The notes beneath the pieces were generated by a model. The model had not been told where the DNA came from. It worked only from the letters and a program-made list of their open reading frames with translations, and did not search any database. The translations under genes were made by a program, and so were the position numbers. This document shows positions 1 to 64,000 of a stretch of DNA of 64,000 nt, piece by piece; the first letter of the stretch is position 1, and every line of letters starts with the position of its first letter. The DNA is taken from assembly GCA_001794055.1 (NCBI GenBank), contig MGJB01000015.1, positions 4,264-68,263 on the forward strand, read 5' to 3'. The stretch is from Candidatus Yanofskybacteria bacterium RIFCSPHIGHO2_01_FULL_41_26. GTDB lineage: Bacteria > Patescibacteriota > Minisyncoccia > 2-02-FULL-40-12 > GWA2-44-9.

Positions 1-227
1 TGTCTTAACTGAAAATATCGATGCTTAACATGAAGTCTGTTTGAGCCCGGCTTTTTGGTAGCACCCCTTAATTTAGGAAATAGCTGCCAAAGACGGTTGT
101 CTCCGCCCCTAAAACCCTGTTTGATAGATGCTCCTGCTCGTCCTTTTTGGCCCTTTGTTCCGTGGCCGGAAAAAGTTCCTCTTTTTCCACCTCGTCCGAC
201 GCGTTTAGCCGACTTCCTTTTTGTATT

Positions 228-275
228 TGATTTTAATTCACTTAAGTTCATAAAGTTTGTAAAGTTATAAAGTTC
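228..275. repeat. Tandem ~9-bp repeats (TTNATAAAG x4-5) in ORF-free region downstream of rpsE
   Basis: Sequence aagttcataaagtttgtaaagttataaagttcataaagtaa read directly; no ORF in 1-300. Confidence 0.6.
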
Positions 276-302
276 ATAAAGTAATTTCTTTCTTTAAGAA
301 CT

Positions 303-908
303 TTACGAACTTATTTTACTTTTAACTCGCAATTTCCGTAAAGCGGAAATTGTGGCCATGGCAATATTAACTTTGTTGTTTGTTCTCCTCAAAAGTTTTC
401 CTGTTAATTTGGTAATACCCGAAAGCTTAGCCACAACCCTGACTGGTCCGCCAGCTTTTACTCCTCCTCTGGCCGGTTTTAACAACACAACAGCACTGTT
501 GTATTTAGCTTCAACTTGATAAGGAATTGTTCCGTCTTTAATAAGAACGGTGACTAAATTTTTCTTAGCTTGATTAAAAGCTTTCTGAACTGACTGAGCG
601 ACATCTTTTCCTTTAGCCATTCCGATTCCGACCTTGCCTTTTCCGTCTCCAATAACTATTGTCGCCCTAAAGCTAAACCTCTTTCCACCCTTTGTAACAC
701 GTGAAACTCTGGCAATATCCAAAACTTTCTGGTCATATTCAGATTTAGCCGCAAAACCACCTCGGCCGCCAGATCTCCTTCCGCGTCCTCCAAAACCTCC
801 CCGACCGTTGCCTCTTTGGCTTCCAAATCTTTTTGAAGCTTCTGCACGCGGCGCCGGTGCAATTGGTGCTACGGTTGTGTTTAAATTGTTTGATGTTTGA
901 TTTTCCAT
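303..908 (-). CDS. rpsE: 30S ribosomal protein S5
   Basis: 201 aa; Gly/Arg-rich N-term then conserved S5 core (VSRVTKGGKRFSFRA...GIGMAKGKDV); position after L18 in spc order. Confidence 0.95.
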   Translation of the reverse strand: MENQTSNNLNTTVAPIAPAPRAEASKRFGSQRGNGRGGFGGRGRRSGGRGGFAAKSEYDQKVLDIARVSRVTKGGKRFSFRATIVIGDGKGKVGIGMAKGKDVAQSVQKAFNQAKKNLVTVLIKDGTIPYQVEAKYNSAVVLLKPARGGVKAGGPVRVVAKLSGITKLTGKLLRRTNNKVNIAMATISALRKLRVKSKISS

Positions 909-916
909 ATAAGTTT

Positions 917-1276
917 CTAAATTTTAATTCCCCCCTTTTTTAATCCCTCGGCAACTGCTTTAACTCTGCCATGAAATTTAAATCCTCCTCTGTCAAATAC
1001 CGCTTCATTAATTCCCAACTCTTTTGCTTTCTCAGTAAGCATGTCCCCGATTGCACTAGCTTTGGCTGTTTTATCACCTTTCATTTTACTTTTCTTGGCT
1101 GAAACCACCTTACTATTCAATATAGTTTTTCCCGTTGAGTCATCGATAAATTGAACAAAAATATGCCTATTGCTTTTGAAAACAGAAACCCTAGGCCTTT
1201 CTTTAGTGCCTATTATCTTAGCGCGTACTCTACGATGACGCATGGCCCTATGTTGTTGTTTCGATTTGGAATTCAT
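917..1276 (-). CDS. rplR: 50S ribosomal protein L18
   Basis: 119 aa; RPRVSVFKSNRHIFVQFIDD motif typical of L18; operon position. Confidence 0.93.
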   Translation of the reverse strand: MNSKSKQQHRAMRHRRVRAKIIGTKERPRVSVFKSNRHIFVQFIDDSTGKTILNSKVVSAKKSKMKGDKTAKASAIGDMLTEKAKELGINEAVFDRGGFKFHGRVKAVAEGLKKGGIKI

Positions 1277-1331
1277 TTTTAGATTTTAGCTTTTAGGAAA
1301 TTTCCTAGAAGCTAGCAGCTAATGCCTATAC

Positions 1332-1886
1332 CTATCCGGCGGCAACCGCTTTTTTGCCGGCTTTTCTTTTGATAACTTCGCCCTGATATCTAATTCCGCT
1401 TCCTTTATAAGGTTCCGGCTTTCTCCATGACCTTATTTCTGCAGCTGTTTGGCCGACCAATTCATTGTCAATGCCCTGAATTCTGACAACATTTTTCTCA
1501 GCTTTAAAAATTATTCCTTCCGGAGCTTTAATGGTTACTGGATGCGAAAATCCCAAACCCATTTCTAAATCATTTCCTTTAACAACCGCCTTGTATCCCA
1601 CTCCTTGAAGTTCTAAAACAATTTCGAATCCTTCGGTAACTCCTTTTATCATGTTTTTAATGAGGGCACTAGCCAATCCCCAAGTTGCTCTATTCTCAAT
1701 GTTTTTGGGAATCACTTTTAAACTTTCTCCTTCAATATTTAAATCTATGTTTCCAGGAATAAATCTTTTTAATTCGCCTTTTGGTCCCTTAATTGAAATG
1801 AAATTGCCATCCATTTTTATTTGGACATCTTTTAATATGATCATCGGTTTTTTTCCAATTTTACTCATATGTTTACCAAACTTCAC
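1332..1886 (-). CDS. rplF: 50S ribosomal protein L6
   Basis: 184 aa; two-domain L6-like sequence, operon position between S8 and L18. Confidence 0.93.
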   Translation of the reverse strand: MKFGKHMSKIGKKPMIILKDVQIKMDGNFISIKGPKGELKRFIPGNIDLNIEGESLKVIPKNIENRATWGLASALIKNMIKGVTEGFEIVLELQGVGYKAVVKGNDLEMGLGFSHPVTIKAPEGIIFKAEKNVVRIQGIDNELVGQTAAEIRSWRKPEPYKGSGIRYQGEVIKRKAGKKAVAAG

Positions 1887-2277
1887 AAATTATTTCTCCT
1901 CCAAGGCCAGATTTTTTAGCTTCTTTTGAATTCATAACTCCTTTAGGTGTTGAAATTATAGCCAAGCCATATCCGGAACGGACCAGTTTAATATCTTTGG
2001 CTTTAATATACATTCGTCGTGAAGGATGACTGACAATTTTAACGCCGCTTAAGACTCCTTGATCATCACGATATTTCAGTGTGAGCTGAAGATACTCATG
2101 TTCGGCTTTTTTTGCTTTTTTATTTTTTCTTTCAACTTCAGAAACATATCCCGCTTCCTTTAAAATATTAGCAATCTTAAATTTAACCTTAGAAAAAGGC
2201 ATCGTCACTTGCTCACCTTTTACAGCTTGAGCATTCTTTATTCTTATTAACATGTCTGATATCGGATGGTTTACCAT
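1873..2277 (-). CDS. rpsH: 30S ribosomal protein S8
   Basis: 134 aa; N-term [16 protein letters not shown] is S8 signature. Confidence 0.95.
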
Positions 2278-2456
2278 GATGATTTTTTAACTCCGGGTAA
2301 GTGGCCGGCACTGGCCAATTCCCGAAAATGTATTCTGCACAAACCAAAACTCCTCATATATCCGCCTTTTCTTCCGCACATAAAACATCTTCGAACCATC
2401 CGGGTTGAATATTTAGGCTTTTTGTTTGATCTAGCAATTGTTGATTTTTTAGGCAT
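2271..2456 (-). CDS. rpsZ: 30S ribosomal protein S14 type Z (zinc-binding)
   Basis: 61 aa; CxxC...C/H pattern ([20 protein letters not shown]) of short Zn-type S14. Confidence 0.93.
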
Positions 2457-2459
2457 GCT

Positions 2460-2572
2460 CGGAGTGGGCTCCCATATTAGTCGCCCGCGAGGGGCCCCAT
2501 TCTCTTCTTCCCTGTCTTACTGCTAATCGAGAAGTAGAATGGGGACACGCGTCGGCGACTAATGGGAACTCT
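2460..2572. other. GC-rich imperfect extended hairpin in rplE-rpsZ intergenic spacer
   Basis: ctcccatattagtcgcc ... ggcgactaatgggaac outer arms and ccattctcttcttc ... gagaagtagaatgg inner arms are reverse complements. Confidence 0.5.
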
Positions 2573-2574
2573 AT

Positions 2575-3138
2575 TCACAACTGGAGCGAAGCTCCAGCCG
2601 GTTTTTTAATTGGTAATCCCATTTGTTTTAAAAGCTCAATTCCTTTTTCCCTATTTTTGGCCGTTGTAACCACAGTTACCTCCAGTCCGAATACGTCTTT
2701 CATGTTTTCGTAATTTATCTCCGGAAAAATGCTTGATTCTTTAATACCGAAATTCAAGTTTCCCATTTTATCAAAATTTTTGGCGTCTATCCCCCTAAAA
2801 TCTCTCGATCTTGGAAGAGCAATCGCAATCAATCTGTCCAAAAAATCATACATCCTCTTGCCTCTAAGCGTCACTGCAATTCCAACATTGACTCCTTCTC
2901 GCAACTTGAAACCGGAAATTGATTTCTTGGCTTTTTTGAAAACCGGCTTTTGTCCGACAATAAGCGTCAACTCTTTTGCTATTCTTTCAGCTGTTTTTTC
3001 GTCTTTGCCAAGTCTTCCAATACCGGTATTTACAACGACTTTCTCTATCTTTGGAATTGCCATTACATTCTTAATTCCAAAAGCTTTCTGCATGGCAGGA
3101 ATAACTGTTTTTCTATATTTTTCTTGTAATCTTGGCAT
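2575..3138 (-). CDS. rplE: 50S ribosomal protein L5
   Basis: 187 aa; L5-like (MPRLQEKY..., NYENMKDVFGLEV), operon position. Confidence 0.95.
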   Translation of the reverse strand: MPRLQEKYRKTVIPAMQKAFGIKNVMAIPKIEKVVVNTGIGRLGKDEKTAERIAKELTLIVGQKPVFKKAKKSISGFKLREGVNVGIAVTLRGKRMYDFLDRLIAIALPRSRDFRGIDAKNFDKMGNLNFGIKESSIFPEINYENMKDVFGLEVTVVTTAKNREKGIELLKQMGLPIKKPAGASLQL

Positions 3139-3152
3139 ATAATTACGAGGTA

Positions 3153-3461
3153 TTATTGTACCTCATTTTTACACTTTTTACAAATTCTTACCTTGTTCTC
3201 TCCTTCGAATTTATATCCAATCCTGGTCATTTTTCCGCAGGATTTGCAGACCAAGGCTACGCTCGATGCGCTTACTGCTCTCTCTTTGCTTATAATCTGA
3301 CCCTTCTGACCCTGCTTTTTGGCTCTAACATTCTTTTTTATCAAATTCAAACCTTCGACAACAACTCTATCGATGCTTGGTATAACCATGGAAATCTTTC
3401 CCGTCTTTCCTCGGTCTTTTCCATTCAGCATTATTACATTGTCTCCTTTTCGTAATTTCAT
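3153..3461 (-). CDS. rplX: 50S ribosomal protein L24 with C-terminal zinc-ribbon extension
   Basis: 102 aa; KOW N-term (KGDNVIMLNGKDRGKTGKI) plus C-term CKSCGK...CKKCK four-Cys motif. Confidence 0.92.
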   Translation of the reverse strand: MKLRKGDNVIMLNGKDRGKTGKISMVIPSIDRVVVEGLNLIKKNVRAKKQGQKGQIISKERAVSASSVALVCKSCGKMTRIGYKFEGENKVRICKKCKNEVQ

Positions 3462-3469
3462 AAAGTTGT

Positions 3470-3835
3470 TTATACTAATTCTTCGGCTAGTGACGCTATC
3501 GTGCCATATCCTCTTTCTTTAATTTCTCTTGGTATCGGCCCAAAAATTCTTCCACCCTTTGGCTCTTTTCCGTCTAAAATAACGACCGCATTATCATCAA
3601 ACCTGATATAAGTACCGTCTTTTCTTCGGAATGGTTTTCTTTGTCTGACCACGACTGCCCTTAAAACTTCTTTCTTTTTGACTAGCTTCCTTGGCTCGGC
3701 CACTTTCACCGACACAACGACAATATCTCCAAGTTGGGCATATCGATGTCTTGATCCACCAAGAACCTTAAAGACCCCAACCTTCTTGGCTCCTGAATTA
3801 TCCGCGACATTTACAATTGATCTAAGCTGTAACAT
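3470..3835 (-). CDS. rplN: 50S ribosomal protein L14
   Basis: 121 aa; MLQLRSIVNVADNSGAKK is L14 N-terminus. Confidence 0.96.
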   Translation of the reverse strand: MLQLRSIVNVADNSGAKKVGVFKVLGGSRHRYAQLGDIVVVSVKVAEPRKLVKKKEVLRAVVVRQRKPFRRKDGTYIRFDDNAVVILDGKEPKGGRIFGPIPREIKERGYGTIASLAEELV

Positions 3836-3841
3836 AAAAAA

Positions 3842-4117
3842 TTAATTAGATTTCTCTTTAGAATCTGATGCCACTTTTCCGGTAACAATCCATCTTTTTT
3901 CTTTGGATATTGGTCTGATTTCTTTGATTAAAACACGATCTCCGGTGCGATATTCATTCTCCTCGTCATGAGCTTTATATTTTGCTGAAATCTTAAAATA
4001 TTTTTTATATTTTGGATGTTTTTTCAAATTTGAAACCTTAACTACCACAGTTTTATTCATCTTGTCCGACGTAATTATCCCTTTAAGAACTCTGGTTTTT
4101 TTATTTTGTGTTTCCAT
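3842..4117 (-). CDS. rpsQ: 30S ribosomal protein S17
   Basis: 91 aa; S17-like OB-fold sequence, operon position. Confidence 0.92.
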
Positions 4118-4134
4118 ATTTAGAAATTAAAAAT

Positions 4135-4320
4135 TTAGGATTTTGACTTTAAAAAAGTCAAAATCCTTGCTATTTCTTTTTTGGTTTTTTTAATCTGACT
4201 ATAATCTTTCAATCTTTTTTCGCCAAGTTCAAAGTTAAATTGCAAAAGCTTCGCTTTCAAATCTTTCAGTATCATGCTCATTTCTTCTACCGTCTTGTTT
4301 TGTAAATCAATGTTTTTCAT
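4135..4320 (-). CDS. rpmC: 50S ribosomal protein L29
   Basis: 61 aa helical, operon position between L16 and S17. Confidence 0.88.
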   Translation of the reverse strand: MKNIDLQNKTVEEMSMILKDLKAKLLQFNFELGEKRLKDYSQIKKTKKEIARILTFLKSKS

Positions 4321-4321
4321 A

Positions 4322-4729
4322 TTACCGTTTTACAATTCTTGTTTTGATTGCAAGTTTATGCGAGCCAAGCGTTAAAGCTTTTTTAGCCTGATCTTCGGGC
4401 AATCCGTCTATTTCAAAAATTATCTTTCCGGCCTCAACCACCGCCACGAAATGGTCCAAGGTTCCAGCTCCGCCGCCCATACCAAGCTCTCCGCCATGAT
4501 TAGTACGAGGCTTATCTGGAAATACGCGCATCCAAATTTTGCCGCCTCTTTGAACAAATCTCGTCATAACACGCCTAGCCGATTCCAGTTGGTTAGCTTT
4601 TATCCAACTTGATTCTTCGGCTTTCAAGCCAAAATTACCAAAACTTAAATACGTGCCTCGGGTTGCTTTGGCTTTTAATCTTCCTTTGTGAACTTTGGGA
4701 TGTTTTACTCGTGCTGGTTGCATGATCAA
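4322..4729 (-). CDS. rplP: 50S ribosomal protein L16
   Basis: 135 aa; L16/L10e sequence (KGRLKAKATRG...GGKIWMRVFPDKP). Confidence 0.95.
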   Translation of the reverse strand: MIMQPARVKHPKVHKGRLKAKATRGTYLSFGNFGLKAEESSWIKANQLESARRVMTRFVQRGGKIWMRVFPDKPRTNHGGELGMGGGAGTLDHFVAVVEAGKIIFEIDGLPEDQAKKALTLGSHKLAIKTRIVKR

Positions 4730-4756
4730 AATTTCGAAATATCGATATATCGAAAA

Positions 4757-5389
4757 TTAAAATTTTTCTCCTTTATATATCCAAACTTTTACTCCTACTG
4801 TTCCGTATGTAGTGTGAGCAGTAGCTTTCGCATAATCAATATCTGCTCTCAATGTTTGTAGCGGTAAATTTCCTTCTTCTAAATGTTCCGATCGGGCTAT
4901 TTCGGCTCCATCTAAGCGTCCGCCGAGTAAAATCTTAGCGCCCTTAACCTGTTTGGAAGCTATAATTTTAGCCAAAGTCTGTTTCATTACCCTTCTGAAA
5001 GGAATCCTTTTTTCTATCTGGTCAACTATGGATTCGGCCATTATCATGGCGGATGCTTCCGGGTTTTTTACCTCTTGGATCTCAATCCTGATAGAAACTT
5101 TGTTTTTAAGAAGTTTCTGAATGGCATTTTTTAACTCCTCAACTCCGGTGCCTCCCCGCCCTATCAACAATCCTGGTCTGGCGGTAAAAATAATCACATT
5201 CAAGGCATCAGTGCCTCGCTCCAGTTCAACCCTATCTACACTAGTGCTCTTCAATTTTTTATTTAAAAAACCCCTGACAGCAACATCATCTTTCAGATAG
5301 GGCACGTATTTGCGTCCGCCAAACCAATGGGACGCCCAGTCCTTTTGAATTCCCGTCCTGAATGATATCGGTGATATTTTTTGTCCCAT
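4757..5389 (-). CDS. rpsC: 30S ribosomal protein S3
   Basis: 210 aa; KH domain N-term, GQKISPISFR start typical of S3. Confidence 0.95.
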   Translation of the reverse strand: MGQKISPISFRTGIQKDWASHWFGGRKYVPYLKDDVAVRGFLNKKLKSTSVDRVELERGTDALNVIIFTARPGLLIGRGGTGVEELKNAIQKLLKNKVSIRIEIQEVKNPEASAMIMAESIVDQIEKRIPFRRVMKQTLAKIIASKQVKGAKILLGGRLDGAEIARSEHLEEGNLPLQTLRADIDYAKATAHTTYGTVGVKVWIYKGEKF

Positions 5390-5390
5390 A

Positions 5391-5897
5391 TTAAATAACC
5401 TTTCTTCTAAATAATCTTTTTCCGAGATTGTTCAGAGTATTACCTTTCTTTCCTAATTCAGTTTCAACTTCTGGTTTCTTTACCCGAGGTTCAACCTCGG
5501 AACTTCTTTGAGGTTGAACCTCCTTATTCTTCTTCTCCGAAGCTTTTCTCTTTAATCCAATAACCCTTTCACCTAAAACAAGGCGGACCCTGCTTGTTTT
5601 CTTTTGAATTTCTCCAGCTCTTCCTTGAGCTTTAGGCATATATCTTTTTAATTTAATTCCTTCATCAACAATAAACGTCTTGATGTAAAGATTGTCTTTA
5701 ATCATACTAAAGTTATTTTCCGCATTAGCAATAGCAGAATTCAATAATTTTATTAGTGGCAAAACCGGTCTCTTCATCAAAAATTCCATCTGATTCAGAA
5801 CATAAACGACATCCTTGCCTTTAAGCAAATTGGTAACAGCCCGGACTTTTCTCGGTGATATTCTCAATCCGTTCAATTGTGCCTTAACTTCTGCCAT
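5391..5897 (-). CDS. rplV: 50S ribosomal protein L22 with ~50 aa basic C-terminal extension
   Basis: 168 aa; L22 core followed by K/E-rich tail. Confidence 0.9.
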   Translation of the reverse strand: MAEVKAQLNGLRISPRKVRAVTNLLKGKDVVYVLNQMEFLMKRPVLPLIKLLNSAIANAENNFSMIKDNLYIKTFIVDEGIKLKRYMPKAQGRAGEIQKKTSRVRLVLGERVIGLKRKASEKKNKEVQPQRSSEVEPRVKKPEVETELGKKGNTLNNLGKRLFRRKVI

Positions 5898-5906
5898 ATT
5901 TGGATA

Positions 5907-6257
5907 TTATTTTGGTTTAACGGCTTCTGTGGCCGGCGCTTTCGCTGCCTGAGCAGCATCAATTTCTTTCTGCTTCTGGGCGGCCTCTAGCTCTCTCTGC
6001 ATTCTTCCTCCATGTCTTACAAATTTTCTAGTCAGAGAAAACTCGCCCAGTTTATGTCCAACCATGTCTTCCGATACAAAAACAGGAACATGAACTCTGC
6101 CATTATGGACGCCAAAAGTAAATCCTATCATTTCCGGAATAATTGTGCAGTCTCTGGCCCATGTTTTAATAATCGTCTTATCGCCCAATCTTAACTTGCT
6201 TACCTTTTTCAGTAATTTTTCATCTACATATGGCCCTTTTTTAAGACTTCTGCTCAT
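5907..6257 (-). CDS. rpsS: 30S ribosomal protein S19
   Basis: True start taken at internal [10 protein letters not shown] (ATG at 6255-6257 immediately after L2 stop); ORF track start at 6404 overlaps rplB. Confidence 0.9.
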
Positions 6258-6258
6258 A

Positions 6259-7083
6259 TTATTTAATTCTTCTCTTAATAAATTTACTTGATTTTTTATT
6301 TTTGTTTCTAGTTTTTCTTCCACCGGTAATTTTTCCGTATGCAGTCTTTGGTCGCCTCGTTCCTCGGCCCTGTCTGCCTTCTCCGCCCCCATATGGATGA
6401 TCAACCGGATTCATAGCCGTACCTCTTACTTTAGGCCTTCTACCAAGCCATCGAGATTTGCCGGCTTTGCCCAAAACTATCGTGTCGTGTTCAGAATTAG
6501 AAACCTGACCTATTGAAGCATAAGAGTCGCCTAAAATCATCCTCGTTTCCGATGAAGGCATTACCAGCTGAACAAAACCCCCTTCGCTTGCCAGAACCAT
6601 GGCACCAGAACCTGCCGATCTAACAATCCTTCCGCCCTGTCCGGGAAATAATTCCACGTTATGAACCATAGAACCCTGGGGAATATTCTTTAGTTTCATT
6701 CTGTTGCCAGGCCTTATCGGTGCCTCAACTGCAGTAATTACCGTATCTCCAACCCTTAATTCCTGTGGAGCCAATATATATCTTTTTTCTCCATCGGCAA
6801 AATTAATCCTGGCGATTCTTGACGTTCGATTCGGATCGTATTCCAAAGCCGCAACTTTTCCCGGGACATTCAATTTGTCTGTTTGTTTGAAATCTACATC
6901 TCTGTACAACCTCTTGGCGCCTCCGCCTTTTCGAGGACCGGTAACTCTTCCTCTGTTGTTTCTGCCATATGATTTAGTAAATCCCCATTTGTGCGACTTT
7001 AAAGGTTCAATCTTGGTTAATTGGGAAAAATCATATCCTTTCATTCCTCTTCTGGAAGGTGTTGTTGGTTTATATATTTTCAT
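6259..7083 (-). CDS. rplB: 50S ribosomal protein L2
   Basis: 274 aa; L2 signature regions ([30 protein letters not shown]). Confidence 0.96.
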
Positions 7084-7087
7084 GATT

Positions 7088-7522
7088 TTATGGTTTCGCC
7101 TGTTCTATTGTCTGGCCTTTTTCTAAGCCTACGATTGCTTTTTTAAATTCCGATCTGAATCCGGGATGACGACCAAGGTCTCTTCTTTTTCTAGGCATAT
7201 TTAAAACTTTAACGCCCTTAACTTTAACATTAAATAGTTTCTCAACTTGTTTTCTTATCTGGCTCTTGTTAGAATTTCTGAAAACCTTAAAAACATATTG
7301 ATTAAACCCATTCAACAAAGAAGCTTTTTCGCTAACATAAAAATTCTTTAAAACCCTGTAAGCTTCAGCATTTCCCATAACCGGCAAAACGGGCACTGAC
7401 TCCTTAATTTCTTCTTTAATAACAACCTCTTCTTTTTTTGCAGGTTTTGTTTTTTTGGCTTGATTTTCCTGCTCTCGACTAGGCTCGCTTTTGGCGGCTT
7501 TTTTGAAAGGATTTAATAACAT
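7088..7522 (-). CDS. rplW: 50S ribosomal protein L23 (possible K/E-rich N-terminal extension or later start at MGNAEAYRVL)
   Basis: C-terminal 95 aa match L23; N-terminal 48 aa low-complexity Lys-rich. Confidence 0.88.
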   Translation of the reverse strand: MLLNPFKKAAKSEPSREQENQAKKTKPAKKEEVVIKEEIKESVPVLPVMGNAEAYRVLKNFYVSEKASLLNGFNQYVFKVFRNSNKSQIRKQVEKLFNVKVKGVKVLNMPRKRRDLGRHPGFRSEFKKAIVGLEKGQTIEQAKP

Positions 7523-7523
7523 A

Positions 7524-8183
7524 TTATTTATTGAATGTTTTATTCAAAGAATCTAAAGAATCTTTAACTAAAACTAGGTATTTATAGGAAAGAATTTCCA
7601 AAGGATTCAAATTTCTGGCTTCTACGGCTGAAAAGTTGGGTAAGTTTTTTGACGATCTTTTTATCTTATCTTCCATTGACGGAACTACAAGCAATACAGT
7701 CGATTTTTTACCTGTCTGACCGGCAGGCAGGCCCATAAGACTTGAAAAATTTTTAAATATTCCTGCCATTTCTTTTGTCTTTGCATTTTCCAAACTGACA
7801 TTGTCCAAGACAAAGAGTTGGTTGTCTCTGGCTTTTGAAGACAAAGTCATAAACAATGCCTTTCGCGCCATCTTTTTGTTAATTTTTTTCTTAAAATTTC
7901 TTTCTTTGGTCGGCCCAAAAGTTGCTCCTCCACCTTTCCATATCGGTGAACGAATGGAAGCATGTCTAGCTCGGCCGGTACCTTTTTGTTTCCAGGGCTT
8001 TTTACCTCCACCCCTAACCTCACCTCGGCCCTTAGCATGAGCAATAACCTGTCTCTTGTTGGACATTTGAGACGTTACAATCTGATGGACTAAGTCTTTG
8101 TTCATTTCTAAATTAAAAATCCTATCAGGCAAGTCAACCTTTCCAATGTTTTCAGCTTTTTGGTTGTATAAGATTGCTTCCAT
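7524..8183 (-). CDS. rplD: 50S ribosomal protein L4
   Basis: 219 aa; L4-like (GGGKKPWKQKGTGRAR), operon position. Confidence 0.94.
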   Translation of the reverse strand: MEAILYNQKAENIGKVDLPDRIFNLEMNKDLVHQIVTSQMSNKRQVIAHAKGRGEVRGGGKKPWKQKGTGRARHASIRSPIWKGGGATFGPTKERNFKKKINKKMARKALFMTLSSKARDNQLFVLDNVSLENAKTKEMAGIFKNFSSLMGLPAGQTGKKSTVLLVVPSMEDKIKRSSKNLPNFSAVEARNLNPLEILSYKYLVLVKDSLDSLNKTFNK

Positions 8184-8185
8184 TT

Positions 8186-8818
8186 TTATTGTGATTGAAT
8201 TATTAATAATTGTCCTCTGTTTCCGGGAACCGCACCCTTAACCGCAAGCAATCCGTTTTTAGCATCAACTCTCACGATTTGTAATCCTCTTGTTGTTACT
8301 TTATCAGAACCCATTCGTCCGGCCATTCTCATTCCTTTCAATGTATGCTGGGGGAATCTTTGGCCGATTGATCCTCCGTGTCTTGCAACATGATGATGTC
8401 CGTGACTGTGAGGCATACCTGAAAAACCATGTCTTTTCATAACCCCCTGAAAACCTTTTCCTTTTGACATGCCCGTAATTTTAACTTTGTCTCCGATAGC
8501 AAAAATAGAAACATCAAGCTTGTCTCCCACCTTCGCTGAAACAGCTTCGGCGGGCAATCCAACTTTTCCGCCAATTCTGAATTCTTTCAGATGCTGGAAA
8601 TTGCCGAGATTTCTAAAGTGTCCTCTTTGGGGTTTATTTATATTTTTAATTTTCTTGGTTCCCGTTCCCACTTGAACCGCTTCGTAGCCGTCTTTATCTT
8701 TAGTTCTAACTTGAGTCACAACATTCGATTCAATTTCCACAACTGTAACCGGGACGACTTTTCCGTCTTCCTCAAAAACCTGCGTCATTCCCAATTTTTT
8801 ACCTAATATGAATTTCAT
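8186..8818 (-). CDS. rplC: 50S ribosomal protein L3
   Basis: 210 aa; L3 motifs (GMTQVFEEDGKVVPVTVVE, KGKGFQGVMKRHGF). Confidence 0.95.
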   Translation of the reverse strand: MKFILGKKLGMTQVFEEDGKVVPVTVVEIESNVVTQVRTKDKDGYEAVQVGTGTKKIKNINKPQRGHFRNLGNFQHLKEFRIGGKVGLPAEAVSAKVGDKLDVSIFAIGDKVKITGMSKGKGFQGVMKRHGFSGMPHSHGHHHVARHGGSIGQRFPQHTLKGMRMAGRMGSDKVTTRGLQIVRVDAKNGLLAVKGAVPGNRGQLLIIQSQ

Positions 8819-8869
8819 GATTGGTTAGCAAAGCGTTTGTCATTGAAAACATATCAGTCCTTAGACACG

Positions 8870-8960
8870 TAGAATTTCCCAGCGAGAAATTCTACTCGGC
8901 TTCGGCTCGCTCATCCCTCACTGCGTTCGGGATACCTTGCCCGCTCGCCTGCAGATGGTC
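8870..8960 (-). repeat. Family-A GC-rich two-hairpin repeat (copy 1, inverted orientation)
   Basis: Reverse complement reads gaccatctgcaggcgagcgggcaagg-[hairpin atccc/gggat]-gagcgagccgaagccgag-[hairpin tagaatttc/gaaattcta]; same architecture at 14087 and 33990. Confidence 0.75.
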
Positions 8961-9176
8961 TATAGACTGACATGTTTTCAATTCCATAAATTTCCAACAA
9001 TAAAACCCAGATTTAGCTGGGGCTCATGTGTCCTGCTAAATTTATTTAACTTATTCGATTGTGATTTTTCTTAAAACCACTTATTTCAATTAAGGTTTTA
9101 ACACGGCAAGTGAATTTTTACAAACCGGTCCCTTCGACAAGCTCAGGGTTAACCGGATAAATTCTACTGTCTATAT

Positions 9177-9256
9177 TACCACCGCTTTTAGCGGGGCCCC
9201 GCCCAAGGCGGTGGCTACCTTATTCCTCTCCACTGTTTCCAATGAAGAGAGTAAAG
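9177..9256. repeat. Family-B structured element (two short hairpins + truncated long hairpin), copy A
   Basis: accaccgcttttagcggggccccgcccaaggcggtggctaccttattcctctc...; paralogous to 9797-9896. Confidence 0.7.
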
Positions 9257-9268
9257 AAATAATTTTGA

Positions 9269-9472
9269 TTAAAGTACTTCCAGGAAACTCCTTGCTTCTT
9301 TTAAAATCGCTTGTGCTTTTTTTAACTTTTCTATTCCGCCTTCTTGAATTGGCTCCGTTCCCTTTGTAGCTCTTTGCAACGATTGCTCAACAACTTTAAC
9401 ATCTTCTCTTATCTGAGCGACTATGTTTTCTCCTAAATATTCTTCTCTTTCAATTTTTGGTTCTTGTTCCAT
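9269..9472 (-). CDS. Hypothetical small charged helical protein (67 aa)
   Basis: ORF only; E/K-rich, no recognised domain. Confidence 0.4.
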   Translation of the reverse strand: MEQEPKIEREEYLGENIVAQIREDVKVVEQSLQRATKGTEPIQEGGIEKLKKAQAILKEARSFLEVL

Positions 9473-9548
9473 AGTTTTTTATTTAATGTATTAACACTTT
9501 ATTTCTTTCCACCTAAATAATAAAAAGAAAGCAATAATGTTCTAATCC

Positions 9549-9782
9549 TTACAAATTTTTGGTTAATTCTTCAATCTTTTTAAGTCTGTTAACCATATGA
9601 GCTTTTATCTCTCTTACCTCCTCGGAATCCACATCTTTTCCCTCTTTAAGTGTTGCAATTAATAAATCGCTATCTTTCCCAAAACTGGCCACTTCCTGAT
9701 CTATAATCCCCCTGCTTGTTTCACAATTTCTGATTTGCTCTTGTTTATCTGATATTAAATCTTTTTTCTTTTCTCTGTTCAT
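9549..9782 (-). CDS. Hypothetical small charged protein (77 aa)
   Basis: ORF only; 13-nt tandem duplication of start region (atgaacagagaac x2) just upstream. Confidence 0.4.
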   Translation of the reverse strand: MNREKKKDLISDKQEQIRNCETSRGIIDQEVASFGKDSDLLIATLKEGKDVDSEEVREIKAHMVNRLKKIEELTKNL

Positions 9783-9796
9783 GTTCTCTGTTCATA

Positions 9797-9896
9797 TTAC
9801 CACCGTTTTTAACGGGGCCCCGCCAAAGGCGGTGGCTACCTTATTCTCTCGTCCTAGTGAGTTCTATCGAACTAAGGCGAGAAGTAAGGGGGTAAG
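9797..9896. repeat. Family-B structured element, copy B (two hairpins + full long hairpin)
   Basis: accaccgtttttaacggggccccgccaaaggcggtggctaccttattctctcgtcctagtgagttctatcgaactaaggcgagaagtaagggggtaag; hairpin 1 covaries vs copy A (ccgc/gcgg -> ccgt/acgg). Confidence 0.75.
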
Positions 9897-10190
9897 TTAT
9901 TTTTCTGTCTGTGTAAGTTTGGCTACCTCTCTAAGAGATTCGTTTGCAGAATATACCTGATCATTATCTATTATTTTAGCAACTTCTTTTAAGATGACAC
10001 CACTAAACTTTATAGCTCCCACATCCTCTTTTTTTATTCCCGATACTGCCTGGGATAGTTCCTTTAATTCCTTAACCCTTGCCTCAAGTTTGGCTATTGA
10101 TTCGGCTATTGCCTCGTTACCCTCTTTAAACTCTCTGGCATCTTTTTGTTCAACCGATTCTTGTACTATTGTTGGATTTTCTATACTCAT
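9897..10190 (-). CDS. Hypothetical small protein starting MSIENPT (97 aa), paralog of 10572..10826
   Basis: Shares N-terminal 7 aa, upstream leader and downstream hairpin with 10572..10826; middle diverged. Confidence 0.45.
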   Translation of the reverse strand: MSIENPTIVQESVEQKDAREFKEGNEAIAESIAKLEARVKELKELSQAVSGIKKEDVGAIKFSGVILKEVAKIIDNDQVYSANESLREVAKLTQTEK

Positions 10191-10202
10191 GTTTTTATAT
10201 AA

Positions 10203-10262
10203 TTTACATTTTTAACTCTATATCGACCCCTGATGGCAGATTCAAGTTCATAAGAGCATCAA
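10203..10262 (-). pseudogene. Duplicated fragment encoding the last 20 codons of S10 ([20 protein letters not shown])
   Basis: Translation identical to rpsJ C-terminus at 10847-10909 with 9 nucleotide differences, all synonymous. Confidence 0.8.
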
Positions 10263-10472
10263 TTATTTTGACGCTATATTTAACGCGTCCCAAACTTTCT
10301 TCATTTGGACTTTAAGCTGGTCAACTTCCGCGCGAACATCAAGCTTTTTCTCAACTTCGTCAAATCGTCTGGAAACCATGCCTGCTAAATTAGCAACCTC
10401 ATCTTTAAGGTCTTCTTTAGTGGCCAATTTGCCTAATTGTTTGTCAAAATATTCTTTGGTAAGGTCTGACAT
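10263..10472 (-). CDS. Hypothetical small coiled-coil protein (69 aa)
   Basis: ORF only; heptad-like K/E/L pattern; stop overlaps start of duplicated S10 tail. Confidence 0.4.
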   Translation of the reverse strand: MSDLTKEYFDKQLGKLATKEDLKDEVANLAGMVSRRFDEVEKKLDVRAEVDQLKVQMKKVWDALNIASK

Positions 10473-10512
10473 GGTGGTTAAATATTATCTTGTTTAAACT
10501 GTTTTGTCTATC

Positions 10513-10570
10513 ACCTTATTCTCTCGTCCTAGTGAGTTCTATCGAACTAAGGCGAGAAGTAAGGGGGTAA
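10513..10570. repeat. Family-B long hairpin only, copy C
   Basis: accttattctctcgtcctagtgagttctatcgaactaaggcgagaagtaagggggtaa identical to part of copy B. Confidence 0.75.
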
Positions 10571-10571
10571 T

Positions 10572-10826
10572 TTATTTTTCAACAACTTCACCCAATAAAT
10601 TCGATGACTCTTCTATTAAATTTGCTGCTTGGCTCATACTATCGTTAATGCGCCCCAACTTAACAAGATCCTGTTCTGATAAATTTTCAAAATCACCCTT
10701 ATCAAAGATTTCTTTTAGGCGACTTAAGCAGGCCCTATTGCGATCAATTCTCAAAACCATGTCTCCTCTAAGCCTTTCACTCAAGTTAGTTTCTACTATT
10801 TTTTGTGTTGGATTTTCTATGCTCAT
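10572..10826 (-). CDS. Hypothetical small protein starting MSIENPT (84 aa)
   Basis: See 9897..10190; leader upstream overlaps true rpsJ 3' end. Confidence 0.45.
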   Translation of the reverse strand: MSIENPTQKIVETNLSERLRGDMVLRIDRNRACLSRLKEIFDKGDFENLSEQDLVKLGRINDSMSQAANLIEESSNLLGEVVEK

Positions 10827-10846
10827 ATTTTTATTTTCTATTAAAT

Positions 10847-11173
10847 TTACATTTTTAATTCTATATCCACACCTGATGGTAAATTTAGATTCATCAATGC
10901 GTCTATAATCTTCGGTGTCGGTGAATCTATATCTATGATTCTCTTGTGGGTACGCATTTCAAACTGCTCTCTAGAATTCTTGTCAATGAATGCCGACCGA
11001 TTTACTGTATACTTGGCAATCTCTGTCGGCAATGGCACAGGTCCAATCGGATGTCCGCCATATCTTTCAATGGTTTCAACAATCTGGGCAGCGGACTTGT
11101 CTATGATCTTATTGTCATAAGCCCGGAGCTTAATCCGTATTCTCTGTTTTATTTCTGTCGTTTTTTTAGCCAT
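10847..11173 (-). CDS. rpsJ: 30S ribosomal protein S10
   Basis: S10 core ([22 protein letters not shown]...); start placed at [14 protein letters not shown] rather than upstream MFFSSK. Confidence 0.93.
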
Positions 11174-11194
11174 TTTACTTGAAAAGAACATTTT

Positions 11195-11221
11195 GAAGCC
11201 CCGACTACCTGTCGGGGCTTC
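11195..11221. other. Perfect 11-bp stem hairpin in tuf-rpsJ spacer
   Basis: gaagccccgac-tacct-gtcggggcttc read directly. Confidence 0.7.
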
Positions 11222-11224
11222 AGT

Positions 11225-12427
11225 TTATTTATTAATTTTGGTCACGGCTCCGGCGCCAACAGTCTTACCACCTTCTCTGATGGCAAATCTCTGCTTTTCT
11301 TCCATGGCGATAGGGGCAATCAATTGAACTTTCAAATTTGCAGTATCTCCCGGCATGACCATTTCAGTTCCTTCCGGCAATAAGACTTCTCCGGTAACAT
11401 CGGTGGTTCGGAAATAGAATTGAGGTTTGTAACCCTTGAAGAATGGGGTATGTCTGCCACCTTCTTCTTTTGTTAAAACATATATTTCTGCCTCAAAATC
11501 GGTATGCGGGGTAATCGTACCCGGCTTGGCAAGCACTTGGCCTCTTTCTATGTCTTCTTTCTTGGTACCTCTCAAAAGTATTCCGGCATTGTCTCCGGCC
11601 AAACCTTCGTCTAATTGCTTATTAAACATTTCGATACCGGTGACAACAGTCTTCGCTGTCGGTTTAATTCCAACTATTTCAATTTCTTCGTTTAATTTAA
11701 CTTTCCCTCTTTCAATTCTTCCGGTTACAACAGTGCCTCTTCCTTCAATTGAAAAGATGTCTTCAATAGGCATAAGGAAGGGTTTATCGGTATCTCGGAC
11801 CGGATCCGGAAAGAAAGTATCCATTGCATTCATCAATTCCTTGATCGGCTTGGCATATTGATCATCTTTTGATTTAGATTCAAGGGCTTTCAATCCAGAA
11901 CCTCTGATAATCGGGGTTTTATCTCCGGGGAACTGATATTTATTCAAGAGCTCTCTGATTTCGGCTTCAACCAAATCAACCATTTCCGGATCATCAACCA
12001 TATCCACCTTGTTGAGGAATACGATTATATTAGGAACGCCAACCTGTCTGGCAAGCAAAATGTGCTCTCTTGTTTGAGGCATCGGGCCATCAGTGGCAGC
12101 GACAACCAATACAGCTCCATCCATCTGGGCAGCACCCGTGATCATATTTTTAATGTAATCAGCGTGGCCAGGAGCATCAACATGAGCGTAGTGGCGCTTG
12201 GGTGTCTCGTACTCGGAGTGGTGTAAGGCAATTGTAATACCTCTGGCTTTTTCTTCAGGAGCATTATCAATCTGATCTACTCCTTCCTCTCGGGCAGAAT
12301 AACCCTCGTCCTTCATTAAATTTAATACATGCAAAATACCCGCCGTTAGCGTAGTTTTACCGTGGTCAACGTGACCGATTGTGCCGACATTCAAGTGCAG
12401 CTTGTTTCTTTCAAATTTGCCTGCCAT
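11225..12427 (-). CDS. tuf: Elongation factor Tu
   Basis: 400 aa; [22 protein letters not shown] GTPase motifs. Confidence 0.98.
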
Positions 12428-12504
12428 CTTTTTATGATAACTTCGGAATCCAGAAGCTATCTATTATTAAACACGTAATATCTATTTTAGCGGAATACCA
12501 TAGA

Positions 12505-12819
12505 TTAGTCAACTGTTATCATCTTCTCTTCCTTTTCTATCTCGCTCTTTAGGGCCAAAATGTCTTTGTTTATCCTTTCCAGTATCTCAAGTTCGTTTTC
12601 AGGAAGAGCTGGTTTTGCGGGCATGGACCGGTCTTCGGAGTGACTTATTCCGTTGGTAACGGCATGATTTATCTTTATTTCCTTCTCTTTACCCCCCAAA
12701 ATTAAATCCTTATACATCTCATAACTTAGGATAGCAAAAGATGGCTCGCCATTATCCAACACCAAAACCGCCGTAGAGTGCTTCACCAGTTTTTTGAGTT
12801 CATCTACATTCATTGACAA
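12505..12819 (-). CDS. Phd/YefM-like antitoxin-domain protein with C-terminal extension (orphan)
   Basis: N-terminal AVLVLDNGEPSFAILSYEMYKDL matches Phd/YefM fold pattern; no adjacent toxin ORF. Confidence 0.5.
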   Translation of the reverse strand: MSMNVDELKKLVKHSTAVLVLDNGEPSFAILSYEMYKDLILGGKEKEIKINHAVTNGISHSEDRSMPAKPALPENELEILERINKDILALKSEIEKEEKMITVD

Positions 12820-12996
12820 ATTATTTGTTATATGTAATAATTGCTATATCCCGATAATGAGCACTGGGAGTAGGGTTTGGGGGAAGCCCCGACCGCCTTT
12901 GATAACCAGCCCATCCTTATTGGGATTTTTTGTTTCTACAACGATACAAATCTATATTATAGTATTAAAATATCAAAAAAAATGCAAACAAACGCT

Positions 12997-13131
12997 CCCC
13001 AGCCACATACCCCCGACTCGACCGATAGTCCTCGGCTTCCTGCGAGCCTCGGCTGTCTTCATGCTCAGCCCCTCACCAAGCACCAAGCTTCGGGGCCTGC
13101 GCAAGTTCTCCCTGGGAGTATGTGGCTGGGG
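12997..13131. repeat. GC-rich structured element closed by perfect 14-bp inverted repeat
   Basis: ccccagccacatac (12997-13010) pairs with gtatgtggctgggg (13118-13131); interior contains gcccc...ggggc hairpin and cgaagccgag-like motif in reverse. Confidence 0.6.
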
Positions 13132-13207
13132 GCTCAATTATTTTTCAAAAGAAACAAAAAAAGCGCCTTGGATGTCTTACGACAATCCTCGGCGCTGACT
13201 CAATTAA

Positions 13208-13906
13208 TTAGTCTTGGCCACGACTGACCTTTTTCCTCAAATCTCGATTTTGCTCAAAACGTTTTTCCCAAGTTTCAAAAAATGTCCATTTCGAAGAAGC
13301 TGAAACATTTGCCTCATTAATAATCGTCTCTAGATCATGTCTAAGTTCCAGTGCTACAGCCCCTCGATAACGCTGCCTATCGGAAATAATTTGTTTATAA
13401 AGGGCACAAATAGCTGCAGAAAGTTCTTGGATCTTTGCCTTATCATCCAAACGTTCTCTCCCCAATTCATCAATCCGGTCAAGCATCGCCTGAAGCGACG
13501 GATAGGTATTAATAAACTGAAGAGCTACTTCTACTTTTAGACCTTGAAGAACTTGTTCCAGGCAAACCCAGTCACCAGTCTGCTCACGACGCCAACTTCC
13601 GGCTATTCTCCAAAAGTCGGCTGCCGGACCATAGATCGCGCTTCGCCGACGAAATGGACCACGGTTAATCTCAATCACCGAACCATCGACACAAGACCAA
13701 TCAATCGCCCTTAACCTATTTGGACAAGAATAAACTTGTAAACCATAGCATGGATGATGTTGCCTATAATATATTTTCCGAAAACCCTTGAGCCAGCGGA
13801 AAAACTTTCTCCATTCATCCTTAAACAACAAGACAAGAACAGAGACTAACGCAAGCACACTTAAAACAACGAGTGCCCAAAATGACACGAAAAGAAAGCT
13901 ACTCAT
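13208..13906 (-). CDS. Hypothetical membrane-anchored protein (232 aa)
   Basis: N-terminal TM helix; no recognised domain; GC-richer than surroundings. Confidence 0.5.
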   Translation of the reverse strand: MSSFLFVSFWALVVLSVLALVSVLVLLFKDEWRKFFRWLKGFRKIYYRQHHPCYGLQVYSCPNRLRAIDWSCVDGSVIEINRGPFRRRSAIYGPAADFWRIAGSWRREQTGDWVCLEQVLQGLKVEVALQFINTYPSLQAMLDRIDELGRERLDDKAKIQELSAAICALYKQIISDRQRYRGAVALELRHDLETIINEANVSASSKWTFFETWEKRFEQNRDLRKKVSRGQD

Positions 13907-14086
13907 CTAACACCTCCAGCTCTGGGCCTGTTTCATCCCAGTGGTGGTTGTGGCTGCGAACGGCCATTCCGCCCGGAATTGGGCGAGACTTTCCATCCGG
14001 AGCAGTTAACGAACGGACTAAATCATACTACATTAAAACAAAAAAATCAAGATTTAACTCAAGAGCGAGGGCTTTGTGCAATTAGA

Positions 14087-14175
14087 GACCATCTGCAGGC
14101 GAACGAGCATGGTGTCTCGCAAAGCGAGACGAGTGAACCGAAGCCGAGAAAAATCGCCCGCTGGGGCGATTTTTC
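14087..14175 (+). repeat. Family-A GC-rich two-hairpin repeat (copy 2); second hairpin is a bidirectional terminator downstream of fusA
   Basis: gaccatctgcaggcgaacgagcatgg-[gtctcgc/gcgagac]-gagtgaaccgaagccgag-[aatcgccc gctg gggcgatt]+ttttt. Confidence 0.75.
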
Positions 14176-14204
14176 GTGTCGAGAATTGCATAAAGCCCGA
14201 GCGA

Positions 14205-16322
14205 TTATTTTTTGCCTTCTTTGATTAACTCCGCAATATTATTCGGCACCGGTTCGTAGTGATCAAACTCCATGTTGAATGTACCGCGGCCTTCAGTCAG
14301 AGACCTCACTGAAGTAGCATAACCAAACATTTCCGAGAGAGGAACCCTTGAGTCAATGACTTTTAAATTCATCGGGCTTCGGTCGTTGATACTTATGATT
14401 TGCCCTCTTCGAGATGAAATGTCTCCTGTGGCTTCACCCATAAAATTATCAGGAACAATAATTTCAACTTTCATAATTGGTTCCAATAAGACCGGCTTTG
14501 CTCGTTTGATGGCTTCTTGAAGTGCCATAGCTCCGGCAATTTTGAAAGCAATTTCAGACGAGTCAACGTCATGATAAGAGCCGTCATATAGGGTAACCTG
14601 TAAATCCACGATCGGAAATCCGGCGAGAACTCCTTTATCCAAAGCTTCTTTTACGCCCTTTTCAACTGGAGTAATAAACTCTTCAGGAATTGCTCCGCCC
14701 TTGATGGCATCAATAAATTCAAACCCCGCTCCCCGCTCTTTGGGCTCAACGCGCAGCCAAACATGGCCGTATTGTCCCCGACCTCCGGATTGTTTAATGT
14801 ATTTGCCTTCGGCTTGAGCTTTGTCGGAAATAGTTTCTTTGTAAGCAACCTGTGGACGACCAACATTTACGTTCACGCCAAACTCTCTCTTCATACGGTC
14901 AACGATAATTTCCAAATGCAATTCTCCCATTCCGGAAATAATTGTTTCTGCGGTCTCTTCATCGCTTTTTATTCTGAAAGTCGGATCCTCATCCGAAAGC
15001 TTTCTTAAGGCAATGCTCATCTTTTCCTGGTCGGCTTTGGTCTTCGGTTCTATTCGCAAAGAAATAACCGGTTCTGGAATTTCAATTCCTTCAAGTAAAA
15101 CTGGTTTTGCCGGATCGCAAAGAGTATCACCTGTTTTGGTGTCTTTTAATCCGACGGTAGCGGCAATATTTCCCGCATAAACTTCTTTTATCTCTTTCCG
15201 CTCGTTTGCATGCAAAAGCACAATACGGCTGATTCTTTCTTGTTGACCGCTTCTTGTATTTAAAACGTAGGAGCCGGAGGTAAGTTTTCCGGAGTAAACC
15301 CGAAAAAAAGTTAAAGCTCCGACAAACGGATCAGTTGCAGTTTTAAAAGCTAATGCAGTAAATATGGCATTATCATCCGGCTCCACTAGTATTGCTTCTC
15401 CAGTTTTTTTATCAGTCACCTTTGTCGGAGGCACATCTAATGGCGACGGCAGATAATATGCAACAGCATCCAAAACAAGTTGCACGCCTTTGTTTTTTAA
15501 AGCCGAACCACAGAACACGGGAAATATTTTATTGGCGATAGTTGCTTTTCTAAGTATCTTGCGAAGTTGATCAAGACCTATTTCTTTACCTTCCAAATAT
15601 TCAGACATTGTCGCATCATCATGTTCAACTATTTTTTCTATAGTTATGGCTCTTTCTTTTTTTGCTTCTTCAAGAAGGTAATCCGGAATCTGACCCTTTA
15701 TAACCTTCTCCCCCTTTTCACCTTCAAAGGTGTAATAATCTAAAGTTAAAAGGTCAATAATACCCTTAAACTGATCTTCGTGGCCATCAGGTATTTGAAG
15801 TTTTACAGCATACGGAGACAATCTTCCCAAAATTGACTGGAAGGAACGATCAAACGAAGCTCCCAATCGGTCAAGTTTATTAATAAAACAAACCCTTGGA
15901 ACTTTGTAGTCGTCAGCATATCTCCAGTTTGTTTCGGATTGAGGTTCCACTCCGGCAACTCCGTCAAAAACAACAACCGCCCCATCCAAAACACGCAAAG
16001 AACGCTTTACTTCAATAGTAAAGTCAATATGTCCCGGCGTATCAATAATATTTAATTTTACTTTTTCAGCTCCGCCAGCTGACGGATTATCTTTTGCATC
16101 GGTAGGAGTCCAGTATGCAGTAGTTGCGGCAGCGGTAATAGTAATGCCTCTTTCTCTTTCCTGTTCCATCCAATCCATTACAGTATCACCTTCATGAACT
16201 TCTCCTATTTTATGAGAGATTCCTGTGTAAAACAAAATACGCTCTGATGTGGTCGTCTTGCCAGCATCAATGTGAGCGATGACTCCTATATTTCGAATTT
16301 TATTAATTGGATAATCAGCCAT
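14205..16322 (-). CDS. fusA: Elongation factor G
   Basis: 705 aa; AHIDAGKTT, DTPGHIDF, full EF-G domain set. Confidence 0.98.
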   Translation of the reverse strand: MADYPINKIRNIGVIAHIDAGKTTTSERILFYTGISHKIGEVHEGDTVMDWMEQERERGITITAAATTAYWTPTDAKDNPSAGGAEKVKLNIIDTPGHIDFTIEVKRSLRVLDGAVVVFDGVAGVEPQSETNWRYADDYKVPRVCFINKLDRLGASFDRSFQSILGRLSPYAVKLQIPDGHEDQFKGIIDLLTLDYYTFEGEKGEKVIKGQIPDYLLEEAKKERAITIEKIVEHDDATMSEYLEGKEIGLDQLRKILRKATIANKIFPVFCGSALKNKGVQLVLDAVAYYLPSPLDVPPTKVTDKKTGEAILVEPDDNAIFTALAFKTATDPFVGALTFFRVYSGKLTSGSYVLNTRSGQQERISRIVLLHANERKEIKEVYAGNIAATVGLKDTKTGDTLCDPAKPVLLEGIEIPEPVISLRIEPKTKADQEKMSIALRKLSDEDPTFRIKSDEETAETIISGMGELHLEIIVDRMKREFGVNVNVGRPQVAYKETISDKAQAEGKYIKQSGGRGQYGHVWLRVEPKERGAGFEFIDAIKGGAIPEEFITPVEKGVKEALDKGVLAGFPIVDLQVTLYDGSYHDVDSSEIAFKIAGAMALQEAIKRAKPVLLEPIMKVEIIVPDNFMGEATGDISSRRGQIISINDRSPMNLKVIDSRVPLSEMFGYATSVRSLTEGRGTFNMEFDHYEPVPNNIAELIKEGKK

Positions 16323-16498
16323 TTTTTATAACTTGCTGGTCGCCCTGCTAGGCCTTCGGCCCTTAAGCAGTAAGCTCTTGTCTATCTACTTAGTTAAAAT
16401 CTCCACTTCTCCTTCATCATGTTTATATATGTTTCAGTCGAATGCTCAATTTTGCCTCGTATTTATCCAAGCCAGCTACGTTCTAAACTTTATTAACA

Positions 16499-16762
16499 CT
16501 ATGCGTGATTTTTCACTTTTTTCAGCCAAATTTTCTTAAAAAACGGCATGGTCAGTGTCGATAACATAAATGCTACGGCAGGCACTACCGCATTAAACCA
16601 TGGTCGCGAAATATCCATCACCCACAGATAAACACTGATTGCTAAATAGGTAAATAGTGTCAATAAAACCCGTCTCATCAAGCTTGTTTCCCAAGCCTTA
16701 TCAACTTCTACTTTCATGTTCCTGCTTTCTATTTTTTGTATCCTTTCTTCTAAATTATACAT
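16499..16762 (-). CDS. Small 2-TM membrane protein (87 aa)
   Basis: Two hydrophobic helices after amphipathic N-term; inserted between rpsG and fusA. Confidence 0.45.
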   Translation of the reverse strand: MYNLEERIQKIESRNMKVEVDKAWETSLMRRVLLTLFTYLAISVYLWVMDISRPWFNAVVPAVAFMLSTLTMPFFKKIWLKKVKNHA

Positions 16763-16771
16763 TTTTAAAAA

Positions 16772-16930
16772 CTTATGCGTTGGCCAAGTTCAAGGCAAAA
16801 GATGAGTATCGGGCGAGCCATAGTGTGAACTATGGTGAGAACGAAACGGAATCTTTTAACGCAGAAATTGGTCAACCGATAGGCGAGCCGCAAGCCCTTA
16901 ATACATTGGGCTTGGCTCGCGCATAAGTTT
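16772..16930. repeat. ~160-nt GC-rich element flanked by imperfect 17-bp inverted repeats
   Basis: cttatgcgttggccaag ... cttggctcgcgcataag; internal ccatagt/actatgg hairpin and ggcgagcc motifs. Confidence 0.55.
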
Positions 16931-16933
16931 TTT

Positions 16934-17401
16934 CTACCAGGCGAAGTGAGCAAAAGCCTTGTTGGCCTCAGCCATTCGATGTGTATCAGCCTTTTTCTTG
17001 ACTGCACCTCCAGTATTGTTAAACGCATTCATTAATTCTTCGGCAAGTTTCTCTTCTGTCGCTTTTCCTTTTTGACCACGAACAGACGCAACAATCCATC
17101 TGATAGCTAAGGTCGTTTTTCTTTCCGGTCTAACTTCAATAGGTACCTGATAATTAGCTCCCCCGATTCGGCGGGATTTTAACTCCATTTGAGGTCCGGC
17201 GTTGGCAATGGCTTGATCTAAAACTTCCATAGCCGGCTTATTTAATTTCTTTTCAGCTCTTTCAAGGGCTCCATACACGATCTTCATGGCAATCGTCTTT
17301 TTGCCGGAATACATTATCTTATTTATAAATTTAGAAACTAAAAGACTGGAATATTTCAAATCCGGTTCTACGTGTGTTTTATGTTTTATCGGTCTTCGCA
17401 T
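16934..17401 (-). CDS. rpsG: 30S ribosomal protein S7
   Basis: 155 aa; S7 sequence (MRRPIKHKTHVEPDLKYSS...). Confidence 0.95.
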   Translation of the reverse strand: MRRPIKHKTHVEPDLKYSSLLVSKFINKIMYSGKKTIAMKIVYGALERAEKKLNKPAMEVLDQAIANAGPQMELKSRRIGGANYQVPIEVRPERKTTLAIRWIVASVRGQKGKATEEKLAEELMNAFNNTGGAVKKKADTHRMAEANKAFAHFAW

Positions 17402-17407
17402 GTTATA

Positions 17408-17818
17408 TTATTTTGCTTTTTTGGCTCCATATTTTGACCTTTGCTGCTTCCTACCCTCTACACCACTCGAATCTAGCATGCCCCTTACTATATGATACCG
17501 CACGCCCGGTAAATCTTTAACTCTTCCACCCCTTAATACAACGACCGAGTGTTCCTGAAGATTGTGGCCGATGCCCGGAATATAAGCGGTAACTTCCATC
17601 CCATTGGTCAATCTGACCCTGGCGATTTTTCTCAAGGCAGAATTCGGCTTCTTTGGTGTAGTTGTCCTTACCGATAAACAAACTCCCCTCTTAAACGGCG
17701 CAGGGTAATAAACCGGTCTGTTCTTCAAAGAGTTAAATCCGTAAATCAAAGCCGGCGACTTTGTCTTCGCTCTGGCTATTTTTCTTGGTTTTTTCAAAAG
17801 TTGTCTGAATGTCGGCAT
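17408..17818 (-). CDS. rpsL: 30S ribosomal protein S12
   Basis: 136 aa; [10 protein letters not shown]..., PNSALRK motif. Confidence 0.96.
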
Positions 17819-18161
17819 GCAATAAAATAAGACCCTTAGGTCTTATGAAGTGTATCAGGATATCAGGCCAGCTGTCAATTATCTAAACGCAGAAGGTCTT
17901 CTCTCGCTTTTTCTGCAAGACGGGCCAATCCGCCATGAAAAGAGAGATCATATGGAGAAGGCCCACCAGAAGACCTTGATGAGTTGGTTCTCTTGGGCCG
18001 AGAACGATTCGCGCGTTCTCTTTGGCGCTTTTGCGTCAAACCGACAGAAGCATTCAAATCGTACGGACTAGGACTATTCACGTTTCACCTCAGTTTATCA
18101 ACTATTTGTACCGTGGGTAGATTAACACAATAAATTATTTCTTGTAAACCGAATCACTAAT

Positions 18162-18785
18162 TTAAAGATTAATCCCCGTTATGAGTCTGTAGAGAATTGA
18201 GACCAATGGCCACATCAAAGGGAAAATAAATATCAAAAACACAAACAATAATACCAGGCTATATCTGTAGAGAAAAACCTTAAGAGCGTTGAATCTGGCT
18301 GGAAGAAATGTCATCAAAAGCCAGTGGCCATCCAGCGGCGGTATAGGGAAAAGGTTGAAAATTGCCAGTACAAGATTTAAAAGAATTATAAATGAAAATA
18401 ATTGAGGTACCAGAGGAGATGTAAATATATCGGGAATTAAGCGTAAGCTTAATCCGAATATCAAAGCAAGAACAATATTGGAAGCCGGGCCGGCAAGGGC
18501 GACTTTGGCTGGACCGTATTTCTTGTCACTCAAATTTTGCGGATTATATGGGACAGGTTTGGCATAACCAATAAGGAACGGCGAACGCACCAAAAACAAA
18601 AGAAGCGGCAAAAGCACCGACCCAAACATGTCCAGATGTTTTAGGGGGTTCAGGGTCAAACGGTCGAGATTTTTGGCGGTAGGATCCCCCAAGAACTCGG
18701 CCATCAAGCCATGGCTAACCTCATGGATAACCACGGAATAAATCAAGACAACGACATAAAAAATTGGGAGTAGTAATGCTTCCAT
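18162..18785 (-). CDS. Site-2 protease family (M50) zinc metalloprotease
   Basis: HEVSHG (HExxH) and NLFPIPPLDG motifs, multi-TM. Confidence 0.8.
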   Translation of the reverse strand: MEALLLPIFYVVVLIYSVVIHEVSHGLMAEFLGDPTAKNLDRLTLNPLKHLDMFGSVLLPLLLFLVRSPFLIGYAKPVPYNPQNLSDKKYGPAKVALAGPASNIVLALIFGLSLRLIPDIFTSPLVPQLFSFIILLNLVLAIFNLFPIPPLDGHWLLMTFLPARFNALKVFLYRYSLVLLFVFLIFIFPLMWPLVSILYRLITGINL

Positions 18786-18832
18786 ACTTGAAATCCTAAC
18801 AATTTTAATGTATTATGTAAATCACTAATATT

Positions 18833-19015
18833 ATGGCTACCAAATGTCCGCAATGCGGAAAAAAACCAATAATGTCTACGACGAGAATTTTACTTCGCGG
18901 TCATTATAATCCAACCGCAAAGTCCAAGAGATACCCCAACCTCCAATGGGCAAAAGTTAATGGAAAAAGAATCAAGATTTGCACCGACTGCATAAAAACT
19001 CTCAATAAAAACTAG
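18833..19015 (+). CDS. rpmB: 50S ribosomal protein L28 (Zn-binding form)
   Basis: 60 aa; CPQCGKK...CTDC and NLQ motif characteristic of L28. Confidence 0.8.
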   Translation: MATKCPQCGKKPIMSTTRILLRGHYNPTAKSKRYPNLQWAKVNGKRIKICTDCIKTLNKN

Positions 19016-19023
19016 TCAGCCAT

Positions 19024-19097
19024 CGGGCCGTCGTATAATGGTAGTACGCGTGGCTGGGGGTCATGCAGCTGGAGTTCGATTCTCCACGGCCCGACCA
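19024..19097 (+). tRNA. tRNA-Pro (anticodon GGG), CCA encoded
   Basis: Manual cloverleaf: acceptor CGGGCCG/CGGCCCG, D and T arms fold, anticodon loop CUGGGGG with U33 and G37. Confidence 0.85.
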
Positions 19098-19115
19098 AAT
19101 GATTGTAGGATACGA

Positions 19116-19140
19116 ATAAAAAATGCGGACAAACGTCCGC
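19116..19140 (-). terminator. Rho-independent terminator after TonB-domain gene
   Basis: gcggac-aaac-gtccgc stem followed by T-run on minus strand. Confidence 0.65.
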
Positions 19141-19149
19141 GGAATGGTT

Positions 19150-19932
19150 TTATACAATTTTAAAATTTATAGTTACTGTAAGTATAACTTCTCTGACCTC
19201 GCCGTCGACAACAACCGGCTCATACTCCCATTTTTTTACCGCTTCAAGCGCAGCCGAATCAAGAAAAGGCACCAACTGAACTATTCTGACATTTTTTATT
19301 TTGCCATTTTTGCCTATTAAAGCTTCGACTATTACCATGCCCTCAATTCTAGCCCTCAACGCATTAATGGGATATTCCGGATGAACATATTTTATTCTTT
19401 TAAGCAGAGTGGGGTTTCCCTTAACTTCAACCGGACCTTTGGGCAACGAACCCGATGATGGATTCTGGCCAACAGTCCCTCCAGGGACACCTCCGGGTAT
19501 TCCTCCTGGAACTCCTTCACCTGCGCCAGGATAATCACTTGCGGTATCATCCTCTGTTTTTTCTTTTAATTTTGTGGGTTCTGGTTTTATTTTTTCCGGC
19601 GCCTCAATTGGAATCGACAAAGTTTTAACTTCCTTGGGTGTTTCGATTTTTTGTTCAACTAATTTTTTTAGAGAATTTTTAGCTCTCGGTTTTGGCCTCG
19701 GCGGAAGCGGCGGAGGTGGCGGTTTAATATTTTTTAAAAAGACTGGAGTCGGTAAACTGGACACAGAATCTGAAAAACGAACCGGCGGTTTGTTTGGGGG
19801 AGTAAAACTAAACCAAACTACCAATACAAGCACATGAACCAGTCCAGAAAAAACTATCAGATACCGAAACTCCTTCCCGTTGCCGACAACCAAAGTGCGA
19901 TGAATGGTATTTTCAAAGAGCCGGTTTTCCAA
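19150..19932 (-). CDS. TonB C-terminal domain protein with Pro-rich spacer and N-terminal TM
   Basis: PPPPLPPRPKPR spacer; C-terminal ~90 aa resembles TonB_C (YPINALRARIEGMVIVEALIGKNGKI). Confidence 0.6.
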   Translation of the reverse strand: MENRLFENTIHRTLVVGNGKEFRYLIVFSGLVHVLVLVVWFSFTPPNKPPVRFSDSVSSLPTPVFLKNIKPPPPPLPPRPKPRAKNSLKKLVEQKIETPKEVKTLSIPIEAPEKIKPEPTKLKEKTEDDTASDYPGAGEGVPGGIPGGVPGGTVGQNPSSGSLPKGPVEVKGNPTLLKRIKYVHPEYPINALRARIEGMVIVEALIGKNGKIKNVRIVQLVPFLDSAALEAVKKWEYEPVVVDGEVREVILTVTINFKIV

Positions 19933-19981
19933 TTTCGATCCTATGTTTTATACCCGATTACTGACAAGATATCACTAATAA

Positions 19982-20009
19982 CAAAAAACACCAAGAAAGG
20001 TGTTTTTTG
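19982..20009. terminator. Bidirectional hairpin terminator
   Basis: aaaaaacacc-aagaaa-ggtgttttttg. Confidence 0.55.
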
Positions 20010-20154
20010 TTGGGCCAATCTCTTGTTTTTCAAGTCTTCAGCTATTTACCAAAAGTGGTCTCCGCAGGGCAACTCCAAGGAGTTGCCGTCATATAAGAAA
20101 CCCGAGATAATTATTTGTTCTAAAGCTTGGAAACAAAAGAAGGGCCTATTCTCA

Positions 20155-20628
20155 TTATACTTCATCTTCTGCGTAGTAAAAGTGGATATCCGGCCGGGTA
20201 TAACTGAAAAGCTCGTTTTTTTTAAAGAATATCCCTATTTCTCTCTTTGCTGCTTTTTGATCCTCGGATGAGTGAATAATGGTAGCCGAAGTAGACATGC
20301 TATAATCCCCTCTTATCGTGCCGGGTGGAGCATTTTTACCATCCGTCGATCCGCACATAGTCCGAACTACCCTGATAACATCCAACCCCTCAAGCACAAT
20401 TAATACCACCGGAAGAGATTTCATAAATTTCTTAAGATGCGGCAAAAAATGCTTGCCTTTATGCTGAACGTAGTGTTTATCTAAAAGCAGGTCAGACATC
20501 TTTATCATTTTCATGCCCACCGGCCTTATCCCTTTCTGTTCAAATCTGTCCAAGACCTCACCGACTATCCCCCGATGAACAGCATCTGGTTTCAAAATTA
20601 TAAGTGTTCTTTCTTTTGTTTTATTCAT
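20155..20628 (-). CDS. ndk: Nucleoside diphosphate kinase
   Basis: 157 aa; LIILKPDAV..., GTIRGDY motif. Confidence 0.85.
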   Translation of the reverse strand: MNKTKERTLIILKPDAVHRGIVGEVLDRFEQKGIRPVGMKMIKMSDLLLDKHYVQHKGKHFLPHLKKFMKSLPVVLIVLEGLDVIRVVRTMCGSTDGKNAPPGTIRGDYSMSTSATIIHSSEDQKAAKREIGIFFKKNELFSYTRPDIHFYYAEDEV

Positions 20629-20660
20629 GTTGGTATTCTACATATTCTACACAAAATTAA

Positions 20661-20688
20661 CAAAAAGAAAAGCCGAGTTAGGCTCGGC
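20661..20688 (-). terminator. Rho-independent terminator after AAA ATPase gene
   Basis: gccgag-tta-ggctcggc stem with downstream T-run on minus strand. Confidence 0.6.
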
Positions 20689-20695
20689 GCATTAA

Positions 20696-21892
20696 TTATC
20701 TACTCGGACTAAATCCTGCCTGTTCAGCGTTTTCACAAGCCCTAAGTTGATCATGTAATCCTTCAGCAACTTCAATCAAAATCTCTTGGGTAACAACAGG
20801 TTTATCTCCATTTTTTGCTCTATTTACGGCAGCAAGGGTTGCTCCGACACCAACACCCTCCCCGACAAAAGCAGGTGTCATGCGAGAAGTCGCCTCGCCA
20901 ACTCTTTTCCAATCAATATTGGGATCAAGATATCCTGATGGAACAACAACCTTCAAAAGACGCTCCGTGTCTTCCGGGGTGAAAATGTCGAAATTAATTG
21001 TTTTATCTATCCGTCCCGGTCTTTGAAGCCCTCCCGCAATTTTATCTTTAAAATTTGTAGTAAGGACAACTAAGATTTCAGAGTCTTTTGATGTCATTCC
21101 ATCAATTGCCGACACCATCTTGGTCGTACCATAAAAATCACCCAAGCGTTGCTCTCGATCAAAATCTTCAATAACGAGCATAGCCGGAGGGTATTTTTTA
21201 CATAATTGGAGCATAAATTCAACTGCTCCAGACGCATCCTGACTCGTTGGTTCCAGATAATAAACAGTGAATCCATTTTCAATACCAAGCTTTGCCGCCA
21301 CAAGAGCAGCCATTGTTTTTCCTGTTCCAAATCTACCTTGAAATAAAACCTTGCGCCTAATACGCACACCGTCTCGGCGTAATTGTTCTGTCTTTTGCAT
21401 TAAGACGAAAAGATTGTCTTTCAATTCTTGCAACACTCTCGGATTATAGACAAGCGCATCTAAATCAACCTTACTCAAGTCCATAAATCCTCTTGAAGAT
21501 GTCACGGCCTTGCCCTTATACAGACTGGTGGTTTTCAGACTTGTTTTAACATTGTCCATAAAAGACTCTGCCTTGGCAATTTCGTTTTTATCTACAAAGG
21601 CTTGGATGGTCGAGCCGTCTAAAACAAAATCTCCTTCAATCCCCTTTATTCTCATCTGGCCCATGACGATCTTCTCTTCCTGATTTAGTCCGACTTTCAC
21701 CGTTGAAAAAGCGACGGGATTTCTTGGCAACCAGAACTTATCCTTGGTACCAAAAAATGGATCCGGGCCAAACATCGCCTTAGCAGTATTATTGAACGCC
21801 ACGGCTAAATCGATAGAATCATATTCAAAACCTCGCACAATAACAACCTTCTCTTTGGTCATTGCAGTTTCCTTGTAAAAATACGATTTCAA
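20696..21892 (-). CDS. AAA+ ATPase with uncharacterised ~170 aa N-terminal domain
   Basis: Walker A GRFGTGKTM, Walker B MLVIEDFD, Arg finger region RPGRID. Confidence 0.75.
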   Translation of the reverse strand: MKSYFYKETAMTKEKVVIVRGFEYDSIDLAVAFNNTAKAMFGPDPFFGTKDKFWLPRNPVAFSTVKVGLNQEEKIVMGQMRIKGIEGDFVLDGSTIQAFVDKNEIAKAESFMDNVKTSLKTTSLYKGKAVTSSRGFMDLSKVDLDALVYNPRVLQELKDNLFVLMQKTEQLRRDGVRIRRKVLFQGRFGTGKTMAALVAAKLGIENGFTVYYLEPTSQDASGAVEFMLQLCKKYPPAMLVIEDFDREQRLGDFYGTTKMVSAIDGMTSKDSEILVVLTTNFKDKIAGGLQRPGRIDKTINFDIFTPEDTERLLKVVVPSGYLDPNIDWKRVGEATSRMTPAFVGEGVGVGATLAAVNRAKNGDKPVVTQEILIEVAEGLHDQLRACENAEQAGFSPSR

Positions 21893-21985
21893 CTATTGTG
21901 CCATTAATTTAAAAAAATGCAAGCTTTAATTAGATCCGAGTAAATAAAAAGAAAAGCCGCCCAATAGACGGCAAAGACCAGAGAA

Positions 21986-23170
21986 TTAGAACATCACCCT
22001 GATATTGCAATATACCTTATCGTTTTTTCCGTTATCTTCGATATCGCGTTTATAGAAACCACCGAATCTGATGTTATCGACTGGAAAATAGGTAAGTGCT
22101 CCTGTCAGCCACTCCTTACCAGTACCAACTATATTTCCGGAAACAATATTGTCATAGAGAACTGCCGGTTGCCACCGATTGTTCAGCATATAGGAGACAG
22201 TGAAACCGTAGCCGAGAAATCCGTCAGACTTAACATTGTTGCCCACCAGAAGATAGTTGTCCTCATGTCCTACTCTAGCGGCGGCTTGAAGATCAAGTTG
22301 TCCGGCACGCAAGTTAAAGGCTGGGATCACCCAACGAAAATTATTATCCACCTGAGAATCCTTTCCCCCATTCTTAACATCGGTTCCTTCGTAATAGGTC
22401 ACTGAAAAGTTGGTACCATCGATCGGTTTGACATCGATGTTATATCTGACTCCCAACCAAGTGTTGAGAGTATCATTGCTCGTTGGAGTAACTACTCCGG
22501 ACGATAGACCAGCATAGTAGGTAACTTTCCCCAAGTCGCCATAAAGCATGGCGCCGGGACGGGCAGAAGAAGCGTTTACCGAAGCCTCGCCCTTGCCGCG
22601 TGATGGCTTGATGCCAAAGAATTCGTTCTGCTCGGGCGGAATGATCCTAAGGCGATTTGAGAATGAAGAATGATCCAACGGTGACAGATTGCCGATAGTC
22701 ACATTAAGAGCTTTTGTTCCAAACAAATTGTGAAAGCCAAATTTGTACCACGAAAAATGTGCACCGCTGGTAGTAATTTCGTTCTCAATAAAGATCGAGA
22801 TATTTTTGGTAATCGCGCCGGCTACAAAAAACTGCAGCCAGTTGGGATTGCCATAAACAACAGTCCTGCTCGAAACATGGGCGGAAACCGGAGTAATATT
22901 CAATCTCAATCCAAGAATGTCGGTAACGTTATCCAAAGACAAACGTTCTCCAATCTTGGTCTTGCCGGTAATAGCTCCATCCATATCACCAGGCACTTGA
23001 TAGCCGTTTCGCATGAATTCTTCACCGAATGAGTTGAGTCTGGGAAATCCTTGGTGGCACAAGCTGCATTCCGCCTTATACTTCCTCGCCCATTGCGAGG
23101 TTGCCAATACTGTACTGGGCCAAATAACCCCACACAGAACAAGAAGTCCGACTGACACGAGTTTCCTCAT
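21986..23170 (-). CDS. Secreted beta-rich protein with single CXXCH motif and C-terminal Phe (beta-barrel-like)
   Basis: Start moved to MRKLVSVGLLVLCG signal peptide; AECSLCHQG heme-type motif; alternating beta-strand pattern; ends ...RVMF. Confidence 0.5.
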   Translation of the reverse strand: MRKLVSVGLLVLCGVIWPSTVLATSQWARKYKAECSLCHQGFPRLNSFGEEFMRNGYQVPGDMDGAITGKTKIGERLSLDNVTDILGLRLNITPVSAHVSSRTVVYGNPNWLQFFVAGAITKNISIFIENEITTSGAHFSWYKFGFHNLFGTKALNVTIGNLSPLDHSSFSNRLRIIPPEQNEFFGIKPSRGKGEASVNASSARPGAMLYGDLGKVTYYAGLSSGVVTPTSNDTLNTWLGVRYNIDVKPIDGTNFSVTYYEGTDVKNGGKDSQVDNNFRWVIPAFNLRAGQLDLQAAARVGHEDNYLLVGNNVKSDGFLGYGFTVSYMLNNRWQPAVLYDNIVSGNIVGTGKEWLTGALTYFPVDNIRFGGFYKRDIEDNGKNDKVYCNIRVMF

Positions 23171-23275
23171 GGTCTCCTTTCGTTTGCTTAAAGATCTGTT
23201 GAACCCGGGAGATATTCCCAAATTCAACCAAAAGCCATCATACATCACGCTGAATAATTTTGTCAACCTTGGTAA

Positions 23276-23893
23276 TTAAGGCAAACCGCTCCAGCTTTTA
23301 TATTCCTTTCTCAAGCGTTCCAATTCATATGAGCTAATATTGTTATACACATCCAACCAATTAGTGCTTATCGCTTTCTGAGCAAAACTTAAACCAATAT
23401 TTCCCAGACAAACCTGTTCATGCAAGTAATTCTCAACAAGATCTTTTTCGCGAAAACCAGGTCCGCCAGCTGGCGGATCCGCCGCTTCGGGAAATAAATT
23501 CGCGATATCATTATTTCCTCCGAGAGCTAGCGGTATGAAGTGATCCGTTTCATATGAACCGAATGGCGGCGGATATGCCACTCCGTATTCCCTGTAAACT
23601 TTCTTTTTCAACGATACCGATACCGCCCGCACGGTTTTGGTATACCCCTTAACACAAATCTGTTCTCTTGTAACATTAGGAAATACCGCTCCGGGCGTAC
23701 ATTGCGGATCAGGCAAACTGCCGTTAATAATACAATTAAACGTTTTTGTCCGGACGGCTAACTGGAGTGGTTCCTCAACTATCGCCTTCTGAAAATTGAC
23801 GGAAACTACTGAATCCTGTCCAGCATAATATGCCGTCATGCCGGCAACGAAAAAAGCTATTCCGAACCATAGTGATTTTTTTGAAATTTTCAT
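23276..23893 (-). CDS. Secreted/membrane-anchored HNH endonuclease
   Basis: N-terminal hydrophobic segment; YETDHFIPLALGGNNDIANLF HNH signature. Confidence 0.7.
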   Translation of the reverse strand: MKISKKSLWFGIAFFVAGMTAYYAGQDSVVSVNFQKAIVEEPLQLAVRTKTFNCIINGSLPDPQCTPGAVFPNVTREQICVKGYTKTVRAVSVSLKKKVYREYGVAYPPPFGSYETDHFIPLALGGNNDIANLFPEAADPPAGGPGFREKDLVENYLHEQVCLGNIGLSFAQKAISTNWLDVYNNISSYELERLRKEYKSWSGLP

Positions 23894-25413
23894 TTATTCC
23901 TTCTTAATCTCCAAATTACAAATATGATAATCGCATATGCGCCAACAAGCGTAAACCATTTTATTGAAACATTAATTGCCGCAAACGACAACGAACCAAA
24001 CCATTTTATTACTTCTAATTGATACGTCCCTAAACCCAAAACAAGAAGACCGATTGCCCGTCCCAGCGGAGCAAAAATCATTCCGCCGACACCGGCTAAA
24101 AAACCAAAAAGCATTGTGAGAGGCATTAGTGGCAAAACCAAAACGTTGGCCAGCAAAGAAACAAGCGAAACTTGGTGAAAATAATAAATAATGAGCGGAA
24201 ACACAAGTGTTTGGGCAGAAATTGTCATTAATAATGATTCTTTCAATCCGGCTACTTCCGGAATTTTTTTGGCCCTCATTTCCATGGCAGGGTAAAAATA
24301 AATTAATCCAAGAACGGCGAGGAAAGACAACTGAAATCCAATATCAAAAACCAGAACAAACGGATTAAAAAATACCATCAGTCCGGCTGCCAACGCAATT
24401 CCGTTTCGGGCATCATAAAGCCGACCATAGCCATTCGCAAAAAGCAGGAGCAACCCCATTGTGGCGGCTCTGACTACAGAAGCGGAGGCTCCGGTTAAAA
24501 TTGTAAAAAACAAAATAACAACTACCGAAATCCAGAAGGCGCGCCTACGCCGCATTACTAACACAAGCGCCGCCAACAACGACTCGGCAATGATGGTTAT
24601 GTTATACCCCGAGATGGCCAAGATGTGGGAGGTGCTTGTTTTATTAAAGGCGTCTTTAATTGATTGGGGAATATCCTGACGGCTCCCCAACAGGATGCCG
24701 TTGATATAAGCCGCGTATGGCTCAGTTATAGATTTTTTTACCGCCAGTTCAAATCTGTCTTTAAGTCCAAATATTTTTTTGTACAAACTTATTTTTGTTC
24801 TCTCGAAAAATTCTAACTCATAATACGCCAAGGTGTCGTGAGCTGCATTAACCTTCGGAAAAGACATGATCGTGCGGACATCTTTGTTTTTGAGATATTG
24901 AATATAATCAAAGCCGCTGAAATTTTGCGGCATTTCTAAAAAACCGGTAATCGAAAGCCTGTCCCCGAATTGGCGTGCTGGAAAAGAATTCGTCCTTATT
25001 AAGGTCCGTTCGTTAACATTAAAAATTTTATCCGATACAACCAATTCCATTACCCTGAATATAAATTGAGATTTAAGTCCATTTACATCCGGCTCGTTGT
25101 CTACATAACCGTTAAGAATGACTTGGATGCCCTTTCCTCCGACTTCCACGTCAGCAAATTGATTTAAAATACTGTTGTCCAAATTAAACGAATTAAATCT
25201 AATAATGCCAAAAACAGTCGCGATAAGAATCGCTCCGGCAAGTAATCCTCTTCTAGAATATGCTCTGCGGTAACCTGAAACCGCAATCAACCCAATCGCA
25301 AAAATTAAAAAAACGAGTATCCATGTTTGAGATATCAGCAGAAATGAAGCAACAAAAACCCCGACCAAAAAAGCAACAATAAGATAAAACAAAATCTGGG
25401 ATTTATGCATCAA
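23890..25413 (-). CDS. comEC: ComEC/Rec2 family DNA internalisation channel
   Basis: 507 aa polytopic; competence-domain motif HILAISGYNITII. Confidence 0.8.
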   Translation of the reverse strand: MMHKSQILFYLIVAFLVGVFVASFLLISQTWILVFLIFAIGLIAVSGYRRAYSRRGLLAGAILIATVFGIIRFNSFNLDNSILNQFADVEVGGKGIQVILNGYVDNEPDVNGLKSQFIFRVMELVVSDKIFNVNERTLIRTNSFPARQFGDRLSITGFLEMPQNFSGFDYIQYLKNKDVRTIMSFPKVNAAHDTLAYYELEFFERTKISLYKKIFGLKDRFELAVKKSITEPYAAYINGILLGSRQDIPQSIKDAFNKTSTSHILAISGYNITIIAESLLAALVLVMRRRRAFWISVVVILFFTILTGASASVVRAATMGLLLLFANGYGRLYDARNGIALAAGLMVFFNPFVLVFDIGFQLSFLAVLGLIYFYPAMEMRAKKIPEVAGLKESLLMTISAQTLVFPLIIYYFHQVSLVSLLANVLVLPLMPLTMLFGFLAGVGGMIFAPLGRAIGLLVLGLGTYQLEVIKWFGSLSFAAINVSIKWFTLVGAYAIIIFVIWRLRRNK

Positions 25414-25743
25414 AAAATCGTATCAGGAATTATAAAAAGACTCCAGACGTCGCTCCGCTTCCCCACTTTTTTCAGAATCGCCCCTATCTGCCGGCAGACA
25501 GATCGTCAAAGTGACATAAAAAGGCTGAGCTTTTTTACAACCTAGAAAATTGGCAATAATTTATTTTAAATTAGATGCTTTTTGAAACCTTCGAAGTTCT
25601 GGTAAACATATCCCTTGAAACCAAGTTTTTCTGTGTTCCTACAGGCAAGACCTGTAGAAGTTTAAAATGGTAGTGGTTGGAGCTAATTACAATAAAGCAA
25701 AACCCTGCCCATTTGAGACCGTTTGCCTCCGAGGATAACACGA

Positions 25744-25762
25744 TTATCAAATTATTTGATAA
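25744..25762. promoter_or_regulatory. Perfect 19-bp palindrome TTATCAAATTATTTGATAA (candidate operator); related half-site at 25845-25853
   Basis: Read directly; lies in 490-nt ORF-free region between nrdJ 3' end and comEC start. Confidence 0.45.
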
Positions 25763-25911
25763 TTTACTTAATTCTAATAAATTTTAGCCGGAAAATCCCC
25801 TTGGGAGGAACGGATGCTAAGATTTGTTAAGTAAATTGAGAATAATTTGATAATCTGTCCGAAGGAGACCGAAGGCGCAGGCAATAGGTCGAGAATGGAT
25901 GGGGTTGAGCA

Positions 25912-28740
25912 TTAATTACACACCCCTGTCGTGGCGAAACAATTTGGGCATGAATAGCATGAGCCGGCGCGAACCATGAGCGTTCCACATTGGACGCAAG
26001 CTGGAGCATCTGCAATTAAAACATGTCCGGGGGCCTTGTTGTTTCCGCCAACAGAAGTAGAAGCAAGAGGCTTAGAAACCAGTTCAGCAAGCAACGAATC
26101 ACTCTTAGATTCATGGGCAACCGCCTCTTTTATCTCAACGGGCTCCATGGAAGCATGATCGGGTCCGAATAATTCTTCTCTATCCTCCGGCTTCAGATAT
26201 TTCATTCCTAAATATCTGAAAACATAATCCGTTACGGATTTAGCTGTTGGAATGTTCGGATTATTCGTAAAACCGGCAGGATCAAATCTTACGTCTTTAA
26301 ATTTTCTCACCAGTGTCTTTAGAGGGACTCCGGATTGAAGACAGACTGATATAAGCGTAGCAATAGTATTGAACAATCCTGATATTGTGCTCCCCTCTTT
26401 GGCCGCGATTAAAAATGTTTCTCCGGGTTTCATGGTATCGGGATAGAATCCGACCGTAAGATAACTTTCAAACCCTCCGACATTGAATTTATGAGTGATA
26501 GATGGTCTTTCGTCGGGTAGTTTAATTCTCGTATAGCCGTTAACTTTTTCTATAAATTGATTGTTCTCTTCTTTTTTGGTGTTTAAGGGTTGGATTGATT
26601 TGGAACCGTCGCGATATACAGCGATAGCTTTCAATCCTAAACGCCAGCCCTCCATGAAAACATTTTTAATATCATCCACCATGGCCTCAGCCGGCAAATT
26701 GACGGTCTTAGATATCGCTCCGGAAATAAACGGTTGAGCGGCGGCCATCATTTTCACATGGCCCATATAATGAATACTTCTCTTACCGTTTTGGGCTTTG
26801 AACGAGCAGTCAAAAACTGATATGTGTTCCTCTTTCAAATGTGGAGCGCCTTCTATGGTTTCTTTTTCCAATAAGTAGTTGGATATTTCTTCTGTCTGTT
26901 CATTTGAATAGCCCAATCTCCTCAAAGACAAGGGGATGTGATTATTAACCAGCTTCAAAGTGCCTCCTCCAACCAGCTTCTTATATTTAACGAGAGCAAG
27001 TTCCGGCTCGATCCCAGTAGTATCGCAATCCATTAAAAAAGCAATTGTTCCGGTCGGTGCCAATACTGTCATTTGGGAATTTCGTATGCCATACTTCCTT
27101 CCAAGATCCAAAGCATCGTGCCACACAAGACGGGAAACCGTCTGCAAATCTCTATCTTCAACTCCCAATATTTCTGAAGCTTCAAATAATTTTTCCGACT
27201 CGCCAAGATGTTTTGCCACAACTCTCAATGTTGGTTCACGATTTAATTCATATCCAGCAAAAGGCCCTTTAATATCCGATAAAACAGCCGACATTCTGTA
27301 AGCCTCTCCGCACATTAGAGATGTTATTTGGCCAGCCAGAATCCTTCCTTTTTCCGAGTCATAAGGAAGACCTAAAACCATTAAGGTTGCTCCAAGATTT
27401 GCGTAGCCTAGACCAAGTTGTCGAAAATTTCTAGAATTTTCACCTATCTTTTCTGTTGGATACGAGGCGTTGTCTACAATTATATCCTGAGCGGTAATCA
27501 TTACATCAACCGCCTTTCGAAACAATTCAACATCAAATTTTCCGCCCATTTTCAAAAATTTAACCAAATTCAAAGAAGCCAGGTTACAAGCGCTATTATC
27601 CAAATGCATATATTCACTACACGGATTGGAAGCGTTTATTCTTCCCGTATTAGGGCAAGTGTGCCATTCATTAATAGTAGTATCATACTGCATGCCCGGA
27701 TCAGCACTATGCCAGGCCGCATCGGCAATCCAGTCCATCAATTCTCTTGCTTTTATAGTTTCCACAATTCCACCGGTAGTAACGCCGATTAAGTTCCAAT
27801 AGCCATCAGCTTGCACCGCTCTCATGAATTCATCATTCACCCTGACTGAGTTATTGGCGTTCTGATATGGCAACAATGTGTAGGGATCAAAAATGTCAGC
27901 AGTAATTGAATCTTTAATTCCGCTGCTGATAAGCGCTTTGGTCATATCCTCAATTATTTTTTTGCAATAAACAAAATTCTTTATATCTGGGTGATCGGCA
28001 TTCAAAACAACCATCTTAGCTGCCCGCCGAGTAGTCCCGCCAGAACGAATCGAATTAGCAACTCCATCGGCCCCTTTCATAAATGAAACCGGACCGGATG
28101 AATAACCACCTTTTGACAAAGGCTCCTTGGATGAACGGAGCTTGGAAAGATTTGTACCGGCGCCAGAACCATATTTGAATATCCAACCCTCATCACGATA
28201 CCAGTCAAGAATTGATTGCATGTTGTCTTCTACGGCCAAAATAAAACAAGCTGAACACTGAGGACGTTCATGAACGCCGACATTAAACCAAATTGGACTG
28301 TTAAAGGCCGCATATTGATTTATCAATATCCAAGTCAGATCTAAAATAAAGTTTTCACAATCTTCAGATGAAGCAAAATAATCGTCTTTGAGTCCCCAGT
28401 AGCCGATCGTCTTTGCCACTCGGTCAATCATCTGTTTGGCGCTGTACTCTCTATCTTGAGTGCCAAGTTGACCTCTGAAATATTTAGAAGCGACAATATC
28501 CGTGGCCGTCTGACTCCAAAAACTTGGAACCTCAACGTCTTTCTGTTCAAAAACAACCGTTCCGTCACCTTTAGTGATCTTGGCCGTTCTTGTTTCCCAA
28601 ATAATTTCGTCATACGGATGTTTGGAACCAAAAAAACGAGGCCACTTAAGACCGCGTTCAGCTAAACCATTGTCAGTAAATAAATTTTCTTCCATGTATG
28701 TTCCACTATAGAAATTTATTCTATCTTTTTCAACCCCCAA
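25912..28740 (-). CDS. nrdJ: Class II (adenosylcobalamin-dependent) ribonucleotide reductase with C-terminal Cys-rich tail
   Basis: 942 aa; long alignment-like similarity to NrdJ-type RNR; C-terminus CVQCGTLMVRAGSCYSCPNC. Confidence 0.85.
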   Translation of the reverse strand: MGVEKDRINFYSGTYMEENLFTDNGLAERGLKWPRFFGSKHPYDEIIWETRTAKITKGDGTVVFEQKDVEVPSFWSQTATDIVASKYFRGQLGTQDREYSAKQMIDRVAKTIGYWGLKDDYFASSEDCENFILDLTWILINQYAAFNSPIWFNVGVHERPQCSACFILAVEDNMQSILDWYRDEGWIFKYGSGAGTNLSKLRSSKEPLSKGGYSSGPVSFMKGADGVANSIRSGGTTRRAAKMVVLNADHPDIKNFVYCKKIIEDMTKALISSGIKDSITADIFDPYTLLPYQNANNSVRVNDEFMRAVQADGYWNLIGVTTGGIVETIKARELMDWIADAAWHSADPGMQYDTTINEWHTCPNTGRINASNPCSEYMHLDNSACNLASLNLVKFLKMGGKFDVELFRKAVDVMITAQDIIVDNASYPTEKIGENSRNFRQLGLGYANLGATLMVLGLPYDSEKGRILAGQITSLMCGEAYRMSAVLSDIKGPFAGYELNREPTLRVVAKHLGESEKLFEASEILGVEDRDLQTVSRLVWHDALDLGRKYGIRNSQMTVLAPTGTIAFLMDCDTTGIEPELALVKYKKLVGGGTLKLVNNHIPLSLRRLGYSNEQTEEISNYLLEKETIEGAPHLKEEHISVFDCSFKAQNGKRSIHYMGHVKMMAAAQPFISGAISKTVNLPAEAMVDDIKNVFMEGWRLGLKAIAVYRDGSKSIQPLNTKKEENNQFIEKVNGYTRIKLPDERPSITHKFNVGGFESYLTVGFYPDTMKPGETFLIAAKEGSTISGLFNTIATLISVCLQSGVPLKTLVRKFKDVRFDPAGFTNNPNIPTAKSVTDYVFRYLGMKYLKPEDREELFGPDHASMEPVEIKEAVAHESKSDSLLAELVSKPLASTSVGGNNKAPGHVLIADAPACVQCGTLMVRAGSCYSCPNCFATTGVCN

Positions 28741-28993
28741 AAAAAGTTGATAAGTTGCGAAAACAAACAGACTCGCTCCGCCCTACACCTTATTTCAGCC
28801 CGTTACGATTGCTCCAGCGGCAATCTCCACTTGTCCTCACGACGGCGGGTTCTTCTGTCGTCTCATACTGTGCTTAGATTATCATATTCACATGACGGAA
28901 AGCCTGAACCTTGAATAAATTTTATAACCTACTCCTTCAGAACACCAAGCCCGCCTGTTGCGGGTCTGAAATAAGATGCCGGGCTGCGCTTAA
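28741..28993 (-). other. ~250-nt GC-rich structured 5' leader of nrdJ
   Basis: Long-range pairing cttatttcag ... ctgaaataag (10 bp) plus several internal hairpins (acccgc aaca ggcggg; gattgc...gcaatc). Confidence 0.5.
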
Positions 28994-29512
28994 CTAAATA
29001 CTATTTTCTTTGAGTGCTTTCTCTATGATTTTATTAATAAATTCTGTTTTGCCTGAATTGTATTTATCAAAATCATCTACAAACTCCTCTGCCAGTCGTA
29101 TTTTAAGTTCTTCATAATTTTTTCTAGCCTCGGAATTATTTCTTAGATAATCTCTAAACAATATGTGGTCGCGCCAATATATACTGGTAGGTTCAGTAAG
29201 AGACAGATGATACCAAAGATTCGGAGTTCTTTTTTGGAAGAACTTTCTGTCTGGAGTTTGTTGTTCAAGCTCCGGTGCATATTTATATTCCAAAGTTTCC
29301 AGAGATTCTATATATTTTTTAACAGCATTCAAATTATTAACAGCAGCCATCATATCTATAACCGGTTTTGAATCTAATCCCGGTATGGCAGTGCTCCCCA
29401 TATGCTCTATTCTCAAATCTCCAATTACAGAAATAATTTTCTGTTTTTCTTCTTCAAATAACCTTGGCCAATCTTTAGAGTATTTATCCAGTTTAATTGT
29501 CTTGAGTCCCAT
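28994..29512 (-). CDS. GrpB/UPF0157 family nucleotidyltransferase-like protein
   Basis: 172 aa; GrpB-like N-term (KDWPRLFEEEKQKI...EHMGSTAIPGL). Confidence 0.65.
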   Translation of the reverse strand: MGLKTIKLDKYSKDWPRLFEEEKQKIISVIGDLRIEHMGSTAIPGLDSKPVIDMMAAVNNLNAVKKYIESLETLEYKYAPELEQQTPDRKFFQKRTPNLWYHLSLTEPTSIYWRDHILFRDYLRNNSEARKNYEELKIRLAEEFVDDFDKYNSGKTEFINKIIEKALKENSI

Positions 29513-29836
29513 TAATGTATCTTATATTTCCTATCCCTGAAAGTCTATAGAATACTTAATTGATGTTCAAAACCGAGCTTTGAACATTCTATTTAAAAAC
29601 TCACTGCGTTTTCCAAGTTTGAGACAAAAGCGAAAACCATAACACTTTTTACATACCCGCAGGCGAGTCATGAACTGAAAGACGGACAACAAAGAGTCCG
29701 AAGTAATAGGTCAAACGTCGAGTGAAACGAGGAGGCAAGTGCGGGTTACCTGTTATTTTGGTAACTCTTTACAGACATCTTGAGGTGAATGACGAAGACG
29801 AGGACTGGATGGAAAAAGTGTTATGGCTGAAGTGAC

Positions 29837-30991
29837 TTATTTATTCATCTTTCTTCGAATGAAAGCCGGAATATCAAATTCTTCGTCATTCACCGAAGAA
29901 TCTACGAGTTCTTTGACTGCGGGTGTGCCGTTAATTTGGGAACTGGGTTTTCTGGAAACATTATCAAACATATTTTGCATGTTTGGTTTTCCTACCATTC
30001 CGTTCATTGGTAATTTGGGAGCATTTGGATAGCCGTTATTAAATCCTGTCGCCACAACAGTAACTTTCAATTCGCCTTTTTTGAGTTTGTCATCTATGAC
30101 CGCCCCAAAAATTACCCTGGCATCAGGATCAATGTGTTCGGTTATTATTCTAGCAGCTTCATTTATTTCAGCCATCGCCATATCAGTCCCCCCGGATACA
30201 TTGAATAATACTCCGCGAGCCCCATCTATCGAAACCTCGAGCAGCGGAGAATTGATCGCCATCTTGGCAGCTTCTATCGCTCTATCCTCCCCGATTGATT
30301 TACCTATGCCCATAAGCGCCGAGCCAGAACTGGCCATGATCGTTTTAACGTCGGCAAAATCAACATTGATTATCCCCGGGATAGTTATCAGATCGGAAAT
30401 ACCCTGAACGCCCTGCCTCAAAACATCATCTACTATCCCGAACGATTCCAGTAAAGGAGTTTTTCTGTCTATAACCGACAAGAGCCGATCGTTAGGAATG
30501 GTGATTAAAGCATCCACTTTTTCCCTCAAAATATTCCACCCATCTTCGGCTATTCTTGATCTTTGGGGCCCTTCAAAACTGAAAGGTTTGGTCACAACGG
30601 CTACTGTTAGCGCTCCGACATCTTTTGCAATATCCGCAACCACCGGCGAAGCTCCCGTTCCTGTTCCACCACCCATTCCTGCCGTAATAAAAACCATATC
30701 GGCACCTTTTAGGGCATTCATTATTTCTTCTTTCGTGTCTTCGGCAGCTTGCTTGCCTATTTCAGGATTCATTCCCGCGCCAAGACCGCGGGTTAAACTT
30801 TTTCCGATGTGGATTTTACTTGTGGCAGCGCTGTTGTGCAAAGCTTGCGCGTCGGTATTAATAGCAATAAATTCTACGCCATGAATTCTGGCTTCAATCA
30901 TCCTTGCCAAAGCATTGCAACCTGAACCGCCTACGCCGACGACTTTAATCCTGGCAAATGTTTCAAACGGAGGTTTAACTATTTGTCCCAT
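29837..30991 (-). CDS. ftsZ: Cell division GTPase FtsZ
   Basis: 384 aa; GGGTGTG tubulin signature. Confidence 0.97.
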
Positions 30992-31064
30992 AATATCTGT
31001 GTATTATCATAAATAAAAAAGCCACGCAAGAGACCGGAGCTTCGCTGTGGATAACTTTGGCCTA

Positions 31065-32312
31065 CTACGGCGAGAAATTTTTTAACCAACTCAATACCTT
31101 CTTAAATGAAGCCCCATCGGCAAACTTGCCGTTTCCACCCTTGGAACCTTTGTTTCCATTAAACTCTTCATCTATTCCCCAGATTATCAGTCCAGCCGCA
31201 ACAGCAAAAGAGGGGCCATCCAAATTATCAACTACTCCCGCCAGATTTAAAGGCTTAGCGATTCTTACGGGCAATCTCAATTTGTCTTTCACCATAGCCG
31301 CAAGGCCTGGTAAATTTGCCCCTCCTCCGGATAAAACAACTCCGGCCGGAAGCATTCCTTTGGAAATCTTCTTTAATTCATTAGTCACCATTTCCAATAA
31401 CTCTTGAGCGCGCGCATCAACAACTCTTATTAATTGTTTTCGAGGCAGAATAAAATCTTTTTCCGACATCAATTCAGACAAATCTATATTCCCTCTTTTA
31501 CGCAAGTCCTCTCCTTCTGAAGTCATTCCGTGTTCAACCTTTACTCTTTCGGCAACATCCATTGAAGTTCTTAACGCAACAGCCAGATCAGAGGTAATGT
31601 GTTTTGAACCAACCGGCAAAATAACACTGTGAAGCAGATCGGCCTCTTCAAAAACAGTAAGCGTAGAAATGCCTCCTCCAAAGTCAAGATTCAAAACTCC
31701 ATATTCTTTTTGGTTTTTATCCAAAACCGCAAGAGACGAGGCCAAAGGAGCAAAAACCAATCCGGCCACTTCTATATTATTTTCATTTACACACTTAGCG
31801 ACATTTCTTAAATAAGGAGAAAGCCCATCAATTATAAAAACCTCTGCCTCGAGGCGAACACCTTTCATCCCCAATGGATTTTTAACATATTCAGTTCCAT
31901 CTACTATATAGTTGCGCGGTATAACATGAATTATCTCTCTGTTAGCCGGCAAACTCACAACCGATGCCGCTTGTAAAACTCTGTCAATGTCATTCTGCGA
32001 TATTTCCCCATCAATCCGTGAAACGGCAATAACTCCTCGGGATATTTGATTTTTGATATGAAGCCCGTTCACGGCAAGATAAGCTCTCCTGATCTTGGCG
32101 CCGGCCATCGCTTCGGCTCTCTGGACAGCCGCTTGAACATTGTTAATTGTTTCCTCCATATCAACTACCATGCCCCGCCTTAAACCATTTGAAATGGCAC
32201 TGCCAATTCCTAAAATCTCGGTCGCCAAAGTATCGCGGTCTATTTTTGCGACTACTACTTTGATTTGCGAGTTTCCTATGTCAATTCCGGAGATTATATA
32301 TGGTCTTGCCAT
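31065..32312 (-). CDS. ftsA: Cell division protein FtsA
   Basis: 415 aa actin-like ATPase upstream of ftsZ. Confidence 0.9.
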   Translation of the reverse strand: MARPYIISGIDIGNSQIKVVVAKIDRDTLATEILGIGSAISNGLRRGMVVDMEETINNVQAAVQRAEAMAGAKIRRAYLAVNGLHIKNQISRGVIAVSRIDGEISQNDIDRVLQAASVVSLPANREIIHVIPRNYIVDGTEYVKNPLGMKGVRLEAEVFIIDGLSPYLRNVAKCVNENNIEVAGLVFAPLASSLAVLDKNQKEYGVLNLDFGGGISTLTVFEEADLLHSVILPVGSKHITSDLAVALRTSMDVAERVKVEHGMTSEGEDLRKRGNIDLSELMSEKDFILPRKQLIRVVDARAQELLEMVTNELKKISKGMLPAGVVLSGGGANLPGLAAMVKDKLRLPVRIAKPLNLAGVVDNLDGPSFAVAAGLIIWGIDEEFNGNKGSKGGNGKFADGASFKKVLSWLKNFSP

Positions 32313-32746
32313 TTTTCTAAAATTTTATTTTCCAAATCGAACATTTTTTTCTTGTCACTGATGGATTTCTCATGATCATAGCCCAATAAATGTAAGAATC
32401 CATGTATTGTCAGCCGTACCAATTCTTTTTTCAAACTAATATTTTGTCTTTCCGCTTCCTTAACTGCAAAAGGCAGACAAATAAATATGTCCCCTAAAGG
32501 AAGTATACCATATTTTTTAAATCGCGACTCTTCCAGCGGAAAAGACAACACATCAGTAACTTCATTTTTACCCCGATATTGCTTATTGAGTTTTTTTATC
32601 TTCACTTCTCCCACCAAATTAAGACTCATCTCCACATTTTTGTCTTTTATTCTAACTTCTTTGATTCCCGTACTCAAAATCTCACTAAAAAACCTATCGC
32701 CGGGAGATTTGTCTGATGTATTGTTTTTGAAAACTAAATCTAACAT
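32294..32746 (-). CDS. ybeY: rRNA maturation endoribonuclease YbeY
   Basis: HGFLHLLGYDHE metal-binding motif. Confidence 0.88.
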   Translation of the reverse strand: MLDLVFKNNTSDKSPGDRFFSEILSTGIKEVRIKDKNVEMSLNLVGEVKIKKLNKQYRGKNEVTDVLSFPLEESRFKKYGILPLGDIFICLPFAVKEAERQNISLKKELVRLTIHGFLHLLGYDHEKSISDKKKMFDLENKILEKWQDHI

Positions 32747-32806
32747 CAGGAAGATTTTATCACACTAAATAAAAAATCACCACAGACATGGCGATTTTTT
32801 ATTTAG

Positions 32807-33250
32807 TTATTTAGATAATTCTTCTTTCACTATCCGACTAACTATTTGACCGTCGGCTTTGCCTTTTACCTTGACCATTACTGCTCCGATTAGCTTGCCC
32901 ATTTCTTTAACATCTTTCACGCTCATGTCGGCAATTGTTTTCTTGACCTCACTTCTTACATTTTCTTCCGACATTTGCTCCGGCATATAAGCCATTAACA
33001 TTTCGGCTTCTTTTCTTTCTCCTTCGGCAAGCTCTGGTCGTCCGCCTTTTTCATATTGTTCTGTGGCATCTTTTCTTTTTTTTATCTCCGACGCAATAAC
33101 CGCCACCACATCATCGTCGTTAAGCTCGCTTCTTTTTTCAATCTCTTTATTTTTAACCGCAGACAAAACCATACCCAGTAAAGTTCTTTTCTGAGAATTA
33201 CCGCTCTTTAAAGCATCCTTCATTTCCTGTTGGATTTTTTCTTTTAACAT
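32807..33250 (-). CDS. GatB/YqeY domain protein
   Basis: 147 aa; YqeY-like N-term and helical architecture. Confidence 0.7.
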   Translation of the reverse strand: MLKEKIQQEMKDALKSGNSQKRTLLGMVLSAVKNKEIEKRSELNDDDVVAVIASEIKKRKDATEQYEKGGRPELAEGERKEAEMLMAYMPEQMSEENVRSEVKKTIADMSVKDVKEMGKLIGAVMVKVKGKADGQIVSRIVKEELSK

Positions 33251-33251
33251 T

Positions 33252-33518
33252 TTATAGATCTAATTTTTGTTTCATTTTGCGTTTCTCTTCTTCAAAGGTA
33301 TCTTCATCGTATTTGCCTAATTTTTCCAATTTCCTTCTTAGCTCGCTTAGATGCAAACCCATGATAGCAGCATTTTTTTCTTTTCTTTCGGTTTGTTTCT
33401 TTTCCCTGTGCTGAGATTTTTTAGCTTTAATCAAAACTCCGCTTTGCTGAACAAAACGATTAAAACGCCTTAATAAACTGCCCACGCTTTCATTTGGTTT
33501 TCTTTTTACTTCAACCAT
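33252..33518 (-). CDS. rpsU: 30S ribosomal protein S21 with C-terminal extension
   Basis: LRRFNRFVQQSGVL resembles S21 LRRFKR...GVL core. Confidence 0.75.
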   Translation of the reverse strand: MVEVKRKPNESVGSLLRRFNRFVQQSGVLIKAKKSQHREKKQTERKEKNAAIMGLHLSELRRKLEKLGKYDEDTFEEEKRKMKQKLDL

Positions 33519-33604
33519 AATTAACCTCCCCTCAAATGCTGTATATAGTATACAGTATTTTGTATTCAGTATAAAAATTTATACGAAACACAAGAGACTA
33601 AACA

Positions 33605-34024
33605 CTATTTTACGATTTTCGAACCAAGAGGTTTACCACCCAAAAGATGGATATGAAGATGAGAGACGAGTTTACCGCCATGCTCACCTTCGTTGATAAT
33701 GAGTCGGTAACCTTTTTCGTGAACGCCTAATTGTTTTGCAACTTTTTCGGCGACAAGAAGCGCTTGACCTAAAAGTGCCGCATCCTTTTGGTTGAAATCA
33801 TGAAGAGCTTCATAATGCTTCTTGGGAACAACAAGCACGTGCACCGGGGCTTGAGGATTAATATCCCTTATCACCCAAAACTCCTCGTCCTTATAAACAA
33901 CGTCGGCCTTCAACTCTCCTTTTATGATTTTACAGAAGACATCCTGTATCATAAGTTTTCGGAGAAATCGTAGAGATAGGGGTTTTGAAACCATCTGCAG
34001 GCGAGCGGGCAAGGTGGTCGCCAC
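33605..34024 (-). CDS. HIT family hydrolase
   Basis: HLHIHLLGG histidine triad. Confidence 0.88.
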   Translation of the reverse strand: MATTLPARLQMVSKPLSLRFLRKLMIQDVFCKIIKGELKADVVYKDEEFWVIRDINPQAPVHVLVVPKKHYEALHDFNQKDAALLGQALLVAEKVAKQLGVHEKGYRLIINEGEHGGKLVSHLHIHLLGGKPLGSKIVK

Positions 34025-34075
34025 AGGCGACCGGGCGAGCCGAAGCCGAACTGGAATTCTCGCCGGGAATTCCAG
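33990..34075 (+). repeat. Family-A GC-rich two-hairpin repeat (copy 3)
   Basis: accatctgcaggcgagcgggcaagg-[ggtcgcc aca ggcgacc]-gggcgagccgaagccgaa-[ctggaattc tcgccgg gaattccag]. Confidence 0.75.
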
Positions 34076-34096
34076 TGTGTTGAAAAACTCTTATCT

Positions 34097-35383
34097 CTAC
34101 GACTTCAAACGTTTCTTGACTTCATCCACTATCTTTTCCAACGGAATTGTCTCCTGAATTCCCGTATCCATCTCTCTCAAAATTATTGTGTCGTCCAATG
34201 CCTCCTTTTGTCCGAATATCAAGGCAAATTTAACTTCCAGCCTATTGGCAATCCTCAATTGCGACTTGATGCTGTCGCGACCTAATGAAGATTTGGTGTC
34301 AACGCCAGCTTTCCTGAAAGATTCAAAAAGAAGAATGCTTTTTCTTTTGGCCGCTTCTCCAAGTTGAACTAGAAAAACTTTAGGCTTGGCTTTTATCTCC
34401 GGAACGGAAATGTTTTTCTCCTTAAGCTCAAGAATAATTCTTTCTATACCCGATGCCCATCCTGATGATGGAGTTTTGGAACCGCCTAAAAGTTCAATTA
34501 ATTTGTCATAACGTCCTCCAGCAACTAAAGTTGATTGAGCGCCAATATTTTCCTCCGGCAGAATTTCAAATACGGTTCTTGTATAATAGTCCAACCCTCT
34601 GACCAAATGTGGATTCAATATATACGGCACCTTGGCTTCATCTAAGAACTCCAGAACATGCTTGAAATGCGCATGGCATTCTTCGTCCAAAAAATCAACA
34701 AATTGAGGCGTCTCTTTGGAAAGTTCTTTACATGCCTCCTCTTTGCAATCAAGTAATCGCAAAATATTTTCTTTGAATCTTACCTTGCAGTTGGCGCAAG
34801 ACTTTTTGAGGCGATTTTTGTAGTAATCTTTAAGGGTTTTCAAATATGCCGGACGGCAACTCTGGTCGCCAATGCTGTTTATGTGGACATTATAATTCTT
34901 CAATCCCAAACTTTCTATAAATTTATAGGCCAAGAAAATCAACTCTGCATCCACTGCTTCGGAACTGTCGCCAACAGTCTCAACTCCCAACTGAAAAAAC
35001 TGCCTGTATCTGCCTTTTTGGGGCTGGTCATGTCTGAACATTGGACTGACATAATAAAGCTTCACGGGATGAGGCTTCACATTCATGCCGTTTTCAAGAT
35101 ACGCCCTCATAACAGCCGCTGTTCCTTCGGGCCTTAAAGTCAAACTATCTCCTCCTTTGGTTCTTAACGTATACATTTCTTTCTGAACAATATCTGTTGA
35201 CTCCCCCACTGCGCGAAAAAATAAATCTGTTGATTCCAAAACTGGTGTCTCAATTTTTTCAAAACCATAAAACTCCAGCAGGTTCTCTGCCTTTTTCAAA
35301 ACATAGCGCCAATATTTCTGGTCTTCCGGAAGTATATCCTGCATTCCTTTCGGCGCCTGGATTGTTTTTTCTTTTTTAGACAT
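34097..35383 (-). CDS. hisS: Histidyl-tRNA synthetase
   Basis: 428 aa class II aaRS with HisRS motifs. Confidence 0.93.
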   Translation of the reverse strand: MSKKEKTIQAPKGMQDILPEDQKYWRYVLKKAENLLEFYGFEKIETPVLESTDLFFRAVGESTDIVQKEMYTLRTKGGDSLTLRPEGTAAVMRAYLENGMNVKPHPVKLYYVSPMFRHDQPQKGRYRQFFQLGVETVGDSSEAVDAELIFLAYKFIESLGLKNYNVHINSIGDQSCRPAYLKTLKDYYKNRLKKSCANCKVRFKENILRLLDCKEEACKELSKETPQFVDFLDEECHAHFKHVLEFLDEAKVPYILNPHLVRGLDYYTRTVFEILPEENIGAQSTLVAGGRYDKLIELLGGSKTPSSGWASGIERIILELKEKNISVPEIKAKPKVFLVQLGEAAKRKSILLFESFRKAGVDTKSSLGRDSIKSQLRIANRLEVKFALIFGQKEALDDTIILREMDTGIQETIPLEKIVDEVKKRLKS

Positions 35384-35402
35384 TTACAAAAAATCTATGG
35401 TT

Positions 35403-35993
35403 TCAATATACTATCGATGGGATCTTAATAATTTTTGTAATCGGCCAAGGTCTTAAAAATGCTTTGCCCGTCACGAGTGATCTGTTGACCGGACCCCAGC
35501 GTCTTGAATCAGAACTTTGAAGACGATTGTCGCCCAAAACAAAGTATTCATTATCATCCAATTTAATAACGGGACCGCCAAGGGTTTTCTGTTCCGAGGC
35601 CAAGTAATTTTCATTAAGAACAAACCCATCCGGTTTGTCTTTGTTGTAAATCGTAACCATATTGTTTTTAACCTCTATGGTTTCATCTGGAAGTCCAATT
35701 ATTCGTTTTATAAAAAATTGCGATGGGTCCAGAGGATACCTGAAAACAATCACGTCACCTCTTTCTGGAACTGAGAAACGATAACTTATTTCATTGACTA
35801 AAAGATAATCCCCATCTTCAAAGTTCGGCTCCATAGAAGCCCCCTTAACAAAAAACGGCTGTACCAGATAATACCTGATCGGCAAGATTATAGCAAGCGA
35901 AACAACAACGACTTTTATTGTCTCCCAAACAAAAGCAAGAATTTCAGATTTTGCGCTGGGAATTTGAGGAATTTGCGGTTCTTCTTCGTTCAT
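35403..35993 (-). CDS. lepB: Signal peptidase I
   Basis: GASMEP catalytic Ser box, N-terminal TM. Confidence 0.88.
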   Translation of the reverse strand: MNEEEPQIPQIPSAKSEILAFVWETIKVVVVSLAIILPIRYYLVQPFFVKGASMEPNFEDGDYLLVNEISYRFSVPERGDVIVFRYPLDPSQFFIKRIIGLPDETIEVKNNMVTIYNKDKPDGFVLNENYLASEQKTLGGPVIKLDDNEYFVLGDNRLQSSDSRRWGPVNRSLVTGKAFLRPWPITKIIKIPSIVY

Positions 35994-36037
35994 TTGGTTA
36001 TTTTAACAGATTTTTCATTGAATTCAAATGTTGCTCT

Positions 36038-36142
36038 GGCCTGGGTCATTTATCGGGCACGGCATAAATTCCTGTTGGAATTTTGCCTCGTACTCACTCC
36101 GTCGAGTTCCGTAAGTCCCTCCAAACGACCCAGGCCTGCGCT
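36038..36142. repeat. Element bounded by 10-bp inverted repeat ggcctgggtc/gacccaggcc
   Basis: Read directly; interior has tatcgggcacggcat resembling motif in 16772-16930 element. Confidence 0.5.
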
Positions 36143-36185
36143 TAGTTTTATCAAACAAAAAAGCGGGCGAGATTATCGCACCGCC

Positions 36186-36476
36186 TTACTCACATATATG
36201 AGACCAGGCAACGACAGTTGCCGCTAAACCAACAACAGCAAACACCACTTGAGCTCCTCCCAGCACCCAAAACCCTACTCCTAAAAGTACAATGTTCTGC
36301 CAAAATCCCTCTGGATTTGTGAAAGATCTTGCTCCCAAGAAAATCCACACGGGAATAAGAGCAAATACCCAAATAAAAACCGTAGCCACAAGACCAATAA
36401 TAAATCTCATCGCCATACCACCGATTTTAAAAAAAATAACTTTAATTATCCTAATAGGTAAAACAGTAAAAGTCAA
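36186..36476 (-). CDS. Small hydrophobic membrane protein
   Basis: ORF only, 3 predicted TM segments. Confidence 0.45.
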   Translation of the reverse strand: MTFTVLPIRIIKVIFFKIGGMAMRFIIGLVATVFIWVFALIPVWIFLGARSFTNPEGFWQNIVLLGVGFWVLGGAQVVFAVVGLAATVVAWSHICE

Positions 36477-36522
36477 GAGCTTAAATTTTGCATTTTTTTA
36501 ATAAACCCATATTATTATAACC

Positions 36523-37122
36523 ATGGTTTCAATAAAACTAATCATCGGGCTTGGGAATCCAGACGAGGAGTATCAAAATACCCGTCACAACGTGGGATTT
36601 ATGTTTTTGGATTACCTTGCCCGCCGAAGCCTTGGCGAAGGCGGGTCGGCAAAAAAGATTGGTACCAATGACTTTGAAGAAGATAAAAAACGCAATGCAC
36701 TAATATCTAAATCTAGAATTGAAAAGGTATCTGTTGTGTTAGTGAAACCACTTTGCTACGTAAACAAGAGCGGAGAGGTTGTGTCCAAATTAGCCAAATT
36801 TTACAAAATAAAGCCGGCCGATATTATTGTTGTTCAGGATGACCTTGATATTGAATTCGGTTCGTTTAAAAACTCCTTTGAAAAAAATTCAGGCGGTCAT
36901 AAAGGAGTTGAGTCAATCATCAAAGCATTGAAAACCAAAAAATTCTACCGCCTGCGAATCGGGACTTCAGTTCGAGCTCTCCTGAAAGCCCGCGAACAAT
37001 CCGACAAAAAACGAGATGCTTTTGTAATGAATTTTGTTCTCGCTAAGTTTTCACCTAAAGATCAAGACATCATTAAAAAAATGTTTCCCGCTATTTACGA
37101 ACGCCTTCTGCAAATTATCTAA
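36523..37122 (+). CDS. pth: Peptidyl-tRNA hydrolase with internal insertions
   Basis: IIGLGNP...TRHNVGF N-terminus; insert region coincides with palindromic GC element at 36619-36645. Confidence 0.88.
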   Translation: MVSIKLIIGLGNPDEEYQNTRHNVGFMFLDYLARRSLGEGGSAKKIGTNDFEEDKKRNALISKSRIEKVSVVLVKPLCYVNKSGEVVSKLAKFYKIKPADIIVVQDDLDIEFGSFKNSFEKNSGGHKGVESIIKALKTKKFYRLRIGTSVRALLKAREQSDKKRDAFVMNFVLAKFSPKDQDIIKKMFPAIYERLLQII

Positions 37123-37132
37123 ATCCTCTAAA

Positions 37133-37170
37133 CCAAAAATCCCCTGAGTTTGTCGAAGGGGATTTTTGGT
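37133..37170. terminator. Bidirectional rho-independent terminator
   Basis: aaaaatcccct-gagtttgtcga-aggggattttt. Confidence 0.75.
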
Positions 37171-37184
37171 TTATATACAATAAA

Positions 37185-37868
37185 CTATTCTTCTATTCTC
37201 CTCCTTAAATCTCCAATTACACTCTCGGCGTGTTTTACTCCACCAAGGCCAAAAGCCAAACCCATGGCCAAAGCACCCGCCGCGATCAAGCCCGTAATAA
37301 CGATTTTGATAATATCATCGGCGACTTTTAGTTGAGCCAAGGCTATCAAAAAAGAAAACACAAATACCGCCCACTTGGTCAAAGCTCCCAAAAAGTTAGC
37401 TGACATAAGACCGGCTGCTTTTACAGAAGCCTTTACTAATCCCTCCGAAAATTTAGCAACCAAGATGCCTATCAAAAGAATTATGGCCGCAACGATAACA
37501 TTCGGAAGATAAAAGACAACGGTTCTCAAAAACTCGGAAACCTGTACTAATCCCAAAATGTTTGTCGCCGCCATCAAAAACACCACCACAAAGAACCATT
37601 TTACTAACTCGTAAAACAACATCGGGGTGTTCAATTTAAAACCGCTCCTCTCCCAGGCCTGTCTAAAACCTACCTTGCCCAAAGCATTATCTACATGCAA
37701 TATTTTAACCACATGATAAGCTAATTTTCCAAGCAATTCAGCGACAAGCCAACCAACCAAAAATACAACAACTGCCGCGATCAATTGCGGCAAAAAAAGA
37801 GCTACTCCTCCCCAAAGAGTCATTAACGAATTTCTGACAATATCTGATGCTGCTACTACTTCAAACAT
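37185..37868 (-). CDS. Membrane protein with conserved TM-helix repeats (MscS-N-terminal-like)
   Basis: 227 aa polytopic; repeated hydrophobic helix pattern. Confidence 0.5.
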   Translation of the reverse strand: MFEVVAASDIVRNSLMTLWGGVALFLPQLIAAVVVFLVGWLVAELLGKLAYHVVKILHVDNALGKVGFRQAWERSGFKLNTPMLFYELVKWFFVVVFLMAATNILGLVQVSEFLRTVVFYLPNVIVAAIILLIGILVAKFSEGLVKASVKAAGLMSANFLGALTKWAVFVFSFLIALAQLKVADDIIKIVITGLIAAGALAMGLAFGLGGVKHAESVIGDLRRRIEE

Positions 37869-37887
37869 AACAACACCTCCCTCTGTG

Positions 37888-37918
37888 CCTCGCCGAAGCC
37901 TCTAGGGCGAAGGCGGGT
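37888..37918. repeat. Short GC palindrome cgccgaagcc-N5-ggcgaaggcgggtc (second copy inside pth at 36619-36645)
   Basis: Both copies read directly. Confidence 0.65.
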
Positions 37919-38008
37919 CTTTTTTCTCTTATTTTCACTTATACAGTATAGCATTTCGGAGTTTGGACTGGCATTTTTAAATGTGGATAACCCACCAGTC
38001 ATTGAACT

Positions 38009-38902
38009 CTACCAACTTCCAGAAGCGCCTCCGCCGCCAGAACTGCCACCGCCAAAACCCCCAAACCCACTGCCACCTGATCTTGAACTGTCCCCTGATC
38101 TTGGTCCGCCTCGACCCCCAATCCACCAAGGCAACGTCTGACCCGTTTTTTTTGCAACGGTATATTTTCTAGAAACAAGGCGATCAAGCCAAAGGCCTAA
38201 AGGTATTAAAATCAAGGCCGAAATGAATCCGGAAATTAAAGAAAAAATAAGACTGACAATAATAGCTATTGCCCCACCGACGATTCCCCCGCCCCACCAG
38301 GATTTGGAACGAGCTAAAATGCTTCCTGTCCACACAGAAAATATCCATAAAACCCAAAATAAAAATAAGATTGAATCGGCATCGAATCCTCTGCTGTTGT
38401 TTGGACTTGTGTTGGGTTTAAATTCTCCTTTTGTTATTGAAATGATGTTGTCCACTCCACTGTCAATGCCGCCGTAGTAATCTCCCTTTTGAAAAGCAGG
38501 CTTTAAGATATTTTGTATTATCCAAAAACTCTGGGCATCGGTCAGAGATCCCTCCAAACCATAACCGACCTCGATCCGCATCCGCCTATCATCACGGGCG
38601 ATAAGAAGCAAAATGCCGTTGTTTTTTTTATTTTTTCCTATTCCCCAATCCTCGAAAAGTTTTACGGCAAAATTTTCAACGGTGTCTCCGCCGAGATCGG
38701 CAATGGTGACCACTGCCAGTTCGTTGCTGGTATCTTTTTCAAAATTACTAATTTTAATTTCTAAAGCCTGTCTCTGTTCTACTGTAAGCATCCCCGCAAA
38801 ATCATTTACAAAACCGGTTTTAATACCAGGGCTCTGGTAAGCAAAAACAAGCAAGGGAACTAAAACAAAGAGACCGCTTAGCATCTTGGGGAGTCTAAGC
38901 AT
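38009..38902 (-). CDS. TPM-domain (TLP18.3/YgcG-like) protein with Gly-rich C-terminal tail
   Basis: FVNDFAGMLT...ELAVVTIADLGGDT...NNGILLLIARDDRRMRIEVGYGLEG. Confidence 0.8.
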   Translation of the reverse strand: MLRLPKMLSGLFVLVPLLVFAYQSPGIKTGFVNDFAGMLTVEQRQALEIKISNFEKDTSNELAVVTIADLGGDTVENFAVKLFEDWGIGKNKKNNGILLLIARDDRRMRIEVGYGLEGSLTDAQSFWIIQNILKPAFQKGDYYGGIDSGVDNIISITKGEFKPNTSPNNSRGFDADSILFLFWVLWIFSVWTGSILARSKSWWGGGIVGGAIAIIVSLIFSLISGFISALILIPLGLWLDRLVSRKYTVAKKTGQTLPWWIGGRGGPRSGDSSRSGGSGFGGFGGGSSGGGGASGSW

Positions 38903-38919
38903 GGATAATTTGAAATTGA

Positions 38920-39510
38920 TTAGAAATTAACCCCGGGAACTTTTTCTGCTCCGGATTGAGATTCAAAATACGGCTTTGCGCTAAATCCGTAAAGACGAAC
39001 AAAAACATTTGCCGGAAATCTTTTTAGTGTCGTATTGTAAGTCCTTACCGTATCATTGAACCTGCTCCTTTCCACGCTTATCCTGTTTTCCGTACCTTCA
39101 AGTTGGGCCATCAAAGTCAGAACGGTTTCCGAAGAACGAAGCTGAGGATAGTTTTCCAAAACAACAAGCAATCGGCCAAGAGAATTCTCCACATCATTGG
39201 CAGCTTTTACTTTATCGTCTGTGTTGGCAGCTCCGGCATAACGAGTTCTGGCTTCAGCCAAATCACCAAATACTTTTTGTTCTTGCGCCATAATGCCCTT
39301 TACCGAATTAACCAAGTTTGGTATTAAATCAAATCTTCTCTGATATTGGGTTTCGACTTGAGCCCATTGGCCGGCAATATTTTCATTCGCCTTGACCAAA
39401 CCATTATATAGAGACCACGAATACAAAACCACGACCACTACTATACCGACAATTATCCATGTAAATTTATTCATATTATGTATAGTAATACTTTTTAAAC
39501 ATAAGTTCAA
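38920..39510 (-). CDS. lemA: LemA family protein
   Basis: QWAQVETQYQRRFDLIPNLV LemA signature, N-terminal TM. Confidence 0.85.
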   Translation of the reverse strand: MNLCLKSITIHNMNKFTWIIVGIVVVVVLYSWSLYNGLVKANENIAGQWAQVETQYQRRFDLIPNLVNSVKGIMAQEQKVFGDLAEARTRYAGAANTDDKVKAANDVENSLGRLLVVLENYPQLRSSETVLTLMAQLEGTENRISVERSRFNDTVRTYNTTLKRFPANVFVRLYGFSAKPYFESQSGAEKVPGVNF

Positions 39511-39576
39511 CTGGAGCGAAGTTTTTAAGTTGAAAATAAAAAAGCTCCCCTTTGGGAGCCATCTGTTTTTAAATAT

Positions 39577-41022
39577 TTACCAGCTTCCAGAAGCGCCTCC
39601 GCCACCGAAACTGCCTCCTCCAAAACCGCCAAAACTGCTTGAACCTGATGAGCTGGAAGATGACCAGTTTGAAGAATTTGAGTAGTTTGAACTACTACTA
39701 TAAGAATTTCGCTTCGGCCTGGGATGTCGTTTTTCTTCGGCATCTTCTTTGTCCGACTTGGCCTTCGATTTGGCGCTTGCTACAAGCGCCATTGCCTCGG
39801 CAAACAGAGCGACCACTAGAAGCCAGTTGACCGACTGGTTATCGGCCGCACTTCTAGCCTTCCGATATTTGTCTTCGGCTTGATCAAGATACTTGCGGCT
39901 TCTGTCTTTCACATCTTTATGTTCCAATTCTTTCCGAGCTGCCTTGATGGAATCGGGAACCGAATCAATTAATTTCGAGCTTGTGGCCTTAGCGTCATTT
40001 ACTTCCTGAATTTTATTTGTAATTGCTTCAAGGAGTCCCGAGGACGTCGAGATCGCCGTGAGTAGTGTCACGATTTTGTTGTAAATCGTTTCCGAGTTCA
40101 TCCGATCGGAACTTCGATGCTCTTCCTGCAGTAATGCCAGTTTCTTTTTTTGACTTTCAAGATCTGCAGGCAACTTATTCAGGCGATTTTCAAGATTTGA
40201 CCAAACTTCTTTTGGATTGGTCTTTTGAAGTTGCTCTAGTTTTTCACGAGCTTTTGGAATTTTTTGTTCAGCTTCTTTGATATAATTTTCGCAATTCACG
40301 AGTGAGCGGATATTTTCATCATAAATATTTTTTAGATATTTTCGCCGAATCTCCGCTTTATAGATAAAAATTCCAATTACTATTAGCACAATAATTGCCA
40401 GTCCCGTTGGAATAGCAATACTAAGAAATGCCGCCACTTGTTCGTCCTGAAGCTTCTGTTCGGCGGCCGCCTTCTCTGCGGCAATTTTTCTTTCTTCAAG
40501 GCGTGCCTCAAAGGGCTTAATGCCTAGATTGGTCAGAATTGCATCAATACCAGCCATAATACCCTTGGTCAATTTGGCGTTCTTGGCTGCTGTAGGCAAA
40601 TCGACCGATTCCTTAAAATAAGGAATTATTATGTCTCTGATAATCCGTCCGCTTTGGACATCGGTTAGATCTGATTCCATTCCATATCCGACTTCAATCC
40701 TCATTTTTCTTTCATTAGGAGCAACCAGTAACACAACACCATTATCCTTCTTTTTATCTCCAACGCCCCACGACTGGGCCAGTCCGAGAGTGTAATCCTC
40801 CACGGTCTCACCTTCCAAAGACAGAACTGTTACTACAGCCACTTCAATAGATGTTTTTTCGCGATAATCCCGAAGTCGTGTTTCGGTCTGCTGTTTGGTC
40901 TCGGCTGACATTATATTCGCAAAGTCGTTCACATATCCGACTGGCTTAGGATAGTTCGGAACAGCAAATGCAATTGCGGCCACAATAACAAAACAAACCA
41001 TCAGAAAGCTTTTCTTAGCCAT
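39577..41022 (-). CDS. TPM-domain protein with long coiled-coil and Gly-rich C-terminal tail
   Basis: N-terminal TPM domain (GYVNDFANIMS...NGVVLLVAPNERKMRIEVGYGME); C-terminus nearly identical to 38009..38902 tail. Confidence 0.8.
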   Translation of the reverse strand: MAKKSFLMVCFVIVAAIAFAVPNYPKPVGYVNDFANIMSAETKQQTETRLRDYREKTSIEVAVVTVLSLEGETVEDYTLGLAQSWGVGDKKKDNGVVLLVAPNERKMRIEVGYGMESDLTDVQSGRIIRDIIIPYFKESVDLPTAAKNAKLTKGIMAGIDAILTNLGIKPFEARLEERKIAAEKAAAEQKLQDEQVAAFLSIAIPTGLAIIVLIVIGIFIYKAEIRRKYLKNIYDENIRSLVNCENYIKEAEQKIPKAREKLEQLQKTNPKEVWSNLENRLNKLPADLESQKKKLALLQEEHRSSDRMNSETIYNKIVTLLTAISTSSGLLEAITNKIQEVNDAKATSSKLIDSVPDSIKAARKELEHKDVKDRSRKYLDQAEDKYRKARSAADNQSVNWLLVVALFAEAMALVASAKSKAKSDKEDAEEKRHPRPKRNSYSSSSNYSNSSNWSSSSSSGSSSFGGFGGGSFGGGGASGSW

Positions 41023-41492
41023 TATCTGCTACCTCCCACAATAACCTCATCGGACAACTCATCAACGTCGTCATTTCTTCTTGGGAAATATTTCGCCAAT
41101 TGTCTTCCTATGCTTTCCACAACAGCACAAATTCCAACATGGAAGTTTCCATCTTTGAAATAAAGAGTCATAGCTTTTGCCATATTATCCCAGTATCCCT
41201 GCGGAAGCTTGGAATAAATTCCAGAGTCTCCAAGAATAGTGAATGTCCTCTCGTTCAAAACAATAAGAATCAGTATTCCTGTCTTATCGCGAGTTTTATG
41301 CATACCCGCCGTTTCAAAATCTCGAACGGCCTGTTCATGAACTCTGCCCATCAGATCATGATCACAGTCAAGAATAATCTCGACACGGATTTCTCCTGAA
41401 GTTTGCTTCTCGGCTTTGACAATAGTTGTTTCAATCTCCTTGAGCTGATCAGCAGAAAAATAATCTAGAACTTGTTGTTGTTTTTCAGACAT
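41022..41492 (-). CDS. TPM-domain-like cytosolic protein
   Basis: GEIRVEIIL...TGILILIVLNERTFTILGDSGI resembles TPM domain halves. Confidence 0.6.
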   Translation of the reverse strand: MSEKQQQVLDYFSADQLKEIETTIVKAEKQTSGEIRVEIILDCDHDLMGRVHEQAVRDFETAGMHKTRDKTGILILIVLNERTFTILGDSGIYSKLPQGYWDNMAKAMTLYFKDGNFHVGICAVVESIGRQLAKYFPRRNDDVDELSDEVIVGGSR

Positions 41493-42178
41493 TACTTTCT
41501 CAAGTCTCTAAAGTCCACCTTGGGAGCTTTATTGGCGCCTTCTTCGGCTTTAAAGTACGGAAACACTTCAAAACCAAACCAATTAGCGACAAGATTGGTC
41601 GGGAAAACATTTCTTGTCGAATTATAATCAGCGGCCGATTTGTTATAACGCATCCGTTCAACAGAAATTCGATTTTCGGTCCCTTCAATCTGATCCTGTA
41701 GCCTTAGAAAATTTTCGTTGGCTTTGAGTTCTGGGTACTTTTCCATTACCACCATCAGCCGCGTCATTGCGCTTGAAAGTTCGCCTTGCGTCTGCTGGAA
41801 CTGGGCCAGAGCCGCGGCATTTGGTATCTGGTCTGCCTTTATATTTACCTGGCCAACTTTTGCTCGAGCTTCGGTTACGGCAACAAAGGTTTCATTTTCA
41901 TGAATTGCATAACCGCGTGCTGTTTCCACAAGGTTCGGCACCAAATCCGCCCTGCGCTGATAGACGTTTTCAACCTGTCCCCAGCTAGCCCTGGTTGCTT
42001 CACTTTTGGTGACAAGAGTGTTATAAGAATTCAAAACAGTTCCCCCTACGGCACAACCACCGATAAGAATAGCCGCGACAATTACGCCAACAACCCCAAG
42101 TGTCCATTTGCCCATGTGGTTTTCTTCTCCTGTTTTTGTTAAAGATCCATTTGGCAGGGTTCGGAATGAACTCTGCAC
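41492..42178 (-). CDS. lemA: LemA family protein (second copy; true start possibly MGKWTLGVVG)
   Basis: SWGQVENVYQRRADLVPNLVE LemA signature. Confidence 0.85.
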   Translation of the reverse strand: MQSSFRTLPNGSLTKTGEENHMGKWTLGVVGVIVAAILIGGCAVGGTVLNSYNTLVTKSEATRASWGQVENVYQRRADLVPNLVETARGYAIHENETFVAVTEARAKVGQVNIKADQIPNAAALAQFQQTQGELSSAMTRLMVVMEKYPELKANENFLRLQDQIEGTENRISVERMRYNKSAADYNSTRNVFPTNLVANWFGFEVFPYFKAEEGANKAPKVDFRDLRK

Positions 42179-42316
42179 ACCTTGGATATAATAAATGAAT
42201 AAGTGGTTTTTGTCAAAATAAATTCCCAGAAAGAGCCAATTATTTATTATGCTTTAGTTTATATATCGCTAAGAATTATTAAGGTATTTAATAATGTTTA
42301 TAATTCTTTAATAATC

Positions 42317-42979
42317 TTAGATATCCCCACGGTATTTAGAGATTCCATTTGCCCATCCAGAGATTTGCCTAGCTAACATCGAACTTCCTTTCACTCTAAC
42401 CCTTAGAAGACTGCGTTTTGATTTTTTTAAGACGTAATAACGTGAAAAATTTGCTTGAGAAAATCCGGTTACATTGGCCCAGTAATCAACAGCTTCGTTT
42501 AATAGCTTCGGGCTATTTTTCCCAATATAAACATCCAGACTAATTTCTTCTTTCTTGACTCTTCCAATACCCTCAAGCCACTTCAAAAATAATTTTATTA
42601 AGTTGGGATCAGAACTTGTAAACCGGACTCCCTTTTTTAAATCACTATCTTGTTTGTTCAATAACCTTTCCCTCCAATATAAGACGACTCCCATCAGCCA
42701 CAATTCTCTTTTGGAAATTTGTCCAATATCTTTAGCGGAGGTTTTTTGTATCTCCTCAATTGCTTTGTGGGTTTTTAAAGTTCTTATTTTTGAACCTCTT
42801 TGAACTGCCTCAATTCTCTTTTTTTTCAATCTTACCAGCTGGGGTTCAGACAATTTTATGCCCCGAAACCAGTAAGAAAGAGTTGATTTTGGAACAGAAC
42901 AAAATTTTTGAATTTCTGAATACGAATACCCTCCTTTTCGAAGCTCAGTTGCAAAATCTTTGGGATCAGTTTTTTTCAT
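42317..42979 (-). CDS. HTH-domain protein, possible free-standing homing-endonuclease-like
   Basis: N-terminal helix-turn-helix-like GYSYSEIQKFCSVPKSTLSYWFRG; weak resemblance only. Confidence 0.35.
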   Translation of the reverse strand: MKKTDPKDFATELRKGGYSYSEIQKFCSVPKSTLSYWFRGIKLSEPQLVRLKKKRIEAVQRGSKIRTLKTHKAIEEIQKTSAKDIGQISKRELWLMGVVLYWRERLLNKQDSDLKKGVRFTSSDPNLIKLFLKWLEGIGRVKKEEISLDVYIGKNSPKLLNEAVDYWANVTGFSQANFSRYYVLKKSKRSLLRVRVKGSSMLARQISGWANGISKYRGDI

Positions 42980-43108
42980 ATGAACTAGGCTACTTATTTA
43001 CTACTAACACATTAGCACGGTTCAATAGACCTTGAAAATACCCTTATCCACAGCCAATATCTGAAGCTCTACATTGTTTTATATTTTTTATCTATTTGAA
43101 GTTCAAAT

Positions 43109-43771
43109 TTACTTTTGAATTACAAAGTCCATCCAAATTTTACCGAAAGGATCGTTAAACTTTTTTAAATCTATTATCTTAAAATCGGCTTTTTCGATAG
43201 ATTCTCTCAATTCTTGTTCTGTCCAGAACTTACGAAAACGTTTTTCTTTTTTACTGAAACCTTCTTTGATATACCACCCCTCTTTACTCTCCGATGATTC
43301 AGTAGAGCTGACAAGGGCAACTCCTCCTGATGTTAAAACTGAACTTATTTTTTCAAACATTCCAGGGATTTGTTTTTTTGGAAAAAGGTGAATGAAGGCA
43401 AACGCTAAAACTCCGTTGAATTTTTTACTGAATTCAGTTGTTAGAAAGTCCCCCACTATAATGTCTGATGCGGGGTTTCTTTTGCGAGCGTAGTCAGCCA
43501 TTTTAGAAGAAATTTCTATGCCGGTTGCCTGGAAACCTTTTTTATTTAAAACGCTTATTGCTAAACCGACGCCACACCCAATATCTAGTATTCTCCCATC
43601 AGATTTAATATAGCGCGAAAAATAAGACATCGAGTTTTCTGTAACCGGCCGAAGATCTTCCACTCTGGCTTCATATTCTGCTGATAAGGCATCATAGGTA
43701 TTCTTGTGGATTATTAGAGAATTCTTCATAAAAATTGGCTTTATTACTGATAAATACGAAATAAATACCAC
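43109..43771 (-). CDS. Class I SAM-dependent methyltransferase
   Basis: ILDIGCGVGLAI motif I. Confidence 0.8.
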   Translation of the reverse strand: MVFISYLSVIKPIFMKNSLIIHKNTYDALSAEYEARVEDLRPVTENSMSYFSRYIKSDGRILDIGCGVGLAISVLNKKGFQATGIEISSKMADYARKRNPASDIIVGDFLTTEFSKKFNGVLAFAFIHLFPKKQIPGMFEKISSVLTSGGVALVSSTESSESKEGWYIKEGFSKKEKRFRKFWTEQELRESIEKADFKIIDLKKFNDPFGKIWMDFVIQK

Positions 43772-44577
43772 TAGTATCTAGTTCGTGTTTCTACTATTTC
43801 GCAAAATTTCATGGCATTGAGCAGATTGTCTTTTAATATTGCGAATGTATTGGCATGTTTTGTTTCGTCAATAAACCCATTCCCGTAAAGCACAACTTTT
43901 ACTCGCGTCGTAATATCAAAAATAGCAATATATCCCACGAGCTTTAATCTTCCATAAACTTTATCGGACATCCGCGGCCTAAATTCATAACCCTTCAGCT
44001 TTAAAACCGGATTTGAAAGATTAAACGAAGCCGCTATCCAAGCAGAAATAAGTCGAAGTCTCATTGTGTTATAACCGCTTCCAACATCGTCATCTGTGGT
44101 GCAACCAAATTCATAAAGCTGTCCTGAGCGTTGGCCAACTTGAATGTTGCCTAGTGCAATAAAATTCCAGCCCTTAATGGAGGTCACTGGTCTTGGATCA
44201 CCATAGTGTTTCAGCCAACTATTTTGATCGGCAATTGCAAGCTTGAAATGATCTTCCAACGTCCAGATTGCCTTATGTGCCAACTTTATCGTATATCCTC
44301 CCAGCCAAGATTGATATTCAATTGAATTTGGATCGAAGCGAGAAGATTCACCGTTATGGACACTACCCATAGTAAAATAATTTGCCCCTTTTTCTACGTC
44401 AAGCCCGAACCTCTTCCATGTCTTAGTCATTTCACAGGCCATCCAGCCGTTGATATACTCACTGGGAATGTTTTGGAATATTAATTTATATCCAATCTCA
44501 TGCTCCACTTTCCTGAATCTCGGAAGCCAGATAAGCTGAAGAAGCCTAGCTAATTTTTCTAATATGGTCTCGATCAT
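43771..44577 (-). CDS. Hypothetical protein (268 aa), co-operonic with methyltransferase
   Basis: 4-nt overlaps on both sides; no recognised domain. Confidence 0.5.
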   Translation of the reverse strand: MIETILEKLARLLQLIWLPRFRKVEHEIGYKLIFQNIPSEYINGWMACEMTKTWKRFGLDVEKGANYFTMGSVHNGESSRFDPNSIEYQSWLGGYTIKLAHKAIWTLEDHFKLAIADQNSWLKHYGDPRPVTSIKGWNFIALGNIQVGQRSGQLYEFGCTTDDDVGSGYNTMRLRLISAWIAASFNLSNPVLKLKGYEFRPRMSDKVYGRLKLVGYIAIFDITTRVKVVLYGNGFIDETKHANTFAILKDNLLNAMKFCEIVETRTRY

Positions 44578-44912
44578 GGCTTGTTGTCAATTTTTGTGGG
44601 TATTTTTCCAAGTATCTTTTTAATCTTGAGTTTATTAAACCACTTCTTCCCTATTATTCGGGCTAGTTTATTCTGGGTTCTCTTTCTGCCAAAAATAATG
44701 AACAACCCCACAAAGAAAAGCCAGGAACCGGGAGTAAACGGCGTCAGTAATGAAATAATCCCCCATAAAATTAAAATGCCAGCCAAGACATCCCGAGAAT
44801 ATTCAACTAATTTTTTATAAAAATTTTTATATTTCATTTCAAAACTCAAAAATAGAAAAATATTGAAAATCCCAGCTTTTAATAACTTTCCAAAATGCAA
44901 CCACCAAATCAA
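44574..44912 (-). CDS. Small membrane protein (112 aa)
   Basis: Hydrophobic helices; first gene of 3-gene overlapping operon. Confidence 0.45.
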   Translation of the reverse strand: MIWWLHFGKLLKAGIFNIFLFLSFEMKYKNFYKKLVEYSRDVLAGILILWGIISLLTPFTPGSWLFFVGLFIIFGRKRTQNKLARIIGKKWFNKLKIKKILGKIPTKIDNKP

Positions 44913-45045
44913 CCCTCGGTTTATTTCCGTGTGTCATATTCATACAATGTGGCTGGACTATAGTGTCTAGTATTAGACCAATGAGGGTATTCTAAGGGTT
45001 TTTGGAGGTCTTTTCCAGAGTTATTTTGACCCATCTTGGTCGGAA

Positions 45046-45597
45046 CTATAATTTAAAAATTCTTAGGTTGTTACTATCCTTTCTCTCCTCAATGCTTGTG
45101 TTTTTAACTATCGGCAGAACTAACGATTCCATTTCTCCCTGGCACTCATAATCTGAAATAAAGTATTTTTCAGCTTCTTCCTTTGTACTCTCATCCAGAT
45201 TTATTGCAATCGTAATGTGAGGTTTAAAGTCAATCTCGTATTCTTTGGTGGAGTCGTCCACATAAGTACTATAATCTTTTAGGACCTTCTTTAATTCTTT
45301 CTGTAAATCAACAAGAAAATCATTTTCTTGAGCAATAAGCATGCATATATACTTTCCATCAGATCCTTTATCGACAACTACCTTATCAAAAACTAGCTTC
45401 TTATCAATTAACCTATTATTCTCTATTATTCTAATTATTGAGAATTGTAGATCATTAATCCGATTCTCATCAATATAGCGGGGCTGGATAAGGGTAATGT
45501 GAAGATCAACTGGCTCAAAGTATTTATTCAAAAATTCATCAAACCATTCCGGTTTTTTAGTGAGGCTTACTTTTATATAAACTGCAAATATTTTCAT
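45046..45597 (-). CDS. 2H phosphoesterase superfamily protein (LigT-like)
   Basis: Two H-x-T-x motifs (DLHITLIQ and KPHITIAI) with LigT-like spacing. Confidence 0.65.
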   Translation of the reverse strand: MKIFAVYIKVSLTKKPEWFDEFLNKYFEPVDLHITLIQPRYIDENRINDLQFSIIRIIENNRLIDKKLVFDKVVVDKGSDGKYICMLIAQENDFLVDLQKELKKVLKDYSTYVDDSTKEYEIDFKPHITIAINLDESTKEEAEKYFISDYECQGEMESLVLPIVKNTSIEERKDSNNLRIFKL

Positions 45598-45621
45598 AAA
45601 TTAAGCATCTCTCCCTAAATA

Positions 45622-46170
45622 TTATTCTAGCTTTTTGGCACCTAGGTTTTGAAAAGACCAAAGTCCATTTTCACTATCATTGGGTGGTTGAAACCAACCT
45701 ACGTGGTGGCTTTTATATTTATTAATATTGTTCTCAAAATAAATATTTAGCCTAATTTCACAAACTGAACTATCTAGATTTTTGTATTGGTTAAGTTCGT
45801 TCACTGGCGGAACTGGCAATGTATAGTATATGCCCTCCTTTGGCGGCAATGATAATTTATATCCGCGGTCGTTTCGACTTATTTTAAGATTGTATTTTTT
45901 ATATGCCCCTGTATCTGGGACAATTTCTGTAATGTACACGGCATGATTGCTACCATTTCGAAGTTGAAACTCCCAACAATAACCATCTCCAAGCTTCCTT
46001 GCTTGTAAAAATACTTCTGCAAACTTTTTTAAATCAAACTGTTGTTTAGAAATACGATATGCAAAAATTCCTATAAAAATTGTAGCTAACGCTGAAACAG
46101 CTTCCCAACTAAAAGTAGAGGCGATAATCCTAAATACAAGATAGTCAATTAGATTAAAGTGATAATACAT
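45622..46170 (-). CDS. Hypothetical protein with N-terminal TM (182 aa)
   Basis: ORF only. Confidence 0.45.
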   Translation of the reverse strand: MYYHFNLIDYLVFRIIASTFSWEAVSALATIFIGIFAYRISKQQFDLKKFAEVFLQARKLGDGYCWEFQLRNGSNHAVYITEIVPDTGAYKKYNLKISRNDRGYKLSLPPKEGIYYTLPVPPVNELNQYKNLDSSVCEIRLNIYFENNINKYKSHHVGWFQPPNDSENGLWSFQNLGAKKLE

Positions 46171-46208
46171 TTAAATAAGCTTTTAGGTCTACCTCGATAC
46201 TTCCAACC

Positions 46209-46282
46209 TTGGCTGCCAGGCTTGGATTCGAACCAAGATACACGCCTCCAGAGGGCGCGGTCCTACCGTTAGACGACCTGGC
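46209..46282 (-). tRNA. tRNA-Gln (anticodon CUG)
   Basis: Manual fold: U1-A72 acceptor pair typical of tRNA-Gln, anticodon loop CUCUGGA, T-arm cttgg/ttcgaat/ccaag, CCA encoded. Confidence 0.8.
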
Positions 46283-46352
46283 AAAATAACTTACTCATTC
46301 TACAACAAAAAAACCGTTTTTCCAACGGTTAATTTGACACCAAAACAAAACC

Positions 46353-47270
46353 TCATATCTTCAAGAATCGTCGAATGGCCACGAAACTTGAAGTCACTCC
46401 AATTAGAATTCCGATAAAGAAAATAAGGGGCACAAATTGGAAAATATTGGAAACAAAATAGCTTATTAAACTAACCCCGGGCATTAACCCTTCTACTTTG
46501 GGCGAGATAAAGAAAATGGCGGGATAGAATAACACTGTCACAACTCCTGCCGCCAATACCCCATACATCCCCCCTTCAACAAGGTAAGGCGCTTTGATGT
46601 GCCAATTAGAACCTCCGACCAAGCGCATTATCTCTATTTCCTGTTTTTGGCTGTAAATAGTAAGCCGAATAGTATTGAAGGTCACCAGAATTGCAATCAA
46701 TGCCAAAGCCATGGTTAACAAAAATCCCCAATTTTGGAGTCCGCCGGCAATGACTTGAACTCTTTTAATAACTTGCTCATTTTCATAAAAATTTATCTTA
46801 TCAACTAAACTCCTAAACTTATTTCCCTCAAGAAAAGTGACAATAGAAGCATATTGAGATGAATCACTCGCCTTTACGTTCAAAGATGCCTGCAGAGGAT
46901 TGTCATTCAATTCTGCTAAAGAATCCTGAACTAAAGCATCTCCGGCATGTCTTGCTTTAAATTCGCTCAAGGCCTGATCTTTTGAAACATATTCAACACT
47001 CTTTACAGCACTCACTGCCTGGAGATCCTTTTTAACTTGGTTTATTTCCTGTTCGGATGCATCGTTTTTGAAGTAAACGCTTACATCCACCTTTTCTTCC
47101 AGATTCGATACAACTTGAGAAGTAAGGTAGTTCAAAGACATCAGTCCGGAAAACAAGAACAGCACTAAAACCATAACGCCAGTGGTGCCCATGCTTAAAT
47201 AAGTATTCCTTTTGAAATTGGTCCAGCCTACATTAAAAACTCTTTTTGCTGTTGATTTAAAATCTTCCAT
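46353..47270 (-). CDS. ftsX: Cell division ABC transporter permease FtsX
   Basis: 305 aa; FtsX topology and MRLVGGSNWHIKAPYLVEG motif. Confidence 0.88.
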   Translation of the reverse strand: MEDFKSTAKRVFNVGWTNFKRNTYLSMGTTGVMVLVLFLFSGLMSLNYLTSQVVSNLEEKVDVSVYFKNDASEQEINQVKKDLQAVSAVKSVEYVSKDQALSEFKARHAGDALVQDSLAELNDNPLQASLNVKASDSSQYASIVTFLEGNKFRSLVDKINFYENEQVIKRVQVIAGGLQNWGFLLTMALALIAILVTFNTIRLTIYSQKQEIEIMRLVGGSNWHIKAPYLVEGGMYGVLAAGVVTVLFYPAIFFISPKVEGLMPGVSLISYFVSNIFQFVPLIFFIGILIGVTSSFVAIRRFLKI

Positions 47271-47271
47271 A

Positions 47272-47961
47272 TTAAATTACATATTTACCGTTTTCTACCT
47301 GATCTCTGACTATCTTCCCTTTCTCTATGCTTATAACCCTCCTACCGATAGCGTTTACCACTTCTCTATTGTGAGTAGCTAATATAACGGTCGTACCAAG
47401 TTCATTTATCTTCATCAATAATTTTACCACATCATAAGTATTCACCAAATCCAAATTCCCGGTCGGCTCATCGGCTAATATAATTTTTGGTCGGTGTATC
47501 AAAGCTCTGGCAATCGCTAAACGTTGTTTTTCTCCGCCCGATAATTGATGGGGAAAACTTTTGAGCTTATCCCCCAAACCGACAATTCCCAAAATCTTAG
47601 GGACATCGCTATTTACTTCGTCTTTATCTGCTCCACAAACTTCCATAGCAAAAGCAACATTTTCAAAAGAAGTTTTCGTAGACAAAAGTTTGAAATCTTG
47701 ATATACAGTTCCGATTTTTCTACGAAGCAAAGGAATCGCCTTGGAAGGAATTTCAGACATATTAACGCCGTCTAAAACAATTTCTCCTCGAAACGGCCTT
47801 ATCTCGCGAGTCAAAAGACGAAGTAGGGTTGATTTGCCGGCTCCAGCCGGTCCAATGATAGAAACGAATTCTCCGTCTTTAATATGCAAATTTATTCCGT
47901 TCAGTATCTCTATACTCTCGTCATTATCATAAATTGTAGAAACATCTTTAAATTCTATCAT
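47272..47961 (-). CDS. ftsE: Cell division ATP-binding protein FtsE
   Basis: Walker A GPAGAGKST, ABC signature LSGGEKQR. Confidence 0.92.
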   Translation of the reverse strand: MIEFKDVSTIYDNDESIEILNGINLHIKDGEFVSIIGPAGAGKSTLLRLLTREIRPFRGEIVLDGVNMSEIPSKAIPLLRRKIGTVYQDFKLLSTKTSFENVAFAMEVCGADKDEVNSDVPKILGIVGLGDKLKSFPHQLSGGEKQRLAIARALIHRPKIILADEPTGNLDLVNTYDVVKLLMKINELGTTVILATHNREVVNAIGRRVISIEKGKIVRDQVENGKYVI

Positions 47962-48707
47962 TTGTTTTTGGCTTGAATAAATTTATCCAAGTCGCCATCC
48001 AGTATCTTGTCTGGTTGGGACGATTTGATTCCGGTTCTATGGTCTTTAACCATCTGATATGGATTCAAAACATAAGACCTGATCTGGCTTCCCCATTCTA
48101 TCTCACGCCTTTCTGATTTCAATTCGGAAAGTTCTTCTATTTTGGCTTCTTCCATTTTCTGGGCCAGACGAGAAACAAGCACTTGCATGGCTTTTTCTTT
48201 ATTCTGGCCTTGAGACCTTTCCGACTGAACGGCAACTGCAATTCCAGTAGGGATATGGATTATTCTGACGGCAGTCTCCAGTTTGTTTACATTCTGCCCT
48301 CCTGGCCCCGATGAACGGAAAGTATCTATTCTTAAATCGTTAGGATTTATCTTCATGTCTTTGCTTACTAGCTCCGGTAAAATTTCAACCAAAGCAAACG
48401 AGGTGTGCCGAAGCCCTTTAGCTGAAAACGGCGATATTCTGACAAGTCGATGAACACCCGACTCCCCCTTCAGTGTGTCATATGCATTCTCGCCGATAAT
48501 CTCGCAAACAACGTTTTTAACCCCTTTCTGTTCTCCAAAAGATTGGCTAAGAACCGTAAATCCCCAGCCTTTATTTTGAGCATACCGTTGATACATCCTC
48601 AAAAGCATCGATGCCCAATCCTGGGCATCCACGCCTCCGGCTCCAGAATATACATATAAAAGAGCCTTGTTGTGTTCGTATTTCGACATAACACTCATAA
48701 TCATCAT
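47958..48707 (-). CDS. prfB: Class I release factor, RF2-type, lacking N-terminal domain 1
   Basis: 249 aa; starts at domain-2 motif GAGGVDAQDWASML; SPF codon-recognition motif and GGQ (SSGPGGQNVNK); only ~100 nt upstream with stops in all frames. Confidence 0.8.
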   Translation of the reverse strand: MMIMSVMSKYEHNKALLYVYSGAGGVDAQDWASMLLRMYQRYAQNKGWGFTVLSQSFGEQKGVKNVVCEIIGENAYDTLKGESGVHRLVRISPFSAKGLRHTSFALVEILPELVSKDMKINPNDLRIDTFRSSGPGGQNVNKLETAVRIIHIPTGIAVAVQSERSQGQNKEKAMQVLVSRLAQKMEEAKIEELSELKSERREIEWGSQIRSYVLNPYQMVKDHRTGIKSSQPDKILDGDLDKFIQAKNK

Positions 48708-48808
48708 ACTTCAAAAAAATTTGAATGTGAAGTGATTATGAAACATTGCCCTAATTTCAATTATATGTTTAATTACCACCAAACGAACCTTAACAACAAG
48801 GGTTCCAG

Positions 48809-50446
48809 ATGAGAGCTCTTTTGTGGGCAACGGCAATAGGCCTTGTGATCATATTTTTCTTTGGATCTCAAATCCACTATTTGACCGAATATTTAACGAC
48901 GAATCAATTTGTGATTCTTGTCAGTACCTGGTTTTGGTGGCTTAGTGAGATATCGCTTCAGATATTTTTTGCGGTAGTAGTACTTGTTATAGCCATGGTA
49001 ATTTTTAGGCGTCTAACGCAAAGATCAGAAATGGTTAAAGTTATCCCGAGAAAAAATGCCGACAAAACAAAAACTTCCATTTTTTCTAAAACCAAAGAGA
49101 TTCCTAAGCCGACTGTGCGTTTTAAAGACGTAGCTGGAGTAGACGAAGCAAAAGAAGAACTTATTGAAGTGGTTGAATTTCTTAAGAATCCTCAAAAATT
49201 CGGCCGCTTGGGAGGTAGAATTCCTAAAGGTGTTTTATTGGTCGGCCCTCCGGGCGTAGGCAAAACTCTTCTTGCCAAAGCGGTGGCAGGAGAAGCCGAC
49301 AAACCATTTTATTACTATACGGGCTCTGACTTTGTTGAACAATATGTCGGCGTAGGCGCATCCAGAGCCAGGAGTTTGTTTTTAGAAGCGGAAAAAAATG
49401 CCCCTTGCATTGTTTTTATAGACGAAATCGATGCCCTTGGTAAACGAACTCTATCTGCCTCAACTGGTGGAGACAGAGAATATGATCAAACAATAAATAG
49501 TTTTCTTTCTGAAATGGATGGCTTTGAAGCCAATCGAGGCATAATGATAATTGGAGCGACAAATCGTCAAGATAATTTAGATGATGCCTTTCTAAGGCCT
49601 GGCCGATTTGACCGGATAGTCCAAGTCAATCCTCCAGACATAAAAGGACGCGAAGATATTCTTAAGGTTCATACCCGGCCTCCGGTTATTCTTTCTTCTA
49701 GCGTAAACCTTAAAAATATTGCCAAAATAACTGCCGGTTTTTCCGGAGCCGATCTGGCCAATCTCGTTAACGAAGCGGCAATAAATGCCGTCAAAAAAGA
49801 TAAGAATGCTATTGAAACTAACGATTTCGAAGAAGCAAAAGAGAAAATTAGGTTAGGCAAAGAAAATAAGTCGTTGGCCTCTGTTCTTAGCGAGGAAGAA
49901 AAATGGATCACAGCTGTTCATGAATCTGGCCATGGAATAATTGCATCTGTTTTACCGGGAGCCGACCCTCTATACAAGATCTCCATTATTCCCAGAGGAA
50001 AAGCTCTCGGTATTACCGCTCAAACCCAAGAAAGAGATAAATACAACCTAAAGAAAAGCTATTTGGAAGAGTTGATCTGTATTCTTCTTGGAGGAAGAGC
50101 GGCTGAAGAAATTATACTAGGCGAAAAAGAAATTACTGCCGGCGCTCAAAATGATTTTGAACGCGCAACCGAAATTGCAATTCACATGGTTTGTGAGTTT
50201 GGGATGAGCAAGCTTGGCCCGGTTAATTATAGAGTAGAATTCGGGTTTAACAATTCAGGTATAGTGAGCGAACAAACCAAAAGAGACATCGGCAGCACCA
50301 TTAAAGAAATCCTGGAAAATGCATACCAAAAAGTTAAAGAAATCATTGATAAAAATAAACCAAAAGTTTTAAAAATAGCCAAAGCGCTGATGGAAAAAGA
50401 GACCCTGGAAAGAGAAGAGATAGAAACATTAATCAAAGAGTCCTAA
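48809..50446 (+). CDS. ftsH: ATP-dependent zinc metalloprotease FtsH (short form)
   Basis: 2 N-terminal TM, Walker A GPPGVGKT, HESGH zinc motif. Confidence 0.93.
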   Translation: MRALLWATAIGLVIIFFFGSQIHYLTEYLTTNQFVILVSTWFWWLSEISLQIFFAVVVLVIAMVIFRRLTQRSEMVKVIPRKNADKTKTSIFSKTKEIPKPTVRFKDVAGVDEAKEELIEVVEFLKNPQKFGRLGGRIPKGVLLVGPPGVGKTLLAKAVAGEADKPFYYYTGSDFVEQYVGVGASRARSLFLEAEKNAPCIVFIDEIDALGKRTLSASTGGDREYDQTINSFLSEMDGFEANRGIMIIGATNRQDNLDDAFLRPGRFDRIVQVNPPDIKGREDILKVHTRPPVILSSSVNLKNIAKITAGFSGADLANLVNEAAINAVKKDKNAIETNDFEEAKEKIRLGKENKSLASVLSEEEKWITAVHESGHGIIASVLPGADPLYKISIIPRGKALGITAQTQERDKYNLKKSYLEELICILLGGRAAEEIILGEKEITAGAQNDFERATEIAIHMVCEFGMSKLGPVNYRVEFGFNNSGIVSEQTKRDIGSTIKEILENAYQKVKEIIDKNKPKVLKIAKALMEKETLEREEIETLIKES

Positions 50447-50484
50447 AGGACTCTTTTTATTATTCATCTTGAGTTTAACAAAAT

Positions 50485-50560
50485 TGGAGCCGCCTCCCAG
50501 ATTTGCACTGGGGACCTTCTCGTTACGAGTGAGATGCTCTACTGGCTGAGCTAAGGCGGC
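50485..50560 (-). tRNA. tRNA-Thr (anticodon CGU)
   Basis: Manual fold: acceptor GCCGCCU/AGGCGGC, D arm GCUC/GAGC, anticodon loop CUCGUAA, T arm; one A-C mismatch in anticodon stem; T-loop UGCAAAU atypical. Confidence 0.7.
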
Positions 50561-50623
50561 ATTGATTATATTTAGGTAATTATATCAAAAAATTCTTTTT
50601 TTACAACGCATTTTTTGATATTT

Positions 50624-50660
50624 TGAGCGGGATAGTGGATGACCTTAGAACCTATTGGCA
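50624..50660. repeat. ~36-bp direct repeat, copy 1 (hairpin with conserved loop ttagaacctattggca)
   Basis: gagcgggatagtggatgaccttagaacctattggca vs copy at 50986. Confidence 0.7.
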
Positions 50661-50744
50661 AACCACATCCAAGTTATTTTCTATGCCGATTATGACACCA
50701 GAAAGTGCCAAACTAACCGATAATACAACGAGTGAAAATTAGTT

Positions 50745-50954
50745 TTATAAAGACTCGAGTTTCCCTTTTAGGTCATTAAGTACTCCAATAAGTCTCCGTT
50801 TGACTTCTTCTTGGACATCTCTCGATAACCCTCGGTTTTTTACATAATTAACTAAAGACTCAGGCTGCAAAAAACTTTCTTGAGATCCGACTAGAGATTT
50901 CATAATTTCATCTGCCTCAGATAATTGATGGCTTTCTAAGTTTTCTTTTGTCAT
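50745..50954 (-). CDS. Hypothetical small protein (69 aa) flanked by direct repeats
   Basis: ORF only. Confidence 0.4.
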   Translation of the reverse strand: MTKENLESHQLSEADEIMKSLVGSQESFLQPESLVNYVKNRGLSRDVQEEVKRRLIGVLNDLKGKLESL

Positions 50955-50985
50955 ATTATTAGTATATACTTTCCATCTTATTATA

Positions 50986-51021
50986 TCAAGTCTTGGAGCG
51001 GGATAGTGAATGACGTTAGAA
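50986..51021. repeat. ~36-bp direct repeat, copy 2
   Basis: gagcgggatagtgaatgacgttagaacctattggca; stem covaries (ggatg/catcc vs atgac/gtcat). Confidence 0.7.
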
Positions 51022-51057
51022 CCTATTGGCAGTCATCTAATGATTTGTTTTATATAC

Positions 51058-51450
51058 CTAACTTGCCAGGGAATCAGTGTTAACTATAGCTGGCATTAAG
51101 CCCACCGATATGCCAGTGCTAAACTGAGTAACGGCTGAAGAGACAAAACTGCCTACCACGAGCCTTACTTGCGGTTGTGGTATCGCAACTTCACTAAAAG
51201 CTGTAACTGCTAAATCGGGTTTATCCATAGCCCCAAAAGAAGCTAACTGGTTATTTGCATTCTCCATTATTGGGTTGGTTATGCTATCAACCTGTCCTTT
51301 TCCAAAAATAATCATCCCCACTATTCCTAAAATTTTTCCTACATTTTTTCTATTCATTACACTAAATTTATCATAAAAAAGAGTAAAAATCAATATCGTG
51401 TCCTCGTTTCGGTTCTGATAATCAAATTTTGTCTCATAGTACTCTTGCAC
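51058..51450 (-). CDS. Small hydrophobic protein (130 aa), candidate second effector
   Basis: Hydrophobic segments ILGIVGMIIFG and LVVGSFVSSAVTQFSTGISVGLMPAIV; immediately downstream of cyclase B. Confidence 0.45.
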   Translation of the reverse strand: MQEYYETKFDYQNRNEDTILIFTLFYDKFSVMNRKNVGKILGIVGMIIFGKGQVDSITNPIMENANNQLASFGAMDKPDLAVTAFSEVAIPQPQVRLVVGSFVSSAVTQFSTGISVGLMPAIVNTDSLAS

Positions 51451-51518
51451 AAAAATTTAATGTGGACTGTCAACAATGCATGATGGACAGTTTTTAAGAG
51501 CCCATGCACAACATATTT

Positions 51519-52289
51519 CTATATGGGCAACATAAATTTATTTTTATAGATATTTCTATCTTTCCAAGTAAACTTATTCCACATCGGCATTTTTATAAAA
51601 AAGTTCCCACTTCTAAATTTAATAGATTTATTTATTCTTTTGTAAACTTCTTCGGAAATACAAACCCTCAAGTCTTCTGTTGTATTAGACAAAAATCCTA
51701 AAACCGATGGCTTAGCCAGAGAAGATAGTTTTACTGCATAATTGGTGGCGTTTCCTACCCAGACCAAATCATTGTTATTTTCTCCTCGTATACCACCACG
51801 AACAACCAAAATTTTACCAACATCAACTCCTATTCCAATATCAAAATTCAATCCGAATAGTTTCTTATTTTCTCTAAAATATCCCTGAATTCTTGGCTTT
51901 AGAATTTCTTTTACAAACCAAGACATCTGTAGTCCAGCCCTGACAGCATTTGTGCATTTACTACTACCTATAAAAACTACAAGAACCCCATCTCCATTGA
52001 AACTTCGTAGTTCCCCCCCATTCCCTCTTGCTATTTGAGCAACTCCCCAAAGGAATGATTTATACATTTTTACTGCCGTTTCTCTGCGAAATGCATCAAC
52101 AATTTTAGTGGATTCTTTAATATCTATGAAAAGCATTGCAAGGTCAAGTTCCTTTCCATAATTTCCAAGTTGAATATCATCTATTTCGGGTATAACATAA
52201 CCAGAAGCAATCTCGTATTTATCTGTAAAGCAATTTCTTATCTGCTTTTCTAGTTCTTCCTTAGTAACCATATGAAAAAAAATAAACAA
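51519..52289 (-). CDS. Class III nucleotidyl cyclase (cyclase B), Pycsar PycC-like
   Basis: Cyclase homology domain motifs: LFIDIKEST (metal Asp), RSFNGDGVLVVF (second Asp), DLVWVGNATNYAVKLSS (transition-state Asn). Confidence 0.75.
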   Translation of the reverse strand: MFIFFHMVTKEELEKQIRNCFTDKYEIASGYVIPEIDDIQLGNYGKELDLAMLFIDIKESTKIVDAFRRETAVKMYKSFLWGVAQIARGNGGELRSFNGDGVLVVFIGSSKCTNAVRAGLQMSWFVKEILKPRIQGYFRENKKLFGLNFDIGIGVDVGKILVVRGGIRGENNNDLVWVGNATNYAVKLSSLAKPSVLGFLSNTTEDLRVCISEEVYKRINKSIKFRSGNFFIKMPMWNKFTWKDRNIYKNKFMLPI

Positions 52290-52767
52290 TATAGCCTAAC
52301 AATATCAGGGCGCTTCCTGACATAAACAGAATAACGGCATATTTAAAGCGAGTGTGTTTTTCAGAGGCTATTTTAGAATTAATATAAACCTGGTTCAATA
52401 ATTCGTTCTCGTATTTGTTTTCTGTTAAATCGTCTATCTTTTTCTGATAATCAGACTTAGACATATTATTAATACTGCCGAAATATGTTACAGACAAAGA
52501 TGATTGCGGGGCGTTTAGTTTAGGACTTACGGCCAATATAGACAAAACTATACTTATTAGAAAAAAAATAATCCCAGTCAGGGATATAAAGAAAAGGGAG
52601 AGGTCGCATATTAGATAGGTTTCCTCTATTGCTCTTAAAATATGTGGGGCGATAATAGTTAGTATGATTCCTTGAAATGCCAAAAATATACTAACCTTGT
52701 GGTCTGCCGAATTAATCCATCCCTGTATTCTATTCAGTGTATCTTTTAGAAATTCAGTTTTATTCAT
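52261..52767 (-). CDS. Multi-TM small protein, Pycsar PycTM-like effector candidate
   Basis: 168 aa with 3 hydrophobic helices; translationally coupled (4-nt overlap) to upstream cyclase and overlapping downstream cyclase. Confidence 0.6.
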   Translation of the reverse strand: MNKTEFLKDTLNRIQGWINSADHKVSIFLAFQGIILTIIAPHILRAIEETYLICDLSLFFISLTGIIFFLISIVLSILAVSPKLNAPQSSLSVTYFGSINNMSKSDYQKKIDDLTENKYENELLNQVYINSKIASEKHTRFKYAVILFMSGSALILLGYIVYFFSYGY

Positions 52768-53591
52768 TCATCTAATTTTAATATTTCTTGACAAAAGTTC
52801 TTTCCATGTATCTCGCACCATCTAACAGGAGTCATTCTGTACGCCTTGCTGAAATCAAAATTCTTGTCTTGTTGTACATTCATAGTATCCCAAGCCTTCC
52901 TTTTTACGTCATTAGGACATCCACAAGTATGAAGAACTGATTCAGAGTTATCTTTTAGGAATACATCGAATACCCTTTCCGAAACTATCAAATCATTTTC
53001 TCCTCCGATTGAAGCAAGTTTAGCAGCCATATTAACTGGCTTTCCAGCCCAAACCTCATTGCTTTTATCTGTTTTACCCTCCATTACTCGAATCCCGATT
53101 CGCTTTACCAGGACAGTTTTTCTGTCCATTCCTATATGACAACTTAATTTTTCCATATTTTCTGGCAATACCACTTCGTCAGCCATAACAAAACCTACTA
53201 TGGTTTTGAAGGTAATTGCTGATGCCAAGGCATGATATCCACGGTTACTGTTAAAAAGCCCGAATGCTCCATCGCCTCGCACGTCAATATAAGAGGCTCC
53301 GAATTCATTTAAGACTTTCACAGCAGTACCAGTAAAATATTGGTATATGCTTGCTGTAAATTTATCTTGTTTCTGTGCGCTCAGTTGAGTAGAGTTCTTC
53401 ATGTCTATATAAACACAGACGACATCATTAAGTCTCCACCAAGTATTAGATTCGAGAGGTACAGTGTCAGTTAGAGGAATTCTATCCTTCTGCTCAACCT
53501 GCTCTCCTTGCCTAAACCTTTCTGTGGTCGAATCTATAATATTCAGAACGCTCTCAAGGAATTGATTATTTCTATTTATACTCATGGGCAA
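52764..53591 (-). CDS. Class III nucleotidyl cyclase (cyclase A) with Cys/His-containing C-terminal tail, PycC-like
   Basis: VYIDMKNST, YIDVRGDGAFGLF, EVWAGKPVNMAAKLAS cyclase motifs; C-term HTCGC...WCEIH...FC. Confidence 0.75.
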   Translation of the reverse strand: MPMSINRNNQFLESVLNIIDSTTERFRQGEQVEQKDRIPLTDTVPLESNTWWRLNDVVCVYIDMKNSTQLSAQKQDKFTASIYQYFTGTAVKVLNEFGASYIDVRGDGAFGLFNSNRGYHALASAITFKTIVGFVMADEVVLPENMEKLSCHIGMDRKTVLVKRIGIRVMEGKTDKSNEVWAGKPVNMAAKLASIGGENDLIVSERVFDVFLKDNSESVLHTCGCPNDVKRKAWDTMNVQQDKNFDFSKAYRMTPVRWCEIHGKNFCQEILKLDE

Positions 53592-53678
53592 GAATATAGC
53601 AAAAACTGGCTGAAATAGCCAGTCTTATTATCAGAAATTAAAAAGCGGATTGATATTATCGCACCGCACTTTATTCGA

Positions 53679-53876
53679 CTAAATTTGATAGCCGAATAAT
53701 CTCCAGGTAGTTTCACTATTCGGATGACATTTCATCTGATGCACTTGAATAAGTGACCTTTTGACGTTCAGATGGCAAGACGGACATCTCAAGCAGCAGG
53801 ATTCTCTGGACCTAAAACTATTTGTGTTGTGATTATTACAATCGCATTGATGAGTACAGTCTCGTGAGTGTTTCAT
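53679..53876 (-). CDS. Doubtful Cys/His/Asn-rich small ORF (65 aa)
   Basis: Start abuts stop of upstream ORF; composition unusual; may be non-coding. Confidence 0.2.
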   Translation of the reverse strand: MKHSRDCTHQCDCNNHNTNSFRSRESCCLRCPSCHLNVKRSLIQVHQMKCHPNSETTWRLFGYQI

Positions 53877-54136
53877 TATACCTCCGATTTCATTGAACTT
53901 TCTTTCCAGAGAGATTCTTTTACCACATTTCCTTGTTCGTCTTTGAAAGCCACAAATATTAGTACGCCAGACCTTACACTGGCAACTCCTTGGACAAATT
54001 CAGTGAATACACGTCCATCGGGAAGAGTATGGCTGTAGAGTTGGATAGAAGGATTGGAGTCAGACCTTCCTAAATGATTTCTCTTGCAAGCCTTTGCCAT
54101 AAGTTCACATGCCCAAAGGTTGTGGGACACCATCAT
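53876..54136 (-). CDS. Hypothetical protein (86 aa)
   Basis: Part of 3-4 gene overlapping operon; no domain recognised. Confidence 0.45.
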   Translation of the reverse strand: MMVSHNLWACELMAKACKRNHLGRSDSNPSIQLYSHTLPDGRVFTEFVQGVASVRSGVLIFVAFKDEQGNVVKESLWKESSMKSEV

Positions 54137-54405
54137 GATTGGTGGCTCCTTTTAATATCAATACCAGAAACAACACAAACAGCTTGCATTGCAAATTTTA
54201 CTGGCTCTGGAACTACGAAACCATAGGGTGTAGCGTCCTTTGGCGGTTCGGCAACTTTTTCTATATTTAATCCGCTCCCATAACCTGCATAACTAGCAGT
54301 ACCAGTAATGAGCATTGCCCCATCATTCAGGACAAGACCCATACCGCTGTCGTTATTAAAAACAAACACATCGCCAGGCTTGAAGTTGGTTCTTCTTTTT
54401 GCCAT
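54133..54405 (-). CDS. Hypothetical protein (90 aa)
   Basis: ATGA overlap with neighbours. Confidence 0.45.
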   Translation of the reverse strand: MAKRRTNFKPGDVFVFNNDSGMGLVLNDGAMLITGTASYAGYGSGLNIEKVAEPPKDATPYGFVVPEPVKFAMQAVCVVSGIDIKRSHQS

Positions 54406-54408
54406 TCT

Positions 54409-54810
54409 TTACTCCTTCTCTTCCTCAAGATAGATATCCAGGTGATGTCCTCCAGCACAAAGTTTGATTTTCAGAACCTTGGTCTCTTTTTCAGACCATT
54501 GCACTGTGAGATGAAGTCTTTCGACCCCAGCCTCGGTTATTTTGGCTCTAACTCTTTGACAGAATACCTCTTGGTCAGGAAGTGGCATATGCGCAAATCG
54601 AGAAAAAACTTCCAAGTTATCAAAGAACAGTTCAGTACCCGTATCGACTGACGGAATACGGTAAGGTGGATTGCTTTTCTCTCCAGAGAAAGCCCTAGCC
54701 ATATTCTGTTCTCGCCATCCATCAGGAGATTCATAACCTTCAAAAAGGTCTTTCAAGTTTCCATGAACAGCATCCCTATAAGCAATGACTGGAACAGCGA
54801 CTTTTTGCAC
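54409..54810 (-). CDS. Hypothetical protein (133 aa)
   Basis: First gene of overlapping operon; higher GC than cyclase block. Confidence 0.45.
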   Translation of the reverse strand: MQKVAVPVIAYRDAVHGNLKDLFEGYESPDGWREQNMARAFSGEKSNPPYRIPSVDTGTELFFDNLEVFSRFAHMPLPDQEVFCQRVRAKITEAGVERLHLTVQWSEKETKVLKIKLCAGGHHLDIYLEEEKE

Positions 54811-55017
54811 GTTTTACTCCTTGAATACTGCTACAACATACTACCATAGATTAGAGTTTTTGCAAGTTTGAAAACCGCATTGGTCAATACTTTTTATGGA
54901 AATTACCTGTATTTTTAGTGTAATTTATATGTAAAATCGAGTAATTTGATGTTTAAATAAAGCAATTTCGAGGCATCAGAGAATATTAAGGATATATTAT
55001 AACCAACCATCTGGGCA

Positions 55018-55371
55018 TCAGAAAAAGTTGTTCCAGATTGCTTTGACTATATAAAGTCCAATAAGCAGAGTCGACATCATAAGAAGATAAAGTCCCAAAG
55101 ACAAAACACCTCTTTTATCATCTGCCAGCGTTGCCCCTTGTAATTTTCCAACAATGATAAGGGCTAGACTGACGATTGCCACAATGTATAAAGTAAGACC
55201 TACCTCTGGTGAATACATGTTGCTGTTGCAACTGGAAAAGGGCTTTATGCCTCTAGGAACCATAAAACCCGCTACCAGGTGCAACCTTTCGGTCGCAATA
55301 TGTGGGTTTCCCCACATAACGCAGTGCATGCCCTGATAACGGGATTTATATGCACTGCGATTTGATGCCAT
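55018..55371 (-). CDS. Hypothetical membrane protein (117 aa) flanked by ~30-nt direct repeats
   Basis: Repeats attataaccaa...tctgggcatcagaaaa at 54996-55026 and 55419-55472. Confidence 0.45.
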   Translation of the reverse strand: MASNRSAYKSRYQGMHCVMWGNPHIATERLHLVAGFMVPRGIKPFSSCNSNMYSPEVGLTLYIVAIVSLALIIVGKLQGATLADDKRGVLSLGLYLLMMSTLLIGLYIVKAIWNNFF

Positions 55372-56451
55372 GCCCCACAGTATCTTGTCGGGTTGTAGGC
55401 GGTTAAATTGTTAAATACATTATAACCAAATAGGGTAATTTTTCAATGAGTGGAATCTGGGCATCAGAAAATAAAATACTTGAACTTATTGCCCAAAAAT
55501 GTTATAATGTAAGAGTAGGCTTCTGGGAATACTCCCAAGGGGTCTGTGAGAACTCAAAAACGATAGTAGGTTGCACTAGCCCATCAGAGTTTCATTGGTT
55601 AAGCACTGATTGCTAGTATTATTTCTCCCATTGGGTTAGGCAAAAATCCAATGAAACTCCCCAGTGAGAGGAATAATGAAAGTAATCAGTGTTTTTATTT
55701 GGTTCAGCAAGGGTTCTGATGAAGATAAATTAATATTCCAAAATAGAGCAATCGAGCAGGGCAACAGTTCAACTACTGACCCTGGAAACTAAGGAGCATA
55801 AGACCTTACTACAATCCTTAGGGCGTGTTTTATAGGGTTTTGAGCAGAGAGGACTACAGATGAGAAACTCTCAAAGGCGGTATCGGGCACCTATCGCCAA
55901 GACTTGAAATAAAAGGCGGCAAAATGGAATGCTGGTTAGCCAGTAATTCAAATTAGCAAACTTATATAGTTACTAAAGCGAATCTGCAGTAGGCACACAC
56001 GACATTAAAGAAGGAGTGATGTGTGGGGCAGGATAAGGAGGAAACTACAAAGCATCTGATTATATTATTTAATTATTTTAATTCTGCATGACGACAGTAT
56101 AGGATTGGCATCTGGAATGTGGGCTTTTTTAAGAGCTGGACATGCCCGAGTCGCTTCGCAGGCTCCAGCCCTGAAGCGAAGCCCTACGAGGGCAGTCAGC
56201 GAGGACGTGTCCGAGATGAGACAGCCCGCCACATGTAGAGGGCGGCTTTTATATCACGACTCAACCTTATGCTGACGACATACTACCATTTGGAGTTTAA
56301 CTACTAGAACAAAACCTATCATAGGTTGCGAAATGTATGCCCAATATGGCTACTACTATAAACCTCGTATAAACAAAGAAAATAAGCGCATTTTTACTGA
56401 GTTTCTTCCGTAATATTGGGTTGTCATCTATTTGAATAGTTTCTTGGTGAG

Positions 56452-56688
56452 TTGTTGGTTGTTAGAATTAAGGTACCGCTGGAAGGCGGTTTTATGTTAT
56501 CAAAAAACGCATTACAAGAATTCAAGATTGTTTGGAAAGAAGAATTTGGCGAAGACTTGCCAGATAACTTAGCCCTTGAGGAAGGGGTCAATCTTCTAAC
56601 TCTACTCGACCAGATTTATCGTCCCGTCAAAAAAGAATGGATGGATGAAAAGGACAAGAGTGATTTTCCAGATTTACCCGCCCCTTAA
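56452..56688 (+). CDS. Small protein upstream of integrase (possible recombination directionality factor; speculative)
   Basis: 78 aa acidic ORF in integrase orientation. Confidence 0.3.
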   Translation: MLVVRIKVPLEGGFMLSKNALQEFKIVWKEEFGEDLPDNLALEEGVNLLTLLDQIYRPVKKEWMDEKDKSDFPDLPAP

Positions 56689-56794
56689 AAGAGTTTTGGC
56701 TGTATTTAGTTAACTTTAATTTTAAGCCAATTTTCCTTTGTATTCTCAGGTTATTTAAGGTAAAATGATAGTATAAAGCGAGTGGCAACCTAAC

Positions 56795-58540
56795 GTGAAA
56801 AACACATTAAACAATAAAGAAATAACCTACTTTCTATATTGCCGAAAGTCTACAGATGAAAAAGATAGACAGGTTTTAAGTTTAGACTCTCAAGAATCAG
56901 AGTCTCTAAAGAGATTTACCGACTTGAAGATTAAAAAATTGCCCAGAGAATCTGTGAGTGCCTTTGAGCCATACAAGCGACCAGTTTTTGCGGATATGAT
57001 TGAGCGCATTAAAAAAGGAGAAGCCCAAGGTATTGTTGCCTGGCATCCTGACCGACTTTCCCGAAATCCTATTGAGGCTGCCCAAATCATCTATTTACTG
57101 GACATAGGAGTCTTAAAGGATTTGAAATTTTGTAATTATTACTTTGACAATTCACCAGAAGGTAAAATGATGCTCCAAATTACTTTATCTCAATCAAAAT
57201 ACTCTTCAGATAAGTTAAGCGGAGATGTTAAGAGGGGTATAGATAAAAAGGTTGACCTTGGGTGGCGACCAGGATTAGCCCCATTAGGATATCTCAACAG
57301 CAAAACCCAAGCCAAAGGAGAACAGTTTGTCTATAATGACCCTTTGAGATTCGAGACTGTTAAGAAAGTCCTCAAGACAATGCTCACTGGTAATTTTACT
57401 GCTCCGAAGCTACTCAAGTATGCTAATGACGAACTTTGCTTGCGTCTTCCAGCGACTAAAAAGCGCCCCGAAAGAAAGTTAAGAATCAGCCACCTTTATC
57501 GAATTCTAACTAACCCATTTTACTATGGCTGGTATGAGTGGGTAGCAGGTAGTGGTAACTGGGTTCAAGGCAAGCACGAGGCAATGATTACAGAAGCAGA
57601 ATTTGACCGCATACAATTTCTGTTGGGCAGAAAAGGTAGACCACGCCCCAAAACCCATAAATTCGCTTTTACGGGCATTATGAAGTGCTCTTGTGGGGCA
57701 GGCATCACTGCGGAGGAAAAGTTTAAGAGGCAAAAGAATGGAAATACCCACCACTATATCTACTATCATTGTACCAGAAAAGTTAATCCCGAATGTATTG
57801 AAAAAGCAGTTGAATTAAAGGAATTAACAAGGCAGGTGAATGTCATTCTTGGTAGATTTACAATATCTGACCGTTTTCAGAAATGGGCGTTAAAGTATCT
57901 GCACGAATTAAGAAAAAAGGAAGCTACCGTCAGAGAGCAATCTATTAGTGCCAAGCATCGAGAGTACGAGAGGATAACGACTCAACTAGATAATTTAGTC
58001 TTAAAATATACATCGCCAGACAACGAGGATGGAAGGATTTTAAGCAATGAAGAATACGTGCCACTCCGTTCTAGGCTACTCAAATATAAATCGGGGTTAG
58101 CCTCAGAATTAGCCCAGCAAGATAAGAAAATTGAGGAATGGGTAGAGTTAACCGAACGAACTTTCAACTTTGCCCGCTACGCCAAGATTTGGTTCGCCAA
58201 AGGAGACTTGGAAACCAAGAAAGCCATATTTTCGTGTTTGGGTTCGGACTTCTTACTAAAAGACCGAAAAGTCGCAGTTAGTATGAGAAAACCTATCAGT
58301 TTTATCTTTGACGGACTTCCGAAAATACAAACTGAACTACAAAGGTTAGAACCTCTTGGAAATGAGATAAACATTAGGGATATTGAAATTTTCTCTCAAC
58401 AATTTCCCATCATGAGCGGGATACGAGAATCGGACTCGTGTCTCAACCTTGGGAAGGTCGCGTATTACCACTATACGAATCCCGCGTTAATACCCAAGCA
58501 CATACCAAAACCATTTTTTATAGTTTGGCATTTTGCTTAA
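56795..58540 (+). CDS. Large serine recombinase (integrase)
   Basis: N-terminal resolvase catalytic motif YCRKSTDEKDRQVLSLDSQE, recombinase domain, Cys-rich zinc-ribbon region (CSCGAG...YYHCTRK). Confidence 0.85.
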   Translation: MKNTLNNKEITYFLYCRKSTDEKDRQVLSLDSQESESLKRFTDLKIKKLPRESVSAFEPYKRPVFADMIERIKKGEAQGIVAWHPDRLSRNPIEAAQIIYLLDIGVLKDLKFCNYYFDNSPEGKMMLQITLSQSKYSSDKLSGDVKRGIDKKVDLGWRPGLAPLGYLNSKTQAKGEQFVYNDPLRFETVKKVLKTMLTGNFTAPKLLKYANDELCLRLPATKKRPERKLRISHLYRILTNPFYYGWYEWVAGSGNWVQGKHEAMITEAEFDRIQFLLGRKGRPRPKTHKFAFTGIMKCSCGAGITAEEKFKRQKNGNTHHYIYYHCTRKVNPECIEKAVELKELTRQVNVILGRFTISDRFQKWALKYLHELRKKEATVREQSISAKHREYERITTQLDNLVLKYTSPDNEDGRILSNEEYVPLRSRLLKYKSGLASELAQQDKKIEEWVELTERTFNFARYAKIWFAKGDLETKKAIFSCLGSDFLLKDRKVAVSMRKPISFIFDGLPKIQTELQRLEPLGNEINIRDIEIFSQQFPIMSGIRESDSCLNLGKVAYYHYTNPALIPKHIPKPFFIVWHFA

Positions 58541-58858
58541 CAGCTCTTCAAAATTTATTGGATCAGATTCTTTTTTCACATTCTTATCTCTATATACAAA
58601 AACCACTTCCTCGCCTTGGACTTTATAATTTAACTTCAAACGGGCTTCTTTTTCAAGGAAAGCCGGAGTTTGAAAATAATTCAAAAATTTATTAAGATAG
58701 TCGGTATCGTTTTGAACTTCTTTTATCTTGGTTTCGATATTTTTAACTTCGCCATCAATCATGCTCCTTTGAGAACCAATATTTATCGAGGAAAGGGTCA
58801 GCCACAAAACAAGAATACCGGACAAAACAGTAAATATTTTGGAATTTAGAAATTTCAT
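58487..58858 (-). CDS. ftsB: Septum formation initiator FtsB/DivIC family
   Basis: N-terminal TM, coiled coil, KEARLKLNYKVQGEEVVFV conserved motif. Confidence 0.7.
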   Translation of the reverse strand: MKFLNSKIFTVLSGILVLWLTLSSINIGSQRSMIDGEVKNIETKIKEVQNDTDYLNKFLNYFQTPAFLEKEARLKLNYKVQGEEVVFVYRDKNVKKESDPINFEELLSKMPNYKKWFWYVLGY

Positions 58859-59215
58859 GCTAACATTCTAACATGTTAAATCGAAAAACAATTAGAATAA
58901 TTTGGATACTTATATCAATCTTGGTTTCCTTGTCCATGGTCGGATTCCTCCTCGTCCCAGCATTTTATTAAGTATAACAAAAACTTCTCGGCCATACAGA
59001 TCAAGCTCCACCCCTCCCCATTTCCGACCTATTGCCTGCGCCTTCGGTCTCCTTCGGACAAAGAAGCGAAATTACCATTATGGCGAAGCGCTCATGGTAA
59101 TTTCCGTACATCCGTCAGCTCTTTTGTCGTATCGCGAAGATGTGATGAAGATGGGGGTTGGATGGGAGCGAAATATGAAACGGGGCTGAAACAAGATGCT
59201 GGGCGGAGCAAAATC

Positions 59216-61015
59216 CTACCTCTTCAACATCTTCAGAAAAACATCCTGGCCCAGATTGACTCGGCCGGTTTCTTTCATGCGTTCTTTGCCCCGTTTCTGC
59301 TTCTTCCACAATTTCATCCGACGGGTAATGTCGCCACCATACATGTGCTGGGTAACGTCTTTTTGTTTCGCCCGGATTGATTCGGCAGCAATAACCTTGC
59401 CGCCGATAGCCGCTTGGATGGAAACCTCGAACATCTGCGGCGGTACCACTTCTTTTAATTTTGTGACCATAGCCCGGCCTTCCTGGTAGGCCTTTTCTTT
59501 CGGAATTATTCTTGAAAACGGCTCCACCATATCTTTGGCTATCAAAATATCAAGCCGGATCAAGTCGCCTTCCTGCATATTTTTTGGTTCATAACTCATT
59601 GAAGCATATCCGGAAGAGACGCTTTTAAGTTTGTCGTAAAAATCAGTAATAACTTCTGACAAAGGCATCTCATATTTCAATAAAGCTGTTTCCTTACCCA
59701 AGTAGTCCGTTCCTTTATACACGTTTCTAAGGGTGGATATAAGTTCCATAACGCTACCCATATAAATGGTTGGCGTGAGTACTTCAAGAAAAACTATCGG
59801 CTCAGCGATTGATTTAATTCCAGAAAAATCAGGAAGCATTGAAGCAGAACGGACTTTTAATTCTTCACTATTCTGCATTCTCACGGCATATTCCACAGAT
59901 GGAGAAGAAATTATGAGAGAAAGACCAAATTCTCTTTTCAAGCGTTCGGAAATTATTTCCACATGAAGCATGCCCAAGAAACCAAGACGAAATCCCCGCC
60001 CCAATCCGACGGATGACTCCGGTTCATAAATTAAAGAGGCATCGGTTAATTTAAGTTTACTTAAAGCATCTTTTAATAAATCATGGTCCTCGCTTTTTTC
60101 GGGAAAGAAACTGGCAAAAACCATCGGCCGCGGTTCTTTATATCCCGGCAACGGCTTAAATTCCTTATACAAGGTTAAACCTTGTAAATTAGTCACGGTA
60201 TCTCCAACACGAATCTGTCCCGGATCTTTCAATCCGGTGGCAATATAACCAATCTCCCCCGATGACATGCCAATGTCCGAAGCAGTAAGATTAGGAGAGA
60301 AATAACCAGTCTCAAGAACATCGATTTTTACTTTAGTGGCAAAGGCCATTATTTTGTCTCCTTTTTTTATTGAGCCCTCAAACACTCTGACAAAAGCAAT
60401 GACGCCTTTATAAGCATCAAAAGTGGAGTCAAAAATTAAAGCTTTCAAAATATTTGGAGGTTGAACCTCTTTCGGAGGTTCAACCTCCGTAACGATTCTT
60501 TCCAAAACTTGTTCAACATTAGTTCCATTTTTTGCGGAAACCTCCAAAACATCTTCAGGTTCAATGGCTAATAAATATGCTAATTCTTCTTTAACCTGTC
60601 CTGTTCTAGCATTTGGCAAATCAATCTTATTCAAAACAGGAATTATTTTCAGGCCCTGTTGTTGAGCCAAATGAAGATTAGCCAAAGTTTGAGCTTGGAC
60701 ACCCTTGGAAGCATCTACGAGCAATATTGCCCCCTCAACTGCTGCCAAAGAACGCGATACTTCATAAGAAAAATCCACATGCCCGGGAGTGTCAATCAAA
60801 TTTAGAGTATAGTCAGTAGAATGTAGTGAGTAGCGCATCCTGACCGGCTGAAGCTTGATAGTAATTCCCCTTTCTCTCTCCAATTCCATAGTGTCCAAAT
60901 ATTGCTCACGCATTTTTCTTTTCTCAACTGTTTTTGTCAATTCTAAAAATCTATCGGCAAGAGTCGACTTTCCATGGTCTACATGGGCAATTATACAAAA
61001 GTTTCTTATGTTCAT
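59216..61015 (-). CDS. lepA: Elongation factor 4 (LepA)
   Basis: MNIRNFCIIAHVDHGKSTL..., LepA C-terminal domain. Confidence 0.96.
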   Translation of the reverse strand: MNIRNFCIIAHVDHGKSTLADRFLELTKTVEKRKMREQYLDTMELERERGITIKLQPVRMRYSLHSTDYTLNLIDTPGHVDFSYEVSRSLAAVEGAILLVDASKGVQAQTLANLHLAQQQGLKIIPVLNKIDLPNARTGQVKEELAYLLAIEPEDVLEVSAKNGTNVEQVLERIVTEVEPPKEVQPPNILKALIFDSTFDAYKGVIAFVRVFEGSIKKGDKIMAFATKVKIDVLETGYFSPNLTASDIGMSSGEIGYIATGLKDPGQIRVGDTVTNLQGLTLYKEFKPLPGYKEPRPMVFASFFPEKSEDHDLLKDALSKLKLTDASLIYEPESSVGLGRGFRLGFLGMLHVEIISERLKREFGLSLIISSPSVEYAVRMQNSEELKVRSASMLPDFSGIKSIAEPIVFLEVLTPTIYMGSVMELISTLRNVYKGTDYLGKETALLKYEMPLSEVITDFYDKLKSVSSGYASMSYEPKNMQEGDLIRLDILIAKDMVEPFSRIIPKEKAYQEGRAMVTKLKEVVPPQMFEVSIQAAIGGKVIAAESIRAKQKDVTQHMYGGDITRRMKLWKKQKRGKERMKETGRVNLGQDVFLKMLKR

Positions 61016-61249
61016 TTAGTAAAAGGGCAGGTCCTGGTCTTTGGGTTTCTTTTTTATCTCCTCGAGTTTGTCTCTGCATTTTTTACAAAAGGCAAAGTGT
61101 TTATTGCTTTCAACAACCAAATCTCTCTCGAGTTTTTCATTTTTTTGTGCATCAGCCATATTCTCAAGAAAAGCTTCTGACAAATGGCCAGTTTCAAAAA
61201 TTCTTGAAGTGTCAATAATACCTGCTTTTTCTTCAATGCTCAAACGCAT
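61016..61249 (-). CDS. Hypothetical small protein (77 aa) with CxxC
   Basis: ORF abuts lepA start and overlaps murJ end. Confidence 0.4.
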   Translation of the reverse strand: MRLSIEEKAGIIDTSRIFETGHLSEAFLENMADAQKNEKLERDLVVESNKHFAFCKKCRDKLEEIKKKPKDQDLPFY

Positions 61250-62786
61250 TTTTTATCTTTCTTATTAAAAATTCCCTCTCGCCAATCTTCAAAATACTTG
61301 AGAAAACAGCAAAAGTCAATATGCCAATGAATGAAAGCGTAATTATCTGATACAAACTTCCGAGGAAATTCAGGTCAAAATTTATGAATATATCGGCTAG
61401 GGTCATGATAAGTATCATTATCACGCAGATGTAAAGTAATTTTAGTAAATAAATACCAATTTCTTTAAGAGGTAACGCTCTTAAATCATATTTCAAGAAA
61501 GCCAACAGAATTAGCGCATTCAGGATGCCGGCCAATGAAAAAGCCAAAGGTAAGGCAAATATACTAAGACTCGGGAACAAATACCGAGCAAAGAAAATAT
61601 TAGCCGCCACTCCGGCGATACTGGCTATCACAGGAGTAAGTGTTTTTTGCATGGCATAGAGAGATCTCGCCAAGAAAGGAATGATACTTTGGGCAACAAC
61701 TCCGAGCATGAAAAATCCAAGGACATTTCCAGTCAACTGCATATCTCTGGGTCCGAACAATCCCGAACCAAGAACAATTTGTATCAGGTCTGTTCTTAAA
61801 TACACCATCAAAAATGAGATGGGCAAGATAATGAACAAAATTTTTCGCAATGTTTTGTTGATCCTTTCCACAAATAGAGTTCTGTCCTCTTCAAGCGCCT
61901 GACGGGAAAGGGTCGGAAATGAAGCCACTGCCGTCGAAATGCCGACCAACGAAATCGGCAGATATTGAAAATTATTGGCAAAATTCAAAACTGCCACACT
62001 CCCTGCCGATATGGTAGTAGCCAAGGCATTTAATATCATCCAGTTGATTTGAACCGCCGCCAAGCCGATTGTTCTCGGAATCATCAATTTAAGAATCTTC
62101 CGCATTCCGGCATCACTAAATCCCCACACTTTTTTCCATTTAAAGCCAAGCCCTCTTAATGCCGGTAACTGAACGAGAAGGTGGAGCAAAACGCCAAAGA
62201 CCACACCTTCAGCCAAACCAAGCGGTCCGAATTTCGGAACTAGAAAAATAGCACCGAAAATTATCCCCAGATTGTACATTATTGGGGCAAGGGCATACGC
62301 CAAAAATCTGTGGAAGACCTGGAGAATCGAACCGATAACAACGCTTACAGACAGAATCATGGGGCTAAAAAGCATTACTCTAGTAAAAAGAATCGTAAGT
62401 TCTCTTTTCTCTGGAGAAAATCCCGGAGCGATAAGCCGAATAAGCCAAGGAGCAAACATAAACATCACTCCGGCTGTCATGGCCATAATAGCGACTAGAA
62501 TGTTAAGAAAATTATTGGCCAGATCCCATTCTTCACCATCTTTCTTTGACTGATATTCTATAAAAACAGGAATAAAAGCTGATGTCACAGCTCCGATAAT
62601 TAAAAGGTTGAAAATAAGATCAGGGATATTAAAAGAAACATAATAAACATCCAGCAAATCCGAGGCTCCAAAACGAGAAGCTAATATCCTGTCCCTCAAT
62701 ACCCCCAGAACCCTGGAAAGTAAACCTAAAAAGGCGAGCATCGTGCTCGCCCCCAGCAAGGTTTTAGATTGTCGAGTCAGTATCAT
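61233..62786 (-). CDS. murJ: Lipid II flippase MurJ
   Basis: 517 aa, ~14 TM, MurJ/MviN N-terminal motif (RDRILASRFGASDLLDVYYVSFNIP). Confidence 0.9.
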   Translation of the reverse strand: MILTRQSKTLLGASTMLAFLGLLSRVLGVLRDRILASRFGASDLLDVYYVSFNIPDLIFNLLIIGAVTSAFIPVFIEYQSKKDGEEWDLANNFLNILVAIMAMTAGVMFMFAPWLIRLIAPGFSPEKRELTILFTRVMLFSPMILSVSVVIGSILQVFHRFLAYALAPIMYNLGIIFGAIFLVPKFGPLGLAEGVVFGVLLHLLVQLPALRGLGFKWKKVWGFSDAGMRKILKLMIPRTIGLAAVQINWMILNALATTISAGSVAVLNFANNFQYLPISLVGISTAVASFPTLSRQALEEDRTLFVERINKTLRKILFIILPISFLMVYLRTDLIQIVLGSGLFGPRDMQLTGNVLGFFMLGVVAQSIIPFLARSLYAMQKTLTPVIASIAGVAANIFFARYLFPSLSIFALPLAFSLAGILNALILLAFLKYDLRALPLKEIGIYLLKLLYICVIMILIMTLADIFINFDLNFLGSLYQIITLSFIGILTFAVFSSILKIGEREFLIRKIKNAFEH

Positions 62787-64000
62787 CTCGGACTAATTAT
62801 CATGTCTTTTTCCAATGGTCCGTCATAGTAAGATTTACCATCCATATAAAATTTAAAGTCTTTGACATCCAAACCCGGCTGTTTTTGGATGTATAATTGA
62901 TAGTCCCGGCCAGATGAGGGGACCATGTATTCCAAATCTAGGGTCTTTGTCTCGCCCGGATTTATTATCATCCAGAAACCGTATTCTGTTTTGCCTGCTT
63001 CTTTATAAATGGTCACGCCAGTTTCCTTATCGGTGTAGCTTTCCTCCTCAAACTTAGAGAGATCTTCATCTTTTTTGAAACCGGATTCAGTGTAGTCTAT
63101 CAATGGCTTAAATTCCGGCCTTGAATTACCGGTCAAACCGGTAAATTCAGAATCTTCCGGAACCAAAACTCTTATATAGGTCGGGTTTTGCTTGTTATAG
63201 AATCCATACTCGCTATTTCCTCCATTGTGCGTGCGAGTTATAGAAACATCATGCTTTACATTTCCATTTTCGGTGGTAGTTTGCACTTTCAGGAATGAGT
63301 CCATGACTAGATCGGTTTTAGATCCTTTCACGTTGCTGAAAGTAACCATGAGATAATCCGAATCGATATTTTTTACTTGGCCGGAAAATCCTTTATCCAC
63401 CGAAAAACTTTCTAAATTAAGATCTCGGAAATACATCAGAATATCCTTCCTTTCCATGCTTGATACCAACAAATTAAAAATTTCCAGCCACTTGCTCGAC
63501 TCAGCCGAGTACAGCTTTTCCAGCATACGAGGCGCAAGATCCACGATTATCTGCTTAGGCTGTTTGCGGTCTCCCTTATACTCAACTTCTTCTTGAAGAG
63601 AGGAAAATAAATTGCCTGAATCCAGAGTCAAATCATATTTGGTCATTTCAACAGGGCCGACAATATCCAGAATCTGGGCAACAATCTGGGGATTGAAAGT
63701 TATCACCCCATCAACCTCATAACCGGCTTCTTTTTTGAAAAAGGTGGTTATTTTTCTGGCCGATGTGGGAAAATCAATAAACCAATTTGCGTCCCTCATT
63801 CCCCAATTCGGAGTGATATGTTGAAGTTGAATCGGTGGAACGATAAGCTCCTGAAGCTGGCCATCTAGATTATAAACATCGTCAACTTTTAAATCTTGGA
63901 GCTTTCCATCCTTGAATGTAACTACCCCATAAGTTCCCGGAAAACCGCCGGTCGGCCTTAACTCCGAAGGATTCTGGAATAATATCAAATATTTTTTTAT
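62783..64000 (-). CDS. Hypothetical protein (possibly DUF4012-like), 5' end beyond window
   Basis: Reading frame stays open to window end (track start at 63988 is TTG); LRPTGGFPGTYG motif. Confidence 0.55.
   Translation of the reverse strand: MKKYLILFQNPSELRPTGGFPGTYGVVTFKDGKLQDLKVDDVYNLDGQLQELIVPPIQLQHITPNWGMRDANWFIDFPTSARKITTFFKKEAGYEVDGVITFNPQIVAQILDIVGPVEMTKYDLTLDSGNLFSSLQEEVEYKGDRKQPKQIIVDLAPRMLEKLYSAESSKWLEIFNLLVSSMERKDILMYFRDLNLESFSVDKGFSGQVKNIDSDYLMVTFSNVKGSKTDLVMDSFLKVQTTTENGNVKHDVSITRTHNGGNSEYGFYNKQNPTYIRVLVPEDSEFTGLTGNSRPEFKPLIDYTESGFKKDEDLSKFEEESYTDKETGVTIYKEAGKTEYGFWMIINPGETKTLDLEYMVPSSGRDYQLYIQKQPGLDVKDFKFYMDGKSYYDGPLEKDMIISPR

Follow-up and report, generated by a model that had tools for sequence, protein, structure and literature searches.

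Few gene orders in bacteria are as conserved as that of the S10 cluster, on which the phylogenomic marker sets for CPR bacteria are based. In a 64,000-nt stretch of a Candidatus Yanofskybacteria contig (the window, analysed here at its full length), tuf, rpsJ and rplC follow one another on the minus strand, with a gap of 2,028 nt (10846-8819) between rpsJ and rplC. What does this insert carry, and how did it come to lie inside such a cluster? A preliminary description had read it as a tandemly duplicated cassette with conserved ends and a divergent middle, and had suggested either a function at the RNA level or diversifying selection.

A 2-kb insert in the S10 cluster

As described earlier, rpsJ and rplC are separated by five small same-strand ORFs of 67-97 aa, here called A1, B, A2, C and D (Table 1). 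Genes within about 3-4 kb encode EF-Tu, S10, L3, L4, L23, L2 and S19, plus proteins of 232 and 102 aa with no Pfam match. The S10 protein shows 68-96% amino acid identity across 80 relatives. The last ~66 nt of rpsJ are the first copy of an S10 3' tail that recurs in the gap.

The 2-kb insertion is real and is not an assembly artefact, because independent contigs from several samples agree. At least five independently assembled contigs (L001-L005; 10-87 kb, different samples, two naming schemes, scaffold_ and k141_) span the gap with identical full architecture, and contig L097 covers B-A2-C-D at 99.9% identity to the window. At least four others (L006-L009) hold only parts of the gap. If the metagenome-assembled genome contained a collapsed or chimeric repeat, that would account for the contigs that stop at the repeated hairpin (L006 and L008) and for JGI contig L107, which is joined to unrelated sequence within A2; against the five long contigs and L097, we give this explanation a negligible probability.

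Table 1. Features of the rpsJ-rplC region, in the direction of transcription, followed by the repeats (positions in the window).
Feature	Position	Strand	Description
tuf	12427-11225	minus	precedes rpsJ
rpsJ	11173-10847	minus	ribosomal protein S10, functional gene; Pfam Ribosomal_S10 on identical gene in L001
ORF A1	10826-10572	minus	84 aa, MSIENPT...EK*; orphan; begins 20 nt past rpsJ stop
Leader helix P1 copy 1 (Ha1)	10571-10513	minus	R1 match 37.9 bits; breaks off after ...GAAUAAGGU
ORF B	10472-10263	minus	69 aa; conserved Parcubacteria small coiled-coil family, LATKEDL motif
Pseudo-tail	10204-10269	minus	rpsJ 3' end, probably foreign and captured; adjoins stop codon of B; no start
ORF A2	10190-9897	minus	97 aa, MSIENPT...EK*; orphan; all-helical by prediction
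Truncated second leader copy	9896-9783	minus	P1 copy 2 (9839-9896), Hb (9800-9835), ~17 nt linker (TAATATGAACAGAGAAC); R1 29 bits
ORF C	9782-9549	minus	77 aa; chimeric
ORF D	9472-9269	minus	67 aa, MEQEPKIE...; bears nucleotide-conserved 5' module
Complete putative rpsJ-rplC leader RNA	9262-9000	minus	P1 copy 3 (9215-9262), Hb (9179-9214), then P2 to terminator-like hairpin
Complete leader, after Hb		minus	GUAGAAUUUAUCCGG / P2, UUUGUAAAAAUUCAC, CUUAAUU, GUGGUUUU, terminator-like hairpin CCCAGCUAAAUCUGGG + U-run (9021-9006)
Long-stem multibranched element	8985-8840	minus	145 nt; inserted between leader terminator and rplC start codon
rplC	8818-8186	minus	ribosomal protein L3, downstream anchor of variable region; Pfam Ribosomal_L3 on identical gene
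Repeat, rpsJ 3' end + spacer	10192-10269 vs 10835-10912		78 nt, 77% identical
Repeat, start codon region + 7 codons	10170-10198 vs 10806-10834		29 nt, 93%
Repeat, last two codons + stop + hairpin	9838-9905 vs 10513-10580		68 nt, 99%
Repeat, GC-rich palindrome Hb	9167-9225 vs 9788-9846		59 nt, 92%

A putative leader RNA upstream of rplC

The long hairpin repeated in the insert is helix P1, the first helix of a structured RNA of ~240 nt that lies between rpsJ and rplC in about 40 Parcubacteria. In the window, as in 40 related loci, the element is found on the gene strand after the rpsJ stop and before the rplC start. These 40 were matched by covariance model R1 (38 of the 80 relatives selected by rpsJ, plus L093 and L098), once per locus except in L098 and always on the gene strand inside the gap; all three R1 matches in the window also fall in the gap. 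The window thus holds three P1 copies, two of them truncated and the first two 99% identical to each other. The relatives hold one each, except for the two of L098, where a degenerate P1 homologue sits at the same place as P1 copy 1 of the window.

A fold covariance analysis, which the preliminary description had proposed, supports the helix. Paired cells make up 89.9-90.2% of P1 versus 41-57% when the partner strand is slid, the covariation score is 0.58 versus 0.11-0.18 in the slid controls, and both sides have changed in 116-155 cells versus 17-44, counts that are not independent events because the compared species are related. The initial alignment and a model-fitted alignment of 42 sequences gave the same picture; in the initial one, 89.9% of cells pair versus 42-53% with a slid partner, and 116 cells have changed on both sides versus 17-36. 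Compensatory changes are found in P2 and in the pre-terminator pairings as well, and the fold of region 8819-9268 has a z-score of -6.9. A function at the RNA level is therefore upheld at the 3' end of the cassette, where the hairpin is a covarying helix kept across about 40 genomes.

The aligned basal gaps have in common P1, AAUAAGGUAGUAAU, GUAGUAUUUAUCCGG, UAAAAAU, CUUAAUU, GUGGUUU and a GC hairpin with a U-run ~10-20 nt before the rplC ATG. The RNA thus runs from P1 through a variable linker, P2 and conserved single-stranded stretches to a terminator-like hairpin. The terminator-like site of the window (9021-9006) matches this consensus, such sites over the scanned region being as frequent as shuffles predict, and it is separated from rplC by the 145-nt element. 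That element has 25-nt inverted arms (z = -6.5) and no Rfam match; the single other copy seen lies at the same site in L037, with 5 compensatory pairs.

No Rfam 15 family (4,227 families, gathering scores, whole window) matched in the region. At E <= 10 over 8700-11300 none fell on the elements, and the only matches were chance ones to unrelated families below half of their gathering scores. Nothing on the locus emerged from a search of publications on CPR, the S10 operon and r-protein leaders. Within the window both P1 and Hb are confined to the gap, which rules them out as dispersed repeats there. Judged by covariation and position, the RNA is a well-supported, apparently undescribed structure and a putative leader of rplC, and we infer that it may act as an attenuator responsive to a ribosomal protein. 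It would then be a candidate autoregulatory leader in organisms about whose regulation almost nothing is known.

Small ORFs of the insert

All five ORFs look coding. Their codon-usage scores are +0.11 to +0.25 in frame, where real genes have a mean of +0.215 (sd 0.078), and fall below zero in the two other frames; A1 scores +0.107 in frame versus -0.33 and -0.59 off frame, and A2 scores +0.25 in frame. When the A1 and A2 proteins are compared, MSIENPT alone aligns. Their interiors have no residual similarity at the nucleotide level (z = -1.1), and at the protein level 79% of shuffles score equally well. The picture of conserved cassette ends around a divergent middle therefore holds, with the interiors at shuffle level.

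Searches for homologues set the ORFs apart. An exhaustive HMMER search of 1.84 billion representatives returned for A1 only itself and low-complexity or repetitive coiled-coil noise, A2 found only itself among 5.8 billion proteins, and D found itself and one 90%-identical variant. A metagenome scan for ATGAGYATHGARAAYCCAACA yielded 30 loci, of which the sole related one was L107, from the same strain; the others were chance matches, for example sharing the MSIENPT start only. Pfam, PHROGs and PADLOC gave sub-threshold noise on the five ORFs. The single-sequence AF2 model of A2 has three helices and a disordered N-terminus (pLDDT 70), and its pTM of 0.34 is too low to support a fold search.

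There are 67 homologues of B, and this family carries 1-4 copies of LATKEDL/IK between conserved helical ends. Members reside in the rpsJ-rplC gap of L014, L025, L033, L090 and L093, and none was found in viral contigs. Omega for B is 0.10-0.11 against L095 and L096. Its AF2 model (pLDDT 85) is a helix, a break at the KLATKED motif and a long helix, and a PDB profile search gave weak matches to 5apz and 7o92 (E = 0.005-0.2), with generic coiled coils scoring alike. In C, the C-terminal ~50 aa are homologous to ORF C' of L098 from window position 9707 onward, with omega 0.29 over the shared half, and the first ~25 codons are specific to the window. Omega for D is about 0.6, from 10 changes only. 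Ordinary conserved proteins in relatives, which the preliminary description held to count against its reading, are found for B (omega about 0.1) and in part for C; A1, A2 and D are orphans. These orphan small proteins are sited where expression at ribosomal-protein levels would be expected.

At the 5' end of gap ORFs we identified a start module, AAAACC-ATG-GAA-CAA-GAA-CCA-AAA, conserved at the nucleotide level. Over its 5' 25-39 nt, D matches gap ORFs of L010, L014, L016, L025, L027 and L037, and also of L093, at 84-100% identity. The density of GAACCAAAA is 0.35 per kb in gaps versus 0.005 per kb in the flanking 618 kb, which are mostly highly expressed translation genes. This is an enrichment of about 70-fold, with codon choice beyond what the amino acids require, and a site-specific mechanism may lie behind the conservation. 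The same densities rule out a general SD-less 'A-rich start' as the explanation of the module.

A second rpsJ end in the gap

The 'leader aatttacatttttaaNtctatatc' of the preliminary description turns out to be rpsJ coding sequence: its reverse complement, GATATAGANTTAAAAATGTAAATT, spells the final rpsJ codons D-I-E-L-K-M-stop. The unit of rpsJ 3' end, MSIENPT ORF and hairpin does occur twice, as repeat alignment confirms, with spacings of 621-675 nt between repeats. The repeat patterns are absent elsewhere in the window, and shuffles predict 0.

Translation of the second rpsJ end, the pseudo-tail, gives 21 residues identical to the real S10 C-terminus, with no frameshift or in-frame stop in the 21 codons. 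At the nucleotide level it is 74% identical to the real rpsJ end (26% of bases differ), with 14 synonymous versus 1 non-synonymous change, and rpsJ ends from other lineages match it at 80-87%. Among the 80 relatives there is no second rpsJ-tail copy. Because the differences are essentially all synonymous, which a local copy without coding function could not produce, the tail probably diverged inside a working rpsJ elsewhere and was then imported. The cassette parts also lack a single clock, since the hairpins are 99% and the tails 74% identical.

Variation of the junction among relatives

In 75 relatives that have both genes, the rpsJ-rplC gap ranges from 2 to 4,488 nt. Its cargo comprises orphan small acidic ORFs, and genes for DUF3800 + HNH + DUF2726, HNH or Schlafen/AlbA_2 proteins; HNH genes lie in the gap of L057 and L060. 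The gap of L016 holds a toxin-antitoxin-like pair, the toxin of which exceeds Pfam's cutoff for ParE by a narrow margin, and that of L044 an antitoxin ORF 88% identical to its L016 counterpart beside a truncated toxin ORF. Gap-ORF subfamilies show 44-79% amino acid identity between species, and one D-type ORF is frameshifted in L093. Compared with L016, the long-stem-type P1 is 92% and the D start 97% identical, versus 71-77% for tuf, rpsJ and rplC. The modules at the two boundaries of the slot thus exceed the adjacent essential genes in conservation, which speaks for lateral movement of modules, as does the uneven identity to L098 described next.

The sister haplotype L098 is 69% identical to the window on the left (P1-B) and 85-92% on the right (C-D-leader). 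A stretch of 121 nt in L098 corresponds to 567 nt of the window, and B is followed directly by C', without the A2 segment. On these alignments the rpsJ-rplC junction is to be regarded as a recombination hotspot with lineage-specific cargo in one CPR clade.

Origin of the insert

We propose, with a probability of about 70%, that the locus joins a conserved leader RNA, a recombinogenic slot and a mosaic insert with an imported A2 segment. The slot between the rpsJ stop codon and P1 would be permissive and highly recombinogenic, its cargo differing by lineage, and the 2-kb insert would be a mosaic that arose as diverged versions of a single locus recombined. Window and L098 would share a backbone rpsJ-X-P1-B-C-D-P1-Hb-leader-rplC. 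A foreign segment of ~570 nt (about 10274-9708), consisting of [rpsJ 3' end - A2 - P1 - Hb - linker - new C start], would have come into it from a related lineage with A2 directly after rpsJ. The 99% P1 identity would most simply reflect gene conversion following import, or both A cassettes could have come from one recent source. The import would have come about by homologous plus illegitimate recombination after DNA uptake, or by repair stimulated by a homing endonuclease. The cassette ends would look conserved because they are constrained, as rpsJ coding sequence, nucleotide-conserved start module and P1 helix, and the middles would have nothing in common because the slot is taken by two distinct orphan genes, A1 and A2, either fast-evolving or unrelated. 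No donor with A2 was found and searches returned no A1 or A2 homologues, so the case for import is built on the tail and L098. The captured, synonymously diverged rpsJ end would be direct sequence evidence that Yanofskybacteria lineages exchange DNA. Contigs in several assemblies end at the pseudo-rpsJ fragment and the repeated P1 copies, which could mislead the extraction of marker genes.

The preliminary description had an in-situ tandem duplication of [rpsJ tail-ORF-hairpin], after which diversifying selection erased the interior and the ends were kept. The similar repeat spacings and the shared MSIENPT start and EK* end of A1 and A2 are what this would produce. The 14 to 1 excess of synonymous changes in a non-coding tail copy, itself free of frameshifts and in-frame stops, is not, and the clocks contradict one another (tail 74%, start 93%, hairpin 99%, interior as shuffles). 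L098 passes from B directly to C' without such a unit, and B has no counterpart in the second unit. We therefore set tandem duplication aside as very improbable, and with it the diversifying selection, given interiors indistinguishable from shuffles, a tail with synonymous changes only and parts without a common clock. There is likewise only a slim chance that the ORF-plus-hairpin units are mobile cassettes (integron-like attC, MITE or IS-type ends), with the hairpin as a DNA recombination site and the start module as the other boundary. The modular layout of ORF then hairpin, the gap enrichment and codon choice of GAACCAAAA, modules more conserved than the flanking essential genes, and the HNH nucleases and ParE toxin-antitoxin-like pair in relatives' gaps would all suit mobility. 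Against it, the hairpin occurs once per matched locus except in L098 (two) and the window (three), in fixed place and orientation, running into the leader, and is absent from the rest of the window; there is no integrase or transposase within about 3-4 kb and no GTTRRRY/RYYYAAC core by inspection; and the covariation fits an RNA helix of free sequence, unlike a protein-recognised site.

The ORFs might instead matter through their translation and not their product, a ribosome stopping 0-12 nt before P1 controlling leader folding and read-through into the rplC operon. This would explain why conservation is limited to the start module and the stop/P1 junction. In the examples inspected, the preceding stop (of rpsJ or of the last inserted ORF) adjoins the P1 5' strand, and the start module kept at the nucleotide level, the orphan, fast-changing interiors and the frameshifted D-type ORF of L093 agree with such a role. 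We nevertheless judge it unlikely: purifying selection acts on B and C over their whole length, gap-ORF subfamilies are conserved between species, the ORFs, with 60-100 codons, far exceed the known regulatory leader peptides in length, and A1 and A2 precede truncated leader copies without a terminator. A bolder extension of the recombinogenic slot, speculative and on balance doubtful, is that it serves as an 'expression socket' bounded by AAAACC-AUG-GAA-CAA-GAA-CCA-AAA (or a GAA-AAU-CCA-ACA variant) and the stop/P1 junction, through which small orphan proteins co-expressed stoichiometrically with ribosomal proteins would be swapped, shuffled or even originated. If so, the S10 operon would harbour a cassette system that works without an integrase, or a nursery of de novo genes, and the products would possibly act on the ribosome.

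Comparison with known systems

In E. coli, L4 causes termination at a hairpin of the S10 leader. Like r-protein leaders, the RNA described here is covarying and structured, lies directly upstream of rplC-rplD..., and ends in a GC hairpin and U-run near the start codon. Unlike the E. coli S10 leader, it sits inside the cluster between rpsJ and rplC and not upstream of rpsJ; unlike r-protein leaders, it fits none of the 4,227 Rfam families, and its linker tolerates hairpin insertions (Hb). Leaders of this kind are bound by a protein encoded downstream, often by mimicry of the site on rRNA; the window carries no rRNA of this organism. The B family may resemble the alpha/beta coiled-coil ('beta-layer', A-T-K-x-D motif) proteins, to which we take 5apz (presumably Tcar0761) and 7o92 (presumably a Giovannonibacteria fragment) to belong: its motif occurs in 1-4 copies and the AF2 helix breaks at the motif, with weak profile matches (E = 0.005-0.2). 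Generic coiled coils match B about equally.

Integron cassette arrays share with the insert short promoterless ORFs in one orientation, each with an imperfect hairpin, downstream of a strong transcription unit. They differ in that here no integrase lies within ~3-4 kb, no attC core is present (by inspection, none of the RYYYAAC ... GTTRRRY type flanks the three hairpins, whose conserved ends are UUAUU-CUUAC ... AAUAAGGUAGUAAU), and the hairpin is an RNA helix that belongs to a larger conserved RNA and is present once in almost all relatives. MITE or IS-type elements would be dispersed in many copies with terminal inverted repeats and target duplications; over the 64-kb window, P1 and Hb are confined to the gap, and of the related loci all but one have a single P1, though the 145-nt element does carry 25-nt inverted arms. 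In intronless homing, free-standing HNH or GIY-YIG endonuclease genes lie between conserved phage genes and co-convert their flanks. Hypervariable islands are exchanged by homologous recombination in the conserved genes that flank them. Unlike such islands and intronless homing, the insert lies within one of the most syntenic bacterial operons and has no nuclease gene in the window, and in most of the lineages sampled the cargo consists of tiny orphan ORFs. Like them, it has conserved anchors (rpsJ and leader/rplC) around cargo unrelated between lineages, a mosaic of unequal divergence, a probably captured foreign end of a flanking gene, and HNH genes at the same junction in two relatives.

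Organization of the rpsJ-rplC gap

The gap between rpsJ and rplC contains five small ORFs, all on the gene strand, which in order from rpsJ to rplC are A1 (84 aa), B (69 aa), A2 (97 aa), C (77 aa), and D (67 aa). The repeat search bore out the cassette that had been noted between the two ribosomal protein genes in the preliminary description. A 78-nt repeat (77% identity) carries the last ~66 nt of rpsJ and a short spacer, the start-codon region and first seven codons of A1 and A2 (MSIENPT) are repeated at 93%, and a 68-nt block that takes in the two final codons, the stop, and a hairpin of ~20 bp (Ha) is repeated at 99%. A GC-rich palindrome, Hb, is present in two copies (92%), the second of which is preceded by a third Ha-like hairpin of different sequence. 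None of these repeat patterns was found elsewhere in the window, where none is expected by chance, and A1 and A2 show no similarity beyond MSIENPT and the terminal EK. The earlier observation itself was accurate; the sequence named as a leader is the reverse complement of the last rpsJ codons. The gap architecture is real and not a misassembly, because contigs assembled independently from several samples agree on it exactly, and five of them cover the whole gap.

In a JGI metagenome contig from this strain (L107), full identity extends through A2 residue 75, after which the contig enters an unrelated gene whose translation looks, by eye, like a solute-binding protein; the junction is either a chimeric assembly or a true rearrangement variant. 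Between tuf and rpsJ lies a perfect 12-13-bp GC-rich hairpin with T-runs on its flanks, which looks like a bidirectional terminator. If it terminates, transcription of rpsJ may be independent of tuf or depend on read-through. A weak sigma-70-like promoter match (TAGACA-17-TAATAT) occurs downstream of the truncated first hairpin copy and upstream of B, and promoter-like matches across the region are no commoner than in shuffles. The window also holds a full-length match to the Rfam LOOT RNA (RF03000; 66.5 bits, gathering score 46.4).

Coordinates of features in the window and at related loci
Locus	Feature	Coordinates	Strand	Remarks
window	tuf	12427-11225	-
window	GC-rich hairpin	11193-11223	both	between tuf and rpsJ
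window	rpsJ	11173-10847	-
window	rpsJ-rplC gap	10846-8819		2,028 nt
window	promoter-like match	10482-10510	-
window	segment at site of shorter L098 sequence	about 10274-9708		567 nt
window	78-nt repeat	10192-10269
window	second copy of rpsJ 3' end (pseudo-tail)	10204-10269
window	complete leader, third P1 copy	9262-9000
window	NNNAGC pairing	~9044-9012		alignment columns 319-325 / 342-348
window	terminator-like hairpin	9021-9006		third leader copy
window	long-stem element	8840-8985	-	145 nt; multibranched top, 25-nt inverted arms; between leader terminator and rplC ATG
window	rplC	8818-8186	-	then rplD, rplW, rplB
window	LOOT RNA match	55281-55401	-
L107	match through A2, then unrelated gene	1861-2406
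L096	B homologue	533-742		directly after rplK (L11)
L091	B homologue	3001-3183		directly before infB (IF-2)
L095	B homologue	135-344		beside translation genes
L016	toxin-antitoxin-like pair	5343-5787		in gap
L044	antitoxin ORF, truncated toxin ORF	5345-5687		in gap
L057	DUF3800, HNH, DUF2726	5572-8358		in gap
L060	HNH	2739-5224		in gap
L088	Schlafen/AlbA_2 protein	5464-6834		in gap
L093	frameshifted D-type ORF	3288-3475		L010 ORF homologue
L025	block aaaagattggtgccggggtggcgtg	~2750-2798
L027	block aaaagattggtgccggggtggcgtg	~4175-4220
L037	block aaaagattggtgccggggtggcgtg	~5485-5530
L010	block ctcgaacttgac.caacga.cggcgtcaga	~5455-5497
L015	block ctcgaacttgac.caacga.cggcgtcaga	~5462-5505

A conserved leader RNA upstream of rplC

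Alignment of the shortest gaps among relatives yielded a conserved element of ~240 nt that begins at the stop codon of the preceding gene. Its first helix, P1, is the repeated hairpin Ha and has the form UUAUU-CUUAC-(variable stem-loop)-GARAAUAAGGUAGUAAU. It is followed by a short linker, the site of extra GC-rich hairpins in some lineages (Hb in the window; others in L093, L030, and L042), and by a second helix, P2, formed by GUAGUAUUUAUCCGG...CCGG around a variable hairpin. Further 3' lie the conserved UUUGUAAAAAUNCAC, CUUAAUU, and GUGGUUU, and the leader ends in a GC hairpin and then a U-run 10-20 nt upstream of the rplC ATG. The covariation analysis proposed in the preliminary description strongly supported P1 as a conserved helix. 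Pairing holds for 89.9% of cells in a 30-sequence MAFFT alignment as compared to 42-53% with slid partners, and changes on both sides occur in 116 cells (17-36 in slid controls); the covariation score is 0.58 (slid controls, 0.11-0.18), and a model-based alignment of 42 sequences agrees.

A covariance model of P1 and the linker gave 42 matches at 40 loci, namely L093, the sister haplotype L098, and 38 of the 80 relatives selected by rpsJ. All of the matches lie in the gap on the gene strand, one per locus save in L098. In the 64-kb window there are exactly three matches, all within the gap, and only the third belongs to a complete leader, copies 1 and 2 being truncated; its terminator-like hairpin was assigned by consensus match only. 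The leader matched no Rfam family. From its position and anatomy, we infer a candidate ribosomal-protein leader or attenuator for rplC and later genes, and the odds that it would be an attenuator responding to a ribosomal protein seem to us even. Within the leader, an upstream NNNAGC base-pairs with the terminator hairpin at its 5' stem and loop. Three of the pairs show 3-5 compensatory changes among 12 species, and the interaction could be a pseudoknot or an anti-terminator alternative.

The long-stem element that separates the leader from rplC has a strong fold (z = -6.5) and no Rfam match. It is common to L037 only, where it occupies the same site with 5 compensatory pairs, and L011 has another GC-rich insert at this position. 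The element may be either an RNA element or a small mobile insertion.

Origin of the second cassette

The second copy of the rpsJ 3' end (the pseudo-tail) has no start codon and adjoins the B stop codon, and its translation is exactly the 21-residue C-terminus of the real S10. At the nucleotide level 26% of bases differ from the real tail, with 14 synonymous and about 1 non-synonymous differences. Since such nearly synonymous-only divergence needs a working rpsJ, the pseudo-tail would have acquired its differences in another lineage, and its arrival would be recent. Its identity is 80-87% to rpsJ ends from several other Yanofskybacteria as compared to 74-77% to the window's own.

The sister haplotype L098, from the same aquifer, has the order X-P1*-B'-C'-D'-P1-Hb-leader and carries 121 nt at the site of the window's 567 nt. 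The window-specific segment consists of the rpsJ pseudo-tail, A2, P1, Hb, 17 nt of linker, and a new 5' end for C, a composition which implies that the donor had A2 directly between rpsJ and the leader, the slot of A1 in the window. By reading, both junctions show short homology: the ...AAAATAA of B joins the ...AAAATAATT of rpsJ, and ATGAACAGAGAA is repeated where the linker joins C. The tail and the comparison with L098 indicate that the second cassette was imported and not duplicated in place. The divergences of its parts are incompatible (tail 74%, start 93%, P1 99%, interior random), and L098 has a short-stem P1* at the place of the window's long-stem Ha1, so that gene conversion between the two 99% identical P1 copies after import is the simplest account and would explain their near identity.

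Mosaicism is general at the locus. The identity of L098 to the window is 69% in the left part (P1-B) and 85-92% in the right part (C-D-leader). The related locus L016 matches the long-stem P1 at 92% and the D start at 97%, as compared to only 71-77% for tuf, rpsJ, and rplC.

The gap ORFs and their start module

Codon usage scored +0.11 to +0.25 per codon in frame for 5/5 ORFs and was negative in both other frames (80-codon chunks of real genes: mean +0.215, sd 0.078). B, with 67 homologues in Parcubacteria and an omega of about 0.10, is by these measures an ordinary conserved protein. It is usually the middle gene of rpsJ-X-B-Y-leader-rplC (L090, L093, L094, L025, and L033). The family has conserved ends and 1-4 LATKEDL/IK repeats in the middle; an AF2 model of B (pLDDT 85) consists of a helix, a break, and a long helix, and among the weak PDB profile matches of B are two beta-layer coiled-coil constructs, 5apz and 7o92. 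Other B homologues adjoin other translation genes (L096, L091, L095), which suggests that the small coiled-coil gene has settled more than once next to highly expressed translation genes or moves together with them.

The omega of 0.29 for C over the half in common with L098 points to purifying selection across that half, and for D omega is about 0.6, from ten changes only. Homologue searches with A1, A2, and D found none beyond their own strain, and a metagenome scan for the MSIENPT start matched only the same strain. A2 carries no annotation beyond that of a Candidatus Yanofskybacteria (Parcubacteria/CPR) hypothetical protein from the Rifle aquifer, and its low-confidence prediction is all-helical with a disordered N-terminus. 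The gap ORFs look like genuine small proteins that are dispensable and evolve fast.

Across species, most gap ORFs start with M-(x)-E-Q-(E/L)-P-K-(I/T)-E, M-S-E-P-T-E-P-K, or M-(KF/SI)-E-N-P-T. We found that this start module is conserved as nucleotides from about -10 to +25, as AAUAAAAAACC-AUG-GAA-CAA-GAA-CCA-AAA-AUU-GAA. The Pro codon is CCA in 13/14 species as compared to 24% across the tuf, rpsJ, rplC, and rplD genes that these genomes carry (p about 1e-7), a significance that is overstated, as are the other codon-choice p-values, since species are not independent samples; GAA (11/11) and AAA (11/11) compare with backgrounds of 67% and 60%. In addition, GAACCAAAA is about 70-fold commoner in gaps than in the flanking 618 kb. 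Together, the codon choice and this enrichment rule out a general start-region bias of highly expressed genes. By reading, no Shine-Dalgarno sequence is present at the genes of the locus. Candidate roles for the module are a specialised element of translation initiation, an N-terminal tag that is constrained and overlaps an RNA constraint, and a boundary of recombination.

The gap across relatives

Among 80 species-level relatives retrieved with an S10 query, rpsJ-rplC spacing is 2-72 nt in the most distant ones, as in most bacteria. Gaps of ~250 nt are typical within Yanofskybacteria and close Parcubacteria; lengths of 400-1,400 nt are frequent there, and the largest reach 3.5-4.5 kb. Its cargo varies by lineage, small acidic helical ORFs being one type. 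Other gaps carry a toxin-antitoxin-like pair with a toxin that narrowly exceeds the Pfam cutoff for ParE (L016; the L044 antitoxin ORF is 88% identical), HNH genes (L057 and L060), or a Schlafen/AlbA_2 protein (L088), predicted accessory or defence-type functions within the S10 cluster. This lineage-specific cargo argues that the junction is a clade-wide insertion/recombination hotspot and not peculiar to the source genome.

The gap ORFs of relatives form small subfamilies (44-79% identity) and include domain mosaics, as in L017, where the N-terminal part is L014-like and the C-terminal part L015-like. A frameshifted D-type ORF in the Rifle relative L093 indicates that the small genes can decay. 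Two conserved non-coding blocks, one recurring in three relatives and the other in two, each occupy the stretch from the rpsJ stop to the first gap ORF. The window has neither of them, and they may represent further RNA modules of the locus.

A probable recombinational mosaic and its alternatives

We favor, with a probability of roughly 0.7, a recombinational mosaic at a clade-wide hotspot, in which the conserved ends of the cassettes are constrained pieces of the locus (rpsJ, the start module, and P1) and the divergent middles are unrelated occupants of one slot. The earlier reading of tandem duplication and diversifying selection is thereby replaced by insertion of a xenologous allele next to a conserved leader RNA. 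Duplication in situ, contradicted both by the synonymous-only tail and by L098, now seems very improbable, and hardly more can be said for an integron-, MITE-, or IS-like cassette system: the hairpin is single-copy at a fixed site in almost all relatives, its covariation is of the RNA type, attC cores are lacking, and the 3-4 kb or so around the locus holds no recombinase. Stop codons that adjoin P1 would fit ORFs acting by translation coupling or in a uORF-like manner, but with B and C under purifying selection and ORF lengths that do not fit, this too is unlikely. Least credible is an assembly artefact, which the independent contigs exclude.

Under the mosaic reading, alleles could be imported when DNA is taken up and then recombines, homologously and illegitimately, with rpsJ, P1, or the leader as the anchor. 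Since HNH genes occupy the gap in L057 and L060, nuclease-stimulated repair could be an alternative route. The ingredients are of known kinds, namely r-protein leaders, recombination hotspots with conserved genes on either side, orphan small ORFs, and coiled-coil proteins. Compared with Rfam 15 and a literature search, what appears to be new is the rpsJ-rplC leader RNA, the hypervariable cargo slot in the S10 cluster of a CPR clade, and the nucleotide-conserved start module.

Follow-up and report, generated by a model that had tools for sequence, protein, structure and literature searches.

What is the folded, Y-shaped element of about 135 bases that lies between genes at three places in a 64-kb stretch of a Candidatus Yanofskybacteria genome (the window, that is, the whole stretch of DNA that was analysed), and whose needs does its conservation serve? 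In the candidate phyla radiation, bacterial genomes do not exceed about 1 Mb. Despite this small genome, several families of GC-rich structured inserts occupy operon boundaries, namely rpsJ-rplC, rpsG-fusA and fusA-tuf. The family described here, family A, is the clearest case: in the genome it behaves like a dispersed repeat, and its pattern of conservation is that of a functional RNA. Our analyses identify family A as a low-copy, lineage-restricted, dispersed structured module of Candidatus Yanofskybacteria. As its best explanation we tentatively favor, with a confidence that falls a little short of even, a structured module that is mobile or turns over and whose acting form is a single strand in its folded state.

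Copies of family A in the window and beyond

Three copies had been proposed in a sequence-only reading of this DNA, and all three are present at the places given. The 14-mer CCATCTGCAGGCGA occurs exactly three times in the window (0.15 expected; none of 100 shuffles reached three), and CCGAAGCCGA is likewise exact at each of these copies, termed c1, c2 and c3. The intervals first assigned to them captured the core correctly and missed a 24-bp outer stem; the whole units span 8843-8981, 14066-14201 and 33968-34102, and across copies the full unit measures 133-139 nt.

Copy c1 (139 nt, 8843-8981, minus strand) scores 142.5 bits with covariance model R1 (E 1.8e-32), and its RNA fold reaches -67 kcal/mol (z -8.3). 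It sits between a terminator-like hairpin (9021-9006) and the rplC start (8818), in the same orientation as rplC, and is identical in every population contig having it. On the minus strand, the 5' arm of the outer stem P1, TTGAAAACATGTCAGTCTATAGAC (8958-8981), pairs with the 3' arm (8843-8866) and is followed by a 5' core (8935-8957) that includes the junction strand CAUCUGCA (8950-8957), GGCGAGCGG (8941-8949) and GCAAGG (8935-8940). The distal P2 hairpin (8912-8934), which varies in sequence with pairing maintained, leads to a 3' core (8896-8911) consisting of AGCGAG, CCGAAGCC and the junction GA and containing CCGAAGCCGA exactly, and then to the P3 hairpin (8869-8895), with covarying pairs and the conserved apex CUCGCUGGG. 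Mean pairwise identity among copies is 91% in the 5' core and 93% in the 3' core.

Copy c2 (136 nt, 14066-14201, plus strand; 124-128 bits, fold z -8.4) is antisense to fusA and lies 4 nt past the fusA stop (14205-14207); on the gene strand it is followed by a promoter-like TTGATT-17-TATGAT (14050-14022), as called by a promoter scan. Its full-unit fold comprises P1 (14066-14089 and 14178-14201), the junction strand (14090-14097), the conserved core (14098-14112 and 14132-14147), P2 (14113-14131) and P3 (14148-14175). Copy c3 (135 nt, 33968-34102, plus strand; 140-145 bits, fold z -6.5) occupies the whole spacer from the hisS stop (34097-34099), which it overlaps, to the start of a HIT-family gene (33952), ending 16 nt before that start codon and running antisense to both genes. 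Here P1 is formed by 33968-33991 and 34079-34102, the junction strand by 33992-33999, the conserved core by 34000-34014 and 34034-34049, P2 by 34015-34033 and P3 by 34050-34076.

The search for further copies suggested by the sequence-only reading was productive, yielding at least four canonical copies outside the window (L064, L084, L131 and L132) and a divergent subfamily. The canonical total is therefore at least seven, including one interrupted by a contig end, and all copies found reside in Candidatus Yanofskybacteria contigs or metagenome contigs. The variant subfamily is represented by L143:14525-14648, which scores 74.7 bits with model R2, whose seed alignment takes in this variant, and 25.2 bits with R1, whose seed leaves it out; a second, truncated variant copy is found in L064. 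Chance matches to the 20-base two-block pattern used for the genome collection are abundant in GC-rich genomes, and among the matches listed real copies were found only in L064 and L084. A 24-base pattern gave five matches in the metagenome scan: one by chance, two duplicating L064 and L084, and two new (L131 and L132). Copy number is low, with three copies in about 80 kb, and R3, a core-only model seeking copies without an outer stem, added none when about 245 kb of related loci were scanned. Copies that share a genome are not near-identical; they have diverged and are old. Neither two scans of viral contigs nor BLAST of phage records found a family A copy; 24 viral matches to GAGCGAGCCGAAGCCGAG are coding, ERAEAE-type sequence in GC-rich phages. 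A literature search for such elements in Patescibacteria or Parcubacteria found nothing relevant.

Many other long-stem elements lie between genes in the window. The motif GAAGCCGAG does recur in one of them, at 12997-13131, as had been noted, but the superfamily drawn from this is weak: the element scores 18-23 bits against the family models, and the match is mostly to the outer long stem. No coding palindrome contains an exact GAAGCCGAG, in contrast to the earlier suggestion of one inside pth, and the ORF at 35403-35993 encodes a signal peptidase, not pth. A protein-coding origin of family A was rejected, as stops occur in several frames and P2 length shifts the reading frame. An 81-aa ORF overlapping a copy is missing from the protein collection, so a search for such spurious ORFs cannot reveal copies; a chimeric six-frame peptide search for them scored nothing.

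Structure and conservation of the unit

Each unit folds into a 24-bp outer stem, P1, enclosing a three-way junction from which a composite P2 arm and the P3 hairpin extend. P1, which closes the unit, is AU-rich and is interrupted by a purine-purine internal loop at a distance of three pairs from the junction; the junction strands, CAUCUGCA / GA / GU (8, 2 and 2 nt), are invariant. In the long P2 arm the proximal portion is invariant and the tip variable. Part of what was earlier described as conserved flanks is probably paired, GGC..CGG with CCG..GCC (8898-8905 in c1), lengthening P2 and leaving the junction as given above. These predicted pairs are themselves invariant, and covariation support is thus absent for them.

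As had been recognized, the hairpins vary in sequence while pairing is maintained by compensatory changes. All distal P2 pairs have changed on both sides among copies, and in P3 covariation extends to 10 of the 12 pairs, with conservation of the CGCNGG loop and of the C-G and U-G pairs at the apex; this apex, first seen as common to two copies, is in fact found in all. In a set of only 8 sequences whose alignment was fitted to the model, 93.4-96.7% of alignment cells are paired (35-49% in slid-register controls), and compensatory double changes occur in 35-36 of 41-46 pairs, a number matched by none of 500 shuffles. Other hairpin elements in these genomes are population-level mutation hot spots with palindrome-perfecting changes, and hence mutation, in place of selection, could account for some of the "compensatory" change. 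We considered and rejected a pseudoknot joining the P3 loop CUCGC to the core GCGAG, since c2, L064 and the variant carry changes that show no covariation with such pairing.

Unpaired columns are better conserved than paired ones. The majority frequency is 0.92 in unpaired columns versus 0.74 in paired ones, and mean pairwise identity is 91-93% in the core blocks versus 57-72% in the stems, with distal P2 averaging 0.57. The P1 consensus TTRAAARYAAATCRGT..GCAGAC is common to five copies (c1, L064, L084, L131 and L132), and the outer stems of c2 and c3 are unrelated to those of the other copies, P1 identity falling to a minimum of 0.50. The variant subfamily retains GCAGGC..GGU, the CGCUGG apex and GU, and its proximal P2 is a regular 9-bp helix, GGCAAGCCG/CGGCUUGCC.

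The two strands are not equivalent. On the motif strand G-U and U-G pairs number 16 versus 1 for A-C and C-A, whichever way the neighbouring genes run, and in each of the seven full-length units the sense fold exceeds its antisense counterpart in stability by 3-18 kcal/mol; three of these units are themselves antisense to their neighbours.

Occupancy of sites and competing explanations

How stable is family A at its sites? Comparison of insertion sites with relatives, a check that the earlier reading had put forward, shows that three sister species (L3 about 80% identical) lack c1 and c2 at the corresponding sites. At the rpsJ-rplC site of a more distant species (L3 about 66% identical) there is a c1-like copy, L132, with the same unusually long P2, in inverted orientation and, like c1, between a terminator-like hairpin and rplC. 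The fusA spacer orthologous to that of c2 holds a different hairpin in L135 and is empty, at 10 bp, in L137; between RT and dsbD, L143 has family A and the syntenic L145 a Y-shaped repeat that is unrelated to it. Unrelated long-stem elements thus occupy the same intergenic sites in relatives, and other structured or sister element families are found at different loci in different species. Within populations, family A copies show no variation among contigs, and each copy has a single orientation throughout. No recurrent neighbouring gene was seen across the loci, and four copies are sense and three antisense to their neighbours. The view of family A as dispersed, orientation-independent and not a gene-specific cis-regulator is borne out by these data.

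The classes to which the element had been compared fit less well. A MITE-like identity is contradicted by the lack of a terminal inverted repeat common to all copies, of near-identical copies and of target-site duplications, no direct repeat longer than 3 nt being found beside any canonical copy; a 6-nt CTAAGC repeat by the variant and GAGCGA on both sides of c2 adjoin positions where the outer stem is lengthened by additional G-C pairs and tandem G-A mismatches. No parent insertion sequence with matching ends or transposase was found in the window or the related loci examined, and the sole recombinase candidate for mobilisation in the window is a serine recombinase about 23 kb away. A REP-like or BIME-like identity does not suit branched, solitary, unclustered units of this size. 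A multi-copy small-RNA gene, the third suggestion, is at odds with c3 filling the hisS-HIT spacer and with the consensus scans, which found no sigma-70-like promoter upstream of the window copies on their own strand, nor a promoter consensus inside or beside the core. No intrinsic terminator was called at any copy on either strand, and no U-tract follows P1; the P3 hairpin of c2, once proposed to double as the fusA terminator, resembles one by eye only (A-tract, GC stem, U-tract).

Searches of Rfam 15 at the gathering threshold detected only LOOT and four tRNAs in the whole window and nothing at family A; at E up to 10 the c1 and c2 regions gave noise only, with no ribozyme or riboswitch model, and the related loci gave no match. 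The junction CAUCUGCA / GA / GU does not fit the hammerhead pattern CUGANGA / GAA / H, and no hammerhead model matched. Integron attC sites carry R''/R' core sites, RYYYAAC / GTTRRRY, at the base of the fold and form arrays after cassette ORFs; this candidate was rejected, as family A outer stems begin with TTGAAAAC and end with GTTTTCAA, or are unrelated, and form no arrays.

In the reading that we tentatively favor, the working form would be a single strand of RNA or of DNA, folded and bearing the CCAUCUGCAGG motif. Proximal P2, the apex of P3 and the invariant junction may together make up one compact site for recognition or activity, to which a protein binds or whose parts bind each other. 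Copies would be gained, lost and replaced at intergenic boundaries, giving rise to mobile or turning-over behaviour, and the conserved parts would reflect requirements of the element's own propagation or processing, not those of neighbouring genes. We propose that the strand-specific fold is kept regardless of local gene direction because conservation serves the element itself. Counting against mobility are the lack of an identified mobilising enzyme in the window and related loci, the lack of target-site duplications, the outer stems of c2 and c3, which differ from those of the other copies, and the old, divergent copies in low number; the c1/L132 pair at one site could equally represent an old resident element.

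The main rival, which we regard as somewhat unlikely, is precisely such a resident: a functional structured RNA in paralogous copies, transcribed from the motif strand as a putative protein-binding small RNA or as a ribozyme, either a small self-cleaving one or another kind. The junction, proximal P2 and P3 apex would build its tertiary core, and the long P1 would offer a processing stem to an enzyme such as RNase III. Functional RNAs typically have stems that covary around an invariant junction, as family A does, and the G-U strand bias, the stabler sense fold of every copy and the constancy among population contigs point the same way, as does a core that stays about 91-100% identical when the organisms compared share only about 66% identity in L3; even the variant keeps its GCAGGC..GGU, apex and GU while its proximal P2 becomes a 9-bp helix. 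Such an RNA would, however, have to be reconciled with the absence of own-strand promoter and terminator consensus around the copies, the position of c3 across the hisS stop and 16 nt from the next start codon on the opposite strand, the sister-species sites that lack c1 and c2, the failure of Rfam models, ribozymes included, to match, and the lack of a recurrent neighbour. Alternatively, and quite improbably in our judgment, family A may be a passive element of host transcripts, a stable operon-boundary hairpin serving as terminator, insulator, RNase III site or 3'-end stabiliser in the manner of REP or ERIC sequences, whose orientation would matter little since a long stem forms either way. 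The placement of copies exactly at gene boundaries fits this idea. The fusA stop is separated from c2 by 4 nt, with the next promoter beyond c2; c3 is found at the stop of hisS; L084 follows the RT stop by 60 nt; and c1 and L132 occupy positions between a terminator-like hairpin and rplC. In relatives these boundaries hold other long hairpins, and the window has many long-stem elements between its genes. Yet about 45 near-invariant unpaired or proximal nucleotides are left unexplained, as is the 16:1 one-strand wobble bias in copies that the host transcript reads antisense; P1 lacks a following U-tract, no copy was called a terminator, and the spacer between fusA and the next gene in L137 is 10 bp and empty.

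Two further explanations are very improbable. That family A serves a diversity-generating retroelement (DGR), as its accessory RNA or as a boundary element, was suggested by the L084/L143 copy, 60 nt downstream of a DGR reverse transcriptase. This locus has a bAvd gene and a true TR/VR pair, in which TR adenines account for 19 of the 24 differences. This idea is close to refuted: a reverse transcriptase is nearby at one of seven loci and none is detectable in the window, L084 matches no Rfam RT motif, and we reject the link because the syntenic DGR of L145 (RT 79% identical) is without family A. An invertible DNA switch, in which a recombinase turns a segment flanked by inverted repeats, would account for the 24-bp inverted repeats around a core of about 90 bp and for the opposite orientations of the rpsJ-rplC element in two species. 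It appears scarcely credible given the one orientation in every population contig, the lack of a promoter consensus inside or beside the core, arms that tolerate G-T wobbles and differ between copies, and the absence of an invertase nearby.

Relation to known repeats and structured RNAs

What would the element mean if the favored reading of a mobile or turning-over module holds? It would represent a type without the usual terminal-repeat and duplication hallmarks, hinting at an undescribed mobilisation route; if its core binds or catalyses, family A would add a new class of RNA, and one found in a lineage that has been little explored. The covariance models from this analysis provide a handle for finding further copies under either reading. 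A more specific proposal, in our estimate unlikely, is that family A is an undescribed CPR structured RNA whose putative catalytic or high-affinity protein/ligand-binding core, formed by the junction, proximal P2 and P3 apex, is carried on a mobile module between operon boundaries, including those inside the ribosomal-protein super-operon. Examples would be a self-cleaving ribozyme of a new kind, or an RNA that partners a mobilising or processing enzyme.

Enterobacteria, Neisseria and pneumococci have structured repeats between their genes, 100-150 bp long: the ERIC/IRU, Correia (CREE) and BOX/RUP elements. Family A resembles them in size, strictly intergenic location, occurrence in either orientation, long end stem, patchy insertion and non-coding character. 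All parts of an ERIC/IRU, Correia or BOX/RUP copy are similarly conserved, and Correia and MITE-type elements have fixed terminal repeats and target duplications. Compared by description, family A differs from ERIC, Correia and BOX in its near-invariant centre, three varying stems, very low copy number and lack of duplications. REPs, which RAYT (HUH/Y1) transposases mobilise, occur in clusters as single hairpins of 20-40 nt whose GTAG head is conserved; IS200/IS605 elements insert according to the replication strand. With REP/BIME and IS200/IS605-derived elements family A shares a strand-specific folded single strand as the putative recognised form, the absence of target-site duplications and the tolerance of G-T wobbles in hairpins; unlike IS200/IS605, c1 lies opposite in strand to c2 and c3 within one genome stretch of uniform GC skew.

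Among RNAs, type I hammerheads and purine-type aptamers offer a parallel in form, with an open closing stem, two hairpin arms and short invariant junction strands, and the conserved apical loop of family A could, by analogy, dock on conserved internal loops of the other arm. Bacterial self-cleaving ribozymes are likewise multi-copy and orientation-free. The family A junction differs from that of the hammerhead, and Rfam has no model of a ribozyme or riboswitch that scores it, even at E up to 10. Weinberg et al. 2017 (PMC5737381) described orphan multi-copy RNA motifs, for example RT-1 to RT-19, DUF3800-associated motifs and LOOT. Family A matches none of those models and has no consistently associated gene, but like those motifs it is a candidate RNA defined by comparative analysis and drawn largely from metagenomes, with one copy beside an RT gene.

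Copies, architecture and fold of family A

The three family A stretches described by the sequence-only reading are all present at the places it named. CCATCTGCAGGCGA occurs exactly three times in the 64 kb, at 8945-8958 (-), 14089-14102 (+) and 33991-34004 (+), against 0.15 expected and with 0 of 100 shuffles reaching three, and CCGAAGCCGA matches exactly at the same places. That reading placed the centre of each copy correctly but missed a long enclosing outer stem, revealed by RNA folding of 146-149 nt around each, so that the full units are c1 at 8843-8981 (-), c2 at 14066-14201 (+) and c3 at 33968-34102 (+). In each, 15-20 or more pairs enclose the core, and the sequence of this outer stem is different in c1, c2 and c3. 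Folding energies range from -67 to -69 kcal/mol (z of -6.5 to -8.4 relative to dinucleotide shuffles).

Alignments of family A copies, read 5' to 3' along the motif strand, which carries the conserved core, define a Y-shaped architecture. The closing stem P1 (about 24 bp, AU-rich) has, three pairs below the junction, a conserved internal loop of opposed purines; of the 19 non-standard cells, 15 are A-G or G-A mismatches. P1 is followed by the junction strand J1/2, CAUCUGCA; the P2 arm, consisting of GGC-GAG-CGG-GCAAGG, a variable hairpin and AGCGAG-CCG-AA-GCC; J2/3, GA; P3, 12-13 bp with the apex C-U-C-G-C-N-G-G-G; J3/1, GU; and the 3' arm of P1, pairing with the 5' arm. RNAalifold proposes GGC/GCC and CGG/CCG pairs within the P2 arm, which are unproven because they never vary. 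In a divergent subfamily the same stretch forms a regular 9-bp helix, GGCAAGCCG/CGGCUUGCC, which would back the proposed pairing in family A.

In an alignment of only eight sequences, itself fitted to the model, standard pairs account for 93.4% of cells (96.7% with the extended structure) and double changes occur in 35-36 of 41-46 pairs; none of 500 shuffles reached any of these pairing and double-change measures, and when the 3' partner was displaced by 1-3 columns, pairing fell to 35-49%. Conservation is higher outside the helices: the majority frequency is 0.92 in unpaired columns versus 0.74 in paired ones, and mean pairwise identity is 0.91 and 0.93 in the 5' and 3' core blocks, 0.72 in P3, 0.65 in P1 and 0.57 in distal P2. 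The fold is strand-specific. The motif strand shows 16 G-U or U-G cells versus a single A-C or C-A cell, and its fold is more stable than that of the complement by 3-18 kcal/mol in all seven full-length units, including c2, c3 and the copy on the related contig L132, all antisense to neighbouring genes.

Could mutation rather than selection have produced the compensatory changes? At the population level, hairpin elements other than family A form mutation hot spots in this genome, with some changes perfecting the palindrome. Over 18.8 kb, three of the nine differences between the window and population contig L120 lie inside the element at 12997-13131; in the comparison with population contig L121, 6 of 14 lie inside 2476-2563, whose arms are more perfectly complementary in L121, marking this element as such a hot spot. 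Part of the compensatory change may thus stem from templated mutation; the wobble bias and the near-invariance of the unpaired core are not accounted for in this way.

Distribution and host sites

The window encodes an L3 protein identical to the one in Candidatus Yanofskybacteria bacterium RIFCSPLOWO2_01_FULL_41_34, which is a groundwater member of the candidate phyla radiation. A genome-collection scan used a loose pattern that mostly returned chance matches in GC-rich genomes; the true loci among the matches listed are L064:4118-4252 and L084:5241-5373, both from Yanofskybacteria RIFCSPLOWO2_02_FULL_41_13. A stricter pattern, run against a metagenome collection, recovered two more, L132:2193-2331 and L131:1-97, of which the L131 copy is truncated by the contig end. 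A covariance model built from six copies gave all of them 124-150 bits, found no match in the window beyond c1-c3, and revealed a divergent subfamily member at L143:14525-14648, which scored 25 bits with this model and 75 bits with a second one whose seed includes it. A second, truncated member of the subfamily lies at about 70-150 of L064. No copy was found in about 13 kb of additional sequence from the window's own genome or in viral contig scans and phage BLAST searches, and a core-only covariance model detected no others in related loci totalling about 245 kb. Few copies despite these searches indicate a low-copy, narrow-lineage family, with a density in this genome of three copies in about 80 kb.

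All copies with assigned neighbours lie at gene boundaries. c1 sits between a terminator-like hairpin (9021-9006) and the start of rplC, in the orientation of the gene. Its closest relative, the L132 copy, shares an unusually long P2 and also lies between rpsJ and rplC, inverted relative to c1, in a host with only about 66% identity in L3. c2 is antisense; it starts 4 nt beyond the stop codon of fusA and is followed on the gene strand by a promoter-like site. c3, also antisense, takes up the whole spacer from the hisS stop to a HIT-family gene. The L084 copy lies 60 nt past the stop of a diversity-generating retroelement (DGR) reverse transcriptase, and the L064 copy separates a FemAB-family gene from a Mur ligase gene. 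With four copies sense and three antisense, the earlier proposal of independence from gene orientation holds. GC skew is negative nearly throughout the window (exception: the 4-kb bin at 56-60 kb, +0.001), and since its sign does not switch around c1-c3, orientation is also independent of replication.

Comparison of insertion sites, which the sequence-only reading had suggested, uncovered presence/absence differences. Three species with L3 about 80% identical lack family A within 10 kb of rplC, and in relatives of the L132 organism the rpsJ-rplC spacers measure 750 bp and contain no family A element. At the fusA site, related contig L135 carries a different, plain long hairpin and L137 a 10-bp spacer. 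The RT-dsbD spacer that holds family A in L143 is occupied in L145 (RT 79% identical) by an unrelated Y-shaped repeat (11040-11215; second copy 3 kb away at 14054-14155, 94% identical) whose outer stem is 17 bp and whose inner hairpins are 22 and 12 bp long. For window elements 36034-36140 and 2476-2563, in turn, another species has relatives at other loci. Taken together, the turnover of family A, the unrelated repeats at the same sites and these shifting elements indicate that these genomes carry several families of structured intergenic inserts, which come and go at operon boundaries.

Other structured elements and neighbouring loci

The element at 12997-13131 is GC-rich (0.63), with an 18-bp outer stem, a branched interior and a fold z of about -5.5. 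A superfamily link to family A had been suggested from the motif GAAGCCGAG, which is indeed present, but against the family A models the element reaches no more than 18-23 bits. The 88-nt long-stem element 2476-2563 lies in the rplE-rpsH spacer, and its relative (L183:14604-14725) in the rplP-rpmC spacer. Element 36034-36140, which precedes a signal peptidase gene and combines an outer stem with inner hairpins, has a 71-nt core 89% identical to L183:6886-6956, at an unrelated locus (the fusA-tuf region). Three further intergenic elements (16767-16932, 28775-28989 and 29637-29826) have interiors of 112-161 nt between inverted arms of 18-27 nt; 16767-16932 is in the 610-bp rpsG-fusA spacer (16323-16933), and these genes are 6 bp apart in L135. 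At L064:37-150, the truncated subfamily copy directly follows a near-consensus promoter, TTGACA-17-TATTAT; at L064:3800-5037, the AT-rich 200 nt upstream of the canonical copy are 83% identical to L145:6367-6571, and about 780 nt of GC-rich non-coding sequence without an Rfam match follow this copy.

The rpsJ-rplC spacer of the window (8819-10846, about 2 kb) contains small ORFs without Pfam matches, two of which are missing from contig L125, a 68-bp direct repeat (9838-9905/10513-10580) and two 36-nt palindromes, CCACCGC..GCGGTGG (9179-9214 and 9800-9835), that break the motif AAGGTAG/TAATA at the stroke; the motif is unbroken in L135 (about 9765), L140 (about 1752) and L132 (about 1905). At 13910-14050 (-), a promoter-like TTGATT-17-TATGAT and a leader of about 110 nt, conserved between species (L135:6118-6250), precede a 232-aa ORF (13208-13906) without a Pfam match; the leader may be a cis-regulatory RNA. 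A LOOT RNA (Rfam RF03000, 66.5 bits; 55281-55401, -) adjoins genes for a 581-aa serine recombinase (56795-58540, +) and a tRNA (58415-58485, -). At the same coordinates the gene table of population contig L146 lists the recombinase and that of L147 only small ORFs, so that, from gene tables only, this region may be a strain-variable integrated element. The complete DGR at L084:3211-5180 (the same locus as L143:9045-11014) comprises VR (3211-3363) at the 3' end of the target gene, TR (3638-3790; 19 of the 24 differences fall on its adenines), RT (4140-5180) and, encoded on the opposite strand, bAvd (3806-4129).

Identity and possible origin of family A

Several identities can be set aside. Stops, and a frame that shifts with P2 length, speak against a protein-coding sequence, and the junction, CAUCUGCA/GA/GU, against a hammerhead. 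An RT lies near only one of seven loci and the syntenic DGR in L145 has no family A, which argues against a DGR component; all population contigs share a single orientation and the element has no internal promoter, which argues against an inverton; and a terminator scan called no canonical terminator at the copies. The MITE or REP affiliation once proposed also fails: target duplications and a terminal repeat common to all copies are absent, and size and shape are wrong for a REP.

We tentatively favor, at somewhat below even confidence, a dispersed module, mobile or turning over, that functions as the folded motif strand. Whatever propagates or processes the module would recognize it by the invariant junction together with proximal P2 and the apex of P3. 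Such a module would account jointly for a strand-specific fold independent of host-gene orientation, for copies without promoters of their own and for presence/absence between species; its weak points are that no enzyme and no insertion scars were found and that the copy population is low and old. The main rival, a resident functional RNA in several paralogous copies, draws on a textbook conservation pattern and on core identity far above host-protein identity between distant species, yet the copies show no expression signals and orthologous sites are empty, and we regard it as possible but rather doubtful. A passive boundary hairpin in host transcripts would suit the positions of the copies while leaving both the invariant core and the strand bias unaccounted for, and appears quite improbable. 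That family A represents a truly new class of RNA whose core is catalytic or binds specifically seems unlikely, at a chance of roughly one in five.

Rfam 15 contains no match to family A at gathering thresholds, nor, in the c1 and c2 regions, at E-values as high as 10; full-text searches on repeats and RNA motifs of Patescibacteria and Parcubacteria found no description of it. In behaviour family A resembles known structured intergenic repeats; in its pattern of conservation it resembles a functional RNA.

Follow-up and report, generated by a model that had tools for sequence, protein, structure and literature searches.

In the window (the whole 64-kb stretch of DNA analysed, from a Candidatus Yanofskybacteria genome) the genes for ribosomal proteins S10 (rpsJ) and L3 (rplC) are separated by an interval that holds five small ORFs, three long hairpins and two copies of a 36-nt two-hairpin unit (Table 1). 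All genes at this locus lie on the minus strand, and the neighbours of the S10-L3 spacer are tuf, rpsJ, rplC and rplD. At least 10 contigs, each assembled independently, have the array S10-o84-o69-o97-o77-o67-L3 with 99.9% identity, so that an assembly artefact is ruled out. A variant contig (L132) that switches to an unrelated gene within o97 is short and possibly chimeric, and was left out.

Table 1. Coordinates of genes, hairpins and repeats at the S10-L3 junction.
Feature	Position (nt)	Strand	Basis and remarks
rpsJ (ribosomal protein S10), upstream boundary	10847-11191	-	Pfam PF00338, E = 9.6e-32
Five small ORFs between rpsJ and the L3 leader	9269-10826	-	ORF list, repeat comparison
o84	10572-10826	-	small ORF
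o69	10263-10472	-	small ORF
o97	9897-10190	-	small ORF
o77	9549-9782	-	small ORF
o67	9269-9472	-	small ORF
Displaced duplicate of the rpsJ 3' end	10205-10269	-	encodes 19 residues; repeat families D1, D5
Long hairpin, copy C	10514-10567	-	after the o84 stop (10572); no 36-nt element here by covariance model
Long hairpin, copy B	9839-9892	-	after the o97 stop (9897); fold, covariation
36-nt element, copy B	9800-9835	-	pattern and covariance-model matches
Long hairpin, allele A	9218-9256	-	CUUUACUCUCUUCAUUGGAAACAGUGGAGAGGAAUAAGG; after the o67 stop (9269), opens the L3 leader
36-nt element, copy A	9179-9214	-	sense strand CCACCGCCTTGGGCGGGGCCCCGCTAAAAGCGGTGG; pattern and covariance-model matches
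Conserved L3 leader	9006-9176	-	downstream of copy A; aligned with L114, L121-L127
rplC (ribosomal protein L3), downstream boundary	8186-8818	-	ORF; the identical gene of L128 matches Pfam Ribosomal_L3

Apart from the first 7 codons (MSIENPT), which o84 and o97 have in common, the five small ORFs are mutually unrelated, and a tandem duplication of paralogous genes is ruled out on this ground. A Pfam search of the small ORFs returned no significant family. The sets of small ORFs that precede the hairpin differ among relatives; the o69 family was found again in S10-L3 spacers of other Paceibacteria, and o67 and an ORF of L127 are alike only across the first 7-8 codons. Units made up of one or more ORFs and a long hairpin number three in the window and two each in L126 and L136, and in L114 and L123 the long hairpin stands without any cassette. 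The displaced piece of rpsJ, together with the next ~35 nt (10170-10198), is a repeat of 10806-10912 that includes the MSIENPT codons. Since the duplications take in a piece of rpsJ, they point to unequal homologous recombination.

A sequence-only reading of this region had described the short and long hairpins as one structured element (family B), present in three copies at the 3' ends of the small minus-strand ORFs. All of the sequences described for the family were found in the window, and the position is correct in that all three long hairpins come after ORF stop codons. The count of three stands for the long hairpin (A, B and C) but not for the two-hairpin unit, of which there are only two copies, C being a long hairpin alone. 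Similarly, the parts do adjoin, but in the reverse of the order described, with the long hairpin followed on the transcribed minus strand by UAG and then by the two-hairpin unit. Nor is family B a single element, as copy C and about nine relatives carry the long hairpin alone and the 36-nt unit occurs solo in dozens of unrelated contexts.

The two-hairpin unit has a length of exactly 36 nt and the form CCACCGC-N5-GCGGGGCCCCGC-N5-GCGGTGG. Exactly two sites in the window (copies A and B) matched a 41-nt degenerate pattern, against none expected in shuffles, and a covariance model likewise found only two copies within the 64 kb. They differ at 3 of 36 nt, namely by a C-G to T-A (U-A) double change in a stem and by one loop base. 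The compensatory pair change reported earlier between the two copies of hairpin 1 is real, and stem pairs covary throughout the family; the 6-nt loop given for hairpin 1 of copy B was a misreading of CCGT-TTTTA-ACGG, in which the loop has 5 nt. Across the 36-nt family, hairpin 1 consists of a 5-bp stem and a triloop. The similarity between the copies extends further, as 9167-9225 and 9788-9846 are 92% identical, and copy B lies inside a 59-69-nt block (9784-9850) that was duplicated from 9162-9230.

The long hairpin was found in every relative examined, and has been duplicated along with ORF cassettes. Copies B and C are 99% identical over 9838-9905 and 10513-10580, and downstream of copy C the sequence GGTG is joined directly to ATAGACA, like the unoccupied site in L126. 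Copy A had been taken for an internally deleted version of B and C, but the changes in its stem are compensatory, and it is a distinct allele, most closely related to the one in L138. The apex is short in most relatives; copies B and C and L121 have a 10-nt apical extension. Among 13 long-hairpin sequences, compensatory changes were seen at 9 of the 16 pairs and 97.1% of the cells were paired, and the covariation score (0.502, compared to 0.222 in shuffles) was reached by none of 500 shuffles. The hairpin is assigned to the mRNA strand because of the many U·G pairs that it has on that (ORF) strand, energy alone being undecided. Sense folds are uniform in stability (-14 to -19 kcal/mol) and antisense folds spread from -6 to -25 kcal/mol, with the antisense more stable in 7 of 10 copies; allele A gives -15.9 kcal/mol for the sense and -6.4 kcal/mol for the antisense strand.

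The long hairpin stands straight after the stop of the final ORF upstream of the L3 leader, in the motif UAA-AUUAC...hairpin...UAGUAAU. The leader itself has an invariant block at 9075-9098 and, at 9006-9021, a terminator-like stem (CCCAGCUAAAUCUGGG) with a U-run that precedes the rplC start codon. With its conserved sequence blocks, the covarying pairs of the hairpin and a stem resembling a terminator ahead of the rplC start codon, the junction is a candidate ribosomal-protein leader or attenuator. A role in 3'-end formation or processing is possible for the long hairpin only.

The turnover of small ORFs between rpsJ and the hairpin raises the alternative of an integron-like array, in which the spacer would be made up of small ORFs and hairpins and the long hairpin would be a recombination site akin to attC. 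The repeated ORF-hairpin units in the window, L126 and L136 are consistent with this, as are the matches of the o84/o97 and o67/L127 ORF pairs, confined to the first 7-8 codons, and the combination of a conserved hairpin base with a variable apex, as in attC. However, the sequence (CCUUACUUCUCG...CGAGAGAAUAAGG) has no RYYYAAC/GTTRRRY core sites, no integrase was found in the neighbourhood, and the hairpin is also present where cassettes are absent (L114, L123). In addition, the rpsJ piece among the duplications speaks for unequal homologous recombination, and the U·G pairs are better explained by an RNA fold of the mRNA strand, so that an integron-like array is improbable.

On each strand, the 36-nt unit can adopt a T-shaped fold with a 3-bp outer helix (CCA/UGG), two GC-rich 5-bp hairpins with triloops, and a GGCC linker. 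By energy, an isolated strand favours an imperfect long stem (-19 to -25 kcal/mol, compared to -11 to -14 kcal/mol for the T shape), but this fold is ruled out by covariation, which for the single-stem model was below that of its own shuffles. The two-hairpin model scored 0.168 compared to 0.045 in shuffles (reached by 0 of 500), with 99% of the cells paired. In 55 distinct copies, the first free stem pair was CG (32), UA (12), AU (5) or GC (1), and the second CG (22), UA (18), AU (10) or UG (4). The covarying pairs are thus those of two 5-bp hairpins and speak against one long stem. The complementarity of the stems could be kept mechanically, for example by template switching within the palindrome, rather than by selection.

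It is very unlikely that the long hairpin and the two short hairpins together form one RNA signal at the 3' ends of small genes, such as a terminator or an element for RNase processing or stability. While all copies come after stop codons on the transcribed strand, both modules fold well (z-scores of -3.5 to -5), and U·G pairs are found in the sense strand of the conserved long hairpin, the parts are separable, with copy C and about nine relatives having the long hairpin alone. Neither part is followed by a U-tract: a terminator scan of 8700-11400 detected no T-run after the 36-mer or the long hairpin, and listed on the minus strand only 9021-9006 and 11222-11194. The covariance model scores the 36-mer equally on both strands, and elsewhere this sequence lies within essential coding sequences and tRNA gene fragments. 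The terminator or processing site that had been suggested for the two-hairpin unit is unlikely, given the missing T-run, the absence of the unit from the same site in close relatives, and its in-frame occurrence in guaA and glyA of other genomes. A search of Rfam 15 gave nothing at the gathering threshold in the window, and nothing relevant to either module at E <= 10 in 8700-11300.

The site of copy A is filled in the window and in L114 and L125 (AATAAGGTAG, 36 nt, TAATA), and is empty in L123, L124, L127, L135, L136, L137 and L138, where AATAAGGTAG is directly followed by TAAT. L121/L122 and L126 are likewise empty at this site, and the covariance model detected no 36-nt copy in L121-L124, L126 and L127. 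Conservation in relatives, the lack of which had been named as refuting the earlier reading, is seen for the long hairpin, but the 36-nt unit is missing from the same site in about nine of them. In three independent comparisons of filled and empty sites (S10-L3 spacer, guaA and tRNA D-loop) the insertion was precise and without target-site duplication, and a MITE is ruled out by the lack of a fixed-length duplication. Flanking short direct repeats are mildly enriched and of variable length, which fits poorly with the missing duplication. The 14-nt flanks of 83 copies have no shared motif, and this rules out a PATE derived from IS200/IS605. No transposase or recombinase was identified for the unit, and no TnpA was seen.

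Judging from these comparisons, the 36-nt unit is a discrete insertion element, and the presence or absence of the sequence at matching sites suggests that it is mobile. The Yanofskybacteria locus L114 has at this site a copy that matches copy A at 36/36 positions, although the surrounding spacer averages 75% identity. Rather than transfer, this could reflect an ancestral copy that was precisely lost elsewhere.

A pattern scan revealed at least 85 copies in low-GC assemblies, mostly labelled Patescibacteria (labels were used as deposited, and several source MAGs carry other ones). Among these listed copies, 63 are exactly 36 nt long, and in 68 the spacers on either side can each form a hairpin. 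The 38 matches in high-GC genomes are considered to be due to chance, as their spacer lengths are random and form hairpins on both sides in just one case; the sole IMG/VR match is also of this type, and a viral origin is ruled out. Copies are few and unevenly spread, the stretches sampled from a given genome containing between 1 and ~11 of them; a Vogelbacteria genome has at least 11, and bin E14.167 has 11. Copies occur in both orientations and in settings that include intergenic DNA, and at one locus the element is found in two mirror (flip/flop-like) orientations. There are tandem arrays (L075, L049, L061) and decayed copies, and lineages that are very far apart share a strongly conserved 26-nt sequence skeleton. 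A literature search, incomplete in coverage so that absence is no proof, produced no account of this 36-nt repeat in Patescibacteria.

About 23 copies lie within long ORFs, and are all 36 or 39 nt in length save one of 37 nt, found at the extreme N-terminus of its ORF. Since in-gene copies are kept to multiples of three, they are evidently translated and not spliced out. In guaA of a Nomurabacteria genome, 12 residues (ATASGGAPQDAV) are inserted between K and D that are missing from a 79%-identical homolog and from 17 others, and the copy in glyA is an insertion relative to solved structures. Further housekeeping genes carry in-frame copies as judged by sequence, guaA and glyA being those checked against homologs or structures. 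As in the case of the in-frame Rickettsia palindromic elements (RPEs), which are regarded as selfish, many unrelated loci are occupied, including in-frame sites that are empty in close relatives, and the 36-nt unit is rated as akin to REP- or RPE-like selfish palindromes.

A site of benefit to the host, whether bound by a dimeric regulator or nucleoid protein or used as a DNA-uptake signal, would agree with the skeleton conserved over very distant lineages and with the 36/36 identity of copy A and L114 amid diverged spacer. Protein half-sites would fix bases, yet the stem pairs covary, and DNA-uptake signals have hundreds to thousands of copies per genome, far from the few and patchy copies seen here. 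Decayed copies exist, orthologous sites in close relatives are empty with no replacement, and no benefit is evident from 12 added residues in GuaA and GlyA. A host-beneficial site is, on these grounds, highly improbable.

Some of the 36-nt copies lie directly upstream of a small gene for a GIY-YIG nuclease (Pfam PF01541, E = 2.4e-14), where they occupy the D-loop, between positions 14 and 15, of duplicated 5' fragments of tRNA-Ser/Tyr. The interrupted tRNA piece comprises the first ~27 nt only, the intact tRNA follows 28-270 nt downstream, and the copies associated with tRNA are 34-37 nt long. A BHB or group I tRNA intron is ruled out, as only the 5' fragment is interrupted, an intact tRNA lies downstream, and copies within genes are multiples of three; a paper on tRNA introns of Patescibacteria makes no mention of such an element. 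The association is recurrent and was observed from both directions. Viewed from the core, 12 of 17 GIY-YIG ORFs in the loci adjoin a 36-nt sequence. Viewed from the nuclease, five of six homologs, sampled irrespective of the core, are immediately preceded by a tRNA 5' fragment in which the core lies, either intact or decayed, and the same five have tRNA-Ser/Tyr just downstream. A tblastn search found no GIY-YIG gene in the window. The linked nuclease is the best lead on how the 36-nt unit moves.

A further alternative, likewise very unlikely, is that the 36-mer is immobile, a stereotyped repair scar or filler at cuts made by the GIY-YIG or another nuclease: the insertions are precise and show neither target-site duplication nor target consensus, the 36-mer of the tRNA composites sits exactly at one junction in a manner resembling break repair from a donor allele, and there are tandem arrays, but a scar would not retain a 26-nt skeleton and covarying stems over phylum-level distances, and the decayed copies represent ordinary descent with mutation.

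The explanation that is probably correct, and that is preferred here, is that family B consists of abutting but independent modules, a 36-nt palindromic insertion element and a lineage-conserved mRNA hairpin. On this reading the 36-nt element is a passenger in the window, where copy A stands between the long hairpin and what remains of the S10-L3 leader, a site that is also occupied in one other genome of Yanofskybacteria, and copy B lies in the locally duplicated or converted block of 59-69 nt. In the scheme that we infer for mobilisation and RNA function, the propagating machinery may recognise a folded single strand of the 36-mer, and solo copies may be non-autonomous derivatives that the linked GIY-YIG nuclease moves or copies in trans; the route would be break-induced gene conversion between homologous loci, together with rare new insertions. 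The long hairpin was duplicated as small-ORF cassettes built up downstream of rpsJ. In the RNA, it may act as a structure that protects or processes the 3' end and parts the S10/cassette message from the L3 leader, which ends in a putative terminator-like attenuator. A more far-reaching scheme is possible, although on balance doubtful, in which the 36-nt palindrome and the GIY-YIG gene constitute an undescribed mobile system that is active across Patescibacteria. Master copies would home into the D-loop of tRNA-Ser/Tyr and regenerate the tRNA by means of the ~27 nt they carry, while recognition of the folded double hairpin by the nuclease would let it spread solo 36-mers in trans across the genome, into essential genes among other places.

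The tiny, streamlined genomes of Patescibacteria still tolerate a selfish palindrome of 36 bases in ribosomal-operon leaders, in tRNA loci, and in the reading frames of GMP synthase and serine hydroxymethyltransferase. For annotation, the element accounts for odd insertions of 12 residues (T-A-x-G-G-A-P-x-x-A-V and the products of the other two reading frames), and its recognition guards against calling the repeat a terminator or small RNA. Its presence or absence could also be used as a marker of recombination between unculturable populations. In Paceibacteria the conserved long hairpin, the leader after it and the changing small-ORF cassettes mark the S10-L3 junction, within a core ribosomal operon, as a hot spot where genes turn over and as a candidate for cis-regulation by RNA. 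How RPEs and most REP-like repeats move is still an open question, for which the link between a GIY-YIG gene and a split tRNA offers a concrete and testable idea.

Several known systems resemble parts of this locus. The S10 operon leader of E. coli, the site of L4-mediated attenuation, lies upstream of rpsJ. In a similar manner, the long hairpin opens a conserved untranslated leader of 300-400 nt before rplC-rplD that ends in a terminator-like stem and U-run, but this putative regulatory leader is downstream of rpsJ and has no Rfam match. A further parallel, to which PMC6049929 gave the lead, is with the inverted terminal repeats (ITRs) of adeno-associated virus (AAV). The ITRs are 125-145 nt long, terminal, and serve as a replication origin that is nicked by the HUH protein Rep. 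Their T-shaped hairpin has two small GC-rich palindromes, TTT/AAA triloops, an outer stem, and flip and flop orientations, as does the 36-nt element. The latter is internal, with an outer helix of 3 bp and no link to replication, and the resemblance is structural only. SegB of phage T4 is a free-standing GIY-YIG homing endonuclease encoded in a tRNA gene cluster (PMC2330249). It is likewise a small gene beside tRNAs, expected to spread by cutting alleles that lack the nuclease, followed by repair from the donor. SegB is without a palindrome or duplicated tRNA fragment, whereas here a ~27-nt tRNA start, split at the D-loop by the 36-mer, precedes the putative nuclease gene. Other parallels are seen with the ends of IS200/IS605 and with their non-autonomous derivatives, the PATEs: in these as in the 36-nt element, subterminal hairpins are needed, the target is not duplicated, and movement presumably takes place in single-stranded form. 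IS200/IS605 elements, however, require TnpA and choose a fixed tetra- or pentanucleotide, on the 3' side of which they insert.

In behaviour, the element is much like the RPEs, reportedly described by Ogata et al. in 2000, which are selfish palindromes found in frame in essential genes and also in RNA genes; a similarity in sequence is not expected. In both cases they are tolerated as extra peptide segments, in the reduced genomes of host-dependent bacteria. The element of Patescibacteria is shorter (12 codons) and a double hairpin. RPEs have lengths of 100-150 nt and are restricted to Rickettsia, and are not known to have a linked nuclease. With the REP/BIME sequences and RAYT genes of Proteobacteria ("REPtrons"), it has in common that they are multicopy, GC-rich imperfect palindromes of 20-40 nt in both orientations, often as paired hairpins, with a dedicated nuclease gene flanked by copies and no target-site duplication. 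By definition, REPs lie outside genes; their sequences are specific to a species and include a conserved GTAG-type tetranucleotide, and the linked enzyme is of the HUH (Y1) type. By contrast, the 36-nt element is found also in frame within genes, is conserved in sequence across the superphylum, and is linked to a GIY-YIG gene beside a tRNA 5' fragment. Membership of REP/BIME is ruled out by the copies in long ORFs and by the recurrently linked gene, which in the loci examined is GIY-YIG and not RAYT. If the palindrome and nuclease gene do form a mobile system, it would be the GIY-YIG counterpart of the REP/RAYT and IS200/PATE partnerships.

The genes around the S10-L3 region of the window, which has a G+C content of 40% and four tRNAs, all lie on the minus strand. 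S10 and L3 are nearly adjoining in most bacteria; here rpsJ and rplC are 2 kb apart, and ten or more independent assemblies have the same array with an identity of 99.9%. On the mRNA strand a stop codon is followed by a long hairpin, UAG, and a two-hairpin unit of 36 nt (36-mer). The sequence-only reading had taken the last two as one structured element in three copies, with a terminator or processing-site function to be tested. As one terminator or processing element it is only partly upheld. The repeats are borne out at these sites, far beyond chance, and covariation supports structure in both, but they are not one element: the 36-mer is a separate insertion and the long hairpin a separate structure. 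While long hairpins A, B and C are all present, the two-hairpin unit occurs only at A and B, with none at copy C.

Positions of features in the window
Feature	Position	Strand	Remark
tuf	12427-11225	-	first in transcription order
Terminator-like hairpin	between tuf and rpsJ		
rpsJ (S10)	11191-10847	-	
Small ORFs o84, o69, o97, o77, o67	between rpsJ and non-coding stretch	-	in transcription order
Non-coding DNA	between o67 and rplC		about 450 nt
rplC (L3)	8818-8186	-	
Two-hairpin unit, copy A	9179-9214		
Two-hairpin unit, copy B	9800-9835		
Long hairpin, copy A	9218-9256		diverged
Long hairpin, copies B and C	9839-9892, 10514-10567		99% identical to each other
LOOT RNA (RF03000)	55281-55401	-	66.5 bits; gathering score 46.4

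A scan of species-representative genomes with the 36-mer skeleton, CCACCG-N7-CGGGGCCCCG-N7-CGGTGG, matched at least 119 stretches. Among the matches listed, 85 copies are from low-GC loci, mostly labelled Patescibacteria; 63 of these are exactly 36 nt long, and in 68 both spacers can form hairpins. The 38 listed matches in high-GC genomes are put down to chance, their lengths being random and only one having hairpin-forming spacers on both sides. Lineages carrying the 36-mer include Yanofsky-, Vogel-, Lipton-, Nomura-, Moran-, Magasanik- and Uhrbacteria, Saccharibacteria and Paceibacterota, and some genomes have 11 copies or more; a few source MAGs are labelled non-Patescibacteria, and labels were taken as given. 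The unit is thus a discrete 36-nt element spread across Patescibacteria.

Its fold was assessed on 55 distinct copies, in which two 5-bp hairpins and a closing 3-bp outer helix are 99% paired. Stem pairs left free by the search pattern covary (CG 32, UA 12, AU 5, GC 1 at one; CG 22, UA 18, AU 10, UG 4 at the other), and the two-hairpin model scores 0.168 for covariation against 0.045 in shuffles, a value reached by 0/500. A single long stem is energetically favoured, but the covariation test rejects it. The compensatory change noticed earlier in hairpin 1 of copy B is real, and is the sole U-A at that stem position among the 55 copies.

Related S10-L3 spacers were recovered with a 24-nt conserved spacer block as query (seven, metagenomic) and by way of homologs of the small ORF o69 (four more). 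The expected conservation in relatives holds for the long hairpin, present in all examined, but not for the 36-mer, whose site is empty in most. It is filled in L114/L125 (Yanofskybacteria RIFCSPHIGHO2_01_FULL_43_32), which like window copy A reads AATAAGGTAG[36 nt]TAATA, the two 36-mers being identical (36/36). The empty site, AATAAGGTAG|TAAT, is seen in loci L123, L124, L127, L135, L136, L137 and L138; L121/L122 and L126 likewise have no 36-mer there, and downstream of hairpin C the window has GGTG|ATAGACA, similar to the unoccupied L126 site. In coding DNA, ATASGGAPQDAV is inserted between K and D in a Nomurabacteria guaA, residues absent from a 79%-identical GuaA homolog and 17 others. In glyA of another genome the insert falls at a gap of solved SHMT structures, and the outcome for GuaA was the same. 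Long ORFs contain about 23 copies, in all three reading frames; these ORFs include mnmA-, der-, iscS-, Mur ligase- and xerC-like genes (by sequence). Such copies have lengths of 36 or 39 nt, except for one of 37 nt at the very N-terminus of its ORF; for tRNA-linked copies the range is 34-37 nt, and decayed copies with mutated centres also occur. No target motif common to the flanks of 83 copies was found. By the filled and empty S10-L3 sites, the 36-mer is thus a precise insertion without target-site duplication, and this is equally so in coding DNA.

The Patescibacteria GuaA homologs P0037, P0093, P0095, P0100 and P0116 carry in-frame insertions at other positions (INPHTFFFEVF.KRSKSIKKE.VGV in four, EAPDVGRLEASRRPTSGAGAN in one), which may be further translated-repeat families. 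L121/L122, L126 and L138 have another double-hairpin insertion of ~43 nt (CCCCGACG...CGTCGGGG AGCCGAC...GTCGGCT) in the S10-L3 leader, about 10 nt downstream of the 36-mer site; L124 is without it. Paired-hairpin insertion elements, this suggests, form a broader class. A (GT)CATCCTGAGCGAAGTCGAAGGAT / GTCATTGCGAG...CAATC motif type is repeated in L121, L126 (leader before rplC), L021, L058, L067, L072, L080, L083 and L086, and at several loci the 36-mer sits at its centre, so that the repeats are nested.

At 23 loci a duplicated 5' fragment of tRNA-Ser or tRNA-Tyr is split by the 36-mer at the D-loop position (GGCAGA|36-mer|GTGGTC). Twelve of these continue with a GIY-YIG ORF some 80 aa long (PF01541, E = 2.4e-14), and an intact tRNA starts about 266 nt past the 36-mer; shorter versions have no such ORF, L075, L049 and L061 have tandem arrays, and the same 36-mer is found in both mirror orientations. 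Six GIY-YIG homologs were sampled independently of the palindrome; immediately upstream of five lies a tRNA fragment with a 36-mer, intact or decayed, and immediately downstream tRNA-Ser/Tyr. This makes the association a robust one, though its mechanistic meaning can only be inferred. No GIY-YIG gene was found within the 64-kb window. In L026 (5096-5144) a tRNA-Tyr 5' fragment bears, some 20 nt past its D-loop 36-mer, another palindrome that has decayed (CCACCGCCTATGGCGGGGTGCCGCCAGGGGCGGCA).

The long hairpin is a conserved mRNA structure, separate from the 36-mer. In every relative examined it comes directly after the rpsJ stop codon, or that of the last small ORF, and is followed by UAGUAAU. 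Nine of its 16 pairs show compensatory changes across thirteen sequences, with pairing in 97.1% of cells and a covariation score of 0.502 (0.222 in shuffles; 0/500); in L137 the inner stem is replaced entirely. The ORF strand has near-invariant U·G pairs, which would be A·C mismatches on the opposite one, and predicted stability is uniform on the sense but not the antisense strand, which points to action at the RNA level. The leader that it opens has conserved blocks and, at its end, a terminator-like stem with a U-run (CCCAGCUAAAUCUGGG; 9021-9006, minus strand), located immediately before the rplC AUG in several relatives, among them L123, L124 and L127. This stem could be an attenuator; an upstream AUUUAGC (9030-9045, minus strand) could pair with its loop side (GCUAAAU).

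The small ORFs between rpsJ and the long hairpin differ among relatives, only the o69 family being widely conserved there. The o69 protein (10263-10472, minus strand; MSDLTKEY...LAGMMSRRFDELEKKLDVRAEVDQLK) matches, at 100% identity, a hypothetical protein of Candidatus Yanofskybacteria bacterium RIFCSPLOWO2_01_FULL; the family, with 67 homologs and without a Pfam match, occupies the rpsJ-rplC interval in several lineages of Paceibacteria (L126, L127, L135-L138). It may be an unrecognised small S10-operon protein. In a third repeat family the final ~65 nt of rpsJ are duplicated together with the next ORF start (10806-10912 and 10170-10269), which is why o84 and o97 have in common only their upstream region and MSIENPT (10806-10826, 10170-10190), with unrelated bodies. 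Similarly, o67 (9449-9472) and a 62-aa L127 ORF share their upstream region and MEQEPKIE, with unrelated bodies. With 7-8 codons in common, it looks as though recombination breakpoints fall just inside the ORF starts. L127 has an additional 75-aa ORF (MPNPRTPENF...) between tuf and rpsJ, so this junction takes small ORFs too. Unequal recombination between divergent alleles best accounts for the array of the window; its patches of homology would be the rpsJ end plus ORF start, the long hairpin, and the block in which the 36-mer lies. The copy B 36-mer is within a duplicated or converted tract of 59-69 nt.

Other repeats were seen in the window. A structured element of ~140 nt, probably the "family A" of the sequence-only reading, has three copies (8842-8982, minus; ~14060-14200 and ~33960-34110, plus), one between leader terminator and rplC start codon and another just after fusA. 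It has invariant motifs (ACCATCTGCAGGCGAGCGGGCAAGGT, GAGCCGAAGCCGAG, CGTGTC) and three stems (an outer and two inner hairpins) wholly different between copies with complementarity kept, and no match in Rfam. A 39-nt direct repeat, TTTGAGCGGGATAGTGGATGACCTTAGAACCTATTGGCA (50622-50660 and 50993-51031; 92% identical, 371 nt apart), adjoins tRNA-Thr (50485-50560). A G/C-rich, proline- or glycine-coding-like 72-nt repeat (38010-38081 and 39578-39649; 82% identical, 1.57 kb apart) probably represents paralogous low-complexity gene segments.

No description of the 36-nt element was found in the literature searched. It behaves like the selfish palindromes REP and Rickettsia RPE, but its size, its range, its occurrence in frame and its partnership with GIY-YIG and tRNA set it apart from them.
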